Shown here: one piece after another, positions 1 through 64,000 of the stretch
Numbering within the stretch: position 1 is the stretch's first letter
Layout: the number at the start of each line of letters is the position of its first letter
NCBI GenBank assembly: GCA_963749405.1
Contig: CAVVMY010000015.1
Span: forward strand, 287-64,286
Length of the DNA stretch: 64,000 bases
Direction of reading: 5' to 3'
Source of the DNA: Candidatus Altiarchaeales archaeon
GTDB lineage: Archaea; Altiarchaeota; Altiarchaeia; IMC4; QMZM01
Made by a program: the position numbers and the translations under genes
Notes under the pieces: model-generated
The model's input: only the letters and a program-made list of their open reading frames with translations
The model's database searches: none
What the model was told of the DNA's origin: nothing

Positions 1-7650: not shown

Positions 7651-9396
7651 ATGCCGATTCAAGAGAAATTAAATGATGTGAGTGTCATCCGATTAGCGCC
7701 ATTGTTTATCGTCCTTTTTTTGGTTTCTTTTATTGCTGGTGTTTATTATTTTTACGGGGTAGCGTATCAATCCTATCCCCGAGGCTTTCTTGCAGGTGAT
7801 GCCTACGAAGATTTGCTTCGGATAGACTACATACAGGAGGTCGGCAATTTGAACACTCAAGCGAAGGTGCTTGTTGCCCTTCAACCTGAGTCCTTTACTA
7901 CTTCTGATTCACCCCTTATGTATTATTCCGCGAGTTGGTTCGCCGACATCTTCGGTTTGCAGACTCATGTCGCGGTCCATGTCCTCATGCTTTTTGCGCT
8001 TCTAATGGAGATATCAGTCGTCTTTATGCTTCTGTCGAGAATAAACTGGGTTCTTGCATGGCTTTTTCTGCCTTTTTCCATTGCCACAATACAGCTTCCT
8101 TTTATCAGCGGCTTAAGCTGGGGGGAATGGAAAGCATATTACTCTTTCTTCATATTCTTCCTTCTGCTAGTTTTCTACCCGATCCGGTTGGACTGGCGTG
8201 CAATTTTTGGATATTCCATTGTTTTTTCTTCTCTTATCCTTGCATATCCATTTGACGGTATTTACGCTCTTGTACTTCTCGCATTATCGCTTGCCATTGG
8301 GCGCGTTGACAGATTCAGGACCAAGGTGTTGAAGTTCCTTACGGTTGGCATTGTTTCCTCGTTCCTATTCGTTAATTACTTCATTGACTACGCTGCCTCA
8401 CGCTATAGCCCTTTACCCAGTGCGGGGTTGAACTATTTTTTTCTTAACATGTTGGGATTCGAAAACCCTAACAACGATTATGGTGCCCATTTTGATATGA
8501 TCTATCTGGGAATATGGTTTTGGATTTCTCTTGTAGGCTTTGCTGTAACCTTATTCCTCCTGGCCAGAGACCGGAAAAATATGGACAGATATGATAAAAA
8601 AATTTTTGCTGTATTCTCTTTTGTTTACTGCATGTATCTCCTTCAGCCGGTGATTCCAAGATTAATGAAATTCCGGACTACCTGGCCTATAATGATAAGT
8701 GTTTTTGTTGGCTGGCTTCTCTATATGGCGCTTGTTGCTTTGTACAACAAAGCTTCTCGGGTAGGTGCGGATAATCGGCAGAATATGTTTGAATACCTGG
8801 GTCTTATAGCCTTTATCTCACTTTTGGGCATTTTCTTTGGGACCTATTTCTATTTAACACCCGAATACGACTCAATTGTTTCAAAAGACTTATATTCTTC
8901 CCATATGTACCTCAAAGCGAATTCGCCATGGAATGCAACCGTCCTGGTCATAGACCCGTTTCAGACCCAAGATGCAGACACGCTGTTATCCGGTCGAAAT
9001 GTCAGATTCATATCTCAACAAAACTTCAAAAACCTTAGCAGCGTTGGCTATAACCTGTCTGCAGTTCCGACCACAAGGTTTTGTGACAGTCCTATATTGC
9101 TTAGACAAGGATTCCAGTTAATGGAATACAACGTGAGCGACTCCCTTTGCAAGGATAGGCCTGTAAGCCTATGTTCAAACGACTACGTCATATTGAACAT
9201 GTATTATAACTCGTCAGATGAATGGGATGCAAACTTCCCTCTTAATCGTGATCTCTATGATACGCTGCAGATTTTGCTCCAGAGCATGCTTGAAAACAAT
9301 TCTTTTACTATCGTCAATTCCACGCAGACTACATATGTCTTGAAAAATAATCGGTCCTGCGGCTCATGGGCTGCAGATGAAGAGGTGCTTCAATGA
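7651..9396 (+). CDS. polytopic membrane protein, GT-C-like putative glycosyltransferase
   Basis: 581 aa. About 11-13 hydrophobic helices are followed by a ~170-aa sequon-rich soluble C-terminal domain. It overlaps the next gene by 4 nt. Confidence 0.4.
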   Translation: MPIQEKLNDVSVIRLAPLFIVLFLVSFIAGVYYFYGVAYQSYPRGFLAGDAYEDLLRIDYIQEVGNLNTQAKVLVALQPESFTTSDSPLMYYSASWFADIFGLQTHVAVHVLMLFALLMEISVVFMLLSRINWVLAWLFLPFSIATIQLPFISGLSWGEWKAYYSFFIFFLLLVFYPIRLDWRAIFGYSIVFSSLILAYPFDGIYALVLLALSLAIGRVDRFRTKVLKFLTVGIVSSFLFVNYFIDYAASRYSPLPSAGLNYFFLNMLGFENPNNDYGAHFDMIYLGIWFWISLVGFAVTLFLLARDRKNMDRYDKKIFAVFSFVYCMYLLQPVIPRLMKFRTTWPIMISVFVGWLLYMALVALYNKASRVGADNRQNMFEYLGLIAFISLLGIFFGTYFYLTPEYDSIVSKDLYSSHMYLKANSPWNATVLVIDPFQTQDADTLLSGRNVRFISQQNFKNLSSVGYNLSAVPTTRFCDSPILLRQGFQLMEYNVSDSLCKDRPVSLCSNDYVILNMYYNSSDEWDANFPLNRDLYDTLQILLQSMLENNSFTIVNSTQTTYVLKNNRSCGSWAADEEVLQ

Positions 9397-9761
9397 AAAG
9401 AATAAAAGAGCTTGTATACGGCCAACGCTTTGAGTTGTTAGTGTCCTTCCTGGTTATCTTATTTGTTTTTTCTGACTTTTTCTATAATGACCTGGGCCGG
9501 GCTTTTATTATGGCAGTGACTGCATACGTTCTGATAGAGATACCCGGAGTCCTGCTGGCAAGGCTCATCTTCAGGGACAAATATGCGTCTTGGTGCCTGT
9601 ATGTGATAGGGTTCGGTCTGGGAATGATATTTACCCCCCTTTTGGTGTACCTTATAACAATCTTTGAAGTTGCTCCCGCTAAGTCACTTTCGTATGCGGT
9701 CCCCCTTTTGAGCATTCCAGTGCTGGCATGGCTTAATTTCAGGGAAAAAACCGAGATTTAA
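9393..9761 (+). CDS. small 4-TM membrane protein (possible flippase-like partner of the flanking glycosylation genes)
   Basis: 122 aa with four hydrophobic segments. Its start overlaps the upstream stop (ATGA). Confidence 0.45.
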   Translation: MKRIKELVYGQRFELLVSFLVILFVFSDFFYNDLGRAFIMAVTAYVLIEIPGVLLARLIFRDKYASWCLYVIGFGLGMIFTPLLVYLITIFEVAPAKSLSYAVPLLSIPVLAWLNFREKTEI

Positions 9762-9888
9762 ATTTCTCTTTCTTATTATATATCATGCCACCAAACAATT
9801 CTACTGGTGATGGCTCCTGCCATGCCACGGGGCATATAAATGACCAAACCAATACCTAAATGCCCATCGGGGCATGGCCTGCCCGCAA

Positions 9889-9915
9889 AAACGAAAAAAA
9901 TAACCAGACCCAACA
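9889..9915. repeat. 27-bp direct repeat, copy 2
   Basis: It is an exact match to 7523-7549 and lies 16 bp upstream of the GT2 start. Confidence 0.85.
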
Positions 9916-9930
9916 AATAAATATTTCTAC

Positions 9931-10633
9931 ATGCCCAAATTAACGGTTGTGTTACCAGTTTACAACGAGCAGGCTGTTTTGAAATCAGCTGTATCAAAAA
10001 TTCATACGTATCTCTCAGATACCCCTTTCAAAAACTTTGAGATACTGATAGCCGATAATGGTTCCACGGATCGAACGCTGGAGACTGCCAAACTCGTTTC
10101 CCGGTCTTATGGCTCCGTGCGAATTCTGCATCTAAAAGAGAAAGGCCGAGGTCGCTCCTTGAAGGAGGCATGGTCGGTTTGTGATTCTGATATCGTGAGT
10201 TACATGGATATAGACATATCGACTGATTTGAGCGCATTTCCGGAATTAATCAAAGCGGTCGATGGCGGTTTCGATATTGCCATTGGCTCCCGATGGGTTC
10301 CAGGTGCGAGTGTGAACCGTTCAGTTGTCCGGGGCGTTCTTTCAGGGGGTTATAATCTTCTTCTCAGGATTGTCTTAGGAGTTGATTTTCGCGATGCACA
10401 GTGCGGCTTCAAAGCCATGAAGAAGAGCGTTTTTACCGAGCTTGCTTCAGAATCTGAAGAACAATGAATGGTTCTTTGATACCGAGCTTCTCGTTAAGGC
10501 CTCGCGTAAGGGCTGCAGGATTAAAGAGGTTCCTGTTAAGTGGGATGAGAGAAAAGACAGGAAGAGCAAGGTAGATATATTTGGAACAGTCTTCGATTAT
10601 CTTGTGCTGGTTATCAAACTGCGTTTTGAGTAA
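9931..10633 (+). pseudogene. GT2-family dolichyl/polyprenyl-phosphate sugar synthase (DPM1/GtrB-like), reading frame interrupted (+1) near 10450
   Basis: The N-terminal part reads VVLPVYNE...IADNGSTDRT...YMDIDIS...GSRW...AQCGFKAM. The conserved continuation NNEWFFDTELLVKA...EVPVKWDE is in the +1 frame (ORF 10442..10633). Confidence 0.7.
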
Positions 10634-11101
10634 TTACTTTTTTCCAAGCAGTTCTTTCAGGCTGTCCGGGTGAAGCGTTGATTCGTATTTGATTATGTCG
10701 TATATCGGGTATGTTTTCATCTGGCAGTTTTCGAGTTTGGCCAGGAATTCCTCTATTCCCTGGTTTTGTTTTTTCTCCGGGACTATGAAGTTTATGAGTA
10801 TTTTTCCGTCGAATGTGCGGTATACTTTTCTTGCTTCGTCGAGTTTGGCTATCCTTTTAGCTATTTCTTTTGATTCGGATGGGGGCGCGTCTACTATCAC
10901 GTATCCCATCTGTAGTCCGATTTCGTGCGGGTGCAGTATGGCTGAGAATTTTTTTATTACTCCTTTTTTCATCAGCCTTTCAGCTCTTGTGAATATGGTT
11001 GTGTGTGGTACTCCCAGGTTCTTACCCATTTGCCTGAAGCTCATCCGTGCGTCTTCTTGTAGGTATTTTATTATCTCTAAGTCAAGTTCGTCTATTTTCA
11101 T
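10634..11101 (-). CDS. Lrp/AsnC-family transcriptional regulator
   Basis: 155 aa. The N-terminal HTH reads LDLEIIKYLQEDARMSFRQMGKNLGVPHTTIFTRAERLMKKGVI, followed by a RAM-like C-terminal domain. Confidence 0.85.
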   Translation of the reverse strand: MKIDELDLEIIKYLQEDARMSFRQMGKNLGVPHTTIFTRAERLMKKGVIKKFSAILHPHEIGLQMGYVIVDAPPSESKEIAKRIAKLDEARKVYRTFDGKILINFIVPEKKQNQGIEEFLAKLENCQMKTYPIYDIIKYESTLHPDSLKELLGKK

Positions 11102-11268
11102 TTTATCCTTTTATAGGCTGAAATAATGTATTTCTATTAAATATGGGATGATTAGACTTATATATTGGTAAACAATATATAAAAAATAAAAGAAAATTTG
11201 GATATATATTTATATAAATTATGCCCTTATAAATAGAAAACCGCAGAATCAGGCCTTTAGAACCGGTT

Positions 11269-12750
11269 TTATACTGCTTTACTTGCTTTCAGGGATTCCA
11301 AATCGCTTATGTAAAGGTCTCGTATGTCTTTTAAGCCAAGTTTTAAGGCAACAACCCGGTCCAGTCCAAGGCCCCATGCGAGTACCGGGCAGTCATAGCC
11401 CAGCAGCGGCTTTACTACTTCAGGCCTGAAGATGCCTGCCCCCCCGAGTTCTACCCATTCTCCTCGTTCCTCGATGTATACTTCAGGTTCGACACTCATC
11501 TCTGTGTATGGGAAATATCCTGGCCGAAATCTTACTTTGGAGCCCATGCGGTCGTAGAATTCTTTCAATATACCCAGGAGGTTTCTGAAGTTTGCGTTTT
11601 CGTCTACTACTATTCCTTCTACCTGGTAGAACTCCGGAAGGTGTTTGTAGTCGACTGCTTCGTTCCTGAATACTTTGCCTACGCAGAAGACTTTGGAGGG
11701 AATATCCTTCTTTTTCAGAGTAGAAAGATAGCGGCAGGTAACAGCGGTAGTATGCGTCCTGAGGACGACTTTTCTTGCGACCTCTTCGCTCCACTTATAG
11801 CCCCAGCCAATCGAGCCGGTGTCTCCGCCGTTCTCATGCGCCTCTTTGATAGCGTCTCTGTATTTGGCATAATCGGGTATCTCTATTCTCTTGGGGGTCT
11901 TTAGGTAGAACGTGTCATGCATGTCCCTTGCAGGGTGGTCCTGCGGCTGGAACAATGCATCAAAATTCCAGAAAGCGCTCTGAACCATGTTACCGCGTAT
12001 CTCCTTAAAGCCCATGTCTGAGAACATGCCCCTGATCTCTGCGATGAGTCTCTGCAAGGGATGTCTTTTGGCAGGGTACTCGGGTTTCACATAGATTCCT
12101 GGGTCGTATGGCCTGAATTTCTTGCCTTTCCATTCGCCTGATACCAGCATCTCGGAAGTGAGTTGGGAAATGGTTTCCTCTATTCCGGATTTTCCGAGTT
12201 TTATTCCTTCAGGCGTAGGAATGAGCCAGATGCTCTTTCTTTCCGCAACTTTTATGACCTCCTTTCTCTTCTTTAGAAGATCCAGGCCGGTTCTCAGTTC
12301 TGCGTCGAGTTCTGATGAATTGATTTTTCCTTTTTGTTTAAGCCTTTCTAAAAGTTTTTCGTCTGCTGTTTTTTCTCTGTTAACTATCCTGATTATGCCT
12401 TTCTCAAGTGTTGCCTGTTTCTTTCTATTAAGCCATCCCAGGGCAATATTTGTCTCGGATTCGCTGAATTTCTTTTTAAGGTCTGCCAGACTTTTCTGTG
12501 CGCCTGCTGCATCTATTAGCCTTCTCTCGGGCAAACCCTTTTCGGCGTAAAGTATTCCTTCTCTGTCCAGAATTATCTCTTCAGTGATTTTTTCCTCGAT
12601 TCCCACAAGGTTTTTAGTGTTAAGCCATGATGAGGCCCGCATAACTGCGTCAAGAGGCATGCCTGCTTTTTTAGCGATCTCGTCTGGCGTAGACTTTTTG
12701 TCCAGTTCTTTGAGGATCTTTATCTCATGGGGGTGTAATTCATAATCCAT
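11269..12750 (-). CDS. pheS: phenylalanine--tRNA ligase alpha subunit (archaeal type)
   Basis: 493 aa with an N-terminal winged-helix region. The class II core motifs are HPLQRL...FQPQDHPARD..., RTHTT and GAGIFRPEV...GLGLDR. Confidence 0.9.
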   Translation of the reverse strand: MDYELHPHEIKILKELDKKSTPDEIAKKAGMPLDAVMRASSWLNTKNLVGIEEKITEEIILDREGILYAEKGLPERRLIDAAGAQKSLADLKKKFSESETNIALGWLNRKKQATLEKGIIRIVNREKTADEKLLERLKQKGKINSSELDAELRTGLDLLKKRKEVIKVAERKSIWLIPTPEGIKLGKSGIEETISQLTSEMLVSGEWKGKKFRPYDPGIYVKPEYPAKRHPLQRLIAEIRGMFSDMGFKEIRGNMVQSAFWNFDALFQPQDHPARDMHDTFYLKTPKRIEIPDYAKYRDAIKEAHENGGDTGSIGWGYKWSEEVARKVVLRTHTTAVTCRYLSTLKKKDIPSKVFCVGKVFRNEAVDYKHLPEFYQVEGIVVDENANFRNLLGILKEFYDRMGSKVRFRPGYFPYTEMSVEPEVYIEERGEWVELGGAGIFRPEVVKPLLGYDCPVLAWGLGLDRVVALKLGLKDIRDLYISDLESLKASKAV

Positions 12751-12795
12751 GGCTTTAATTATTACTACTACGTTAAATTATTTCAAAGAATCGGG

Positions 12796-13431
12796 ATGAA
12801 AGAGAAAAAACCAAAAGAAACCAGCAAAAGCAGTAAAGAAGTCAAATTCTACAGCATAAAAGATGAGATAAGGATACTTGGAATAGACGACGGGCCCTTT
12901 GATCTCTACGAGGACAAAAAGGCCATAATCATCGGGGTCGTATTCCGCGGCGGGAAATGGCTGGACGGCGTCCTCAGGGCAGAGGTTACAGTCGATGGCA
13001 CAGATGCAACGGAAAAGGTCTCGCAGATGGTCTGCAAAAGTAAACACAAAGACATACGCATAGTAATGATCGATGGCCTGGGTTTTGCGGGATTCAATTT
13101 GGTGGATTTGGAGGAATTCTTTGAAAAGACGAGTCTGCCGGTGATTGCAGTGGTTCGGGACATGCCTGATTTCGAAGCAATAGAGAGCGCATTGGAAAAC
13201 ACCGAGCACAAGGAGTTCTGTCTGTCATGCATAAAAAAAGCAGGAAGGCCCAGGAAGGTTGAGACAAAAGACGGAAAGCACGTCTATATCCAATTCCGGG
13301 GCATATCATTTAAGGATGCTGCAAGAATAGTTAAACTTTCATCGACGAGAAGCCTAATACCCGAGCCGCTGCGCGTCGCGCACCTGATCGCTTCAGGCAT
13401 CGTCCTCGGGGAGTCTCGTGGAGGGGCTTAG
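12796..13431 (+). CDS. DUF99 (UPF0215) family protein, endonuclease-V-like fold
   Basis: 211 aa. The pattern IRILGIDDGPF...IIGVVFRGG.WLDGVL...TVDG.DAT... is typical of the archaeal DUF99 family. Confidence 0.6.
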   Translation: MKEKKPKETSKSSKEVKFYSIKDEIRILGIDDGPFDLYEDKKAIIIGVVFRGGKWLDGVLRAEVTVDGTDATEKVSQMVCKSKHKDIRIVMIDGLGFAGFNLVDLEEFFEKTSLPVIAVVRDMPDFEAIESALENTEHKEFCLSCIKKAGRPRKVETKDGKHVYIQFRGISFKDAARIVKLSSTRSLIPEPLRVAHLIASGIVLGESRGGA

Positions 13432-14136
13432 CCGGTTTATCTTGTTCACAGTCCGCCTAAAGAGGCCGGTCAGGGTGCCTGCTTCTCTACCTGATATAAA
13501 GGAGCGGCCTATCACGTTCCTGAAGGTTTTCTTAGCTATCCTGCGCTCGTATTCGTGCTCTAATACGGTGTCTGTGAGTGTGTCGTATTTTTCCAGCAGC
13601 ACGTCTTTTTCTATCTTCTCTACTTTGCGCATCTTCTTCAGGGCACGGGATTCGTTTCTCATCTGCTGCCTTGTTAACTCGTAAAGGACCACGGCGACCG
13701 AATGCGAAATATTAAGGGATCGGTATTCGTAATGTGTTGGAATAGTCACTATGAGGTCGCATTGTTTTATCTCGTCGTTCGAGAGGCCGTGGTCTTCTCT
13801 TCCGAATAGTAGGGCTATTTTTCCGTCAGTGTCCAGGGACGCCGCAAGCTCCTCAGGGAAGATGGGAGTCCTTGTGGAATTAGTGTCTGTTGCGATCACT
13901 GCGGTTGTTGCTACGAGGAAGTCGTATTCTTCTTTGAGTTTTCCGAAGTCTTTGATTATGGTTGCATTGTCGAGCAGGTCTTTTGCGTGCATGGCCATCA
14001 TCCGTGCTTCGCTGTCGAGTTTCGGGGGATTCAGCAGGACAAGATTCTTGTAACCGAAATTTTTCATAAGCCTGGCTACGCTTCCTATATTGCCTTCATA
14101 TTTGGGCTCCACCAGGACAACTGAGAATTCTGGCAT
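13393..14136 (-). CDS. SpoU/TrmH-class RNA 2-prime-O-methyltransferase (aTrmJ-like)
   Basis: 247 aa. The sequence VVLVEPKYEGNIGSVARLMKNFG...LLFGREDHGLSNDEI...IPT...SLNISHSVAVVLYEL is the SPOUT knot signature. Confidence 0.7.
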   Translation of the reverse strand: MPEFSVVLVEPKYEGNIGSVARLMKNFGYKNLVLLNPPKLDSEARMMAMHAKDLLDNATIIKDFGKLKEEYDFLVATTAVIATDTNSTRTPIFPEELAASLDTDGKIALLFGREDHGLSNDEIKQCDLIVTIPTHYEYRSLNISHSVAVVLYELTRQQMRNESRALKKMRKVEKIEKDVLLEKYDTLTDTVLEHEYERRIAKKTFRNVIGRSFISGREAGTLTGLFRRTVNKINRLSPSTRLPEDDA

Positions 14137-14251
14137 GTTCTTTTTTCTTATTATTATCTGCTTTATATTTATCGTATTATGCGCAGAAATTAGAAATCTT
14201 TTTCTGTTCGTAATCCTTTATCCATAATGGTTTAGGTCACAGGGTCATAAG

Positions 14252-15955
14252 ATGCAACTCATAGGAACCATTTCGGGGGAGGTTAGTCCGAGCAATTTTA
14301 ACATACTCCTGTCGGCGTCAAGCGTGGGCAGGGGCGCATATGTGCAGATAAACCATGAGGAATACGGCTGGGTGCTGGCCAAGGTGAGCGACGTGAAGAG
14401 ATCTCTTTCCGGTTCCGGTGAAGAGATCAGCCTTGCTAAAGCGTATACCATCGGCTACAAGCAGGATGGAGTGGTTAAATTTCCGAAAACCCCGTTTAAG
14501 CCTAATGACCGCGTCTATTCGGCAGACGGCGAACTCATCATCAATGTCATCGGCCTGCGCAAGAACAAGACAGGCAATATCTATCTGGGCGTCCTCGACG
14601 GCTCCAGGATACCGGTATACGTCGACCTGAACAAGACCATAAGAAAACACGTATCAGTCCTCGCCATGACAGGCGCAGGAAAGAGCTACACCGTATGCGT
14701 GATACTGGAGGAACTGCTGAAAAACGACATACCCGTGGTAATAATCGACCCGCACAGAGAGTACTCCAGCCTCAGGTACGAGAACGACGACTACGAGCCC
14801 ATGCTGGCCTACGGAGTCAAGCCCGCATCATACGCGTCAAAGATAACAGAGTACACCACAAGCCCTCTCACCAACCCTGACGCAGAACGCCTTACGCTAA
14901 GGATGCGTTTTTCCATGGACGAGATAACGGAGATACTGCCCGTAAAGCTTGCAGACAAACAAAAAGCAATACTCTACAACGCAATACACAACCTCGAAGG
15001 GCAGGAATACGGCATAAACGACCTCATCAACGTAGTGCGCCTGGAGAAAGGCAAAGACAAATGGAAAGTGATAAGCGTCCTTGAGACACTCGCATCAAGC
15101 GGCTTATTCGACGAAAAAGCGGTATCCGAAAAAGACCTGGTAAAGCCGGGACACGCATCCATAATCGATCTCAAAGGCTCGGAACCATGGGTCCAGCAGC
15201 TTGTGGTTACGAGGATAGCAAAGGAGCTGTTCTCCGCGATGAAGCTTAACCAATTGCCTGCGTTCTTCTTTCTGGTCGAGGAAGCTCACAACTTCTGCCC
15301 TGAGCGAGGCTTCGGAGAAGCAATGTCTTCAGAGATACTGAGAACGATAGCCTCGGAAGGAAGGAAATTCGGCCTACACCTGTGCGTCGTTTCCCAGAGG
15401 CCTGCGCGGGTAGACAAAAACGTCCTATCACAATGCAACACGCAGATAATCCTCAAAGTCACGAACCCAAACGACCTGCGCGCGATAGGCCAGTCCATCG
15501 AAGGATTCACCTCCGGCATGGAAAGCGACATAAAACAATTATCCGTCGGACAAGCTCTCGTAGTCGGAGAATGCGTGGAGCAGCCGATAATAGTCAACAT
15601 ACGGGCGCGCGAAAGCAAACACATCGGTGCAGTAGAAGCCAAAGGAAAGAACGTTGCACCGGAAAAAAAGCAGGCACCGGCAGGAAAAGTCAAGCCTCTG
15701 TTCGAGGAAGGACGCGAATTCCAGACAGACGAAGCAAAGATCAGAGACAAAAAAGAGATAATCAAAAAAATAAAGCCGGTCTTCATAAAAGAAAAAGAGG
15801 ATAAGCCGAAAGAGGAAAAAACCCAGAAGAACGAGCCGGCAAAAGAGCAAGCGAAAGAAAAGAGAGATGCCTCGACGGCGCCTAAGAAGAAAACATTTTC
15901 CGGGAAGATAATGGGCCTATTCCTGAGAGATGAGGAAGAGATGAAGAAGAAATAA
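14252..15955 (+). CDS. herA: HerA-type (DUF87) hexameric ATPase/helicase with long Lys/Glu-rich C-terminal tail
   Basis: 567 aa with an N-terminal HAS-barrel-like segment. Walker A is AMTGAGKSYTV and Walker B is FFFLVEEAHNF. The motif VSQRPARVDKNVLSQCNTQIILKVTNPND is also present. The last ~110 aa are K/E/P low complexity. Confidence 0.75.
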   Translation: MQLIGTISGEVSPSNFNILLSASSVGRGAYVQINHEEYGWVLAKVSDVKRSLSGSGEEISLAKAYTIGYKQDGVVKFPKTPFKPNDRVYSADGELIINVIGLRKNKTGNIYLGVLDGSRIPVYVDLNKTIRKHVSVLAMTGAGKSYTVCVILEELLKNDIPVVIIDPHREYSSLRYENDDYEPMLAYGVKPASYASKITEYTTSPLTNPDAERLTLRMRFSMDEITEILPVKLADKQKAILYNAIHNLEGQEYGINDLINVVRLEKGKDKWKVISVLETLASSGLFDEKAVSEKDLVKPGHASIIDLKGSEPWVQQLVVTRIAKELFSAMKLNQLPAFFFLVEEAHNFCPERGFGEAMSSEILRTIASEGRKFGLHLCVVSQRPARVDKNVLSQCNTQIILKVTNPNDLRAIGQSIEGFTSGMESDIKQLSVGQALVVGECVEQPIIVNIRARESKHIGAVEAKGKNVAPEKKQAPAGKVKPLFEEGREFQTDEAKIRDKKEIIKKIKPVFIKEKEDKPKEEKTQKNEPAKEQAKEKRDASTAPKKKTFSGKIMGLFLRDEEEMKKK

Positions 15956-16073
15956 AACCCCATATAAGACCTCGTTGTGATAGCCTTATTCTACTTCACG
16001 GTCAGACCAATTTCTGCATTCTGGAAGGATCTTATTCTAATCTACATATATACCTCTTAAGAAGATCAATAAA

Positions 16074-17411
16074 ATGGAATCTGAATCTTTCGAAAACCTT
16101 GAAGCGTTTTTTGACAGGGTCAAGTCCGTCGGATTTTTTGAGCGTTTATTCGGCTGGAAGGCAATCGTTTCCCTTAGCTATGACGCCTATGAAGAGTTTA
16201 AATCCCTTAACAAGGATTTAATTACTTGTCAGGATGAAATTAATCGGTCCGTTTCTCTTCTAAAAGAGCGTGATACTGAAATTAAAAATCAGTCGGAGAA
16301 ATTCAGCAGACTGGAAAGAGAATGGGAACTTTCTAAAAGCACTGTTGAGCGGGTTAACAAGGATATTCAGGAGAAGGAAAAGGAGCTAGGCCTGCTAAGG
16401 GGGTCGGATGATAAAAATAATAAGCGAATTGTACATCTTGAAGCTGATATATCTGCCCTTAAAGAAAAACAGGAAGACCTTGTTAAAAACAAGATTGACC
16501 TGGAAAAGAAGGTTACTGCATTCGAGAAAGTTGAGAAACAAAAGCAGGTGGATTATGAAAAGAGAGTTGCTGAGCTTAATACTGTGATAAAGCAACTTGA
16601 TGGGGATCGTCTACGTGTCCAGAATGAGAGGGAAAAAGAGATAGAGGCGAAGTTTGAACTTATGAAAACAACTTGGAAGCGCCATGAAACCAGCGTGCAA
16701 CAGCATATACTGTCTATTTGCAAGCGTTATCAGATTGAGTATGTTGATAAGGAAAAGTGCCCCTTCAAAGGTAAGCCGGATAACACGATAGAAATCTGTG
16801 AGGAATTCATCATCTTTGACGCTAAAAGCCCTCAGTCGGATGATCTGGACAATTTCCCAACTTATATCAAGAATCAGGCCGAGGGAGTGAAGAAATACGT
16901 CAAAGAGAAAGGCGTCAAAAAGGAGGTTTTCCTTGTAGTTCCCTCTAACACAATGGAAGCCATAGATCAATTCTATTACCACATGGCTGATTACGACGTT
17001 TATGTGATCACCCCGAACGCTTTGGAGCCGATTATACTGAGTCTGAAAAAGATTGAGGAATATGACTTCGCAGAGCAGTTAAGTCCTGAAGACCGAGATA
17101 GCATTTGCCGGATAATCGGCAAATTCGCCCACGTTTCAAAACGGAGGATACAAATAGACAGCTACTTCTGCAACGAATTCATAGGCATTCTGTCAAGCTG
17201 TAACAATCTGCCAGATGATATCTTGGAGAAGTCTGTGGACTTTGAGAAATCCGACAAGATGAATCCTCCTTTAGAGAAAAGAGCTAAGGCCATAACCAAT
17301 CAGGAATTAAAGAAAAAAATAAAGGAAATAAAGCAGGAGGCCGATGCTAAGGAGATAAATATTACTGACGGGCTTGAGTCAATCAAGAGAATACCTTTAT
17401 ACAAAAAATGA
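16074..17411 (+). CDS. RmuC-like protein: N-terminal coiled coil plus C-terminal PD-(D/E)xK-like nuclease domain
   Basis: 445 aa. Residues ~40-200 are heptad-rich (K/E/L). The C-terminal KPDNTIEICEEFIIFDAKSP...EVFLVVPSN...DVYVITPNALEPIILSLKKI follows the RmuC pattern (PD..i.l....iviDaK ... flfiPsE ... v.ivsPttL). Confidence 0.5.
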   Translation: MESESFENLEAFFDRVKSVGFFERLFGWKAIVSLSYDAYEEFKSLNKDLITCQDEINRSVSLLKERDTEIKNQSEKFSRLEREWELSKSTVERVNKDIQEKEKELGLLRGSDDKNNKRIVHLEADISALKEKQEDLVKNKIDLEKKVTAFEKVEKQKQVDYEKRVAELNTVIKQLDGDRLRVQNEREKEIEAKFELMKTTWKRHETSVQQHILSICKRYQIEYVDKEKCPFKGKPDNTIEICEEFIIFDAKSPQSDDLDNFPTYIKNQAEGVKKYVKEKGVKKEVFLVVPSNTMEAIDQFYYHMADYDVYVITPNALEPIILSLKKIEEYDFAEQLSPEDRDSICRIIGKFAHVSKRRIQIDSYFCNEFIGILSSCNNLPDDILEKSVDFEKSDKMNPPLEKRAKAITNQELKKKIKEIKQEADAKEINITDGLESIKRIPLYKK

Positions 17412-17500
17412 AATCCGTACCTATTCGGTCTGTTCGATTGCGGTCTGGGGTTTTTTGAAATAAATCCCCCTATTGCGTATACTATACTGGGTGTTTTTTC

Positions 17501-17804
17501 ATGGTCAAGACAGTTAAAGTGCCTGATATCCGGGAGTTGGAGAAGGTTGTCGTTCCCGTTCTCAGGAGTAATGGTGTTGCTAAGGCCGGGTTTTTCGGTT
17601 CTTTCGTAAGGGGCGAAGCCACGAACAAGAGCGACGTTGACATACTTATCGAGTTTCGCGGCAGGAAGAGCCTGTTTGATTCTCTCTCATCTGGAGCTTG
17701 AGCTTGAGGATAAACTGGGAAGAAAGGTTGACGTGGTCACTTATGACTCTTTGCATCATTTGCTGAGGGACAGAATTTTAAAGGAGGAAGTCCGGATTCT
17801 ATGA
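17501..17804 (+). pseudogene. mntA: MntA-type nucleotidyltransferase (MNT) antitoxin, reading frame interrupted (+1) near 17680
   Basis: The catalytic motif GFFGSFVRGEATNKSDVDILIEF is present. The conserved continuation LELELEDKLGRKVDVVTYDSL...ILKEEVRIL is in the +1 frame and ends in an ATGA overlap with the HEPN gene. Confidence 0.7.
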
Positions 17805-18139
17805 AACGTGACGCTTCCGTGTTCCTGCAGCACATACTGGAAAGTATTGCCCGAATAGAAGAGCACACAGAAGGAATGTCTAAAGAAGATTTCATCGCAT
17901 CCGTTAAGACACAGGATGCAGTCATTAGGCGCCTTGAAATTCTTGGAGAGGCATCAAAGAACCTCCCTGCGAGCATTCGGGAAAAACATGCCGAGATTGC
18001 TTGGAGCGATATAATACGTACAAGGGATAAACTAAGTCACGGCTACTTTGGAGTAGACCTAGACCTTGCATGGGATATTGTTAAAAATGATTTGCCTATC
18101 CTAAAGGAAAAGGTCGAGAAGATTATCGGCGAGATTTAG
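17801..18139 (+). CDS. hepT: HepT-type HEPN (DUF86) toxin
   Basis: 112 aa. The R-x4-H motif is in IIRTRDKLSHGYFGVDLDLAWDIV. It is translationally coupled to the upstream MNT gene. Confidence 0.75.
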   Translation: MKRDASVFLQHILESIARIEEHTEGMSKEDFIASVKTQDAVIRRLEILGEASKNLPASIREKHAEIAWSDIIRTRDKLSHGYFGVDLDLAWDIVKNDLPILKEKVEKIIGEI

Positions 18140-18161
18140 GGCGGCTTATAACGCATTACTC

Positions 18162-18894
18162 TTTAGAAAGTTTTCCGCAAGAAACCTGCGGGCTTTAGCC
18201 CGCAGATGAATTGCGGCGTAATTCTGCAGGTGGGTGTCGTATTCTGTTTTGTTTTCCCTTGTTTCTTGCATGGGGAGAGGGCTTTTTATGGGTGTCGCGT
18301 TTTTGTAGACGCGCGCCTTCTCGCTACAAATTATTTATGGGTAGCGTGAGCTCTCGTCTCCGGAGTCGATGGAAATGGAGTCTGTTGAACTACACGCATT
18401 GTGTTGTGGGGGCTAACCTGCATCTGCAGTTTACGCCGGCGTATAGACGCGATATATTCTGTGATTCTGAGGTTATAACGCTGTGTCGGACGGTTTTTGG
18501 CGTCGTCGCCAAAGAACTCGGCGTAGAAATGGCGGCCTGCGAGTTCGGCCCGGACCATGTGCATTTGTTTCTGTCCGGGTGGAAGAATTACGCGATACCC
18601 GACCTCGTTCAGCGGCTGAAGGGTCGAAGCAGCCGTGAAATACGAGAAAAACTCTGGAACCGAATCAAGAGCAAATTGTGGGGCGACAAGTTCTGGAGTG
18701 GCGGATACTTCGCGGAAACCGTCGGACGAATAACCGCCGAAAACGCGAAGTATTACATAGAACGCCAACAAGGGAAGCACTGGAACAGCTATCCGCTACC
18801 GCTCACTGAAAACACAGACCCGCAACAGCTAAAAATAACACAGTTCTAGAACCCGAACAAGGACGCCCCGGCCTTCAGGCCGGGCGTAGTTCAC
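18162..18894 (+). mobile_element. IS200/IS605-family element (tnpA only), copy 1, 733 bp
   Basis: It matches 37104-37836 from end to end, differing only in a ~40-nt patch. The subterminal hairpins are CTGCGGGC/ttta/GCCCGCAG at 18186-18205 and CGCCCCGGCC/ttca/GGCCGGGCG at 18864-18886. Confidence 0.8.
18337..18849 (+). CDS. tnpA: IS200-type Y1 (HUH) transposase TnpA
   Basis: The core reads HLQFTPAYRR...GPDHVHLFLS (HUH)...LKGRSSREI...KFWSGGYFAETVG...AKYYIERQ (catalytic Tyr). The start is set at MGSVSS because that ATG stays in frame in both copies. The 212-aa ORF in the track begins inside the left-end hairpin region. Confidence 0.75.
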   Translation: MGSVSSRLRSRWKWSLLNYTHCVVGANLHLQFTPAYRRDIFCDSEVITLCRTVFGVVAKELGVEMAACEFGPDHVHLFLSGWKNYAIPDLVQRLKGRSSREIREKLWNRIKSKLWGDKFWSGGYFAETVGRITAENAKYYIERQQGKHWNSYPLPLTENTDPQQLKITQF

Positions 18895-20098
18895 TTCCTT
18901 CCAGTTTCTTTATTTCCGTTACAAGTATCGTCAGCAGCACTGCAGGATCAGTTACCAGTCCCAGTGCCTGCGTTGTTCCCCTGTCTTGGAGTCTCGTCAC
19001 GACATAGGGATTGATATCGATCGCTACTGTCTTTACCTTTGATGGGAGCATGTTTCCTACTGCGATTCCATGTAGCATGGAGGCGCATATTATGCACATG
19101 TCTGCTTTTTGGACGTATTTTCTCATCTCGTCTTGGGCTGCCATGACGTCTGGTATTGTGTCTGGGAGTGGTCCGTCGTCTCTCAGCGAGCCGCCTATCA
19201 CGAATGGCACGTTGTTTTTTACGCAGTCGTAGAGTACGCCGCTTTTCAGAACTCCCTTATCTATGGCGTTTCGTATGCTGCCTGCTTTCCTTATTTCATT
19301 GATCGCGATGAGGTGGCTTTTGTATCCTCTTCTTAGTACTTTGCCTGTTTTTTCGTCCATGCCCAGGGTGGTTCCGAATAGTTGTTTTTCCACGTCCATC
19401 ACTGAGAATCCGTTTCCTGTGAATAGCGCCTGTACGTAGCCCATCCTTATCAGTTCCTGGAAGGATTTGTCTGCGCCTGTGTGGGCCATGGCTGTTCCCA
19501 TGACATAGATTATGAATCCTTTTTTATCCTTTATCCTCTTCATCTCCCTGGCAAGGTCTTTGACGTAATTGTTTATGGGTTTCTCTGGGGAGATTTCACT
19601 GGACATGAAGCCGAACATGTCGGTTGGCGTCCTTGACCTCTGGGGTGGTTCTATCTTTACGCCGTCAAAGCCCACCACTACCTGGTCGCCTTTTTTGACT
19701 ACACCCTGGCGTCTGCAGTAGGCGTTTGCATTCTCTATGACTATGATGCAGTCCATCTCTATGTCTTTTACTTCCTTCCATTTCCCGCTCATGTAGACAA
19801 ATGTTGGGTGATGGGTTGTTCCGTAGAAGTTGTCCGGAAGCACTCCGTCTGCCGGTGCAGGCTCTGTCTTAACCTCTTTCTTTGGTAGAAGCGCTCCCAG
19901 TTTTTCCAGTTCGTCGAATAATTCAGGCGAGCCTTTTACCTCTATCTTGCAGTAGCTTGGGTCTGTCTTGGTCTTGCCCACGTCCAGCTGCAGTATCTCG
20001 AAGCTCCCCTTCATGTCCATTATGGTGTCAAGGACTCTTGGGAGGATCAGCGAGTCTATTATGTGGCCTTTCAGCTCTATCTCTTCGGTGATTGTCAT
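18875..20098 (-). CDS. TIGR00300-family protein (LOR/SDH-like N-domain; ornithine cyclodeaminase/arginine dihydrolase-like)
   Basis: 407 aa. The start is LKGHIIDSLILPRVLDTIMD..G.F.I..L.VG. The C-terminal domain is Rossmann-like. The last 6 codons and the stop lie inside the IS right end. Confidence 0.5.
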   Translation of the reverse strand: MTITEEIELKGHIIDSLILPRVLDTIMDMKGSFEILQLDVGKTKTDPSYCKIEVKGSPELFDELEKLGALLPKKEVKTEPAPADGVLPDNFYGTTHHPTFVYMSGKWKEVKDIEMDCIIVIENANAYCRRQGVVKKGDQVVVGFDGVKIEPPQRSRTPTDMFGFMSSEISPEKPINNYVKDLAREMKRIKDKKGFIIYVMGTAMAHTGADKSFQELIRMGYVQALFTGNGFSVMDVEKQLFGTTLGMDEKTGKVLRRGYKSHLIAINEIRKAGSIRNAIDKGVLKSGVLYDCVKNNVPFVIGGSLRDDGPLPDTIPDVMAAQDEMRKYVQKADMCIICASMLHGIAVGNMLPSKVKTVAIDINPYVVTRLQDRGTTQALGLVTDPAVLLTILVTEIKKLEGSELRPA

Positions 20099-20257
20099 CT
20101 TATAATTTTGTATATAATTTTATTGGGTAGAAAGTTTATTACTTTCTATGCTAAAAAACTCTCTCTGAGTTTTTTATAGGGTTTGAATTACTATAATATA
20201 CTATTTTAAGTATTAGTGGCATAAATTTCAGGCATAAACAAATCATAGAAAGACAAA

Positions 20258-21832
20258 ATGAAAGCTATCGTGACCACGGGAGGAGTCTTAAGCGGCCTCG
20301 GCAAAGGCGTTACTACGGCATCTATTGGAAGGATACTCAAGGACCGGGGCTATAACGTGATACCTGTCAAGATAGACGGATACGTCAACGTAGACCCGGG
20401 CACGATGAATCCCTACGAGCACGGGGAGGTGTATGTCCTTGACGACGGAAGCGAAACCGACCTGGATCTGGGCCACTATGAGCGGTTCCTCAACACAGAC
20501 CTTACAGGTGAATCGAACATGACGACCGGCAGCATCTATAAGACAGTGATAGAGAAGGAGCGCCGCGGAGACTACCTGGGAAAGACCGTGCAGATAATTC
20601 CCCATATAACAGACGAGATAAAGAAAAGGCTGCGGAAATTCAAAGACGCAGACGTCGTGCTAATCGAGGTCGGAGGAACAGTCGGGGACATGGAGAACAT
20701 GGTCTTCATCGAAGCCCTGAGGCAGCTTTCCAGAGAAGACGACAACAAGTTCCTCTTCGTCCACTTATCATATGTTCCGATAATACCCTCAGGAGAGCAG
20801 AAGACCAAGCCCACGCAGCACTCAGTCAAGGAGCTACTGAGCCTTGGGATACAGCCCAACATCATAATAGGCAGATGCGAAAAGCCCCTCACCGAAAAGA
20901 CAAGAGAAAAAATAGCCCTGTTCTGCGGCGTAAAACCAGAAGAAGTTTTAAGCGATCCGGACATAGAAGACATCTACGATCTGCCGATGATCTTCCGCAA
21001 TCAGGACATGCATAATATACTGGTGAAGAAATTGTGTTTGGAGAGTAAGCCGGTCTATGACTTCCAGTGGGAGGACAATGTCAAGAGAACGCATTCATGC
21101 AAAAAAGAAGCGGTTATCGGCATCTTCGGCAAATACACTGGTTTGGAGGATGCGTATCTCTCCATTAAGGAGTCGTTCAAGCATGCCGGTGCTGCCAACG
21201 GCTGTAAGGTGAAGCTTAAGTGGGTGGAGTCCGAGGATGTATCCCCCAAGGATTTCTCGTCCCTTGACGGCATGCTCGTTCCGGGAGGATTCGGTTCCCG
21301 GGGAGTCGAAGGAAAGATAACAGCCATAAAATACGCAAGGGAGCACAGTCTTCCTTTCCTGGGCATATGCTTTGGGATGCAGCTTGCGGTAGTGGAATAT
21401 GCAAGGAATGTCTGCAGCCTGAAGAATGCCAATACGACAGAAGTAGACCCAGATACAAAGTATCCAGTCATAGACTTCATGCCCGAGCAGAAAGGGATAT
21501 CCAAGAAGGGCGCAACCATGCGTTTGGGAGCCTACGAGTGCGACATAAGCAAAAATTCCATAGCTCATCGCCTGTATCAGCAGGACAAGGTATTCGAGCG
21601 CCATAGGCATCGCTGGGAAGTGAATCCCGAATACATAGGCGTGCTGGAGAAGAACGGTATGAAGTTCTCAGGCAAATACGCGTCGAAGAACCTTATGGAA
21701 ATAATGGAGCTTCCAAGCCATCCCTATTTCGTGGGCTGTCAGTTCCATCCAGAGTTCAAGAGCCGTCCCGAGAAGCCTGCGCCGCTGTTCGCAGGTCTTG
21801 TGGAGGCCGCGCTGAAAACCAGGAAAACTTGA
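20258..21832 (+). CDS. pyrG: CTP synthase
   Basis: 524 aa with N-terminal TTGGVLSGLGKGV. The GATase domain carries GICFGMQLAVVEYARN and HRHRWEVN. Confidence 0.95.
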   Translation: MKAIVTTGGVLSGLGKGVTTASIGRILKDRGYNVIPVKIDGYVNVDPGTMNPYEHGEVYVLDDGSETDLDLGHYERFLNTDLTGESNMTTGSIYKTVIEKERRGDYLGKTVQIIPHITDEIKKRLRKFKDADVVLIEVGGTVGDMENMVFIEALRQLSREDDNKFLFVHLSYVPIIPSGEQKTKPTQHSVKELLSLGIQPNIIIGRCEKPLTEKTREKIALFCGVKPEEVLSDPDIEDIYDLPMIFRNQDMHNILVKKLCLESKPVYDFQWEDNVKRTHSCKKEAVIGIFGKYTGLEDAYLSIKESFKHAGAANGCKVKLKWVESEDVSPKDFSSLDGMLVPGGFGSRGVEGKITAIKYAREHSLPFLGICFGMQLAVVEYARNVCSLKNANTTEVDPDTKYPVIDFMPEQKGISKKGATMRLGAYECDISKNSIAHRLYQQDKVFERHRHRWEVNPEYIGVLEKNGMKFSGKYASKNLMEIMELPSHPYFVGCQFHPEFKSRPEKPAPLFAGLVEAALKTRKT

Positions 21833-22144
21833 ACGTTATTCTGATTTATTAACCTAAAATACGGTATATACTATACATTCAAACCCATGAATATCTTCTA
21901 AATGCGCCTCTGATAAGTTGAAGACATGCAGACTGCAAGCCTTCTTTGGTTATAACCCCTTATCTTGGCCCCTATAGGCCGTAACCGGACCCATCGAAGA
22001 GAAACCAAGATACGTCGACCACAATTAAATGATTTATAAATAAGTACCCCCTTGTATTTCAGCCCTTTGCTTTTATACTAGGATATTGATAATATAATCC
22101 AACTAAAATCATAAAAAAATCACAAACCCACGACAACAAGTCAC

Positions 22145-23080
22145 GTGATCAAAATGAGAGAATGCAAGTCATGCGGTGGCACAAACTTTGTTTCCGACTA
22201 TGAGCGCGGAGAAGTTTACTGCAGGAAATGCGGTCTAGTCTTAGAGGATACTCTATTCGATTTCGGCCCTGAGTGGAGGGCATTTGACAGAGAGCAGCTG
22301 GATAAGAGGGCAAGAACAGGCGGCCTCTTGAGATATGCCAAACTCGGTAAAGGCCTCACCACAGAAATAGATAAATACGACAGGGACATAAAAGGTAAAG
22401 CGATCCCGGCCGAAAGAAAGGCGAAATTCTACAGGCTCAGGAAGTGGCAGACAAGGTCCAAGATGGCGACCTCTCTTCAGAGGAACCTGTCAAAAGCCCT
22501 CCCAGAGCTTGACCGAATGTGCTCATATCTGAAGATCCCTGGCAACGTCAAGGAAGAATGTGCCCTGCTTTACAGGAAATGCGCTGAGAAGGGCATAGTA
22601 AAGGGGCGTTCCATTGAAAGCATGGTTGCAGCTATCATATACCTCGTCACCAGGAAAAACAAGATACCTCGGACATTGGAGGAGCTGGAGACGGCATCAG
22701 GAGTGAAAAAGAAACTCATCAGCGGAAGCTTCAGAAAGATAGTCCACGAGATGGGGATAAAGATGCCTGTGACCACTGCTGCGGACTATGTTCCTTCGCT
22801 TGCGGTACAGCTTGAGGCTTCGGGCGAGACCATGGCCAAAGCAATCGAGCTTGTGGACAAAGCCAAGGAGACCAGCGTAACCACAGGCAAGGTGCCTATA
22901 AGCGTGGCAATTGCCGCACTGTATCTGGCAGCAGACATCACAAAGGATGCCCGGATGAAAAAAGACGTCAAATTCCCAGGCATATCCAAGAACACCATAC
23001 AGAGCAGATACGACGAACTGCTCCGGAAGGTGGCAGGCAAGGAAGCCATGCTTGCCGCACCCATGGCTGCTCCTGCTTAG
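22145..23080 (+). CDS. tfb: transcription initiation factor TFB (TFIIB)
   Basis: Zn ribbon CKSCGG...CRKCG is followed by a B-finger and two cyclin-like repeats. An internal ATG at 22154 is an alternative start. Confidence 0.9.
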   Translation: MIKMRECKSCGGTNFVSDYERGEVYCRKCGLVLEDTLFDFGPEWRAFDREQLDKRARTGGLLRYAKLGKGLTTEIDKYDRDIKGKAIPAERKAKFYRLRKWQTRSKMATSLQRNLSKALPELDRMCSYLKIPGNVKEECALLYRKCAEKGIVKGRSIESMVAAIIYLVTRKNKIPRTLEELETASGVKKKLISGSFRKIVHEMGIKMPVTTAADYVPSLAVQLEASGETMAKAIELVDKAKETSVTTGKVPISVAIAALYLAADITKDARMKKDVKFPGISKNTIQSRYDELLRKVAGKEAMLAAPMAAPA

Positions 23081-23121
23081 AAACCCACTGCGTATTTCTT
23101 TTTCTATTACTATATTACTGC

Positions 23122-23904
23122 ATGGATGAGTCAATAGTTTCTACAGAACTGGTTAAGATCGACAAAGACGCAAATCTCCACGCGGCTCTGGAGCTTATGG
23201 AGAAACGCCGTATCTCAAGGCTTGTCGTAACAGAGGCAGGGCGGATAGTCGGGATACTGGCCGAGGAGGATATCGCAAACAGCCTGGCAACCGGACGGGA
23301 GCGCAGGCTAAAAGCCGAGCATTTCTACGTCAGCGGCGCCATGACCAAAGACCCGATCAGTATAGACATATCAGCCTCCACAATGGATGCTGCGAAACTG
23401 ATGCTTGAAAAAAAATTCTCCTCGCTCCTGGTGAAAAAAGACGGAGACGTAATAGGACTGATCACGAAAACAGACCTGGTAAAGACATTATGCAAATCCA
23501 GAAAAGAAGTCGCCGACTACTATACCAGAGACCCGGCGACAGTCAAACCCGAGGATACCATTGTCTCCGTAAGAAAACTGATGCTTGAGAAAAACATACA
23601 CCAGGTGCTTGTGATAAAAGACGACGCCCTGGCCGGCATGCTTACCGAAAGCGATATCGCAAGAGGCCTGAATACATTCAGAAAGGCGATAGACAAATAC
23701 CCCCAGGCAGACATCAAACGGCTTACCGTGGGCCTAGTCATGCACCCCGACCCCATTATACTGAAACCTGACACAAAGATAGGAAAGCTTGTATCATTGA
23801 TGCTGGAGAAAAAGATATCCTGGTTTCCCATAGAGAACAACATAATAGGCGTGATCACAAAGACCGATTTGATAAGAGGGATAGCTGAGGGAAAACTGCC
23901 TTAG
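23122..23904 (+). CDS. CBS-domain protein (four tandem CBS motifs)
   Basis: 260 aa with the repeated pattern ...H.vlVv..g...GiiT..Dl.... Confidence 0.8.
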   Translation: MDESIVSTELVKIDKDANLHAALELMEKRRISRLVVTEAGRIVGILAEEDIANSLATGRERRLKAEHFYVSGAMTKDPISIDISASTMDAAKLMLEKKFSSLLVKKDGDVIGLITKTDLVKTLCKSRKEVADYYTRDPATVKPEDTIVSVRKLMLEKNIHQVLVIKDDALAGMLTESDIARGLNTFRKAIDKYPQADIKRLTVGLVMHPDPIILKPDTKIGKLVSLMLEKKISWFPIENNIIGVITKTDLIRGIAEGKLP

Positions 23905-24413
23905 TCGGCGTCCTCTGCTGCTTCCCGCTCTATCAGGATTTTGGCGTTGTCTACCGGGAGGTCTGCTATGTCGCCTTCCCTGAATGGTCCATAGTGCACC
24001 ATGTCCGGGCCGATTATGGACGGAAACTGCGTAAGGAACCGGACCTTGATCTTTTCTATTCCCACCTTTGATGCGCCTGCGTTTTCCGCTTTGGCTTTAT
24101 CCGGCTCTGACAGGATGCCTCTGTACTCATTTATGTCCTTTGCTATCACAGCATAGAATGCTTTTTCAGCAGGCACCATATTGGCCGGCTCCTTCTGGCC
24201 GGAACGTAGTGCGGCAAGGACTATTTTGTTCCTGCGCCTCTCAAATATCTCCTCAACGAGCTTCTTTATGTATTCCCTGTGTTCCTCGCCTATCTTTGCA
24301 AGCAAGTCAATTGTGTCATAGTAGAAACAGTCATCTATCTTCTGCAGTTCCGTTCCTGCTTTCTCGCTGCGGTATATGCTCTGGACGTCTGCATATGAAA
24401 TCATCCCAATCAC
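23901..24413 (-). CDS. GINS-complex subunit-like protein (Gins51/Gins23 family)
   Basis: 170 aa. The N-terminal helical A-domain pattern includes L.KI...FY. The C-terminal small B-domain reads V.FL..FPSIIGPDMVHYGPFREGDIADLPVDNAKILIE. Confidence 0.45.
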   Translation of the reverse strand: MIGMISYADVQSIYRSEKAGTELQKIDDCFYYDTIDLLAKIGEEHREYIKKLVEEIFERRRNKIVLAALRSGQKEPANMVPAEKAFYAVIAKDINEYRGILSEPDKAKAENAGASKVGIEKIKVRFLTQFPSIIGPDMVHYGPFREGDIADLPVDNAKILIEREAAEDAD

Positions 24414-24461
24414 CCTTCTCCTAAATTATTAATAGTTCAAAAGACTAATAACCAAAACATA

Positions 24462-25185
24462 ATGAAAGAACTCCTGTTCGGAAATACCAAGGTAGCGCCT
24501 GACGTGCGAAGACTAAGCAACATGAAGGAGGTCGTCTACGACAGAGAATTCCTCGCAAAGTCAAAAGACATAGACCTATATTACATGTACCGCGACCTCG
24601 CATTGAGCAGGAAAGACCGCGAAGCCATGCAAAGCGAAGACCTGCGCTACGACATTACCATAATACCTCCAAGGATGCTGGGCACAGAATACGTAAAGAC
24701 CCTGGGACACTATCACCCGATCGTTCCTGGCACAACTTTGTCCTACACTGAGCTCTATGAGGTGCTTGAGGGGGAGGCTCATTATCTCTTGCAGAAAGAG
24801 GAAAAAGGCAAAATAACAGACGTTGTCTTGGTGAAAGCCGGGAAAGGCGATAAGGTAATAATGTCTCCTAATTACGGCCACGTTACCATAAAATCCCTCG
24901 AATAAGGAATTGAAGATGGCAAACCTCGTAAGCGGCAGATTCTCGTCAGTGTATCAGCCCTACATAGACAAGCACGGCGGCACATATTATGAGCTGCGGA
25001 AAGGCTGCGTCGAAAACAAGCATTATGGAAAGCTGCCCAAGCTGCGGACGGTTGCGGCAAAGGATGTGCCTGAACTGAGCTTGAAAAAATCGGAAGAAAT
25101 ATATTCGCTTGTCAGAAAAGACATAGGAAAACTAAGCTTCCTGAACCGGCCCCAAGACCACGACTGGCTAAAAAGGCTTTATTAG
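24462..25185 (+). pseudogene. cupin-type glucose-6-phosphate isomerase (cPGI), reading frame interrupted (+1) in an A-run at 24888-24896
   Basis: The cupin core reads LGHYHP...YELYEVLEGEAHYLLQKE...SPNYGHVTI. The expected continuation N-PSNKELKMANLVSGRFSSVYQPYIDKHGG is in the +1 frame (ORF 24910..25185 plus 6 upstream codons). Confidence 0.6.
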
Positions 25186-25655
25186 GCTTTGAATGCATTT
25201 TTACATGCATCGCAGAGCCTCATAGGCTTCATGCGGACGTCTTCAAGGCAGTTGGAAAAACGCATGAAGCAGCGGTTCTCGCAATGCCTAAGACCAAGGA
25301 TGTGCCCTGTTTCATGCAGTGATTCTTTCAGTATAAGTTCCTCGGATTTAAGCCTGTAAACTGAAAGGACAGCTCCATAATTCCTCGCAGCATAGCCGAA
25401 AACATAGCTCGTATTCTTTGCATAGATATCTTTGTCAACGAGCCACAGAGCAACATCAGCCTGCTTCATCCGGCTCATGTACTCCAGAAGCGAGGCTGCA
25501 TCATATTGCTTCCTCGCGGCGTTGTAAGCAGACGGGATGAATTCCAGGACGTCATTTCTGTAATTGTGCAGCCCATAAACCTCCTCAAGGCTCTTGCATA
25601 CGCCTTTCACATATCTCTCGCAGCTCTTCGCATAAAATATCTGGATTCTCATCAT
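25182..25655 (-). CDS. amzA: archaemetzincin (zinc metalloprotease)
   Basis: 157 aa. The sequence HETGHILGLRHCENRCFM...LCDACK is the archaemetzincin HExxHxxGxxxC...C..C signature. Confidence 0.85.
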   Translation of the reverse strand: MMRIQIFYAKSCERYVKGVCKSLEEVYGLHNYRNDVLEFIPSAYNAARKQYDAASLLEYMSRMKQADVALWLVDKDIYAKNTSYVFGYAARNYGAVLSVYRLKSEELILKESLHETGHILGLRHCENRCFMRFSNCLEDVRMKPMRLCDACKNAFKA

Positions 25656-25736
25656 AAGTTGAATTTAATCTGTTAATTCTTTATAGAACAATTCCATAAA
25701 TAACCTAAAATCCATAAAAAAACCAAAATAATCTAG

Positions 25737-26564
25737 ATGAAAACACCGGACCTAAGACCGACAACAATGCAGTTATCGATAACCTATGCAAACAAACTCC
25801 TCGGCATGAACTACTCCCGAAAAGAAGCAAAGGAACTACTGGAAAAGATGAGACACGGAGCAGACCCGGATGCAAAAGACAAAGACACAATAAACGTAAA
25901 AATAGCACCCTACCGAACCGACATACTACACCCAATAGACCTCGTAGAAGACATAGCCATAGCCTACGGATACGCAAACTACGCACCAGAGACACCCAAG
26001 ATCGCAACAATCGGCTCAAAACACCCCCTCGAGACCTACTCGGATACCTGCAGAGAGCTTATGCTGGGCCTATCCTTCCAGGAAGTTATGACTCTCATCA
26101 TGACCAACAAAAAAGACCTCTTCGAGCGCATGAACCATCCATCGGAGCCTGTCGCGGAGGCCGAGAACCCGGTGTCATCCGATCATGCCATAGCTAGGAC
26201 CTGGATTATGCCTTCTCTTTTGTCTGTTCTGGAGAAGAACAAGAACCGCGAGTACCCTCAAAGGGTGTTCGAGATAGGGGACTGCATACTCGGCGACGGC
26301 TCGGAGAAAAGAAAAATTGCAGGCGTGCTTGCTCATTCCCGGGCCAATTACTCGGAGATAAAGGCTGTCGTCGTCGGCCTGCTTGATAGCCTGGACGCAA
26401 AATCGGAGATAGAGGCGTGCCTGCATCCAAGTTTCATAGGCGGCAGATGCGCATCATGCGCCTCAGGCTTCTTCGGGGAGATTCATCCAAAGGTTTTGGA
26501 AAATTTCGGGCTGGAGGTACCGGTTGCCGGTTTCGAATTGGATGTGAATATTCTTGTCGACTGA
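25737..26564 (+). CDS. pheT: phenylalanine--tRNA ligase beta subunit, C-terminal half only (B5 plus catalytic-like domains)
   Basis: 275 aa. It starts in the B5 domain (ITYANKLLGMNYSRKEAKELLEKM...APYRTDILHPIDLVEDIAIAYGY). It continues through ENPVSSDHAIARTWIMPSLL...PQRVFEIGD. There is no B1 or B3_4 region upstream. Confidence 0.8.
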   Translation: MKTPDLRPTTMQLSITYANKLLGMNYSRKEAKELLEKMRHGADPDAKDKDTINVKIAPYRTDILHPIDLVEDIAIAYGYANYAPETPKIATIGSKHPLETYSDTCRELMLGLSFQEVMTLIMTNKKDLFERMNHPSEPVAEAENPVSSDHAIARTWIMPSLLSVLEKNKNREYPQRVFEIGDCILGDGSEKRKIAGVLAHSRANYSEIKAVVVGLLDSLDAKSEIEACLHPSFIGGRCASCASGFFGEIHPKVLENFGLEVPVAGFELDVNILVD

Positions 26565-26570
26565 ACTGAA

Positions 26571-27655
26571 ATGGAATCCCAGGAGAAATACAAGCTGAAG
26601 AAACTCATAAACGAGCTGAAGACCAAACAGGGCAGGCATACGGAGCTCGTATCGGTCTACATACCTAAAGGCTTCAGCATAATCAATGTCCTAAACCAGC
26701 TTGGAGAAGAACTGGGCACAGCGTCCAACATAAAATCCAAGACCACGATGAAGAACGTCACAGGCGCGCTCGACAAGACCATACAACACCTGCGCCTATT
26801 CAAGCAGACTCCGCCGAATGGGCTTGCGGTCTTCTGCGGAAACGTCTCGGAGCGCGAAGGAGTCCAAGACCTGAAAGTATGGTCCGTAGAACCATCCGAA
26901 CCCATAACAATACGGCTCTACCGATGCGACAAAGAATTCATAACCGGGCCGCTGGAAGATTCTGATAATGCCCAAAGACGTGTACGGACTCATCGCCATA
27001 GATAACCGGGATTCCACCATAGCGCTGCTCAAAGGAGACAGGTATAATATCATAACCAAGCTCGCAAGCGGCTACCACGGAAAACACAGAGCCGGGGGGC
27101 AGTCGCACAGCAGATTTGAGAGGATAATAAAAGGCCAGTCCCTGGAGTTCAAAGTGCGGACAGGAGAAGCCGCAACAAAGGTGTTGCTGCCCCTGGTAAA
27201 AGACCTAAAAGGCATAATCATCGGCGGCCCCGCGGGTACGAAGGACGATTTCCCGGAGTTCCTCAACCATGAACTCCGCAAGAAAGTCATAGCCATAAAG
27301 GACATCACGTATACCGACGAATCAGGGATAAGAGAACTCATAGACAAATCAAAGGACGTGCTTTCAGAGGTGCAGCTCGTACGCCAGAAAGTCCTGATGC
27401 AGAGATTCATGAAAGAGACTGGTCAACGACGGAAACTACGCATACGGAAACGACGTAGAAACCGCGGTACAGGCCGGGGCTGCAGAGGCCCTGCTACTAT
27501 CCGAGAAACTCCCGGAGGACGACATAGACCGAATATATGAATCTGCCAAAGCCATGGGAACAAATGTGGAGATAATATCAGACGACTTCGAGGAAGGCGT
27601 ACAGCTATGGTCGACATTCGGCGGAAAAGCAGCCATATTAAGATACAAGATTTAA
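26571..27655 (+). CDS. prf1: peptide chain release factor aRF1, reading frame interrupted twice (+1 at about 26961 and +1 at about 27418)
   Basis: The NIKS motif (ASNIKSKTT) is in part 1. GGQ ([10 protein letters not shown]) is in part 2. The conserved C-terminus VNDGNYAYG...AEALLLSE...[21 protein letters not shown] is in the third frame and ends at 27655. Confidence 0.9.
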
Positions 27656-27733
27656 AATATCTTTAGAATATACCTTATATAAACTAATTTATACAATACA
27701 TAACGGCATTAAATTTCAACTTCCAAGAAAAAA

Positions 27734-29293
27734 ATGTTACAGACAAAACTTCAATACCTGGTCCTGTTTATGATGTGCGTCCAGGCAGTAAACGCCGAAG
27801 ACTGCGCCGTAAGCCTTCAAGACACTGGAAACGGAGTCCATGCTGTGATGGAAAACTGCAAAAACATCGGCACATTCTCCCTTGGAGGATTATACAACGG
27901 CCAATGGGAAAAACTCACCTACTTCTACCCCCAACCATGGGCCGGTACATTCCTAACCATAAAAGTCGGAGACCTCCTCTACACCGACTCAATAGACCCA
28001 AAAGACGGCATAAGGATGGACCAATACCTAACAGAGTCGCCCTCGGTCCAAGGAAACAAACTACTAGTACAATGGATGCTGCCAGACAACATATCAGTCG
28101 AGGAATCACTTGAAACCATAGAAAATTCCACCCTCATACACCTGACGATAAAGAACGAAAACCCCTACCAGGCATACGACATAGGCGCAAGAATACACCT
28201 CGACACACAGCTCGGAGACAATGACGGAGCGCCGATATACATACCTGGAGACGGCCTAAAGATAACAGAAAAAGAATACACCGGAAAAGACCTGACATTC
28301 AAATACTGGAAGGCCTACAACAGCCAAGACGCACCAAGCATAGTAGCCACAGGACTACTATACGGAGAACTAACCTACCCGGACAAACTGGTAATATCCG
28401 ACTGGAAACAAAGCAAGCAGACGGCATGGGACTACCAGGTAAACGAGAGCAAATCCATACTCGGAGACTCCGCAGTCATGCTATACTTCAATCCAACGAC
28501 GCTGTCCAGCGGAGAAACCAAAGAAATAATAACGGGATACGGAAGCGGCGAACCAGTCCTAAGCAAGCTCTCAGAGATAACAGAAATAGTCCTAAACAAC
28601 ATAACAGGCCAATACTGCATGGGCGAAGACGTCAACATGAAAGTAGACACAGGCTCCAAAATAGACTTCGAAGGATCCCTGACACTCGAAATAACAGACA
28701 AGAACGGAGAAACGGTTTACAGTAAAACCCTGCCAGACCTAACCCTACAGGCAAACTCGGTAAAAAGCAACGAATTCACATACACCATACCAGACAACGT
28801 CACATTCGACGTATACACCATAGACGCAAAGCTCTACAACCCTCAAGGCACTCTCATAGACGAAAAAGAGACCAACTTCACGGTAGACGCCAAAAAATGC
28901 GGCATAACCTCAGTAGAGAAGCCCCAAGGGCCAAACTGGCTCCTAATAGGCCTCCTACTACTAGTAATAATACTAATCATAGTATTCATAGCCTCCCGCA
29001 GAAAAGGTGAAATAGTAGTCACCAAGATAAAAGAAGGACCCAAAGTCACAGTCTCAGTATACAACAACAGCGACCATGACATAAAAAAGGGCGTAATAGA
29101 GGACCGCATAATCGAAGGAGCAGAAGTAGACATACACACCCTAAACGTCCGGCGCAGAGGCACAAAACTGACACTCGACATAGGAACCCTGAAACCAGGC
29201 CACAAAGCATCAATGGAGTACAAGATAAAGAACATAAACGTAGTCCCAAGGGCACTTTTCAGATGGGAAGAAGGCGAAAAACTATCCAAATAA
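27734..29293 (+). CDS. secreted/TM-anchored protein of unknown function with beta-sandwich-like domain after the TM helix
   Basis: 519 aa. The signal peptide is LVLFMMCVQAVNA. The TM helix is NWLLIGLLLLVIILIIVFIA, followed by RRK and a ~105-aa tail. Confidence 0.5.
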   Translation: MLQTKLQYLVLFMMCVQAVNAEDCAVSLQDTGNGVHAVMENCKNIGTFSLGGLYNGQWEKLTYFYPQPWAGTFLTIKVGDLLYTDSIDPKDGIRMDQYLTESPSVQGNKLLVQWMLPDNISVEESLETIENSTLIHLTIKNENPYQAYDIGARIHLDTQLGDNDGAPIYIPGDGLKITEKEYTGKDLTFKYWKAYNSQDAPSIVATGLLYGELTYPDKLVISDWKQSKQTAWDYQVNESKSILGDSAVMLYFNPTTLSSGETKEIITGYGSGEPVLSKLSEITEIVLNNITGQYCMGEDVNMKVDTGSKIDFEGSLTLEITDKNGETVYSKTLPDLTLQANSVKSNEFTYTIPDNVTFDVYTIDAKLYNPQGTLIDEKETNFTVDAKKCGITSVEKPQGPNWLLIGLLLLVIILIIVFIASRRKGEIVVTKIKEGPKVTVSVYNNSDHDIKKGVIEDRIIEGAEVDIHTLNVRRRGTKLTLDIGTLKPGHKASMEYKIKNINVVPRALFRWEEGEKLSK

Positions 29294-29670
29294 ACCGAAA
29301 GCTTTATAAACCAGTTTGCATATATAAATAAGCCCAGCATATAATGCAAACAAAACAAATGATGCTGGCAAATACGGAAAACCGTTTTAAAAGGGTATAA
29401 GCAGGCTATATACCTGAACAACAAGTATTTATATAACCTGCTTTTAAAATTAATACATATACATAGTTTATTTTTAAAGGGTATAGAGTAATATATAACC
29501 TAACCAACTACCCTTTATTTCAAAAAGATAAAAAAAATAAAATGAGGTGTTTGGTTCCCAAATAAAAAAGGAATTATAAAATGGCAACGGGCAGGTTTTT
29601 CAACGGATATCTAAATAAGACAAGTAAAAATAAAAAAAATAAAACCGTAAACAACGGAGGACTTCTAAAA

Positions 29671-32656
29671 ATGAATACAACAAAATTAATGACAATAGGG
29701 CTCCTAATACTCGGGCTCTTCGGACTAAGCGGAATGGCGACAGCAACAGTCACCCCCGCTGACGGCAACGATGGCGTATATTTTGTCGGTGAACCATTAA
29801 CAATTACATGGACCGGCACCGCGCTATACAGTTATGTATGGATTACAAACGACTCCACCAATCTGACCAACACAAGTGCTTTCTGCATAGGTGCCCCCTC
29901 CGCAGGAATGCAATTGTCGTATGTGAACAGCTACGTGTTGAATACAAGCCTCAACTGCACTGCAACAGGTACATACTTCGTCTATGTAAGCAATACAAAC
30001 AATGCCACATCCCCTAATGTAAGTGCAAGTATGGACAATGCATACTTTGGACTGAACAGCTTCGCAGTAGCAGTATCCCCTGACTACACCAAGTACGGCG
30101 TATTCTCAGGAGACAACGCAACAGTAATAATAACGACAGCAGGACCACTGCCTGGAGCAACAAGAGTCGCCGCAACCTTTACAGTAGCGACAACCGAGAC
30201 TAACAGAACACCTGTAAAAGTATCCACAGACGCAACCAGCGGCAACATAACCTATAAGATACCTGTAAGCTCAACAGCAGGAACCTATAATGTAACCGTA
30301 GCAAACGGCGCAGCACAGGACACCAGCGGGAAATACGCTGTAAGAACCTTCAACATAAGGGCATACGACAGGACCGTGAGCACAAACGCGACATCCGTAG
30401 TCCTTGAAGCGCTTGACGAAAACGGGGCTCAGGCAAATTACTCAACATCCGCTGGAACAGCTGCATCATTCAACCTGACAATATCAAAATCAGACGACTT
30501 ATGGAATGCAACAGCAGGTGAAAGCACAATAACAGTAGCATTCCCAGTAAACACAAAAACCTCAACAGTCGCAACCAATCTGGCAACAGGTGCGACGATA
30601 GGAACAGCAACAATAACCGCAACCTGCCAGAACTTTACTCTAAGCGACAGCGCAACCTACACAGACTACGCAGCAAACCAAAACATAACAATAACAAACA
30701 CCAAATATAATGGAACCGTGGCAACCACGTTCAACGTAGACCAGAACGTGACCATCGCGGGATGGATTAATGATGCCTCTAAAGCAGTTATGCTGAACAT
30801 AACGAATGGAACTGCGAATGGAAGCGCGGTTGTGAAGCAACTCACAGCAACTCCTGCGACAAATGGAACCTGGACAGTGGACTGGAACACATCCACGTCA
30901 ACACTATACAACCTTGGAACCTATACAATACTCGTATGGAAGAACGGCTCAGTAAACAACAGCGAGAACGCAACAACAACCGTAACTCTGAACGATGCAA
31001 TAGCGATAACATCAACGACCAGCACATACAATGGAAGCACCTTAACAGATGCCGTATACGCAGATAATACCCTGACCATAAACGGCACATCCACAAGAGC
31101 TGACGGTGCAACCATAACAGTCAACGTAACCAATGCAAACGGATACACAAGTGCAACCACTGCCACAGTGACAAACGGAACATTCTCGAAAACATGGGCT
31201 GCAACAGGAATAACAGCAGCAGGGGCCTACACAGTGAAAGTCAATGATTCCCTGGTAAACGCCTCAAAGACAATAACCGTAAATAACGTCATAGCAGTAA
31301 ATGCACCCGCAACCGGACCTACCGGGTCCGTTGTAACGATAAGCGGAACCTCTACAAGAGCCAATGGAACAGTCATACACCTTAGCGCAACCGATGCATA
31401 TGGCTTCTCAGTAATGAAATCATACGCCAATGCAACAGTAAGCGGCGGTAACTGGAGCTACAACTGGAGCACAGTAAATATTGTCACACTGGCTGCCCTA
31501 CAAACAGGCACCTACACGATAATGGCAAACGATACCATATCAACAGCAACAGACACAATAACCCTTGATAGCGGGTCGATAAGCGGCGTAGCAGACTGCC
31601 CCGGCAAGTATCTTCCTGGACGACGACACAGTTAACATAAGCGGAACAACGTCATTCCCCGCGGGGACGACAGTTGACGTAAACATAACCAACTGCGCAG
31701 GCGTTTCAATAAACACAACGACCGCGACAGTCGCTTCCGACCAGACATTCCTGGCAACCTTCACTCCAAACGCAGCTGCAGTCTTGGCGAATATAAAAGC
31801 TAACACCTCGATAGCAACAGGAGTCCCGGCAACGCTCTGTGCGGTAGTTAACATAGGCGCAATAAACGGGTCAACCACCTTTGCAATAAAAGACAACCTT
31901 GCGCTGACGACGGTAGCATCCGCAGTATCTGGAGATTTGGTAATGCTGACAGGAACCTCAAGCAGGCAGAATAATACCGCAATAACCATAACAGTAAGCC
32001 TGGCAAACTACGCAGAAACAGAGTCCGCAACAGTATCCGGAGGAGCATTTACCAACACTACCTATTATGCGACAACTACTGGATTAGTCAGCGGAGCAGC
32101 ATTACCTGCAGGAACCTATACGATAAACGCGTCAGACGGAGTAGTATCTGCAATAACGACGATAAACATTGTGACAACCGGCGTCATAGCGATAACTGCA
32201 CCAGCATACCAGCAGAACATATCCATAGGCGACAACTATAACATAATGGGGACAAGCAACAGAGCAAACGGAACCGGAGTCAACATAACGATTAACGGCC
32301 AGAACTCAACAAGACTTGCAACGACAGTCAACACCCTAGGAGCGTTCAACGCTACGTGGAACACCACCGGTTATGTAGCGGGTTACTACTATATAAACGC
32401 GCAGGCAGTCGTGAACGGCCAGTTATCTGAGAGCACAACAGTACTCGCATTCCTGACGGCGGCAAGCACAACAACCACCACGACCACAACCCTAGGAAAC
32501 GGGACGACAACAACAACTACGTCAACAACGACCACAAGCATACCTGCAGCCCCAACGATCATGCAAGTAATAAATGCGATTAACCTATGGGCTAATAATC
32601 AGATGACTATAAACGATTTGATGATTTGGATACAGAGGTGGGCTTCATCCGCGTAA
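29671..32656 (+). CDS. large sequon-rich cell-surface (S-layer-like) glycoprotein, reading frame interrupted (+1) near 31594
   Basis: The signal peptide MNTTKLMTIGLLILGLFGLSGMATA follows a GGAGG RBS. There are dozens of N-x-T/S sequons and repeated ...ISGTSTRANGT... modules on both sides of the break. The protein ends with a poly-Thr linker and a W-rich tail. The track ORFs 29581..31635 and 31784..32656 are one gene. Confidence 0.6.
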
Positions 32657-32791
32657 GTGGTATCCAAGCTCTTAAAAGTCTCACTTTTAAGAGTGATTAA
32701 TTTTTTTTTACATAAAAAATACCATCAAGATAAAAAATTTACGTAATCCATAAAATATGAAAACGTATGACTCAAAAAAAGAGGTTAAAAA

Positions 32792-34315
32792 ATGGAATTA
32801 AAAAAATTTAATAAACTATTTGTAATCGGACTGGTTTTAATTATGGTGCAGGGAGTATTCGCAACCACCCTCACAAGAAGTGTATCTTCCTCGAGCGTGT
32901 CTGCAGGATCAACAATCACAGTGACTTTGAGTTTGCATGTTACTACAAATCTGATAAGCGTTGCCCCTGTAGAAGACATACCTCAAGGATGGACCGTCAG
33001 CGGCATAACTGGCGGTTTCATGCATTCTGAGAAGCAACCTGACTCGCAAGGTCCCCACCGAATTGAGTGGATACAGTTAACTTCAGACCCAAACGTATCA
33101 CTATCTGATCAAACATTCACCTACCAATTACAGATTCCTTCAAATGCTTCAGGGACTATAAGTTTTGCCGGATCATCTGTGATTTTTGCTAACAAGGGAA
33201 CTAACAGCACAGATACTATTGGCGGGACCCAGTCTATTACCATAATAGGTACGGCGACCACCACAACAAGTACGACGACTACAACCCTGCCAGTTCCAGC
33301 ATATGCTGTAAGAACGTTTTCCTCAACAACTGTGAGGCCAGGTGCAAGTTTCACTGTTTATTTGAATTTTGTCGTTAACCCTGCAATGATGCCTACAAAT
33401 GTTGGAATAGCTGAAACTGTTCCCACTGGCTGGACTATTTCAAGTGTATCTAATAACGGGCTGATACTCGGTGGAAATCAAATTACATGGTTTTTCTCAA
33501 ATACAGTGACCAATTTAACAAATCCCATACAGAATGCAGGTCTTACCTATACAATAACAGCGCCTAGCACGACCGGGGTAGGAACTTTTTCAGGTACTGT
33601 TGATTACGGAACGGGTACAAATGCAATATCCGGAAGTAACCGGGTTACAGTACAGAGGAAGAGCACGAACAACAACGACTTCATTGTAACGCTTCCCTCA
33701 GGAACGATGTATGCAAATAACGCAGTAGCTATAGTGGTTACCGACTCAGACTCAAAAGACCCAGTAGCCAAAGCAGGCGTTGACGTATACCTAGGAGCAG
33801 ACAACAACGGACAGAAAGTAGCCTACGGTACAACAGACGAAAACGGAACATTCACGTTTACTCCTGCAGCTGCAGGCCAGTACACTATATACGTTGACAT
33901 GTCCCGATACAGAGAATACAAAGAATCACTAACCGTGAGTGCAGGAGCACCCACGACAGCACCCACAACAACTGCAATCGTAACGACGACCCAGCAGGTG
34001 ACAACCATGCCAGTGACAACCATACCTGTCACGACAACCCCCAGAGTGACAACGACATCACCCCCGGTGACAGAAGCCCCGGCAACAACACAACCAGAGG
34101 AAACCACCACCACACTTGAAGAAGTCACACCAACCACGGAGCCCAGTACAACAGGCGGCGGATCCAACATGGTACTAATCGGAATAGTAGTGATTATCAT
34201 AATTGCCGCAGTAGTCTTCTTCCTGGTGAAGGGGAAGGGAAAAGGCAAGCCCGCCGAGAACGGAAAAAAGGGAAAAGAAGAGAAGGCCTCCAAGCCCTCA
34301 GACGCTAAAGCGTAA
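32792..34315 (+). CDS. cell-surface protein: two CARDB/DUF11-like repeats, CarboxypepD_reg-like domain, Thr/Pro stalk, C-terminal TM anchor
   Basis: 507 aa with a signal peptide. The repeats read ...IPQGWTVSG... and ...VPTGWTISS.... The carboxypeptidase-regulatory-like segment is VTDSDSKDPVAKAGVDVYLG...GTTDENGTFTF...GQYTIYV. A TTAPTTT...PVTT stalk, a TM helix and a KGKGKGK tail follow. Confidence 0.6.
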   Translation: MELKKFNKLFVIGLVLIMVQGVFATTLTRSVSSSSVSAGSTITVTLSLHVTTNLISVAPVEDIPQGWTVSGITGGFMHSEKQPDSQGPHRIEWIQLTSDPNVSLSDQTFTYQLQIPSNASGTISFAGSSVIFANKGTNSTDTIGGTQSITIIGTATTTTSTTTTTLPVPAYAVRTFSSTTVRPGASFTVYLNFVVNPAMMPTNVGIAETVPTGWTISSVSNNGLILGGNQITWFFSNTVTNLTNPIQNAGLTYTITAPSTTGVGTFSGTVDYGTGTNAISGSNRVTVQRKSTNNNDFIVTLPSGTMYANNAVAIVVTDSDSKDPVAKAGVDVYLGADNNGQKVAYGTTDENGTFTFTPAAAGQYTIYVDMSRYREYKESLTVSAGAPTTAPTTTAIVTTTQQVTTMPVTTIPVTTTPRVTTTSPPVTEAPATTQPEETTTTLEEVTPTTEPSTTGGGSNMVLIGIVVIIIIAAVVFFLVKGKGKGKPAENGKKGKEEKASKPSDAKA

Positions 34316-34325
34316 GCTTCTTAAT

Positions 34326-34362
34326 CTTCTTTTTTTATTTTTTCTTTTTCTGTTTTTTTTTT
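34326..34362 (+). terminator. oligo-T tract cluster (archaeal-type termination signal)
   Basis: The sequence TTCTTTTTTTATTTTTTCTTTTTCTGTTTTTTTTTT lies directly after the stop of the surface-protein gene. Confidence 0.4.
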
Positions 34363-34643
34363 ATTTCTTTATATTTCTATTAGATATTCTTTTAACCCAT
34401 TACAGGGCACAAATATAACCTGCACGGTCCATGTGCCAGCCTCGCTCAATCAGACCTACTGGTTCATGCTCGGCGTTCCAGGCAACGCAATGGGACAAAC
34501 AGTTCAGTCAATTTATCACAAAACAACAAGACAACCTCCTTTTCTGTTCTGTTCTTTTTCATAGAACGTATCCTCTGTTACAGCCTGATATTTAAGACTT
34601 CCGTCTTTAATTCTAATCACCAGTTGTATGGCAGGCGGGAAAA

Positions 34644-36269
34644 ATGAACGACACAGATCAGCTTTTTGAGAGAGTAGTTAAAGAAGGGGGCAAGAGCCCG
34701 GAAGAAGTCCGGGAGATGATAGAAAAAAGAAAAGCCGCTACTCACGGCCTGCTCTCAGACTACGGGGCGCTCTACGCAGTCGCAAAAGAGCTGGGACTGG
34801 GCATCGCCACAGAGAAGATCACAGTCACGAAACTCTCAGACATCCGGCCTAAGTCGCCTTACAACGTCGCAGGAAGGGTGAAAAACATTTTCCCGCCTAA
34901 GGAATTCTCAAAGAAAGACGGCGGCGTGGGCAAGATTGCAAGCCTTGTCATCGCCGACGGCTCCGGGGAAGCGAGACTGGTCCTCTGGGACAATAATGCG
35001 GATACTGCAAACCTGCTGAAGAAAGGCGACATCGTGCTCCTGCGCAACGGCTATGGAAAAGAAGGCCTTGGAGGCAGCGTAGAGATACAGGCTGGCTCCA
35101 TGTCAAGCATTATCGTGAACCCCAAGATAAGCATGGATATCCCCGAAGTAAAGGAAGAAAGGACCAAGATAAAAGACCTTGCCAGGGGAATGTCCTCAGT
35201 CAACCTGTTATGCAGGGTATCAGTTTATTACCCGCCGGTCGAATTCAAAAGGCCGGACGGCTCGGAAGGCGTACGATCATCCTTTATCGGCGAAGACGAG
35301 ACCGGGAAGGTGCGCGTGGTGCTATGGGGCGACGCAGCCAGGAAAGAGCTTTCAGCCGGTGAATATGTCAAAGTAGACAATGCCTATACAAAAGAGTCTC
35401 TAACTCATGCCATAGAGCTGCATGTAGGCAACAAGAGCATGTTATCCAAAACCGACGAGATATTGGAACTGTCGCCTCTCGCACAGGCACAGGAGATGAA
35501 AATCAACCAAATAAAGCCAGACATGCAGGGCTTCTCCACCGTAGCACGCGTGCTGCGAACATACGAGCCCCGCGCATACACGAACGGGACGCTCGCATCG
35601 ATAATAGTAGGCGACGACACCGGAACAATTCGCACGGTCCTATGGAACGAAAAATCCGACATAGTGAACGAACTCTCAAAAGGCGACGCCATAAGGATCA
35701 AAAACGCCTACGCAAAAAGCAGCCAGAAAGGCGAAACAGAGATACACATAGGAAAATACGGAGAAATAATCCAGAACGAAGACCTGGAGATAGCATCGCT
35801 GCAGGACATAGAAAAATCCCTTGTGAGCGAGAAAAAGATAATCGATTTGCAGAATGACGAGCGGCATGTGCTGATAAAAGGAAAAATAGCTGACATAGAC
35901 GAAGGACGCAAGCTTTTGTACATGACCTGCTCTTCCTGCAACAAACGCGTTCAGAATGCAGGAGGAGTCTGGTTCTGCGAATCATGCAATGGCGACGTCG
36001 AACCCACCCCGAACCTGAAGATATCGCTGTCAGTCGAGGACGAGACCGGAAGCATACGCGCAGTCGCATTCAAAGAGAGCGCGGAAAAAATCCTCGGCCT
36101 GGACATGGAGGAAGTGATGAACATAATAGGCGAAACCCAGGACGAAGCAGAGCCCATCCGCCAGGTAAGAGAAGGGCTCATAGGAAAACCCATAACCCTT
36201 ACCGGCAGAGTGAAATACAGCGACTACTCAGACCAGCTGGAATACCTCATAGAAGAGGTCGAAATATAA
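34644..36269 (+). CDS. rpa: replication protein A (RPA) large subunit, multiple OB folds plus zinc ribbon
   Basis: 541 aa. Three similar OB units are visible (...GRVKNIFPPKEF..., ...CRVSVYYPPVEF..., ...ARVLRTYEPRAY...). A fourth OB contains CSSCNKRV...CESCNG. Confidence 0.8.
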   Translation: MNDTDQLFERVVKEGGKSPEEVREMIEKRKAATHGLLSDYGALYAVAKELGLGIATEKITVTKLSDIRPKSPYNVAGRVKNIFPPKEFSKKDGGVGKIASLVIADGSGEARLVLWDNNADTANLLKKGDIVLLRNGYGKEGLGGSVEIQAGSMSSIIVNPKISMDIPEVKEERTKIKDLARGMSSVNLLCRVSVYYPPVEFKRPDGSEGVRSSFIGEDETGKVRVVLWGDAARKELSAGEYVKVDNAYTKESLTHAIELHVGNKSMLSKTDEILELSPLAQAQEMKINQIKPDMQGFSTVARVLRTYEPRAYTNGTLASIIVGDDTGTIRTVLWNEKSDIVNELSKGDAIRIKNAYAKSSQKGETEIHIGKYGEIIQNEDLEIASLQDIEKSLVSEKKIIDLQNDERHVLIKGKIADIDEGRKLLYMTCSSCNKRVQNAGGVWFCESCNGDVEPTPNLKISLSVEDETGSIRAVAFKESAEKILGLDMEEVMNIIGETQDEAEPIRQVREGLIGKPITLTGRVKYSDYSDQLEYLIEEVEI

Positions 36270-36283
36270 ACTGCTTTTAAAAA

Positions 36284-37063
36284 ATGGGCATGTATCAACC
36301 GCAGGACTACGTCATCTACATAGGGATACTTATAATAGTCCTCTGGCTACTCCTAAAAGTCTTCCAGAAAATAAAGCTGGACAAAAAATTCATAACCGCG
36401 ATCTCGCCATACATACTGGTAGGCATATTCATTCGGGTTCTCGCAGACACGCACACAGTGGAATTCAGCCAATGGTGGTCAGTCACGCCCGGTGTGTATA
36501 TCCTGGCAATGGTGCTTGCATGGGCATCCATAGCAATCGGCTACGCCACGCAGAAAATCACAAAAATAGGATACCACCTTGTTTCATTCACGATAGGAAC
36601 AGCTCTATCGCTTTTCCTGCTCTGGAAGATAAGCGAATACATGATCAATCCCGGAACGATACTATACACCCTTGCAATGGCGGCATCCCTCACGCTCGCT
36701 ATCTACGCAATATCAGTGCTCGCACATGTGCGCCTATTCCAGGACAAATACAACCTGGCCATCATGTTCGGCCACATGCTCGACGGCTCATCGACGTACA
36801 TAGCCCACGACTATTTCGGCTTCTACGAAGAACACATACTGCCAAACTATTTCATCGGACTATTCGGCAACAGCGCATTCGTGATGATACCGATAAAGAT
36901 CATAATAGTCGCACTCACGCTCTATTTCATGGACAAATGGTATAACGGGGAGCCAAGAACCGAGAGAAACAGGAACATCTACATCCTACTGAAACTGCTC
37001 ATATTCATAGTCGGATTCGGGCCCGGACTGAGAAATACGCTGCTGCCGGCATTGAGACTCTGA
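36284..37063 (+). CDS. DUF63-family archaeal membrane protein
   Basis: 259 aa with about 7 TM helices. The motif GHMLDGSSTYIAHDYFGFYEEHILPN resembles the DUF63 signature. Confidence 0.45.
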   Translation: MGMYQPQDYVIYIGILIIVLWLLLKVFQKIKLDKKFITAISPYILVGIFIRVLADTHTVEFSQWWSVTPGVYILAMVLAWASIAIGYATQKITKIGYHLVSFTIGTALSLFLLWKISEYMINPGTILYTLAMAASLTLAIYAISVLAHVRLFQDKYNLAIMFGHMLDGSSTYIAHDYFGFYEEHILPNYFIGLFGNSAFVMIPIKIIIVALTLYFMDKWYNGEPRTERNRNIYILLKLLIFIVGFGPGLRNTLLPALRL

Positions 37064-37103
37064 TCCTCGTGTTTTTAATAGCCGAATTTATATTTAATAG
37101 TGA

Positions 37104-37836
37104 TTTAGAAAGTTTTCCGCAAGAAACCTGCGGGCTTTAGCCCGCAGATGAATTGCGGCGTAATTCTGCAGGTGGGTGTCGTATTCTGTTTTGTTTTCCC
37201 TTGTTTCTTGCATGGGGAGAGGGCTTTTTATGGGTGTCGCGTTTTTGTAGACGCGCGCCTTCTCGCTACAAATTATTTATGGGTAGCGTGAGCTCTTTGT
37301 CTCCGGAGTCGATGGAAATGGGGCTGTTGAACTACACGCATTGTGTTGTGGGGGCTAACCTGCATCTGCAGTTTACGCCGGCGTATAGACGCGATATATT
37401 CTGTGATTCTGAGGTTATAACGCTGTGTCGGACGGTTTTTGGCGTCGTCGCCAAAGAACTCGGCGTAGAAATGGCGGCCTGCGAGTTCGGCCCGGACCAT
37501 GTGCATTTGTTTCTGTCCGGGTGGAAGAATTACGCGATACCCGACCTCGTTCAGCGGCTGAAGGGTCGAAGCAGCCGTGAAATACGAGAAAAACTCTGGA
37601 ACCGAATCAAGAGCAAATTGTGGGGCGACAAGTTCTGGAGTGGCGGATACTTCGCGGAAACCGTCGGACGAATAACCGCCGAAAACGCGAAGTATTACAT
37701 AGAACGCCAACAAGGGAAGCACTGGAACAGCTATCCGCTACCGCTCACTGAAAACACAGACCCGCAACAGCTAAAAATAACACAGTTCTAGAACCCGAAC
37801 AAGGACGCCCCGGCCTTCAGGCCGGGCGTAGTTCAC
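37104..37836 (+). mobile_element. IS200/IS605-family element (tnpA only), copy 2, 733 bp
   Basis: It has the same ends and hairpins as copy 1. It differs only around 37295-37335. Confidence 0.8.
37279..37791 (+). CDS. tnpA: IS200-type Y1 (HUH) transposase TnpA
   Basis: The core is identical to copy 1. The N-terminal residues read MGSVSSLSPESMEMGLLN, versus MGSVSSRLRSRWKWSLLN in copy 1. Confidence 0.75.
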   Translation: MGSVSSLSPESMEMGLLNYTHCVVGANLHLQFTPAYRRDIFCDSEVITLCRTVFGVVAKELGVEMAACEFGPDHVHLFLSGWKNYAIPDLVQRLKGRSSREIREKLWNRIKSKLWGDKFWSGGYFAETVGRITAENAKYYIERQQGKHWNSYPLPLTENTDPQQLKITQF

Positions 37837-38300
37837 AGAATGGAATTCTACTTGGGGTTCTATCTTTCACGTGTTTAATTGGTATTCTGTTAGTTTGCAT
37901 GGTCATCTATAGAAATAACAAAAACATGACTAAGTTGATTATTCTATTATTAATGCTTACTTTACTATTTGGGTTAATCTATCTCATTGTTTCTTCGATT
38001 ACAAGCGGGCAAGCATATATACTATGATTGGATGAAGAATATGTGGGGAGGGGGCGGGTGATTGTTTGCTTTATCTTGATTTTTATATCCTTACTCCTAA
38101 TTTTAACATTATTGGGCGCGGGCCCTTTATTTGTCATACAGTCGGAGATAGAATTTATGTTTTGGTGCTCAGTGAATAGTCATATTCCTGATGGTTCTCT
38201 TTAGTCTGTATTTTTAATCACCAAGTCCATAATTTTTATCCCACTTATGGGGTTTTTATTATTACTTCATATATTAGAGAAACAAGGTTAGAGATACAAA

Positions 38301-39290
38301 ATGGCGTCGCGTAATCGTCCCCGTCGGGGTTCCCTGGGTTTTAAGCCGAGGAAGAGGGCAAGGACCGAGACTCCGAGGATACGCTCATGGGCTGCTTCCA
38401 AGGAAGCAAAGATGCTGGGATTCGCAGGGTATAAGGCTGGAATGACTCACGTGATTGCCGTAGATAACCGGAAGCACAGCAAGACTGCCGGACTGGAGGT
38501 GTTCATACCCGTAACGGTTATAGACTCTCCGCCTATGACGGTTCTGGCAATAAGAGCCTATCAGAAGGCATATCTTGGGAAGGCCCCCTTAACAGATCTG
38601 TATGCTTCTGACCTCAAAGAAGACCTAAAGAAGAGGCTCTGCCTCCCGAAAACAATAGATGCCGCCAAGGCATTGAAAAGGATAGAGGAAAACCTTGATA
38701 GTATAAGCGATGTTAGGCTTATCGTATTAACCCAGCCTACTATGACGTCCATGTCTAAGAAGACGCCGGATGCAATGGAGATAGCCTTGGGAGGCACGGT
38801 TCCTGAGAAGCTGGAATATGCGAAGAAGGTCCTTGGAAAAGAGATAAATGCAGAGGACGTACTCACAAAAAGCAAATACATCGACGTGTCCGCAGTAAGC
38901 AAGGGCAAGGGATATGAAGGAATCGTAACAAGGCTTGGTACCAGGATACAGCCCCGTAAGACCGATAAAGGCCGAAGGCATGGAGGCTCTGGTGGTCCCT
39001 GGACTCCTGCGAGGAAGATGTGGCAGTGGCCTCTTCCCGGGCAGTTCGGCTATCATACCAGGACAGAATATAACAAGCTCGTAGTAGGCGTCGGAAAAGA
39101 CGGGAAGGACGTTACTCCGGCTGGAGGATTCCTGCATTATGGGCCTGTAAAAGGGTCATATGTGCTTTTATACGGTTCGGTTCCGGGTCCTGTGAAGAGA
39201 TTGATTAGGATCAGTCCTGCTCGCAGGCCGCTTCCGGATGCGAACTATGAAGTAACCCTGATAAATACGTCATCCAAGCAGGGTATGTGA
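38301..39290 (+). CDS. rpl3: 50S ribosomal protein uL3
   Basis: 329 aa. The N-terminus PRRGSLGFKPRKRA and later FAGYKAGMTHV are typical. It is the first gene of the conserved operon. Confidence 0.95.
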   Translation: MASRNRPRRGSLGFKPRKRARTETPRIRSWAASKEAKMLGFAGYKAGMTHVIAVDNRKHSKTAGLEVFIPVTVIDSPPMTVLAIRAYQKAYLGKAPLTDLYASDLKEDLKKRLCLPKTIDAAKALKRIEENLDSISDVRLIVLTQPTMTSMSKKTPDAMEIALGGTVPEKLEYAKKVLGKEINAEDVLTKSKYIDVSAVSKGKGYEGIVTRLGTRIQPRKTDKGRRHGGSGGPWTPARKMWQWPLPGQFGYHTRTEYNKLVVGVGKDGKDVTPAGGFLHYGPVKGSYVLLYGSVPGPVKRLIRISPARRPLPDANYEVTLINTSSKQGM

Positions 39291-39318
39291 TATTAATTGA
39301 AGGATTTGAGATAAAACG

Positions 39319-40116
39319 ATGGTCAACGTATATTCATTGGAAGGAAAAATCGTGGGCAAGGTGGATCTGCCTCGCGTGTTTAAGACGGATTTTCGTCCTG
39401 ACGTGATACAGAAAGCAGTCGTGTGCCTGCAGAGCAGCAAGAGGCAGCCTTATTCGAACAAGGAGAATGCTGGCATGTTCACCAGCGCGGACTACTTCGG
39501 GCGGAGGAAGGGCGCTTACAGGATGACGATAAACAAGGGCATGAGCCGGCTTCCAAGGGAGAAGAGCGGAGGAGGCGGCCTTGGAAAGGTGAGGCTTATA
39601 CCTAACTCGGTCGGCGGGCGCAGGGCTCATCCTCCGAAGAACAAGGATTGGACCAAGAAGATGAATAACAAGGAATACCTGCTGGCGATAAAGTCTGCCA
39701 TAGCTGCAACCCAGAACAAGGAATTCCTGACAGAAAGAGGCCATGACATAGAAGGCATTCCTGAGATTCCATTAGTCGTTGAAGACACATTCGAAAAAAT
39801 AGCCAAGACCAAAGACGTGATAGGAGCGCTCACTGCATTGGGGCTGGGGAACGATTTGTCTCGTGCAAGCGAGAAAAGCATACGCGCAGGCCGGGGCAAG
39901 ATGCGGGGCAGGAAATACCGTAAAAAGAAGTCCGCCTTGATAGTTTTCAAAGAGGATGCAGGCATCGTTAAAAGCGCAGGCAATATCCCGGGCATAGATG
40001 CGGTAGCACTTGAAGACCTGGACATCGAGCTTCTGGCGCCTGGGACGCATGCAGGCCGCCTGATAATCTGGACCAAGGGAGCGCTGGAGAACCTGGACAA
40101 AATAGTAGGTGAATAA
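39319..40116 (+). CDS. rpl4: 50S ribosomal protein uL4
   Basis: 265 aa. Its operon position and the motifs ...GGGRRAHPPK... and ...RAGRGKMRGRKY fit uL4. Confidence 0.95.
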   Translation: MVNVYSLEGKIVGKVDLPRVFKTDFRPDVIQKAVVCLQSSKRQPYSNKENAGMFTSADYFGRRKGAYRMTINKGMSRLPREKSGGGGLGKVRLIPNSVGGRRAHPPKNKDWTKKMNNKEYLLAIKSAIAATQNKEFLTERGHDIEGIPEIPLVVEDTFEKIAKTKDVIGALTALGLGNDLSRASEKSIRAGRGKMRGRKYRKKKSALIVFKEDAGIVKSAGNIPGIDAVALEDLDIELLAPGTHAGRLIIWTKGALENLDKIVGE

Positions 40117-40118
40117 GA

Positions 40119-40379
40119 ATGGATCCTCATAAAGTATTACTCTACCCCATCATGGGCGAAAAAGCCACCATGCTCAGAGAGAAAGAGAACAAGCTAAGCT
40201 TCATAGTCGATAAGTCGGCAGGCAAGAAAGACGTGAAGGAGGCCGTAGAATCCCTTTATAACGTAAAAATAGTCGGCCTAGACAGCATGATTACGACTAC
40301 AGGCGAGAAAAAGGTTCATGTTAGGCTGGATGCCAAATATTCTGCGGAAGAGGTGGCGTCGCATTTCGGAGTATTATAG
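40119..40379 (+). CDS. rpl23: 50S ribosomal protein uL23
   Basis: 86 aa, assigned from operon position and the L23 pattern (LLYPIMGEKA...FIVD..A.K..VK.AVE.LY.VKV). Confidence 0.9.
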   Translation: MDPHKVLLYPIMGEKATMLREKENKLSFIVDKSAGKKDVKEAVESLYNVKIVGLDSMITTTGEKKVHVRLDAKYSAEEVASHFGVL

Positions 40380-40406
40380 ATCATTTTAATAACTTAAGAT
40401 ATCAGA

Positions 40407-41135
40407 ATGGGCAGAAGGACTATCACCAGGAGGAGGGGCCGCGGAGGTCCAAGGTATCAGGTACCAAGCTTTAGGTTCGAGGGCGGGGTAAATTATCCAC
40501 AAGGCCCAAAATATGCGGGAGGCATAGGCGGACAGATCATTAGCATAGATAACGACCCTGCGAGGACTGCGCCTGTTGCAAAGATATTGCTTGAGGATTT
40601 CCAGGAAATAAGGCTTATCGCTTCGGATGGTATGAAAGTCGGTCAGTGGGTAAGTATTGGCGGAGAGGCAAAGCAGGAGACAGGCAACGTCCTAACCCTT
40701 GGCAAGATAGCCGAAGGAACCCTGGTTTACAACATAGAACTGCGAGCCGGCGACGGCGGGAAGATCGTGAGGTCTTCAGGAGCTGCTGCGGCTATTGTTT
40801 CGCATGACCATGAGAAGGGCATAACCTATGTGAAATTGCCTTCCAAGAAGACTGTTGAGCTTTCCAGCGAGTCTCGCGCCACCATCGGAACCGTTGCCGG
40901 AGGCGGCAGGACTGAGAAGCCGATGGTCCGCGCAGGGCAGAACTATCACCGCTGCAAGGCCAGAAACAAGCTGTATCCGCGCGTAAGAGGGGTTGCGATG
41001 AACGCGCAGAACCACCCCCATGGGGGAGGCTCTCACGGCTATACCGGCAGGCCTGCTTCAGTTGCACGTAATACGCCTCCAGGCAGAAAAGTCGGTATGA
41101 TAGCGCCCAGCAGAACCGGCAGGCGTAAGAGATAA
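40407..41135 (+). CDS. rpl2: 50S ribosomal protein uL2
   Basis: 242 aa. The C-terminus reads ...RVRGVAMNAQNHPHGGG.... Confidence 0.95.
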   Translation: MGRRTITRRRGRGGPRYQVPSFRFEGGVNYPQGPKYAGGIGGQIISIDNDPARTAPVAKILLEDFQEIRLIASDGMKVGQWVSIGGEAKQETGNVLTLGKIAEGTLVYNIELRAGDGGKIVRSSGAAAAIVSHDHEKGITYVKLPSKKTVELSSESRATIGTVAGGGRTEKPMVRAGQNYHRCKARNKLYPRVRGVAMNAQNHPHGGGSHGYTGRPASVARNTPPGRKVGMIAPSRTGRRKR

Positions 41136-41138
41136 AAA

Positions 41139-41549
41139 ATGGCAAAGAAAAAGATTACATATCGCGGATTTGAATTAGAAGTGCTGCAGGCCCAATCAAT
41201 GGACGAGCTTGTGAAGATAATGCCTGCACGCATCAGAAGGTCTCTTAAGAGAGGATTCACCGAAATGCAAAAAAAGCTCCTTGCCCGCGTAAAGGAGGCA
41301 AGAAAAGAGTTAGACGCAGGCAAGAAGATAAAGCCTATCAGGACAGAGTGCAGGGATATGCCGATACTCCCGGACATGGTGGGCATGGAGTTCGAAGTAT
41401 ACAACGGAAAAGAATTCCTAAGATTTTCAGTAGAGATCGAGATGATAGGCCAATACCTCGGCGAATTCGCATTAAACAGAAAGCCTGTGAAGCATTCAGC
41501 CCCAGGGATCGGTGCTACACGGTCTTCGCTATTCGTCCCGGTCAAATAA
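41139..41549 (+). CDS. rps19: 30S ribosomal protein uS19
   Basis: 136 aa containing ...VYNGKEF..VEI...IGQYLGEFA..... Confidence 0.95.
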   Translation: MAKKKITYRGFELEVLQAQSMDELVKIMPARIRRSLKRGFTEMQKKLLARVKEARKELDAGKKIKPIRTECRDMPILPDMVGMEFEVYNGKEFLRFSVEIEMIGQYLGEFALNRKPVKHSAPGIGATRSSLFVPVK

Positions 41550-41568
41550 TCAAAATGTTAGCTTTAAG

Positions 41569-42012
41569 ATGGAATTAGATTATTCGCTTAAGCCCCAGAA
41601 CGAGGCAAAGGTTGCCAAGGCAATAGGCAAAGACGTAAACGTATCCTTCAAAAAGGCCGTAGCAGTCTGCGACAGCGTCAGGGAGAAGAACCTATCGGAG
41701 GCAATAGCTCTCCTGGAAAGGGTCATCGCCCTGGAACAGGCCATACCCTTCAGGAAATACAACAAAGGAGTCTCCCACCGGACAGGCGTCGGAATAGCCA
41801 AATACCCAAAGAAGGCCGCATCCGAGGTGCTCAAAGTCCTGAAAAACGCCCAAAGCAACGCAGACTACAAGGGACTGGACAACGAAAGGCTCAGGATAAT
41901 AAACATACAGGTCAACAAAGGCCAGAGCCGGAAAAGAAGAAAACCCAAAGGCAGATGGAAGGCCTGGAAGACCCAATACGTCTGCATACAGGCAGTCGTA
42001 AAAGAGATTTGA
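41569..42012 (+). CDS. rpl22: 50S ribosomal protein uL22
   Basis: The start is taken at MELDYSLKP (ATG 41569). The track ORF start at 41512 overlaps rps19. Confidence 0.85.
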   Translation: MELDYSLKPQNEAKVAKAIGKDVNVSFKKAVAVCDSVREKNLSEAIALLERVIALEQAIPFRKYNKGVSHRTGVGIAKYPKKAASEVLKVLKNAQSNADYKGLDNERLRIINIQVNKGQSRKRRKPKGRWKAWKTQYVCIQAVVKEI

Positions 42013-42039
42013 TAAAAATTTTACCCAAAAAACACTAAA

Positions 42040-42903
42040 ATGGCAATGGAGAGGCATTTCATCCAAGAAGGAATCATCAGATCAGAAATAGAGACCTTCC
42101 TGAGAAGAGAACTTGAAGGAGCAGGATACTCGGGGATAAACATACAGAAGACACCCCTCGCAACAAGGGTCGTACTATACGTGGAAAAGCCGCCACTAGT
42201 CATCGGAAAAAAAGGCCGCAGAATAAACAAACTCACAAGATTCCTCAAAGAAAAATACGGCATAGACAACCCGGCAATAGACGTACAAACCGTTGAAAAC
42301 CCAAACCTGGACCCAAACATCGTCGCACGCAGAATAGTCCAATCCCTGGAAAAAGGGATGAACAGAAGACGCGTCGTATACAAAGCCGTAAGATCCGCTC
42401 TTGGCTCCGGAGCAAGAGGAATCGAAGTAATAGTCGCAGGAAAAATCATAGGAAAAGGCGGAAGAGCAAAGCAGGAAAAATACCTCCAAGGATACATGAG
42501 AAAAGTAGGAGACTCCGCAAAACTCGTCAGGACCGGCTCAACACAAGCCTTCATGAAAGCAGGAGTCATAGGCATAACCGTAAAAATAGTTCCGCCAGAC
42601 ATCGTTTTCCCGGACCAGATAGAGATCAAGATGCCTGTAAAAGCTGAGCCTGAAAAAGCCAAGGAACCACTTCCTGCCGCTCCAGAGGCTAAAAAGGAGG
42701 AAACAGCACCAGCACCCGATATAAAGGCTGAAGAGGCTAAACCCTCTGAAAAAGCCGGAGCAAAGAAAGAAAAACCAAAGATTCCAATAGACAAAAAAAC
42801 AGCCAAGAAGATAGGCGTCGAAGAAGTCCTGGAAGAACTCGCAGAACCGGCGGAAGAAGAACCAGGAGAGCCGGAAGCAGACATAGACAAAGAAGAAGCC
42901 TGA
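42040..42903 (+). CDS. rps3: 30S ribosomal protein uS3 with about 85-aa K/E/A/P-rich C-terminal extension
   Basis: 287 aa. The KH domain reads FIQEGIIRSEIETFL...VIGKKGRRI. Confidence 0.95.
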   Translation: MAMERHFIQEGIIRSEIETFLRRELEGAGYSGINIQKTPLATRVVLYVEKPPLVIGKKGRRINKLTRFLKEKYGIDNPAIDVQTVENPNLDPNIVARRIVQSLEKGMNRRRVVYKAVRSALGSGARGIEVIVAGKIIGKGGRAKQEKYLQGYMRKVGDSAKLVRTGSTQAFMKAGVIGITVKIVPPDIVFPDQIEIKMPVKAEPEKAKEPLPAAPEAKKEETAPAPDIKAEEAKPSEKAGAKKEKPKIPIDKKTAKKIGVEEVLEELAEPAEEEPGEPEADIDKEEA

Positions 42904-42935
42904 TTTAATAACCAGACTCGATAATTATAATTAAC

Positions 42936-43178
42936 ATGGCAATATTGCGCAACAGCGAAATACGGGAACTCGGCAGTGCAGAGCTGGAAGACAAACTCTC
43001 ACAGCTGCAAAGTGATATGATGAAGATCCGAGGAGTTCTGGCCTCAGGCGGCATCCCTGAACACGTAGGCAAAATGAGGGAAACCCGCAGAACCCTGGCC
43101 AGAATACAGACCTACAAAAGCAGCCAAACAAAACAACCATCAAAGGATCAGAAAACCAGCAAAACCCAGAAGAAATGA
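42936..43178 (+). CDS. rpl29: 50S ribosomal protein uL29
   Basis: 80 aa. The sequence LRNSEIRELGSAELEDKLSQLQSDMMKIR fits uL29. It has a short K/Q/S-rich tail. Confidence 0.9.
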   Translation: MAILRNSEIRELGSAELEDKLSQLQSDMMKIRGVLASGGIPEHVGKMRETRRTLARIQTYKSSQTKQPSKDQKTSKTQKK

Positions 43179-43471
43179 ATTGCCAAAGATGCGGTCTTCC
43201 CAAGGAGTTATGCGTCTGCGACGAGATGACGCGGGAAGGCCAAAGGATACGCGTCCGCAGCGACAAAAGACGATACGGAAAATTTGTAACGCTCGTGGAC
43301 GGATTCAAAGACGTAGACATAGACAAGGTAGCAAAAGAGCTTAAAAGACGGCTCGCATGCGGCGGAACCCTGAAAAACGACACAATAGAACTACAAGGCG
43401 ACCAAAAGAAACGAGTTAAAGGCGTTCTTGTAAGCATGGGGTTCTCGCAGGACATGATAGACGTGCTCTAA
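43175..43471 (+). CDS. translation initiation factor aIF1 (SUI1)
   Basis: 98 aa. It contains CQRCGLPKELCVCDE and ...GKFVTLV.G......KELKRRLACGGT.K. Confidence 0.9.
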   Translation: MNCQRCGLPKELCVCDEMTREGQRIRVRSDKRRYGKFVTLVDGFKDVDIDKVAKELKRRLACGGTLKNDTIELQGDQKKRVKGVLVSMGFSQDMIDVL

Positions 43472-43500
43472 GAAAAACCCTTCAGACAAAAAAAATACGG

Positions 43501-43782
43501 ATGATTACCCCCTACAACATCCTAAGACATGAGTTCACAGGCCTACCCGTGCGCATAATATCCGCAACACACGAAGGATACAAATGCGCAGGCATAATAG
43601 CCGACGAAACAAGGAATACGATAAAGATCAAAACAGACTCAGGCATAAAAACCCTTCCCAAGGATTGTATCACACTGGAAGTAACCCTTCCACAGGGAGA
43701 GATAGTGCGCGTCGACGGAAAACTCCTGCTCTCAAGGCCCGAGGACCGCATCAAGAAAAAATACAGGATAAAGTTCATCTGA
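43501..43782 (+). CDS. rnp1: RNase P protein component 1 (Rpp29/Pop4)
   Basis: 93 aa. The pattern L.HEF.GL.V.I...T...Y.G..G.I.DETRNT..I fits the family. Its operon position is conserved. Confidence 0.85.
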   Translation: MITPYNILRHEFTGLPVRIISATHEGYKCAGIIADETRNTIKIKTDSGIKTLPKDCITLEVTLPQGEIVRVDGKLLLSRPEDRIKKKYRIKFI

Positions 43783-43797
43783 CAAAAAATAATAAAA

Positions 43798-44139
43798 ATG
43801 GCAAAAGTCGAGAAAAAAGAAAGCAAAAAGAAAACCGAATGCCAGGACAGAAACTGCCCCCAGCACGGCACCCTCCCAACCAGGGGAATGATACTGGACG
43901 GAGTCGTGGCATCGGATAAGATGGACAAAACAGTAATCGTCCAGAGAAGCTACTACGTAAAACTCAAAAAATACGACAGATACCGGCCCAAGAAATCAAG
44001 AATACCCGCACACAACCCCCCATGCATAAACGCCAAAACCGGCGACCACGTGAAAATAATGGAATGCAGAAGACTAAGCAAGACCGTAAGCTTCGTAATC
44101 ACTGAAAAACTACCCAGCGAAACTAAGGCAACCGCATGA
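43798..44139 (+). CDS. rps17: 30S ribosomal protein uS17
   Basis: 113 aa, assigned from operon position and C.D.NCP.HG.L..RG..L.G.V.S.KM.KTV.V. Confidence 0.95.
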   Translation: MAKVEKKESKKKTECQDRNCPQHGTLPTRGMILDGVVASDKMDKTVIVQRSYYVKLKKYDRYRPKKSRIPAHNPPCINAKTGDHVKIMECRRLSKTVSFVITEKLPSETKATA

Positions 44140-44159
44140 TATAAGAAGAACAAGACAAA

Positions 44160-44597
44160 ATGGCTAAACCACTCGGCGCAATGAAGAACCTGCCTCTGGG
44201 CAAAGCAACAACCGCAAACATAACCCGGACGCTCACAACAAACGCCCGCCTGGTATGCGCAGACAATACCGGAGCAAAGGAACTTGAGATCATAGCAGTC
44301 AGAGGCTACAAAGGAATCCACAACCGTATGCCAAGGGCCGGCGTAGGAGACCTCATAGTAGTGACTGTGAAAAAAGGAAAGCCGGAAATAAAGCACCAGG
44401 TACTGCTGGCAGTCATAATACGGCAGAGACAACCCTACAAGAGATACGACGGCTCCAAGATAAAATTCGAAGACAACGCCGCAGTCATCGTAACAGAAGA
44501 AGGCCTGCCCAAAGGAACGGAAGTAAAAGGCGCAGTAGCAAGAGAAGCCGCAGACAAATGGAACAAAATAGGAAGCCTGTCAGGCATCGTAGTATAA
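44160..44597 (+). CDS. rpl14: 50S ribosomal protein uL14
   Basis: 145 aa containing ...L.CADNTGAKE...I..... Confidence 0.95.
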   Translation: MAKPLGAMKNLPLGKATTANITRTLTTNARLVCADNTGAKELEIIAVRGYKGIHNRMPRAGVGDLIVVTVKKGKPEIKHQVLLAVIIRQRQPYKRYDGSKIKFEDNAAVIVTEEGLPKGTEVKGAVAREAADKWNKIGSLSGIVV

Positions 44598-44615
44598 AAC
44601 CAATCCACGACTAGA

Positions 44616-44987
44616 ATGAAAACACAACCCACATCATCCAAACCCAGAAAACAAAGGAAATGGCTGGCAGACGCCCCACTACACAAACGCCAGAAGATGC
44701 TGGCATCCACCCTCAGCAAAGAACTACGCACAAGATACAAGAGAAGATCCCTCTCAGTACACAAAGGAGACAGGGTAAAAGTCATGCGCGGCGAATACAA
44801 GGGAACAACCGGCCTAGTCATGAAAGTGGACCTCAAAGAATACACGATATACGTAGACAGCGTAAAAGCAAAAAAGGTAAACGGCACCGAAGTACCCAGG
44901 CCCATCAGCCCATCGAATGTAATGCTCACAGAGCTCATGACCGAAGACAAAGAAAGAAGGGATTTATTAGAGCGTAAGACCAAATAA
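44616..44987 (+). CDS. rpl24: 50S ribosomal protein uL24
   Basis: 123 aa. The KOW motif is in VHKGDRVKVMRGEYKGTTG.V. Confidence 0.95.
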   Translation: MKTQPTSSKPRKQRKWLADAPLHKRQKMLASTLSKELRTRYKRRSLSVHKGDRVKVMRGEYKGTTGLVMKVDLKEYTIYVDSVKAKKVNGTEVPRPISPSNVMLTELMTEDKERRDLLERKTK

Positions 44988-45009
44988 CTAACTCAACTTC
45001 AAAGACAAG

Positions 45010-45675
45010 ATGCACACCAAAAGAATCTCCGCCGGATACGGAAAAGAAAACAAATGGGTAGCAACCCCGAACCCAGGAGCACACTCCAGAAAGGAAAGCA
45101 TACCCTTACTCCTAGTGATAAGAGACATACTGGGATACGCAGACACATCCAAAGAAGCAAAAAAGATAATACACGATGGCCTAGTCACAGTAGACAAAAA
45201 AACCAGAAGAGAACACAAATACGGAACAGGCCTAATGGACGTAATAGAAATACCCACACTCTCCAAACACTACAGACTGATCCCCGGAAAGAAAGGACTG
45301 GAACTGAAAGAAATAGACGAAAAAGACGCAGGCATAAAACCCTGCCGCATAATAGGCAAAACAAAGATCAAAGGAGGAAAGACGCAACTGATCCTCCACG
45401 ACGGCGGAGCACTGCTCACAGAAAAAGATGAATACAAGACCAACGACACCATCGTAGTCGAGCTCCCACAACGCAAAATGTACGACGCAATACGATTCGA
45501 AAAAGGAAACCTGGCCCTCATCTATAAAGGAAGACACAAAGGCATGTCAGGCAAGATAAAAGACATAATACCCGCAACAGCCACAAGAAAATCCGTAACC
45601 ACGCTCGAAGACATGCAAACACTAACCGAATACTCATTCATCATAGGAAACGACAAACCAGTGATAAAAATCTGA
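45010..45675 (+). CDS. rps4e: 30S ribosomal protein eS4
   Basis: 221 aa starting MHTKRISAGYGKENKWV..... Confidence 0.9.
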   Translation: MHTKRISAGYGKENKWVATPNPGAHSRKESIPLLLVIRDILGYADTSKEAKKIIHDGLVTVDKKTRREHKYGTGLMDVIEIPTLSKHYRLIPGKKGLELKEIDEKDAGIKPCRIIGKTKIKGGKTQLILHDGGALLTEKDEYKTNDTIVVELPQRKMYDAIRFEKGNLALIYKGRHKGMSGKIKDIIPATATRKSVTTLEDMQTLTEYSFIIGNDKPVIKI

Positions 45676-45683
45676 ACGCAAAA

Positions 45684-46208
45684 ATGAACTACGACAACCC
45701 CATGCGCAAGCCCAGAATAGAGAAAGTAACCCTAAACATAGGCGTAGGCCAAAGCGGGGAAAAACTAGGAAAAGCAGAAACACTGCTACAAAAGATCACA
45801 AACAGAAAGCCCGTAAGATGCGTATCCAAACACAAAATACCCACCTGGAACATTAAAAAAGGAGACCCGATAGGCTGCAAAGTAACCCTAAGAGGCCCCG
45901 CAGCAGACGAAGTACTGAAAAGAGGCTTCGCAGCAAAAGACAACATGCTAAAACCAGACTGCTTCGACGAACACGGAAACTTCTCCTTCGGAGTACATGA
46001 ATACATCGACATACCCGGCATAAAATACGACCCGGACATAGGCATCATGGGAATGGACTACACAGTAACCATGCAAAGACCCGGCTACGGCATAAGAAAA
46101 AGAAGCATACGCCCAGGAAAAATACCTGTCAAATCCACGATAACCAAAGACGAGACCATAGACTACATAAAAGAAAAATTCAACATAACAATATCAGAGG
46201 AAGATTAA
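45684..46208 (+). CDS. rpl5: 50S ribosomal protein uL5
   Basis: 174 aa starting NPMRKPRIEKVTLNIGVG.... Confidence 0.95.
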   Translation: MNYDNPMRKPRIEKVTLNIGVGQSGEKLGKAETLLQKITNRKPVRCVSKHKIPTWNIKKGDPIGCKVTLRGPAADEVLKRGFAAKDNMLKPDCFDEHGNFSFGVHEYIDIPGIKYDPDIGIMGMDYTVTMQRPGYGIRKRSIRPGKIPVKSTITKDETIDYIKEKFNITISEED

Positions 46209-46210
46209 GA

Positions 46211-46381
46211 ATGGTCCAAAAAGAACCCCTAGTCAAAAAGAATCAAAAAATGGATGCAAGAAACCTTATGTGCTCAATATGCGGAGCACAAAGAGGCCTC
46301 ATCCACAAATACCGCCTGCACATCTGCAGAAGATGCTTCAGAGAAGTAGCCTTCAGGATAGGCTTCAGAAAATACTCCTAA
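46211..46381 (+). CDS. rps14: 30S ribosomal protein uS14 (zinc-binding type)
   Basis: This 56-aa ORF is below the track cutoff: MVQKEPLVKKNQKMDARNLMCSICGAQRGLIHKYRLHICRRCFREVAFRIGFRKYS. It has the C..C...C..C motif and sits in the conserved position after uL5. Confidence 0.85.
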   Translation: MVQKEPLVKKNQKMDARNLMCSICGAQRGLIHKYRLHICRRCFREVAFRIGFRKYS

Positions 46382-46398
46382 AAACAATCAAACCCACA

Positions 46399-47007
46399 AT
46401 GGAAGAAATAAAACTATTCGGCAAATGGGACTACAAAACAGTCGAAGTAAAAGACCCGGGGATAAGACAATACGTATCCCTTAACCCGGTATACCTGCCC
46501 ATAACATCAGGCAGACTAATCGGCAAACAATTCAGCAAAAGCAAGATGAACATAGTCGAACGCCTCACCAACAAACTAATGAGAAGCGGCCAGGGAACAA
46601 AAAAAGTCGCAGGCCGATACATAAGAGGCGGAGGAGCAACAGGCAAAAAACAAAACGCCCTAAACATAGTCAAAGCAGCATTCGAAATAGTAGAAAAAAG
46701 AACAGGCAAAAACCCAATACAAGTACTAGTAGACGCGATCGAAAAATCCGGACCAGGCGAAGAAACCACAGTCATCATATACGGAGGAATAAAATACCAC
46801 CAAGCAGTCGACGTATCCGCGCAGAGACGCGTAGACTTCGGCCTCAAATATATTACGCTCGGAGCATTCGCAACAGCATTCAACTCACCCAAGAAGATAG
46901 AAGAATGCCTCGCAGACGAGATAGTATGGGCATCGACGTCTGATTCGAAGAGCTATGCGATCCAGAGAAAAGAGGAAACCGAAAGAATAGCAAGGTCTGC
47001 GAGATAA
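46399..47007 (+). CDS. rps7: 30S ribosomal protein uS7
   Basis: The start is taken at MEEIKLFGKW. Supporting motifs are NIVERLTNKLM, GKNPIQVLVDAIEKSGP.EETT and SYAIQRKEETERIARSAR. The track ORF start at 46270 overlaps rps14. Confidence 0.9.
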   Translation: MEEIKLFGKWDYKTVEVKDPGIRQYVSLNPVYLPITSGRLIGKQFSKSKMNIVERLTNKLMRSGQGTKKVAGRYIRGGGATGKKQNALNIVKAAFEIVEKRTGKNPIQVLVDAIEKSGPGEETTVIIYGGIKYHQAVDVSAQRRVDFGLKYITLGAFATAFNSPKKIEECLADEIVWASTSDSKSYAIQRKEETERIARSAR

Positions 47008-47098
47008 ATATCCTCTCTTTTTCATTTGTTTTTTTATCTAAGCGGTTAGTATAAATTCTTTCTTTCGTCTTTTTAATTAGTCTGCTTAATATAATCCT

Positions 47099-47527
47099 AT
47101 GAGCCCTAGTTATTTTCTTATAATAATCGCCCTCGTCTATCTCCTGTTCTTCGGCCTGAGTTTCATTACCCAGTTCATTTGCCTATGGAAGCTGTCTAAA
47201 TCCCTGAAATTCAAGAAAGTCGATTATATGACCGCACTTGTCGTATCGCTCATCGGCACAGCAATCGGGATAGTCTTACAAATTATCTATGAACTGCTAA
47301 GTGCATCGATTAACCCAATGATCTCGTATATAATACTGCAATCCATTGGTCTGATGGTCTTCATAGCACTTGTAAAACAATTCTACAAGGAGAACTGGAA
47401 GAAAACAATCACTATAAGCCTTATAGTATTCGCGATAGAACTTGCAGTCGTGCTCCTGTTCTCTTTTCTAATCAGTTTTTTCTTGGGGAAGGTAGAAACG
47501 ACAGAGACGTTTATCAAAGATTACTAA
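47099..47527 (+). CDS. small 4-TM membrane protein, unknown function
   Basis: 142 aa with four hydrophobic helices. I recognise no family motif. Confidence 0.4.
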   Translation: MSPSYFLIIIALVYLLFFGLSFITQFICLWKLSKSLKFKKVDYMTALVVSLIGTAIGIVLQIIYELLSASINPMISYIILQSIGLMVFIALVKQFYKENWKKTITISLIVFAIELAVVLLFSFLISFFLGKVETTETFIKDY

Positions 47528-48402
47528 ACTAGGTTCAATTCTCCAAGTTCCTTCCTTATCCTCTCCTCTGTCTCCTTTTTCACCGGAACAAGAGGAAGCC
47601 TCGGGTTCCCTGCTGCAAGCCCCATCATGTTCATCGCCGCCTTCACAGGTGACGGGCTGGTCTCTATGAAGAGGACTTTGGACAGATTGAAGAGCTTATA
47701 GTGCATCTCCTTTGCCTTCCTGTGGTCGCCCTTCAGTGCAGCATTGATTAGTTCTCCCATCTCTTTTGGAGCGACATTGCTGACTACCGATATCGCTCCT
47801 CTTCCTCCGAGGCACATTATCGGATAATTCAAGGCATCCTCTCCTGACAATACGACAAAGTCTTTTCCGCAGAGCATGATCTCCTTTGTTATCTGTTCCA
47901 GGCTGCCTGATGCGTCCTTTACGCCTATTATGTTCTTTATAGCGGAAAGCCTCTTCATGGTGTCTGGCTCGATGTTGACTACTGTCCTGCTTGGGACCGT
48001 GTAGACGATTATCGGTATGTCTACTTCCTCTGCGACCTTCTTGTAGTGCTGATAGACCCCTTCCTGTGTTGGCTTGTTGTAGTAGGGCGTTATCATCAAA
48101 GCTGCGTCTGCGCCTGCATCTTTGGCATATTTTGTGTACTCTATCGCTTCTGCCGTGCTGTTGCTGCCTGTCCCGGCCAGAACCTGGATCCTGCCGTTTG
48201 CTTCATCGACTGCTATGTCTATTACTTTTTTGTGCTCTTTCTCAGTAAGCGTGGCAGACTCGCCGGTGGTCCCTACCGGTACTATCCCCGCGACATTGTT
48301 TTCCGTCTGGTGGCGGATGTTCGCCCTCAGCCCTTCTTCGTCGAGTGCATTATTCTTGGAAAATGGCGTGACGATGGCCGTGTACAGTCCTTCTATTTTC
48401 AT
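47524..48402 (-). CDS. dapA: 4-hydroxy-tetrahydrodipicolinate synthase
   Basis: 292 aa with motifs GIVPVGTTGES, ITPYYNKPTQEG and IIGVKDASG. Confidence 0.9.
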   Translation of the reverse strand: MKIEGLYTAIVTPFSKNNALDEEGLRANIRHQTENNVAGIVPVGTTGESATLTEKEHKKVIDIAVDEANGRIQVLAGTGSNSTAEAIEYTKYAKDAGADAALMITPYYNKPTQEGVYQHYKKVAEEVDIPIIVYTVPSRTVVNIEPDTMKRLSAIKNIIGVKDASGSLEQITKEIMLCGKDFVVLSGEDALNYPIMCLGGRGAISVVSNVAPKEMGELINAALKGDHRKAKEMHYKLFNLSKVLFIETSPSPVKAAMNMMGLAAGNPRLPLVPVKKETEERIRKELGELNLV

Positions 48403-48453
48403 TTACATTCCTCAAAGTCTTATATATAGTTAAATTAAGGAATAAAAGACAGA

Positions 48454-49104
48454 ATGAAAGAGATTTTTCCCGGCGTATACAAGCTCAAAGGCGGCATAGC
48501 TACACAGAACTATACCCCTGGTTTCCGGGTCTATGACGAGAAACTTTTGAAGATGGAAGGCTCTGAGTACAGGACATGGGACCCGTTGAGGAGCAAACTT
48601 GCGGCAGCCATAATGAACGGCCTAGCAGAGTTTCCATTTAAAAGAAACTCCAATGTGCTGTATCTCGGCGCATCCTCAGGCACGACCCCAAGCCACATAT
48701 CCGACATCTGCCCGGACGGCACCATATACGCTATCGAATATGCCAAGAGGATGATGCGCAACCTCTACATAGTCTGCGGAAAAAAGAAGAACATGATCCC
48801 AATACTCGGAGATGCCAGGTTCCCGGAAAGGTATGCGCAGACAATCGGCCCGGTGGACGTCATTTACCAGGACATAGCGCAGCCGAATCAGGCCGAGATA
48901 CTCCTCAAGAACGCAGAGAAGTTCTCTCCCAGATACGCGATGCTTGCAATCAAGTCTCGGAGCATAAATGCCGTGAAGAGCCCAAAACAGGTATTCAGGG
49001 AAGAGACCGACAAACTGCGCAGCAAATTCGACATACTGCAGACCATTGATCTGCAGCCCTACGACAAAGACCACATCCTTTTGAACCTTAAGGTAAGAAA
49101 ATAA
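48454..49104 (+). CDS. flpA: fibrillarin-like rRNA/tRNA 2-prime-O-methyltransferase
   Basis: 216 aa with motifs YR.WDP.RSKLAAAI..GL, VLYLGASSGTT.SH.SD and D.IYQDIAQPNQAEI. Confidence 0.9.
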   Translation: MKEIFPGVYKLKGGIATQNYTPGFRVYDEKLLKMEGSEYRTWDPLRSKLAAAIMNGLAEFPFKRNSNVLYLGASSGTTPSHISDICPDGTIYAIEYAKRMMRNLYIVCGKKKNMIPILGDARFPERYAQTIGPVDVIYQDIAQPNQAEILLKNAEKFSPRYAMLAIKSRSINAVKSPKQVFREETDKLRSKFDILQTIDLQPYDKDHILLNLKVRK

Positions 49105-49110
49105 TGTCTT

Positions 49111-50184
49111 TCAGATGCCTTTCTTCATGTAGACGTTCCTGCTTGGGTAGGCGATGTCTATCCCCTCCTCTTTGTATCTCTGGTGCAGTGCCTTGATGAA
49201 TTCATGCACTGCTATTTCTTTGGCCGAAAAGTTCTTCACGTGCAGGGTCACTTCGAAGTCGATGTTGGAGTCGTTGAATTTCTTAAACCTCACAAAAGGA
49301 GCTGATTCAACCTTGCCGTCCGACAGCTTCTCAAGAACTTTCCTCGCCTCATCCAATGTAACCTCCTCAACCTTCCGAAGATCTGAGTCGTACCCTACCC
49401 CGCAGGAGATCTTCACTCCTGTCTCCACCTCCGGCTGGTTGTAGTTGGTCAGGATCATATCTGCAAGCTTTGAATTGGGGAGTATGACCAGGTCGTTGGT
49501 CAATGTGCGGATACTTGCAGACCTCCAGCCGATCTTTTCCACGTGGCCCTGTAGTCCGTTTTCCAGTTGTATGTAGTCGCCGAGTACTACTGAGCGGTCG
49601 GACGTTATATACAAGCCTGCCAGATAGTTTGAAAGAGTGCTCTGCAGGGCGAGCGCCACCGCCAGACCTCCTATCCCAAGGCTTGCTATCAGAGGGGTTA
49701 CTTCCACATGGAAGGCCGCCAGAACCAGGAGAAAGCATAACACGTAGATAAGGGAATTGATTATCTTGTTTAGGTTCTGTATTATCGTCTTTTCAAAAAC
49801 GTCTGATTTGTTTTTCTCCATGCGTAAGCGGAAAAAGACATTGACGATCGTGGTTGCGACGACTCCGCCCCAGATTATTCCCAGGGCCTTGAACAGGTCC
49901 GCTATTTCTCCGTGGTATTTCTCAAGGATGGAAAGAGAGTCAAGCGATAAGTAGAGGCCGAGCAGGATGATTGCCGCATAAACCGGTTTTTCCACGCTTT
50001 CCAGTATCTTTTCGTCGAAGCTGCTCTTCCTCCTTCTAAGCATCTCAGGTATGTGCTTTACGACGATGAGATAGAAAAGCCTGGCAATTATCACTGAAAT
50101 TAGCAAGACAAGCAACGCTACCAATATGTCCGAGTACTGGCTTGGTATGCCATAGGCCGAAGCATCTATGCTAAAATCTGCCAT
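49111..50184 (-). CDS. mscS: MscS-family mechanosensitive channel
   Basis: 357 aa with N-terminal TM helices. The MscS beta-domain reads ...LGDYIQLENGLQGHVEKIGWRSASIRTLTNDLVILPNSKLA. Confidence 0.8.
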   Translation of the reverse strand: MADFSIDASAYGIPSQYSDILVALLVLLISVIIARLFYLIVVKHIPEMLRRRKSSFDEKILESVEKPVYAAIILLGLYLSLDSLSILEKYHGEIADLFKALGIIWGGVVATTIVNVFFRLRMEKNKSDVFEKTIIQNLNKIINSLIYVLCFLLVLAAFHVEVTPLIASLGIGGLAVALALQSTLSNYLAGLYITSDRSVVLGDYIQLENGLQGHVEKIGWRSASIRTLTNDLVILPNSKLADMILTNYNQPEVETGVKISCGVGYDSDLRKVEEVTLDEARKVLEKLSDGKVESAPFVRFKKFNDSNIDFEVTLHVKNFSAKEIAVHEFIKALHQRYKEEGIDIAYPSRNVYMKKGI

Positions 50185-50223
50185 TATTAGATATAATAAC
50201 GGTGATGTATAAATCTATTAAGA

Positions 50224-51042
50224 ATGGCCATGCTCAGCGTTCTAGAAGAGTCTTTGAAACTTCTCTACAAGAAGCCCAAGATGTTCCTGCCTAACATGAC
50301 CGTAGCCGTGCTATATGCGATACTAGAATTGATACTGCTCAAACTAAGCATAGAACTGTTTGGAAACATGGCACCGCCCACACAGGAAGACCTGCGCAGG
50401 ATAGCTTATTCCAACCTGCCCGTTATCATCACGGTATTAGCGGCTTATCCGTTCCTGGCAGCACTTGACCTCATAAGCTATGCTATGTATCCGTCTCTGG
50501 TATCAGACCATTATAATGGAAAAGACATAAGCCTGGGCAGAGCCCTCAAAGCAGCTATCAAAGCCTGGAGACTATGGGTCAGCCTGGGACTCGTAATACT
50601 ACTATTCATCCTATGCGTAACTCCAATCTTTTCTCTATTCATAGTAATCAACTACCTCACCCAGAACCCCATGTTTTTCGCTATCGGAATTATCCTACTC
50701 CTGGCAGCGATCATGCTGCTGATGCTGGCCATATTCTTCGTCATGCCCATCGGGATCATAGAAAAAGAAAAGACCCTGGATAGTTTCAGGAAGAGCTATG
50801 CTCTTGGGAAAAAGAATAAAAAAGGAGTTATTGCCCTTGTATTGTTCTCCTCGGGCGTGATACTGGCCGCATTCTTTATAGGAAGCAGCCCAAGTGTATC
50901 GTCTAATGCCGGCCTTACATATCTCGCAATAGCAGTTTTCATGTTGGTAAAAATGATGCAATCCACGATCTACACATATATTTCAGTGGTCAATCCATAT
51001 TTCTATCTGGATATCAGGAAAAGATCAACAACCACGCCCTAA
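50224..51042 (+). CDS. polytopic membrane protein, unknown function
   Basis: 272 aa with about 6 TM helices. The stop codon sits in the loop of a hairpin (51032-51052). Confidence 0.4.
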   Translation: MAMLSVLEESLKLLYKKPKMFLPNMTVAVLYAILELILLKLSIELFGNMAPPTQEDLRRIAYSNLPVIITVLAAYPFLAALDLISYAMYPSLVSDHYNGKDISLGRALKAAIKAWRLWVSLGLVILLFILCVTPIFSLFIVINYLTQNPMFFAIGIILLLAAIMLLMLAIFFVMPIGIIEKEKTLDSFRKSYALGKKNKKGVIALVLFSSGVILAAFFIGSSPSVSSNAGLTYLAIAVFMLVKMMQSTIYTYISVVNPYFYLDIRKRSTTTP

Positions 51043-51146
51043 AAGGGCGTGGTATGTGATATACAAACACGCATAATAATAATCATTCAAAGAGGTGTAA
51101 ACGCAAGAACCTCGGCCTAAAGGCCGAAGTATCTTGCGTGTTTGTA
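51032..51146. repeat. nested GC-rich hairpin element related to the 5239-5280 unit
   Basis: Three pairings were read directly:
- CCACGCCC/taaaa/GGGCGTGG at 51032-51052
- TACAAACACGCA (51062-51073) with TGCGTGTTTGTA (51135-51146)
- the inner stem ACGCAAGA-..-TCGGCC/taaa/GGCCGA-..-TCTTGCGT at 51101-51139. Confidence 0.7.
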
Positions 51147-52436
51147 ATGAAAGTAACAGATTACTTCGGAAAGGAGGTAAAGAACATAGAACGGGCTTCG
51201 CACGTAGGCATATACTCCACTGCAGACCATGAGACGATAACGACAGTTGCTTCCATAATCCGCGACGTCATAGATAAAAAGGACAAGGCACTGTTCGAAT
51301 ACACAAAAAAATTTGACAGGTTCGATCTAACATCCAGGAATATCCGGGTTACAAGAAATGAGATAGAATCGGCATATTCCCGGACAGACGATTCATTGAT
51401 AGCGGCGCTGGAGCACGCTCACAGGAACATAAAAAAGTTCCACAGTGAACAGTTCAGGATTATAAAGAAGCGTTGGGAAATTGAAACAGAAGCAGGCGTA
51501 TTGATAGCAGAAAGAACGAATGCTCTGGAAAGCATCGGCGCATACATACCGGGCGGAAGGGCTACGTACCCTTCAACAGTTTTGATGGCCTGCACGCCGG
51601 CCAAGGTCGCAGGAGTTGAAAGAATCGTGGTAACATCTCCTCCCCCCATATCAGACGCCATACTCGCAGCATGCCGTATCTGTGAAGTGGATGAAGTCTA
51701 CCGCGTAGGCGGAGCCCAGGCGGTTGCGGCTCTTGCAGCCGGAACGGAAAGCATCGAAAAAGTCGATAAAATAGTTGGCCCCGGCAACAAATACGTAAAT
51801 ACTGCAAAGCTTTCAGTATATGGGATGGTGGATATAGACATGCCGGCAGGCCCGTCGGAGATCATGATAATAGCGGACCGAAAAGCGAGTCCAAAGCTCG
51901 TCGCCGCGGATATCCTGGCGCAGGCGGAGCACGACCCCGACGCTAGATGCGTTCTTATCACCGACACAAGAGAGAAAGAAGAGGAGGTAAGAAAGGAGCT
52001 TGAATCACAGAAAACGCATCTTAAGAGAATATCCATCATACAAAAAAGCCTGGAGAAAAACTTTCTCGTATGCAGGACCCGGGGAATAGACGAATCCATA
52101 GACACTGCCAACATGCTTGCGCCTGAACACTTGGAGATTTTCACGGAAAACGCAGATACCGTAGCTCAGAAAATAAGGAATGCGGGAACGATATTTGTCG
52201 GAGAATACTCTCCGGTTTCTGCCGGGGACTATGCAACCGGAAGCAATCACGTACTACCTACCGGGATGGCGGCGAGGTTTTCCTCAAGTCTTGGCGTCAG
52301 GGACTTTTTGAAAAATTACACCACCCAGAAAATATCAAGGCAAGGTTTGCTTGCACTGAGAAAAACAATAGAAACATTGGCATCGGCCGAGTCTCTGGAC
52401 GCGCATGCTCAATCAGTGCGTAAAAGATTTGAATAG
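51147..52436 (+). CDS. hisD: histidinol dehydrogenase
   Basis: About 429 aa from MKVTDYF. Supporting motifs are GAYIPGGRA.YPS, IVGPGNKYV, AGPSEI, QAEHD and GDY..G.NHVLPT. The track start (GTG 51138) lies inside the repeat. Confidence 0.9.
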   Translation: MKVTDYFGKEVKNIERASHVGIYSTADHETITTVASIIRDVIDKKDKALFEYTKKFDRFDLTSRNIRVTRNEIESAYSRTDDSLIAALEHAHRNIKKFHSEQFRIIKKRWEIETEAGVLIAERTNALESIGAYIPGGRATYPSTVLMACTPAKVAGVERIVVTSPPPISDAILAACRICEVDEVYRVGGAQAVAALAAGTESIEKVDKIVGPGNKYVNTAKLSVYGMVDIDMPAGPSEIMIIADRKASPKLVAADILAQAEHDPDARCVLITDTREKEEEVRKELESQKTHLKRISIIQKSLEKNFLVCRTRGIDESIDTANMLAPEHLEIFTENADTVAQKIRNAGTIFVGEYSPVSAGDYATGSNHVLPTGMAARFSSSLGVRDFLKNYTTQKISRQGLLALRKTIETLASAESLDAHAQSVRKRFE

Positions 52437-52533
52437 TATACTAACCCTATGAGGTCACAGTCTGCTTTTTAAAGCCGTATACGTATGTATAGTAACACTA
52501 TAAAGGTAATATAAAACGAGGTGAAAAAAGAAA

Positions 52534-52710
52534 ATGGCTGATTTGCTGGTCGTAAAGGCCAAGATAAAGGATGTGAAGGGACTGGAAGACATGAACGTTG
52601 CAGGAGATTTCGCGGAAGCCCTGAGCGCAAAGGTCGAGACCCTCATAAAGGATGCTGCTGCAAGAGCGGCTGCCAACGGCAGAAAAACCGTGCAGTCAAA
52701 AGACCTCTAA
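52534..52710 (+). CDS. DUF1931-type small histone-fold protein
   Basis: This 58-aa ORF is below the track cutoff: MADLLVVKAKIKDVKGLEDMNVAGDFAEALSAKVETLIKDAAARAAANGRKTVQSKDL. The ending ...A...A..NGRKTV...D resembles the histone-fold helix 3 signature. An A-rich, GAGGTG-containing leader precedes it. Confidence 0.55.
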   Translation: MADLLVVKAKIKDVKGLEDMNVAGDFAEALSAKVETLIKDAAARAAANGRKTVQSKDL

Positions 52711-52792
52711 GAGGCTTGATAGCTGCCCATTAATCTTTTTCTTTTTTTAATCCAATTCTTTTTCAATTCTAATAATCATACATCAATGTAAA

Positions 52793-53380
52793 ATGATCGG
52801 CATAGTCTCAGACTCCCACGATAATCTACCGGCCATAAGGCAGGCCGTGGAATTCATGAACTCACAGGGCGTGTCTATGGTCCTGCATGCTGGCGATTAT
52901 GTCGCTCCCTTCACGGTAAGAGAATTCAAGAATTTGAAATCCCCTTTGTATGGAGTCTTCGGAAACAACGACGGAGAAAGAAAAGGCCTGATGCGCGCGT
53001 TTTCCGAGATGGGTGCCGAACTTAAAGAGTTTGTAGAGATCACGCACGAAGGCAGGAAGATAGCATTGTATCATGGAACGATAACGGAATTTATCTCGGC
53101 TCTCATATCCGGCGGAGAATACGACGCCGTCGTCAGGGGGCACACTCACCAGCCCGAAGTGAAAAAAGAAGGAAATACCTTGGTTATCAATCCCGGAGAA
53201 CTATGCGGGTATCTGACCGGGAAAAAGACTGTTTGCTTGCTTGACCTTTCCACAATGGAAGCAACCATTCACGAAATAGGCGAAAAACAGGAAGTCACGC
53301 CTGAGAACAAACAGGAAACTACGCAGGCTCCTTCCCCGGAAACTGAAAAAGAAAAAAGACAAGATGATACTGTCAGCTGA
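52793..53380 (+). CDS. MJ0936/YfcE-family metallophosphoesterase with acidic/Thr-rich C-terminal tail
   Basis: 195 aa with motifs GIVSDSHDN, HAGD, FGNNDGE and RGHTHQP. Confidence 0.75.
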   Translation: MIGIVSDSHDNLPAIRQAVEFMNSQGVSMVLHAGDYVAPFTVREFKNLKSPLYGVFGNNDGERKGLMRAFSEMGAELKEFVEITHEGRKIALYHGTITEFISALISGGEYDAVVRGHTHQPEVKKEGNTLVINPGELCGYLTGKKTVCLLDLSTMEATIHEIGEKQEVTPENKQETTQAPSPETEKEKRQDDTVS

Positions 53381-53852
53381 GAAAATAAAGAGTCTCGTAT
53401 CTGAGGAAAAACTCATAGAGGGTTTCAGCGAAAAATCCCTTAACGGCGCAGGATACGACCTGCGCGTCGGCCGGTTCTACAAGATCCGGGGAGATGCCTG
53501 CCTTGGAATAGAAAATCGTGTTCTCCCGGAGGCTGATGAAATAAAATCAGAGGAAATAACCCTGAAACCTGACGAGTATCTGCTCATAGAGACGCAAGAG
53601 CGGGTGCATATGCCAAAGAACATAATGGCCCGCATACTCCCCCGCTCCACACTCTTCCGCGCAGGATGCGCTCTGATAACCGCGGTCGTAGACCCCGGCT
53701 ACTACGGGACACTCACAATGGGCTTAAAAAACCTCTCAGGAGCAAGTTTGCGGCTGGAGAAAGGAGCAAGGATCGGTCAGATAGTCTTCGAGGAAGTGTC
53801 AGGCGAGGCCACGTCATATAACGGCCGCTATCAGGGGGGGAAGGTCGTATAG
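53364..53852 (+). CDS. dcd: dCTP deaminase / dUTPase-family protein
   Basis: 162 aa with motifs GAGYDLRVG, ...G.AL.TAVVDPGY.G.LT and GARIGQIVF. Confidence 0.8.
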   Translation: MILSAEKIKSLVSEEKLIEGFSEKSLNGAGYDLRVGRFYKIRGDACLGIENRVLPEADEIKSEEITLKPDEYLLIETQERVHMPKNIMARILPRSTLFRAGCALITAVVDPGYYGTLTMGLKNLSGASLRLEKGARIGQIVFEEVSGEATSYNGRYQGGKVV

Positions 53853-53869
53853 GACCATACGCTTATTTA

Positions 53870-54406
53870 ATGTCAAGTTCTTATGTTTTAACAATAGAAA
53901 TGGACTATAGAAACCTTTTTTTGGTTTTGGCAATCTCATCTTTGGTATTCTTGTGCGGATGCACCAGCAAAGTATGTCCTGAGCCGAATTCGACCGTTGG
54001 AGACAAATGCTGTCTTGACGCTGACGGAAACGGTATATGCGATGTGGACGAGACCACCACAACTACCACCACAACTACTACAACAACCACTACGACCACC
54101 ACGACCTCGACCACTAAGGCTACGACCACCACGACAACAACGACCTCCTCGACCACCAGCACCACGTCAGTGAAAGACCTATGCGGCGAGCCCTGCTGCA
54201 TAAAGGAATACCTATCCGGTGAATGCGGCATGTACGGAAAAATCGATTTGGTGTGCATCAACGCGACTGCGCTTTACGAATGCGACAACAACGCCACGCT
54301 GAGATGCGCCCAAGGATATGCCTGCAAGATGAGCACGACCGGAGGGCACTGTGTAAGTTCGGGGGAAAAGACCGTTCTGAACACAAACAATGACGGGTTA
54401 AGGTAA
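53870..54406 (+). CDS. lipobox-bearing secreted Cys-rich protein with long poly-Thr linker
   Basis: The probable start is MDYRNLF (ATG 53900). LVFLCGC resembles a lipobox. A run of about 45 residues is almost entirely Thr/Ser. The flanking modules are Cys-rich. Confidence 0.5.
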   Translation: MSSSYVLTIEMDYRNLFLVLAISSLVFLCGCTSKVCPEPNSTVGDKCCLDADGNGICDVDETTTTTTTTTTTTTTTTTTSTTKATTTTTTTTSSTTSTTSVKDLCGEPCCIKEYLSGECGMYGKIDLVCINATALYECDNNATLRCAQGYACKMSTTGGHCVSSGEKTVLNTNNDGLR

Positions 54407-54490
54407 TCTTTTTTTATTAATTTCATTAATAAAACCGTATTTTTCTATTGTTTTTTTTGAGATTTAATCGTTTAATCTACTAATTACTAT

Positions 54491-55372
54491 ATGAAAGACC
54501 GCATCGCCACTCTTAGACGCCTCCTCGAAGACTCGGTAAAGAGGTCCTGCGCCAAAGAAGTAGGAGCAGTCTACTCCTCCGGGATCGACTCGGCTATTGT
54601 CACTTTTTTTGCGTCAAGGTACTGCGACGTAACCGCTTACACGGTAGGTGCTAAGGGCTCGGAAGACGTCAGATTCTCAAGAAAGTCGCAGCAGGATGCG
54701 GATTTCAAGATAAGGATCATCGAGATAGACGAATCCGACGTGGAGAAAATACTGCCGGATCTTGTGAAAATAGTCGGAGTTCCGGATTCTCTGAAGGTCT
54801 CAGTCGGCGTCCCGTTGTATTTTGCTGCGCGGGAAGCAAAAAAGGACAGGCTTTCTGTCATGCTGTCCGGGCAGGGAGGAGACGAACTGTTCGGAGGATA
54901 TAACCGTTATCTTGCTCATGCGGCAAAAGGCGATCACGCAAGCCTCAGGGCTGCGATGCAAAAAGACGTGGACACCGCCTACATAGACAACCTCGATCGG
55001 GACATGGCCATATTCAGGGCCTTCGGTATTGACCTGCGTTTTCCCTACATGGACGAAGCGTTCGGCAAATACGCGTCAAGCCTCCCTTCGAAGTTGAAGA
55101 TATACGAGCTTGTGGAAGGCATGGAAGAGGAATTCGCATGCGTGGACGTGGTGGACAAAAAAAGATTCATACGCAAGTATCTGCTGAGGCATCTGGCGGC
55201 GGACATCGGCGTTCCGGGATACATCCTTGACCGCAAGAAGAAAGCAGCCCAATACGGTTCAGAGGCCGAGAAGCTTATAGACAGGATAGCCAGGAAAAAC
55301 GGATACAAGAAGAAAGCCGAAGAAGCAAAAAGAAAGGACTACATGCGGATGTATTTGGAATCGCTCGTTTAG
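54491..55372 (+). CDS. asparagine-synthase-like PP-loop ATPase (synthetase domain only, no glutaminase domain)
   Basis: 293 aa with motifs VGAVYSSGIDSAIV (SGGxDS variant) and LSGQGGDELFGGYNRY. Confidence 0.55.
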   Translation: MKDRIATLRRLLEDSVKRSCAKEVGAVYSSGIDSAIVTFFASRYCDVTAYTVGAKGSEDVRFSRKSQQDADFKIRIIEIDESDVEKILPDLVKIVGVPDSLKVSVGVPLYFAAREAKKDRLSVMLSGQGGDELFGGYNRYLAHAAKGDHASLRAAMQKDVDTAYIDNLDRDMAIFRAFGIDLRFPYMDEAFGKYASSLPSKLKIYELVEGMEEEFACVDVVDKKRFIRKYLLRHLAADIGVPGYILDRKKKAAQYGSEAEKLIDRIARKNGYKKKAEEAKRKDYMRMYLESLV

Positions 55373-55393
55373 TTCTGAGCAGCAAAACCATTT

Positions 55394-55676
55394 CTACTTT
55401 TTACAAATATCCTGTGCAAGGTTCGTGTGGCCGAAATGGACTATCAGGTCCAGGCCAAGAAGCGCTGCCTCTTTTTCTTTGGTGTCGCAGGCACCATATA
55501 CCGGGTCGACGAAGATGACGCACTGGGTCCCTGTTCGTTCCTCTATCTCTTTGGCGACTTCGACTGCATATACTTTCAGGCCTTCCGGAAATTGCAGGCC
55601 TACACATTTTGCTTTTTTTCTTTTTATTTCCTTTATTATGCGATTCTGTTTCGAAAACGTAATCTGATTTTTCCAT
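55394..55676 (-). pseudogene. dph2: remnant of diphthamide synthesis gene dph2 (N-terminal ~90 codons only, with a +1 frame break)
   Basis: The minus strand reads MEKSDYVFETE-[shift]-IIKEIKRKKAKCVGLQFPEGLKVYAVEVAKEIEERTGTQCVIFVDPVYGACDTKEKEAALLGLDLIVHFGHTNL..stop. This matches only the first quarter of archaeal Dph2. Confidence 0.6.
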
Positions 55677-55678
55677 GA

Positions 55679-57437
55679 CTATGTTTCTTCGTCTGCATCG
55701 GCTCTTGCTGCTCTTTTCAGTTCCCTCATCTCTCTGAGGACTGATTTTTCGTCTTCTGTCAGGTCTTCTGCTTTGGTCTTGGCCATGTCCTCTATTGTTA
55801 TGTGGACATAGAGGGTGTCTCCTTCGTTTATCTGTCTTCCGACAGTCACGTTCTCTATGGATATTGCGGCCTTGTCCGGAGCCTGCGCGCTTTTTACGTT
55901 CTCTTTGTCTTTCTGCATCTCTTTTAAGCGGCCGATGACTTTCCCGTCTGCTCTCATGAGCATCGCTCCGGTCCGCAGGGTGCCTGCCTGTATTTCTACG
56001 CCTACGATAGCCGGTTTGCTCTGGCGGAATACGCACTTGGGCAGGAGGCGTATCTTTGCCGGAGAGGCTATTTTGCCTTCTCGTTCGGCTTTCTCTTTTT
56101 CCTTTTCTTTTTTCACCCAGTCTTCGTAGTTCTCTATCAGCTTGTATATTATATTGCTTTCGAATATCTTTATCTTTTTGTCTTCTGCGAGTTTCTTTGC
56201 CTCTGGGAGTGTTTCAGTGTTGAAGGCGATTATGACTCCGGCATATCTGTCCTGTTCTTTTACTGATACGGACTCTATTATGTCTGCGTTGGCGACTTTG
56301 CCGATTGTGGCCTTCCGTATGGCTATTTTTTTGTCGGTGAACAGCTTTACAAGCGCTTCAAGCGAGCCTATGGTATCTGTCTTTATGGTAACCCCGATGT
56401 TGTCTGTGTTTATCTCTATGTTATCTATCTCCTTTCTCACGGCGCCGGCAAGCTCCGGCCCTCCGACATAGACGGGTGCTCCGGAGAGTGCTTTTTCAAG
56501 GTTCGGCGCAGATATCTTTACCCCTGATGCGGCATATACGCTGTTTACGTTCAGGAATTTTTCCCGGGGATCGCGCATCTCGTCGAGTGGTTTAGGCCGC
56601 AGCAATGCCCTTACTGTGGTCACTATCGGCTCTTTTGCTCCTACTACTATCTGGTCGTTTTTCCGTATTACTCCGTCGTATATTATGACGTCGATTGTGG
56701 TTCCGAGGCCTCTTTCTTCTTTTACTTCCAGTATCGTGCCTTTTGCCGGGGAGTTCATCTCCACTGACAGTTGCTCTGCGAGGTATTGCTGTGCCAAACC
56801 GATTAGTATCATTAATAGTTCGGGCACATTCTCTCCTTTTTTTGCGGATATGGGAACGATGGCAACCTCTTTTCTGAAGTCTGTTATCTGCGTGAATAGT
56901 TGTGAGTCGAATCCCTGCTCTGACAGTCTGCCCGACTAGTTTGTAGAATTTCGTGTAGAATTCTTCCTTCGTCCTTTCCAGTTGTTCGTCTATTTTGACG
57001 CCGGCTCTCCATCCGGATATTGCGTCTATTTTATTTGCCGCAACTACGTAGGGCGTTTTGTATTGCTTGAGTATCTGTATCGCTTCTATGCTCTGGGGCA
57101 TAAGGCCTTCGTTTATGTCCACCACGAGTATGGCCAGGTCGGAGACGCTTCCTCCGCGCCTGCGAAGGTTGGTGAATGCTGCGTGACCCGGTGTGTCTAT
57201 GAAAAGGAGGCCGCGTACGTTTATCTTTGCCCCCATGGCGTTCAGCAATGGACCGCATATCCTCTTCACGGCATCGAACGGGACGTCGGTTGCGCCTATG
57301 TGCTGCGTTATGCCGCCGGCCTCCCTTGAAGCAACGGAACTGCTCCTGATCCAGTCAAGAAGCGTGGTCTTCCCGTGGTCCACGTGCCCCAGCACCGAGA
57401 TGATAGGCTCCCGTGTGTGTCTCAGTTCCTCTGTCAT
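55679..57437 (-). CDS. infB: translation initiation factor aIF5B (IF2-type GTPase), reading frame interrupted (+1) near 56927
   Basis: The G domain carries [17 protein letters not shown] and NKID. The expected continuation [11 protein letters not shown]...[18 protein letters not shown]... is in the +1 frame and joins ORF 55679..56827. Confidence 0.9.
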
Positions 57438-57469
57438 GGTATAAGAAATAGATTACAGGCTTAATAGTT

Positions 57470-58309
57470 TTACAGGTTTGCTGAGACGTTCTTGAAATGG
57501 GTTTTTGCGATATAGGGCAGCAGATGCTTTGGTATGTTTTTTGGTTTGACGCCTCTGATACTTATTTTGTATTCTGCTTCCAGTCTGTCTACTTCCTTTT
57601 CGAAAAGATATTTTGCCAGGATGCTTGCTGCGGCAACAGAGGTCTCGGATTCGCCGCCTGTCTTCTGCACGACCACCAGGTTCTTTTTTTCAAGGTCCCT
57701 CAGCTTTTCCTCGGTCTTCCTGTAGTCGAACATGTCGATTACTATCTTTGCATTGCCGTATTCTATTTCTGATAGGACTTTTTTTATGAGGTCTGTGTGT
57801 ATCTGCGCCAGTAAGTCGTTTAGGTTCTTTCCGGATTTTGCATATTCACTGTAGATTTTGTTGTACTCTTCAGGCGCAAGGATGCAGACCTCTTTTATTT
57901 TTTTTCCGTCTGTCAGTTCTTTTCCCATTCTCAGAAGCGCCTTTTTGCCTATTTTTTTGCTGTCCCTCACCCCTTTTCTGCGCAGGGCAGGTATCTCTTT
58001 TGGTTTCAGGGCCACGCAGGCGATGGCAAGTGGGCCGTACCATTCGCCTTTTCCAGCTTCGTCGGTTCCTATCACGTAGTCGTATTTGTCGTCCTCGGTG
58101 AGAAAAGTCCTCAGCACTTCCTTGACTGCGTCGCCTTCCCTGTAAGCGACGTTGCCGCCTTTGTATCCGACGATGAATATCCCGGTTCTCCGGTCGTCGA
58201 AGCGGTATAGCTCATACTGGCTCTTTATACCTGTTTCTTTTACATTATTCTCTGTAAGAATCCTTCGGAGTTCTTTTAGCTCTTCAGGGGAAAGAAATAT
58301 GGATTTCAT
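57470..58309 (-). CDS. type-2 RNase H with N-terminal extension, RNase HIII-like
   Basis: 279 aa. A ~75-aa N-terminal domain precedes IGTDEAGKGEWYGPLAIA. Further matches are RDSKK, VIDMFD, GGESETSVAAASILAKYLF (Glu rather than Asp before the VAAASI helix, as in HIII) and KTHFKNV at the C-terminus. Confidence 0.6.
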   Translation of the reverse strand: MKSIFLSPEELKELRRILTENNVKETGIKSQYELYRFDDRRTGIFIVGYKGGNVAYREGDAVKEVLRTFLTEDDKYDYVIGTDEAGKGEWYGPLAIACVALKPKEIPALRRKGVRDSKKIGKKALLRMGKELTDGKKIKEVCILAPEEYNKIYSEYAKSGKNLNDLLAQIHTDLIKKVLSEIEYGNAKIVIDMFDYRKTEEKLRDLEKKNLVVVQKTGGESETSVAAASILAKYLFEKEVDRLEAEYKISIRGVKPKNIPKHLLPYIAKTHFKNVSANL

Positions 58310-58310
58310 T

Positions 58311-58865
58311 TCAGCATCTGACAGTGTCGATCACTTTTTCGAGTATCAGGTTTGCGTCTTCGTGGCTTTTGACGTCGCCTATGAGCACTTTTCCTGATTT
58401 GAAGACCATAGCTGTTCCCTTGGTTTTGGGTAGCGCGTATGTAAGGAAGACTGCGGGGCACTTTTTTGGGTCGTATGCTGCGTTTTCTTTTTCTGATAGT
58501 TTTTCCAGGTCTATGACGATTTCCGGGAGGTAGTCGCGTATGTTGCCTGTGGCCAGCACGTTTTCTATCTCTATCTCGGTGTCGGCTCTGAGCGTTATCC
58601 TGTTTCCCAGTTCTTTGAGTTTTCTTTTCAGTTCCCAGAAAGCCGATTCTATCTCCTCGCTGTTCTTTGCGCCGTTTAGGAATACTATGCCTGAGGAGAA
58701 GATCATCATCTTTATGTTGTGCTTTGGGTGGGTGTATATGTAGGCTGGGAGGTTTTTTCCTTCTTCCAGGCCTTCTCTTTGGGCGCGTCTTTCGTCTATG
58801 TTGAGGCTTTGTTTGTAGTCTATCCTGCAGAATATGTTCTCTATCCGCGACTTTGCTTTCAACAC
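58311..58865 (-). CDS. tbp: TATA-box binding protein (divergent)
   Basis: 184 aa with two repeats. Repeat 1 reads IENIFCRIDY...MMIFSSGIVFLNGAKNSEE. Repeat 2 reads IENVLATGNI...AMVFKSGKVLIGDVKSHED. The start is non-ATG (TTG/GTG). Confidence 0.7.
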   Translation of the reverse strand: MLKAKSRIENIFCRIDYKQSLNIDERRAQREGLEEGKNLPAYIYTHPKHNIKMMIFSSGIVFLNGAKNSEEIESAFWELKRKLKELGNRITLRADTEIEIENVLATGNIRDYLPEIVIDLEKLSEKENAAYDPKKCPAVFLTYALPKTKGTAMVFKSGKVLIGDVKSHEDANLILEKVIDTVRC

Positions 58866-58996
58866 GGTTAATAATTATGCTCTGCGCTTAAAATGCTTTC
58901 AGGCTGAATCCTATTTTCCGCAAAAAATGGCGGCTGTTCTTTTTTTATAGTAATACTCCTTTATTTAATAATATCCCTAATGCTCTGCTTAGTCTG

Positions 58997-59446
58997 ATGA
59001 AAACCATAGGCGAAATAACCGCAAAGTACCATGACCGATCTGATTTGATCGATCTTTTGTCCGAGGTGCAGGAGGAGTTTGGTTATCTGTCTGAGGCTAA
59101 TATGAGGAGTATCGAGCAGTCTCTTGGCATCCCTTTGGTGGAGATATACGGCGTTGCTACATTCTATGCTTCTTTTAGGCTGCAGCCTGTGGGCAGGCAT
59201 ATTATCCGTGTCTGCAAGGGAACTGCGTGCCATGTGAAGAAGGCGGATATGATAGAGGGTGTGCTTGACGACCTATTGGGGATCCGGGACAAGCAGACGA
59301 CTGAAGACGGCCTGTTCACTTTGGATTGCGTTAATTGCATTGGGGCATGTGCAAAAGCCCCTAACATCATGATAGATGATAAGGTCTACGGCGAGCTGAC
59401 GCGGGAGAAAGTGGAGAAGATAATAAAGGAATTTCCAAAAGAATGA
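58997..59446 (+). CDS. hydC: NuoE-like [2Fe-2S] subunit of bifurcating hydrogenase (HydC)
   Basis: 149 aa with motifs GVATFYASF, VCKGTACH and CVNCIGACAKAP (the four Cys of the thioredoxin-like 2Fe-2S site). Confidence 0.8.
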   Translation: MKTIGEITAKYHDRSDLIDLLSEVQEEFGYLSEANMRSIEQSLGIPLVEIYGVATFYASFRLQPVGRHIIRVCKGTACHVKKADMIEGVLDDLLGIRDKQTTEDGLFTLDCVNCIGACAKAPNIMIDDKVYGELTREKVEKIIKEFPKE

Positions 59447-61233
59447 AAAAACTTTCTGAGTACGTAGATGTCGAGAAAGGCGTAAAAGAGCTTTCAGGGG
59501 ACCGCGTGACAGTTGGCGTGGCCACGTGCGGCATCTCCGCCGGGGCTGGTGAAACTCTCAAGTCTTTGCAGGATGCGAATTTAGGTGTTCTCGTTGATCC
59601 TGTGGGCTGTTCTGGTGCGTGCTTTAATGAGCCTATAGTTACCGTTAAGCAGGGGGGTGTCTATTCGATATATTCGCATGTCACGAAGGATAAGGCGCAG
59701 CTGATAACTGATGCGGTAAAAGCAGGGAGGATATGCGATGAGCTTTTCACTGCGCATGAACTCTCTGAGATGGATTATTATAAGAAGCAGCAGCGTCTTG
59801 TCATGGAGAACTGCGGCCTCATAAATCCTCTTAGCATAGAGCAGTATGCCGCATGCGGCGGCTTCAAAGGCCTTTTGGAGGCGCTTCTTCTGGAGCCTAA
59901 GGAAGTAGTCGATGTGATGAAGGATTCCCGTTTGCGTGGAAGAGGCGGTGCAGGCTTTCCCACAGGGATGAAATGGAGTTTTGTCCTTGGAAAAACAGGC
60001 AAGAAATATCTTATATGCAACGCGGACGAGGGCGATCCCGGGGCTTTCATGAACCGCATCATGCTGGAAAGCGATCCCTTTAAGGTTCTTGAGGGTGTGA
60101 TGATTGCGGCGTATGCTATTGGCGCGGATGAGGCTTTTATCTATATGCGGCTGGAGCGGCCTCTTTCTATTAGAATGATGCAGAAGGCTATTTCTCTTCT
60201 TGGGGAGAAGCATCTTTTGGGCGAGAACATACTGGGCAGAGAGGGATACAATCTTAGGATACGTGTCAAAAAGGGGGCTGGTGCATTCGTTTGCGGGGAA
60301 GAGACCGCGCTTATGAATTCCATAATGGGTCAGAGAGGTTATCCTAGGCCGAGGCCTCCGTTTCCTGCCGAGAAGGGTTTGTGGGACAGGCCGACTATCA
60401 TTAACAACGTTGATACGATGGCCAATGTTGCCACTGTGATGAAGATAGGCCTTGACAGATATAAGAAGATAGGGACTGAGAAGAGCCGCGGCACAAAGAC
60501 TGTCTGCCTCACAGGGAACGTGAAAAGGCCAGGCGTGATAGAAGTCCCTTTTGGTATATCACTTAAGGAGATCGTCTACGACATCGGCGGTGGCACTCCT
60601 GAGGGTACTAAATTTAAGGCTGTGCAGATGGGTGGCCCTGCCGGTGGTTGTATTCCTGTTGAGTTGTTGGGTTTGCCTCTTGATTATGAGCCTTTGACTG
60701 CTGCCGGGGCCATAATGGGTTCTGGCGGGGTTGTGGTCTTGACGGATCGGGACTGCATTGTGGATGTGGCCAGATATTTTATGTCTTTCACCCAGAAAGA
60801 GTCCTGCGGTAAATGTACTCCCTGCCGTGAAGGCACGCTGCGTCTTCTGGAAATACTTGAGAGGCTGACGGATGGAAGCGGTAAGAGAGAGGATATAGAG
60901 CTTGCTAATCGGCTTGCCATTTTCATAAGGGACTCTGCGCTGTGCGGCCTTGGGCAGAATGCGCCTAATCCTGTTCTTTCCACTATGAAGTATTTCATGG
61001 ATGAATACGTCCAGCATGCGGAGCAGAAGACGTGTGCTGCGGGCGTATGCAAGAACATGATAACATATCTCATAACCGATAGGTGCGTCGGCTGCGGCAA
61101 CTGCGCAAGGATATGCCCGGTCGCAGCCATATCAGGTAAATTGAAGACGAAGTATGTGATAGACTCCAAGAAATGCATAAAATGCGGCGAATGCATGCGT
61201 AACTGCGCATTCAAGGCTATAGAGAAAAAATGA
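59443..61233 (+). CDS. hydB: NuoF-like flavin/NAD(H)-binding Fe-S subunit (HydB)
   Basis: 596 aa. An N-terminal thioredoxin-like 2Fe-2S module (TCGISAG...CSGACFNEP) comes first. The FMN/NADH site follows (SRLRGRGGAGFPTGMKW, CNADEGDPGAF). Then come ESCGKCTPCREG and two ferredoxin CxxCxxCxxxCP motifs at the C-terminus. Confidence 0.85.
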   Translation: MKKLSEYVDVEKGVKELSGDRVTVGVATCGISAGAGETLKSLQDANLGVLVDPVGCSGACFNEPIVTVKQGGVYSIYSHVTKDKAQLITDAVKAGRICDELFTAHELSEMDYYKKQQRLVMENCGLINPLSIEQYAACGGFKGLLEALLLEPKEVVDVMKDSRLRGRGGAGFPTGMKWSFVLGKTGKKYLICNADEGDPGAFMNRIMLESDPFKVLEGVMIAAYAIGADEAFIYMRLERPLSIRMMQKAISLLGEKHLLGENILGREGYNLRIRVKKGAGAFVCGEETALMNSIMGQRGYPRPRPPFPAEKGLWDRPTIINNVDTMANVATVMKIGLDRYKKIGTEKSRGTKTVCLTGNVKRPGVIEVPFGISLKEIVYDIGGGTPEGTKFKAVQMGGPAGGCIPVELLGLPLDYEPLTAAGAIMGSGGVVVLTDRDCIVDVARYFMSFTQKESCGKCTPCREGTLRLLEILERLTDGSGKREDIELANRLAIFIRDSALCGLGQNAPNPVLSTMKYFMDEYVQHAEQKTCAAGVCKNMITYLITDRCVGCGNCARICPVAAISGKLKTKYVIDSKKCIKCGECMRNCAFKAIEKK

Positions 61234-62973
61234 AAGTTTCGGTGAGCCTCAACGGGGAATCAGTGGAAGCAGACGACGGGGAGATGATAATAGACGTCGC
61301 CCGAAGGAATGGGATAGACATCCCCCATCTGTGCTGGAACGTCCTCTTCGAAAGGATCGGCGCCTGCCGCATATGCGTAGTTGAGGTCGATGGCAATCCA
61401 AAGCTTGTCGCCTCGTGTTCTACGCCCGTGAAGCAGGGCATGATCATAAGGACGCATACTCCGCGGGTTTTTGAGGCCCGTAGGATGAACCTTGAGTTGC
61501 TTCTCGCCAACCATGATCTGAATTGTACCACATGCGCCAAGAACCTTAAGTGCCGGCTGCAGGAATATGCTCATGATTTCATGATACAAGAGATACCGTT
61601 CGCAGGCAAAAGACGGCAGGAAGAGCCTGATCGTTCCAGTCCCTCCATTGTGAGGGACAATAACAAGTGCATTCTCTGCGAGCAGTGCATACAGGCCTGC
61701 AACAAGATACAGACTGTTTACGCTATCGGCCTGCAGAACCGGGGTTTCAAGACGCGCGTTGCACCTCCCTTGAAGATGAACATGAATGAGAGTGCTTGCG
61801 TTAACTGCGGGCAGTGCGTGGTAGCCTGTCCGACGGGCGCCCTGACGGAAAAGAGCAGCATAAAAGAAGTAGTAAACGCTCTCAACAGTGGCAAATATCT
61901 TATTGCCCAGACTGCGCCGTCTATCAGGGCGACGCTGGGTGAGTGTTTCGGGCTTCCGCCGGGGGTTCCGGTGACCGGGCAGATGGTTTCCGCTCTGAGA
62001 GACTTGGGCTTTCAGAAGGTCTTTGACACGAACTTTGCAGCAGACATAACCATAATCGAGGAGGGAACTGAATTCATAAAGAGATTCAAGGAGAACCGAA
62101 GCCTTCCAATGATAACCACATGCTGTCCCGCATGGATAAAGTTCGCCGAGCAATTCTACTACCAAGAGCTCCACCACATGTCCTCATGCAGAAGCCCGCA
62201 GGCGATACTTGCATCTCTGGTAAAGACATACTATGCAGAAAAGATAGGAAAAGACCCAAAAGACATAGTCCTCATCGACATAATGCCCTGCACTGCCAAA
62301 AAATTCGAGATACTGCGGCCTGAATTCAAAGGAGAAGCAGACTACGTACTCACAACAGTGGAGCTGGCAAAACTCATAAACCAATACAGCCTGGACTTTC
62401 TGAATCTACCGCCTTCGGCTTTTGATTCGCCGATGGGAGAATCAACAGGCGCAGCAGACATATTCGGCCAAACAGGCGGAGTAATGGAAGCAGCACTAAG
62501 ATCAGTCGCAGACCTCATGAGCGGCCAAGACCTCCAAAGCGTTGATTACACCAATGTCCGGGGCATGGCGACAATGAAGGAAGCAGAAGTAGACATAGGA
62601 GGAAACAAAATAAAGATATGCATAGTACACACGCTGGGCGAAGCAAGAAAACTCATGGACCAGATAAGAGCAGGCACAAGCCCATACCACTTCATAGAGA
62701 TCATGGCCTGCTACGGCGGATGCGTCGGCGGAGGAGGACAGCCCGGGCCGCACAGAAAAGAGATACTGGAGAAACGCGCCCGCGCCCTGCGCAAAGAAGA
62801 CTCGGAAAAAAAGAATCAGGAAATCCCATCAGAACCCGGATGTCCTGCGGCTGTACAAGGAATACCTCGGAGAATTCGGAGGGGAAAAAGCGCATAAGCT
62901 GCTGCATACTACTTACACGAACAGGTGCATAATAAAGGAGTGCGGCAATAGTCCTATCCTCCTATTTATTTAA
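61230..62973 (+). CDS. hydA: [FeFe]-hydrogenase catalytic subunit HydA (M3-type, group A3-like), C-terminal tail in +1 frame after 62814
   Basis: The N-terminus has a 2Fe-2S ferredoxin fold and F-cluster Cys motifs. The H-cluster motifs are ITTCCPAW, IMPCTAKKFE and EIMACYGGCVGGGGQP. The conserved tail RKSHQNPDVLRLYKEYLGEFGGEKAHKLLHTTY is read only after a +1 shift at the A-run/GAATC (62805-62817). Confidence 0.85.
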
Positions 62974-63288
62974 GGCTTCTTTCACTGCTGGTTTTCTTAG
63001 GATGTAAAGCAACAATCCGTAGATGAACAGGATTATCGGCGCAAGGACTAGTGTAAGCAGACCGATTATTATAATAACAATGCTCGCCCTTGTTGCTGCT
63101 TTTAAAGCCCATGCCTTTCTGAGATATATGCCTAGTGCGGTTACGAAGTGCAGGGTTAAAATGACTAACGAGAGTAGAATCTGGATAAAAAAGTCAAACC
63201 TGCTGAAGAACAGGAAATAAACAGTCCATAATATTCCGCCCGCTATCAATAATCCCTCTGCGTTCTCTAAATCCCATTTTAATTCCAT
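62962..63288 (-). CDS. small 3-4 TM membrane protein, unknown function
   Basis: 108 aa and strongly hydrophobic. Confidence 0.4.
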   Translation of the reverse strand: MELKWDLENAEGLLIAGGILWTVYFLFFSRFDFFIQILLSLVILTLHFVTALGIYLRKAWALKAATRASIVIIIIGLLTLVLAPIILFIYGLLLYILRKPAVKEALNK

Positions 63289-63299
63289 TGGAATCAGAA

Positions 63300-63839
63300 T
63301 TATTTTTCCGCCTTAAGCTGCACGTAAACTGCTATTCCTCCAAGCAGTGCAGTCGTGAATTGCATGATGCCCATCGACGTCAGAAAGACTGCGGGTATTA
63401 TCGAGGCCGAATACAGTATGTATGCTGTCGTGAATAGAAATCCTGCTTTTGCGGCCGAGCCTGCGAGCAAGGTCAGCAGGTAGTTGTATTCGTGTTTTAT
63501 CTTTGCCTTGAAGGCATACAGGAGGATGAGGTTTCCTGACCAGATGAAGGGCATCATGTATATCAGGAATGCATTGAATGGTCCGAATAATGCGCCTTGC
63601 GCTATTGCTCCGATGCTTGGGGTGAATATTACCGGCAGGGTCTTGTAGGAAGGCAGGCTGAGTGCCGAGCGGATGATGAGCGCGTTCACAAGTATCCCGA
63701 TGATTATTTGCGGCGCGCCCAAGGCGAATGGCAGCATGAATCCGAGTAGTCCAAGCGCAGTCATCTCCAATATCTGGTGCTTTTCGGAGTATTGATAGTA
63801 TGCTTCGTCCAGGTATTTTGATACATACTCAAATTCCAT
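63300..63839 (-). CDS. 5-6 TM membrane protein, unknown function (small-solute transporter-like)
   Basis: 179 aa. It is hydrophobic throughout, and I recognise no family motif. Confidence 0.4.
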   Translation of the reverse strand: MEFEYVSKYLDEAYYQYSEKHQILEMTALGLLGFMLPFALGAPQIIIGILVNALIIRSALSLPSYKTLPVIFTPSIGAIAQGALFGPFNAFLIYMMPFIWSGNLILLYAFKAKIKHEYNYLLTLLAGSAAKAGFLFTTAYILYSASIIPAVFLTSMGIMQFTTALLGGIAVYVQLKAEK

Positions 63840-64000
63840 AAAGGATTAATGGATGCGGTAATATAAATACGCCGCACCCTATCATCCTTGCGAGGCAAAT
63901 AGTTTCAGTAGCGCCTGTTGGACCTGCTTCTGTTGTCCCTGCCATAGCTTCGGTGGGGGCGGTCCCTGTAACTGTGCGACCTGGGCGAAGAGTCCTCGTA

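Follow-up and report, generated by a model that had tools for sequence, protein, structure and literature searches.

Are the interrupted genes on this archaeal contig broken in the organism or only in its deposited sequence? The window analysed here, a 64,000-nucleotide stretch of contig CAVVMY010000015.1 from Candidatus Altiarchaeales archaeon, carries nine frame breaks in conserved genes, including those for aRF1 and aIF5B. Using contigs assembled from independent data and a set of related Altiarchaeota, we show that each of the nine breaks results from the erroneous insertion of one base in the consensus deposited for this metagenome-assembled contig, and that the organism's genes are intact.

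Nine breaks share one direction and eight share a motif type

A first-pass annotation of the window had reported a short motif string and one surplus base at each break. All nine strings were found at the coordinates given, and three-frame translation confirmed that every gene resumes one base downstream (9/9), with no break that needs a base added. Scored as removal versus addition, the common direction of all nine gives a two-sided binomial p = 0.004. On the plus strand, the gene for a family-2 glycosyltransferase (GT2, 9931-10633; repaired protein 233 aa) passes from frame 1 to 2 at GAATC (10450..10454), and mntA (17501-17804; repaired protein 100 aa) passes from frame 2 to 0 at GATTC (17678..17682), where the surplus base is a T and the true sequence is GATC. 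The gene for a cupin-type glucose-6-phosphate isomerase (PGI, 24462-25185) shifts from frame 0 to 1 through a surplus A in ATAAAAT (24888..24894). The aRF1 gene (26571-27655; repaired length 360 aa) is broken twice, at GATTC (26958..26962; frame 0 to 1) and at GAGACTG (27414..27421; frame 1 to 2). Further along the same strand, the gene for a large surface protein (29581-32656; repaired length 1024 aa) shifts from frame 1 to 2 at CAGACTG (31592..31598), and a [FeFe]-hydrogenase-like gene, hydA (61230-62973; repaired length 580 aa), shifts from frame 0 to 1 through a surplus A in GGAAAAAAAGAATC (62803..62817). Both minus-strand cases pass from frame 2 to 1: a small Dph2-like ORF of 93 aa (55394-55676), interrupted at 55642..55646, where the plus strand has GATTC in place of the true GATC, and aIF5B (55679-57437; repaired length 585 aa), interrupted at 56924..56929, where the coding strand reads CAGACTG.

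GA(A/T)TC or AG(A/T)CTG is present at 8/9 breaks, and removal of a surplus A or T at the centre of the motif restores the frame in 8/9. The base 3' of the motif is T after all five GATTC readings and G after all three AGACT readings. The PGI break is the exception; it lies, as had been annotated, in an A run, here of four bases, with neither GATC nor AGCT at the site. The frame break in hydA was also confirmed, but it cannot be assigned to GAATC rather than to a nearby run of seven A residues. The codons that precede the shifts are GAT, GAG, CAG, GAA, AAG, and ATA. The longest homopolymer runs of the window (8-10 nt) contain no breaks.

Independent contigs read GATC at the dph2 site

For an independent comparison, we used four contigs assembled from the public run ERR11596056 (Logan), which stem from the same population and cover ~15.0 kb of the window. 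Over this length, the window and the contigs differ by one mismatch and one indel, and the indel is the dph2 site. The segments 56928-62131 and 62836-63982 show zero differences, and segment 20795-24467 shows 1 mismatch. In segment 51951-56925, the sole difference from Logan contig L034 is the dph2 base: the window has GCGATTCTG where the independent contig has GCGATCTG (aligned as GCGA-TCTG in L034), and the Dph2-like ORF of L034 is intact at 93 aa. The exact repaired Dph2-like protein is also present in the protein collection (P0404, source Logan). The description of this ORF as a dph2 remnant was abandoned, since relatives carry it as a conserved ORF of 93 aa.

At mntA, an exact 100-aa MntA with the residues FDLSH was found from a 5473-bp Logan contig, the run of which is not stated. 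This protein arises only through a change of GATTC to GATC, and four other variants of the MntA junction were absent from the same protein collection. Neither of two variants of the repaired GT2 protein was present in that collection. The first-pass annotation had proposed that deletion of the central base regenerates GATC in five cases; this was borne out by the Logan data at two of them. Thus, dph2 and mntA, 2/5 GANTC sites, directly show GATC plus a spurious T. Moreover, the GATC and intact ORF at dph2 in the ERR11596056 assembly, together with the intact MntA in Logan, uphold the earlier view that the breaks are consensus insertion artefacts and not dead or recoded genes.

Two other sites lie at or close to contig ends. 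L034 and Logan contig L032 both end exactly at the aIF5B site, where the first base of L032, an A, conflicts with T56927 of the window, and Logan contig L036 ends 20 nt to the right of the hydA site. The same-population contigs span no AGACTG site and none of the GT2, PGI, or aRF1 sites, so that seven sites are judged from relatives only.

Relatives carry the same genes intact

In about 30 related Altiarchaeota contigs, the same genes are intact, of equal length, and without a gap at the junctions. The broken genes are the only places where translated ORFs of relatives L001-L004, L006, and L010 (window 14.6-37 kb) and of L014 (49.4-63.9 kb) match more than one frame of the window (two or three), and this comparison revealed no break that needs a base added. 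An apparent tenth break at 22767-22814 was rejected, as it reflects an N-run in L001 and the window itself is unbroken. In nucleotide alignments, the related sequence lacks 1 nt at PGI (24891), both aRF1 sites (26958-62 and 27414-21), the surface protein (31592-98), aIF5B (56924-29), and hydA (62803-17). For aRF1, aIF5B, and hydA, protein identity to relatives is 89-95% on either side of the breaks, and for PGI and the surface protein it is 70-83%; it is as high downstream of the breaks as upstream. Flanking segments of these five genes, compared with relatives, contain no in-frame stops beside the breaks. Orthologues with the same breaks, which the first-pass annotation held would speak against an artefact, were not found: none shares a break, even at 97.8% protein identity.

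The individual genes agree with this picture. Eleven GT2 homologues (length range 228-267 aa) are ungapped over the junction and favour S-D-L (TCA GAT CTG). The alignment of repaired MntA with PDB 1WOT is ungapped, and mntA of the closest relative is intact at 100 aa. At PGI, L001 carries the 1-nt gap, tblastn places the junction at 24890/24892, and a relative encodes an intact GPI of 236 aa. All related aRF1 loci (29/29) cross both junctions ungapped and in a single frame. At the first aRF1 break, the 1-nt gap is found in L001 and L002, and relatives read PLE(E/D/N)LI; at the second, L001 reads GAG-CTT and L002 reads GA-ACTA. Because FMKELV is nearly invariant among the aRF1 relatives, the surplus base at this second break is the A or G of GAGACTG and not part of the AAA run. 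For the surface protein, L002 has the 1-nt gap, tblastn of the L001 and L002 ORFs puts the junction at 31598-31602, and the closest relative has an intact protein of 1032 aa. At aIF5B, L014 reads CAA-TTG with a 1-nt gap, and many full-length database homologues are known, mostly of 573-608 aa. For hydA, L014 again has a 1-nt gap and reads S-D-K-K-I-R-K-S-H; removal of an A from GAATC gives KKIRK, and removal from the A7 run gives KRIRK. At the AG(A/T)CTG sites, for which the first-pass annotation had proposed (C/G)AGCTG, relatives are equally compatible with AACTG and AGCTG.

The three GA(A/T)TC breaks besides dph2 and mntA probably share the error seen at those two sites, with hydA ambiguous between the motif and the A7 run. 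A similar error at an AGCT-type site, AGCTG or AACTG, probably accounts for the three AG(A/T)CTG breaks. The surplus base at PGI, and possibly that at hydA too, is likely an ordinary error in the length of an A run.

The breaks are motif-associated but sporadic

The chance that a random interval of the pinned size includes a GAWTC or AGWCT centre is p = 0.037, and for these pre-specified motifs a count of 8/9 has p = 3e-11. When the best pair of 5-mer classes could be picked post hoc, 0/5000 random sets of nine intervals reached 8; the breaks are therefore associated with their motifs far beyond chance.

The 64-kb window contains 135 intact GATC, 185 AGCT, 97 AGCTG, and 12 CAGCTG sites, and it is identical to the independent contigs at 37 GATC and 39 AGCT sites, three GATCTG among them. 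The earlier description of the insertions as systematic did not survive this count: most GATC and AGCT sites are intact, and the affected share of GATC and AGCTG sites is only ~3-4%, which makes the error motif-associated but sporadic.

The window has fewer GATC sites than expected (135 against 216, z = -7). Among relatives, the nearest ones (L001, L002, and L014) show only mild depletion (z = -0.9 to -2.1), and the more distant L030 is clearly depleted (z = -4.7). AGCT depletion was not seen in the window (z = -1.75), and a Pfam scan of 30 window ORFs found no DNA methyltransferase gene.

Weighing the rival explanations

The account that we consider very likely is one of consensus insertion errors that are motif-associated yet sporadic; a long-read mechanism for them is proposed below. 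This account competes most directly with random or homopolymer indels of a low-coverage assembly, in which the GANTC/AGACTG pattern would be a post-hoc coincidence with no site-specific cause. The A4 run at PGI, the A7 run that adjoins the hydA break, the many untouched GATC and AGCT sites, and the choice of motifs after the sites had been seen all lend it some weight. However, no random set reached 8/9 even with free choice of the motif pair, both independently resolved sites are exactly GATC changed to GATTC, conserved residues rule out neighbouring homopolymers at the second aRF1 site and at aIF5B, and the sole indel in the checkable 15 kb falls at a claimed site, which leaves this reading improbable. 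Homopolymer-length errors as known from long-read, 454, and Ion Torrent data resemble the present cases as single-base indels that split conserved genes; PGI and possibly hydA fit them, and GATC to GATTC is formally a length error from 1 to 2. Those of long reads are usually deletions in long runs, whereas all nine here are insertions and the AG(A)CTG cases are not run extensions.

Real +1 insertions in a strain or subpopulation, with the genes as recent pseudogenes, are less probable again and in our judgement very unlikely. They could be scars left where blunt restriction cuts (GA^TC and AG^CT) were mended by adding one untemplated A or T; untemplated A addition would produce just such a central A/T surplus in a 4-bp palindrome as restores the frame in 8/9, GATC depletion suggests restriction pressure, and the contig ends at the aIF5B site could reflect read heterogeneity. 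Yet a cell with two breaks in aRF1 and others in aIF5B, PGI, and a hydrogenase, all within 64 kb, would die or be strongly impaired. Genome decay would be expected to leave mixed lesions and relaxed downstream constraint, neither of which is seen: the lesions are single-base +1 changes only (9/9), with no stops, no deletions, and no mix of shift directions, and purifying selection persists on both sides. At dph2 and mntA, moreover, the independent data give GATC and an intact ORF, and no contig breaks off there. A variant of this idea, that the central A/T of GA|TC and AG|CT is real in part of the population, for example as repair scars of restriction cleavage or as a DNA state, such as heavy or partial modification, read in a platform-dependent way, is even less likely; if true, the sites would point to restriction or repair under way in a lineage of uncultivated Altiarchaeota. 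The least credible reading, with a negligible probability, takes the extra bases as real and compensated by programmed +1 ribosomal frameshifting, quadruplet decoding, transcriptional slippage, or RNA editing. The uniform +1 direction and the essential genes hit would suit it, and the A7 run in hydA might permit some transcriptional slippage. As in bacterial prfB, antizyme, Ty1/Ty3, and Euplotes, the zero frame runs out and the conserved sequence resumes one base downstream, with a release-factor gene among those affected. In contrast to these systems, the breaks here have no common slippery, rare, or hungry codon, none of the preceding codons can re-pair in the +1 frame, and no shift site is kept in orthologues. 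The earlier suggestion of a real DNA feature compensated at the RNA or ribosome level is effectively refuted; at 2/9 sites, the extra base is absent from independent same-population DNA.

A possible origin of the errors in native long reads

In the mechanism that we propose for the consensus errors, the contig would be built from long reads of native DNA. On either strand, these reads would tend to gain a base beside a modified base in the short palindromes GATC and AGCT, and the consensus would then retain a 5-base site with A or T at its centre. Which sites are hit probably depends on local coverage and on wider context. The closest precedent is nanopore sequencing, in which methylation motifs are a major source of consensus errors (PMC6591954). 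The present breaks resemble the errors at Dcm CCWGG and Dam GATC (Wick et al. 2019, PMC6591954) in their short palindromic methyltransferase-type motifs and in persisting into the consensus while missing from independent data. They differ from them as 1-nt A/T insertions at the site centre rather than mostly A<->G and C<->T changes, and in affecting ~3-4% of sites, where published errors may affect a large share. With CycloneSEQ nanopore sequencing, native reads have more insertions and fewer deletions than amplified DNA, and ONT R10 profiles are more variable; published methylation-linked nanopore errors are mainly substitutions, not insertions (bioRxiv 10.64898/2026.01.14.699587). This last point counts against the mechanism, as do the correct reading of most GATC and AGCT sites, the undepleted AGCT, and the negative Pfam scan of 30 window ORFs for a DNA methyltransferase. 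The GATC depletion is the sole sequence hint of base modification.

Two IS200-family copies of 733 bp, 99.5% identical and 19 kb apart, lie within one 71.7-kb contig. That such near-identical copies are spanned in a single contig suggests a long-read assembly, and we infer the long-read origin solely from them. The copies differ at two spots only, each an indel plus a substitution. One of these may be a tenth case: copy A reads GAGTCTG (18378..18384, plus strand) where copy B (37104-37836) reads GGG-CTG, and, through the extra base of copy A, the ATG GAA ATG start there no longer shares a frame with the Y1 transposase.

Frame breaks share one direction and are absent from relatives

The nine frame breaks are an artefact of the assembly and not a feature of the organism. 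They lie in the GT2 gene (10450-10454), mntA (17678-17682), the cupin PGI gene (24888-24894), aRF1 (26958-26962 and 27414-27421), the gene for a 1024-aa surface protein (31592-31598), a dph2-like ORF (55642-55646, minus strand), aIF5B (56924-56929, minus strand) and hydA (62803-62817). The first-pass annotation had described them as +1 breaks mostly at GANTC or AGACTG, and every motif was found at its position. Three-frame translation bore out the direction as well, with the frame continuing one base downstream at all nine breaks (p = 0.004 for a shared direction).

Collinear related Altiarchaeota contigs cover 14.6-37 kb (L001, ~81% nucleotide identity, and L002, ~78%) and 49.4-63.9 kb (L014). 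When their ORFs were translated and compared with the window, matches spread over several frames at PGI, aRF1 (twice), the surface protein, aIF5B and hydA and nowhere else, and the shift is +1 every time. In nucleotide alignments of these six sites, the relative lacks exactly one nucleotide, at the motif or beside it: window ATAAAAT against AT-CAAT at PGI, GAAGATTCTG against GAAGAA-CTG and GAAGAAT-TG at the first aRF1 site, GAGACTG against GAG-CTT and GA-ACTA at the second, CAGACTG against CAG-CAG in the surface protein gene, CAGTCTG against CAAT-TG (plus strand) in aIF5B, and AAAAAAAGAATCAGG against TAAGAAGATAC-G in hydA.

Repaired aRF1 as a query matched 13 genome loci, with Candidatus Altiarchaeales, Altiarchaeia or Altiarchaeota as the label of nearly every one. 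Each of the 29 related aRF1 loci is single-frame and ungapped at both junctions, with PLE(E/D/N)LI and FMKELV conserved. GT2 homologues likewise align without gaps and favour S-D-L, which corresponds to GAT CTG, and repaired MntA aligns gap-free to PDB 1WOT. DNA of the same species was not found in the genome and metagenome collections, where the best matches had 94% and 90% protein identity. In ERZ1426824, the sample of the closest relative (97.8% identical to the window in aRF1, 95% in aIF5B), the genes for MntA (100 aa), GPI (236), aRF1 (360), the surface protein (1032), aIF5B (585) and the Dph2-like protein (93) are intact.

Two missing bases instead of one surplus base could be ruled out at these breaks: repaired proteins have the relatives' length and align ungapped, and two missing bases would insert a residue absent from every relative. 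One base is surplus in every case. Breaks that need an added base, and lesions of other kinds, were seen neither in the comparison of translated ORFs (14.6-37 kb and 49.4-63.9 kb) nor in ORFs scanned against Pfam (at 0.5-14 kb, 14-37 kb and 47.5-51 kb). A candidate tenth break at 22767-22814 was rejected, as it reflects a run of N in L001 and the TFB gene of the window is intact. In other metagenome assemblies a related aRF1 is split too, into 238 and 122 aa (protein-collection entries P0364 and P0365, from JGI contigs of up to 5974 bp), at a position that differs from both breaks in the window.

Same-population contigs lack the extra base at two sites

Exact-protein look-ups led to Logan contigs of public run ERR11596056 that carry the genome of the window. 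Contig L035 matches 20795-24467 with one mismatch (24208) and no gaps, L034 matches 51951-56925 with a single 1-nt gap and nothing else, and L032 (56928-62131) and L036 (62836-63982) show no differences. Across the 15.0 kb covered, the sole indel is at the dph2 site, where Logan TTATGCGA-TCTGTTTCG stands against window TTATGCGATTCTGTTTCG, and L034 carries an intact 93-aa Diphthamide_syn ORF. For mntA, each of five possible single-base repairs was sought as an exact protein, and only the FDLSH variant was present in the collection, from a 5473-bp Logan contig. This variant arises solely from loss of the T, converting GATTC to GATC, and the real mntA site is therefore GATC. Regeneration of GATC by removal of the central base, proposed for five GANTC breaks, is thus directly shown at two of them. 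The same look-ups found neither repaired PGI nor repaired GT2 in the protein collection, and gave no result for a 519-aa ORF, PheRS-beta, an M54 peptidase or an AsnC regulator.

The difference at 24208 is the only substitution in ~15 kb (plus strand A in the window, C in Logan); it makes GINS residue 66 L in the window and R in Logan, and may reflect either genuine variation or an error of the consensus.

The dph2-like ORF (55394-55676, minus strand) had been called a remnant, a description that does not hold. The ORF, of 93 aa and matching Diphthamide_syn, is conserved in the same place in L014, ERZ1426824 and L034, and it lies downstream of aIF5B in the window and relatives. The usual Dph2 has ~330 aa, so the ORF is either a conserved mini-protein or a gene fragment. 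Between aIF5B and this ORF, L014 has a PIN-domain gene and a preceding 79-aa ORF with no Pfam hit (L014 9470-10114), a pair that the window does not carry.

The AGACTG sites are not spanned by any of the matching Logan contigs. Two of these contigs, L034 and L032, stop precisely at the aIF5B break (56925-56928), and the first base of L032, an A, disagrees with T56927 of the window. Other Logan contig ends carry no motif and resemble breaks from low coverage, so a contig break within 2 nt of the aIF5B site is unlikely to be chance and suggests disagreement among the reads at this point. If L034 and L032 abut, the coding strand reads CAG TTG and aIF5B is in frame. The end of L036 lies 20 nt from the hydA site. 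An original (C/G)AGCTG at the AGACTG sites, as first proposed, is one candidate: removal of the G instead of the A would yield GAACTG or CAACTG, sequences that leave the encoded residues of aRF1 and aIF5B unchanged and resemble GAACTA in L002 and CAATTG in L014.

Insertions are associated with a motif at low penetrance

Conserved residues pin each junction to 7-15 nt. An interval of such a size contains a GAWTC or AGWCT centre with p = 0.037, and eight of the nine do (p = 3e-11). To allow for post-hoc motif choice, each random set of nine intervals was allowed to select whichever pair of reverse-complement-closed 5-mer classes fitted it best; no set in 5000 reached eight. The flanks are also biased: the base after GATTC, read on the strand showing GATTC, is T at 5/5 sites, and the base after AGACT is G at 3/3 sites (background 27.5% in each case). 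Taken together, these statistics show that the motif association is real. At each of the eight motif sites the frame is repaired by loss of a central A/T, and at the two confirmed sites this base is directly shown to be T.

Not every break is a motif break. PGI is a plain A-run error, and hydA is ambiguous: deletion of an A in GAATC leads to KKIRK, near the relative's DKKIRK, and deletion within the A7 run to KRIRK. The earlier term 'systematic' overstated the effect, with only ~3-4% of sites flipped. Remaining in the window are 135 GATC, 185 AGCT, 97 AGCTG, 12 CAGCTG, 14 GATCTG and 3 AGATCTG sites, and the independently verified 15 kb includes 37 GATC, 39 AGCT and three GATCTG that are correct. 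A longer motif that is always hit was ruled out, as 14 GATCTG, 3 AGATCTG, 1 CAGATCTG, 12 CAGCTG and 22 GAGCTG are intact.

Two IS200-family (Y1 transposase) copies of 733 bp, 18162-18894 (copy A) and 37104-37836 (copy B), share 99.5% identity. Their sequences diverge at two spots only, 18346-18361 and 18369-18387, where an indel is accompanied by a substitution in each case; the lengths of the two indels cancel. One of the differences, where copy A has GAG[T]CTG and copy B has GGG-CTG, puts the transposase start of copy A out of frame and is consistent with the artefact reading.

Alternative explanations and candidate cause

Random or homopolymer errors, with the motif coincidental, are argued against by the permutation test (0/5000) and by GATC at both resolved sites; moreover, conserved residues exclude the neighbouring homopolymers at the second aRF1 site and aIF5B. 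Several findings speak against real pseudogenes: there is one lesion type only and no stop codons, identity is high on either side of each break, the affected genes are essential, and the same-population data also contradict decay. Against recoding of real extra bases, the breaks share no codon context and are not conserved in orthologues, and independent DNA has no extra base at two sites. The artefact reading preferred by the first-pass annotation was right in kind, with dph2 and mntA both GATC in same-population data.

Methylation is a plausible candidate cause. GATC is depleted in the window (135 observed, 216 expected; z = -7), mildly so in the nearest relatives L001, L002 and L014 (z = -0.9 to -2.1) and clearly in the more distant L030 (z = -4.7); AGCT is not depleted in the window. 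Counts of CTAG and GTAC are also low there. Nanopore consensus errors are dominated by methylation motifs if the modification is outside the training data (PMC6591954), and with CycloneSEQ nanopore native DNA gives more insertions and fewer deletions than amplified DNA (bioRxiv 10.64898/2026.01.14.699587). Reported motif errors are mostly substitutions, and the majority of methylated sites are error-free (PMC12392509). In the literature searched, we found no report of insertions at the centre of GATC or AGCT palindromes. The spanning of both IS200-family copies by one contig suggests a long-read origin. If base modification is the cause, the insertions suggest GATC- and AGCT-specific methylation in the organism, with which the GATC depletion is consistent.

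The biological interest of the breaks is low and their value is practical. The deposited contig splits at least eight genes into annotated fragments (GT2, mntA, PGI, aRF1, the 1024-aa surface protein, the Dph2-like ORF, aIF5B and an [FeFe]-hydrogenase-like subunit) that should be treated as intact, and, taken at face value, the assembly would give false signs of gene loss, pseudogenisation or recoding in this DPANN lineage. The signature, a single A/T inserted at low penetrance in the middle of GATC and probably also of an AGCT-type site, occurs in a consensus otherwise matching independent contigs over ~15 kb, bar one substitution. It should be useful when polishing long-read metagenome-assembled genomes with modifications outside basecaller training data.

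Gene content of the window

The Altiarchaeota contig has a G+C of ~46%. Gene fragments of the window are present in the protein collection on a 71,712-bp contig (sources NCBI and ENA), and entries P0052, P0121 and P0403 are broken-gene fragments already in public protein collections. The 1-20 kb group includes an IS110 transposase, PheRS-alpha, a HerA-like ATPase, a MntA/HepT pair and the IS200-family copies; CTP synthase, TFB, a CBS-domain protein, GINS, cupin PGI, aRF1, the surface protein and RPA lie at 20-37 kb, and fibrillarin, TBP, RNase HII, aIF5B and a NuoE/NuoF/[FeFe]-hydrogenase-like trio at 47-63 kb. The small, tightly packed ORFs of 38-47 kb were assessed by ORF sizes and coding-frame scores only. 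RNA genes, sought as an internal control, are absent from the window.

The IS110-family transposase (1185-2216) is intact; the three large ORFs that come next (813, 633 and 581 aa; 2614-9396) have no Pfam match. The MntA/HepT toxin-antitoxin pair (17501-18139) adjoins IS copy A. The PheRS beta-chain gene (25737-26564) encodes only 275 aa, with B5 and catalytic-like domains and the N-terminal half missing; the beta chain of the closest relative is also 275 aa, so the short form is not an artefact of the window.
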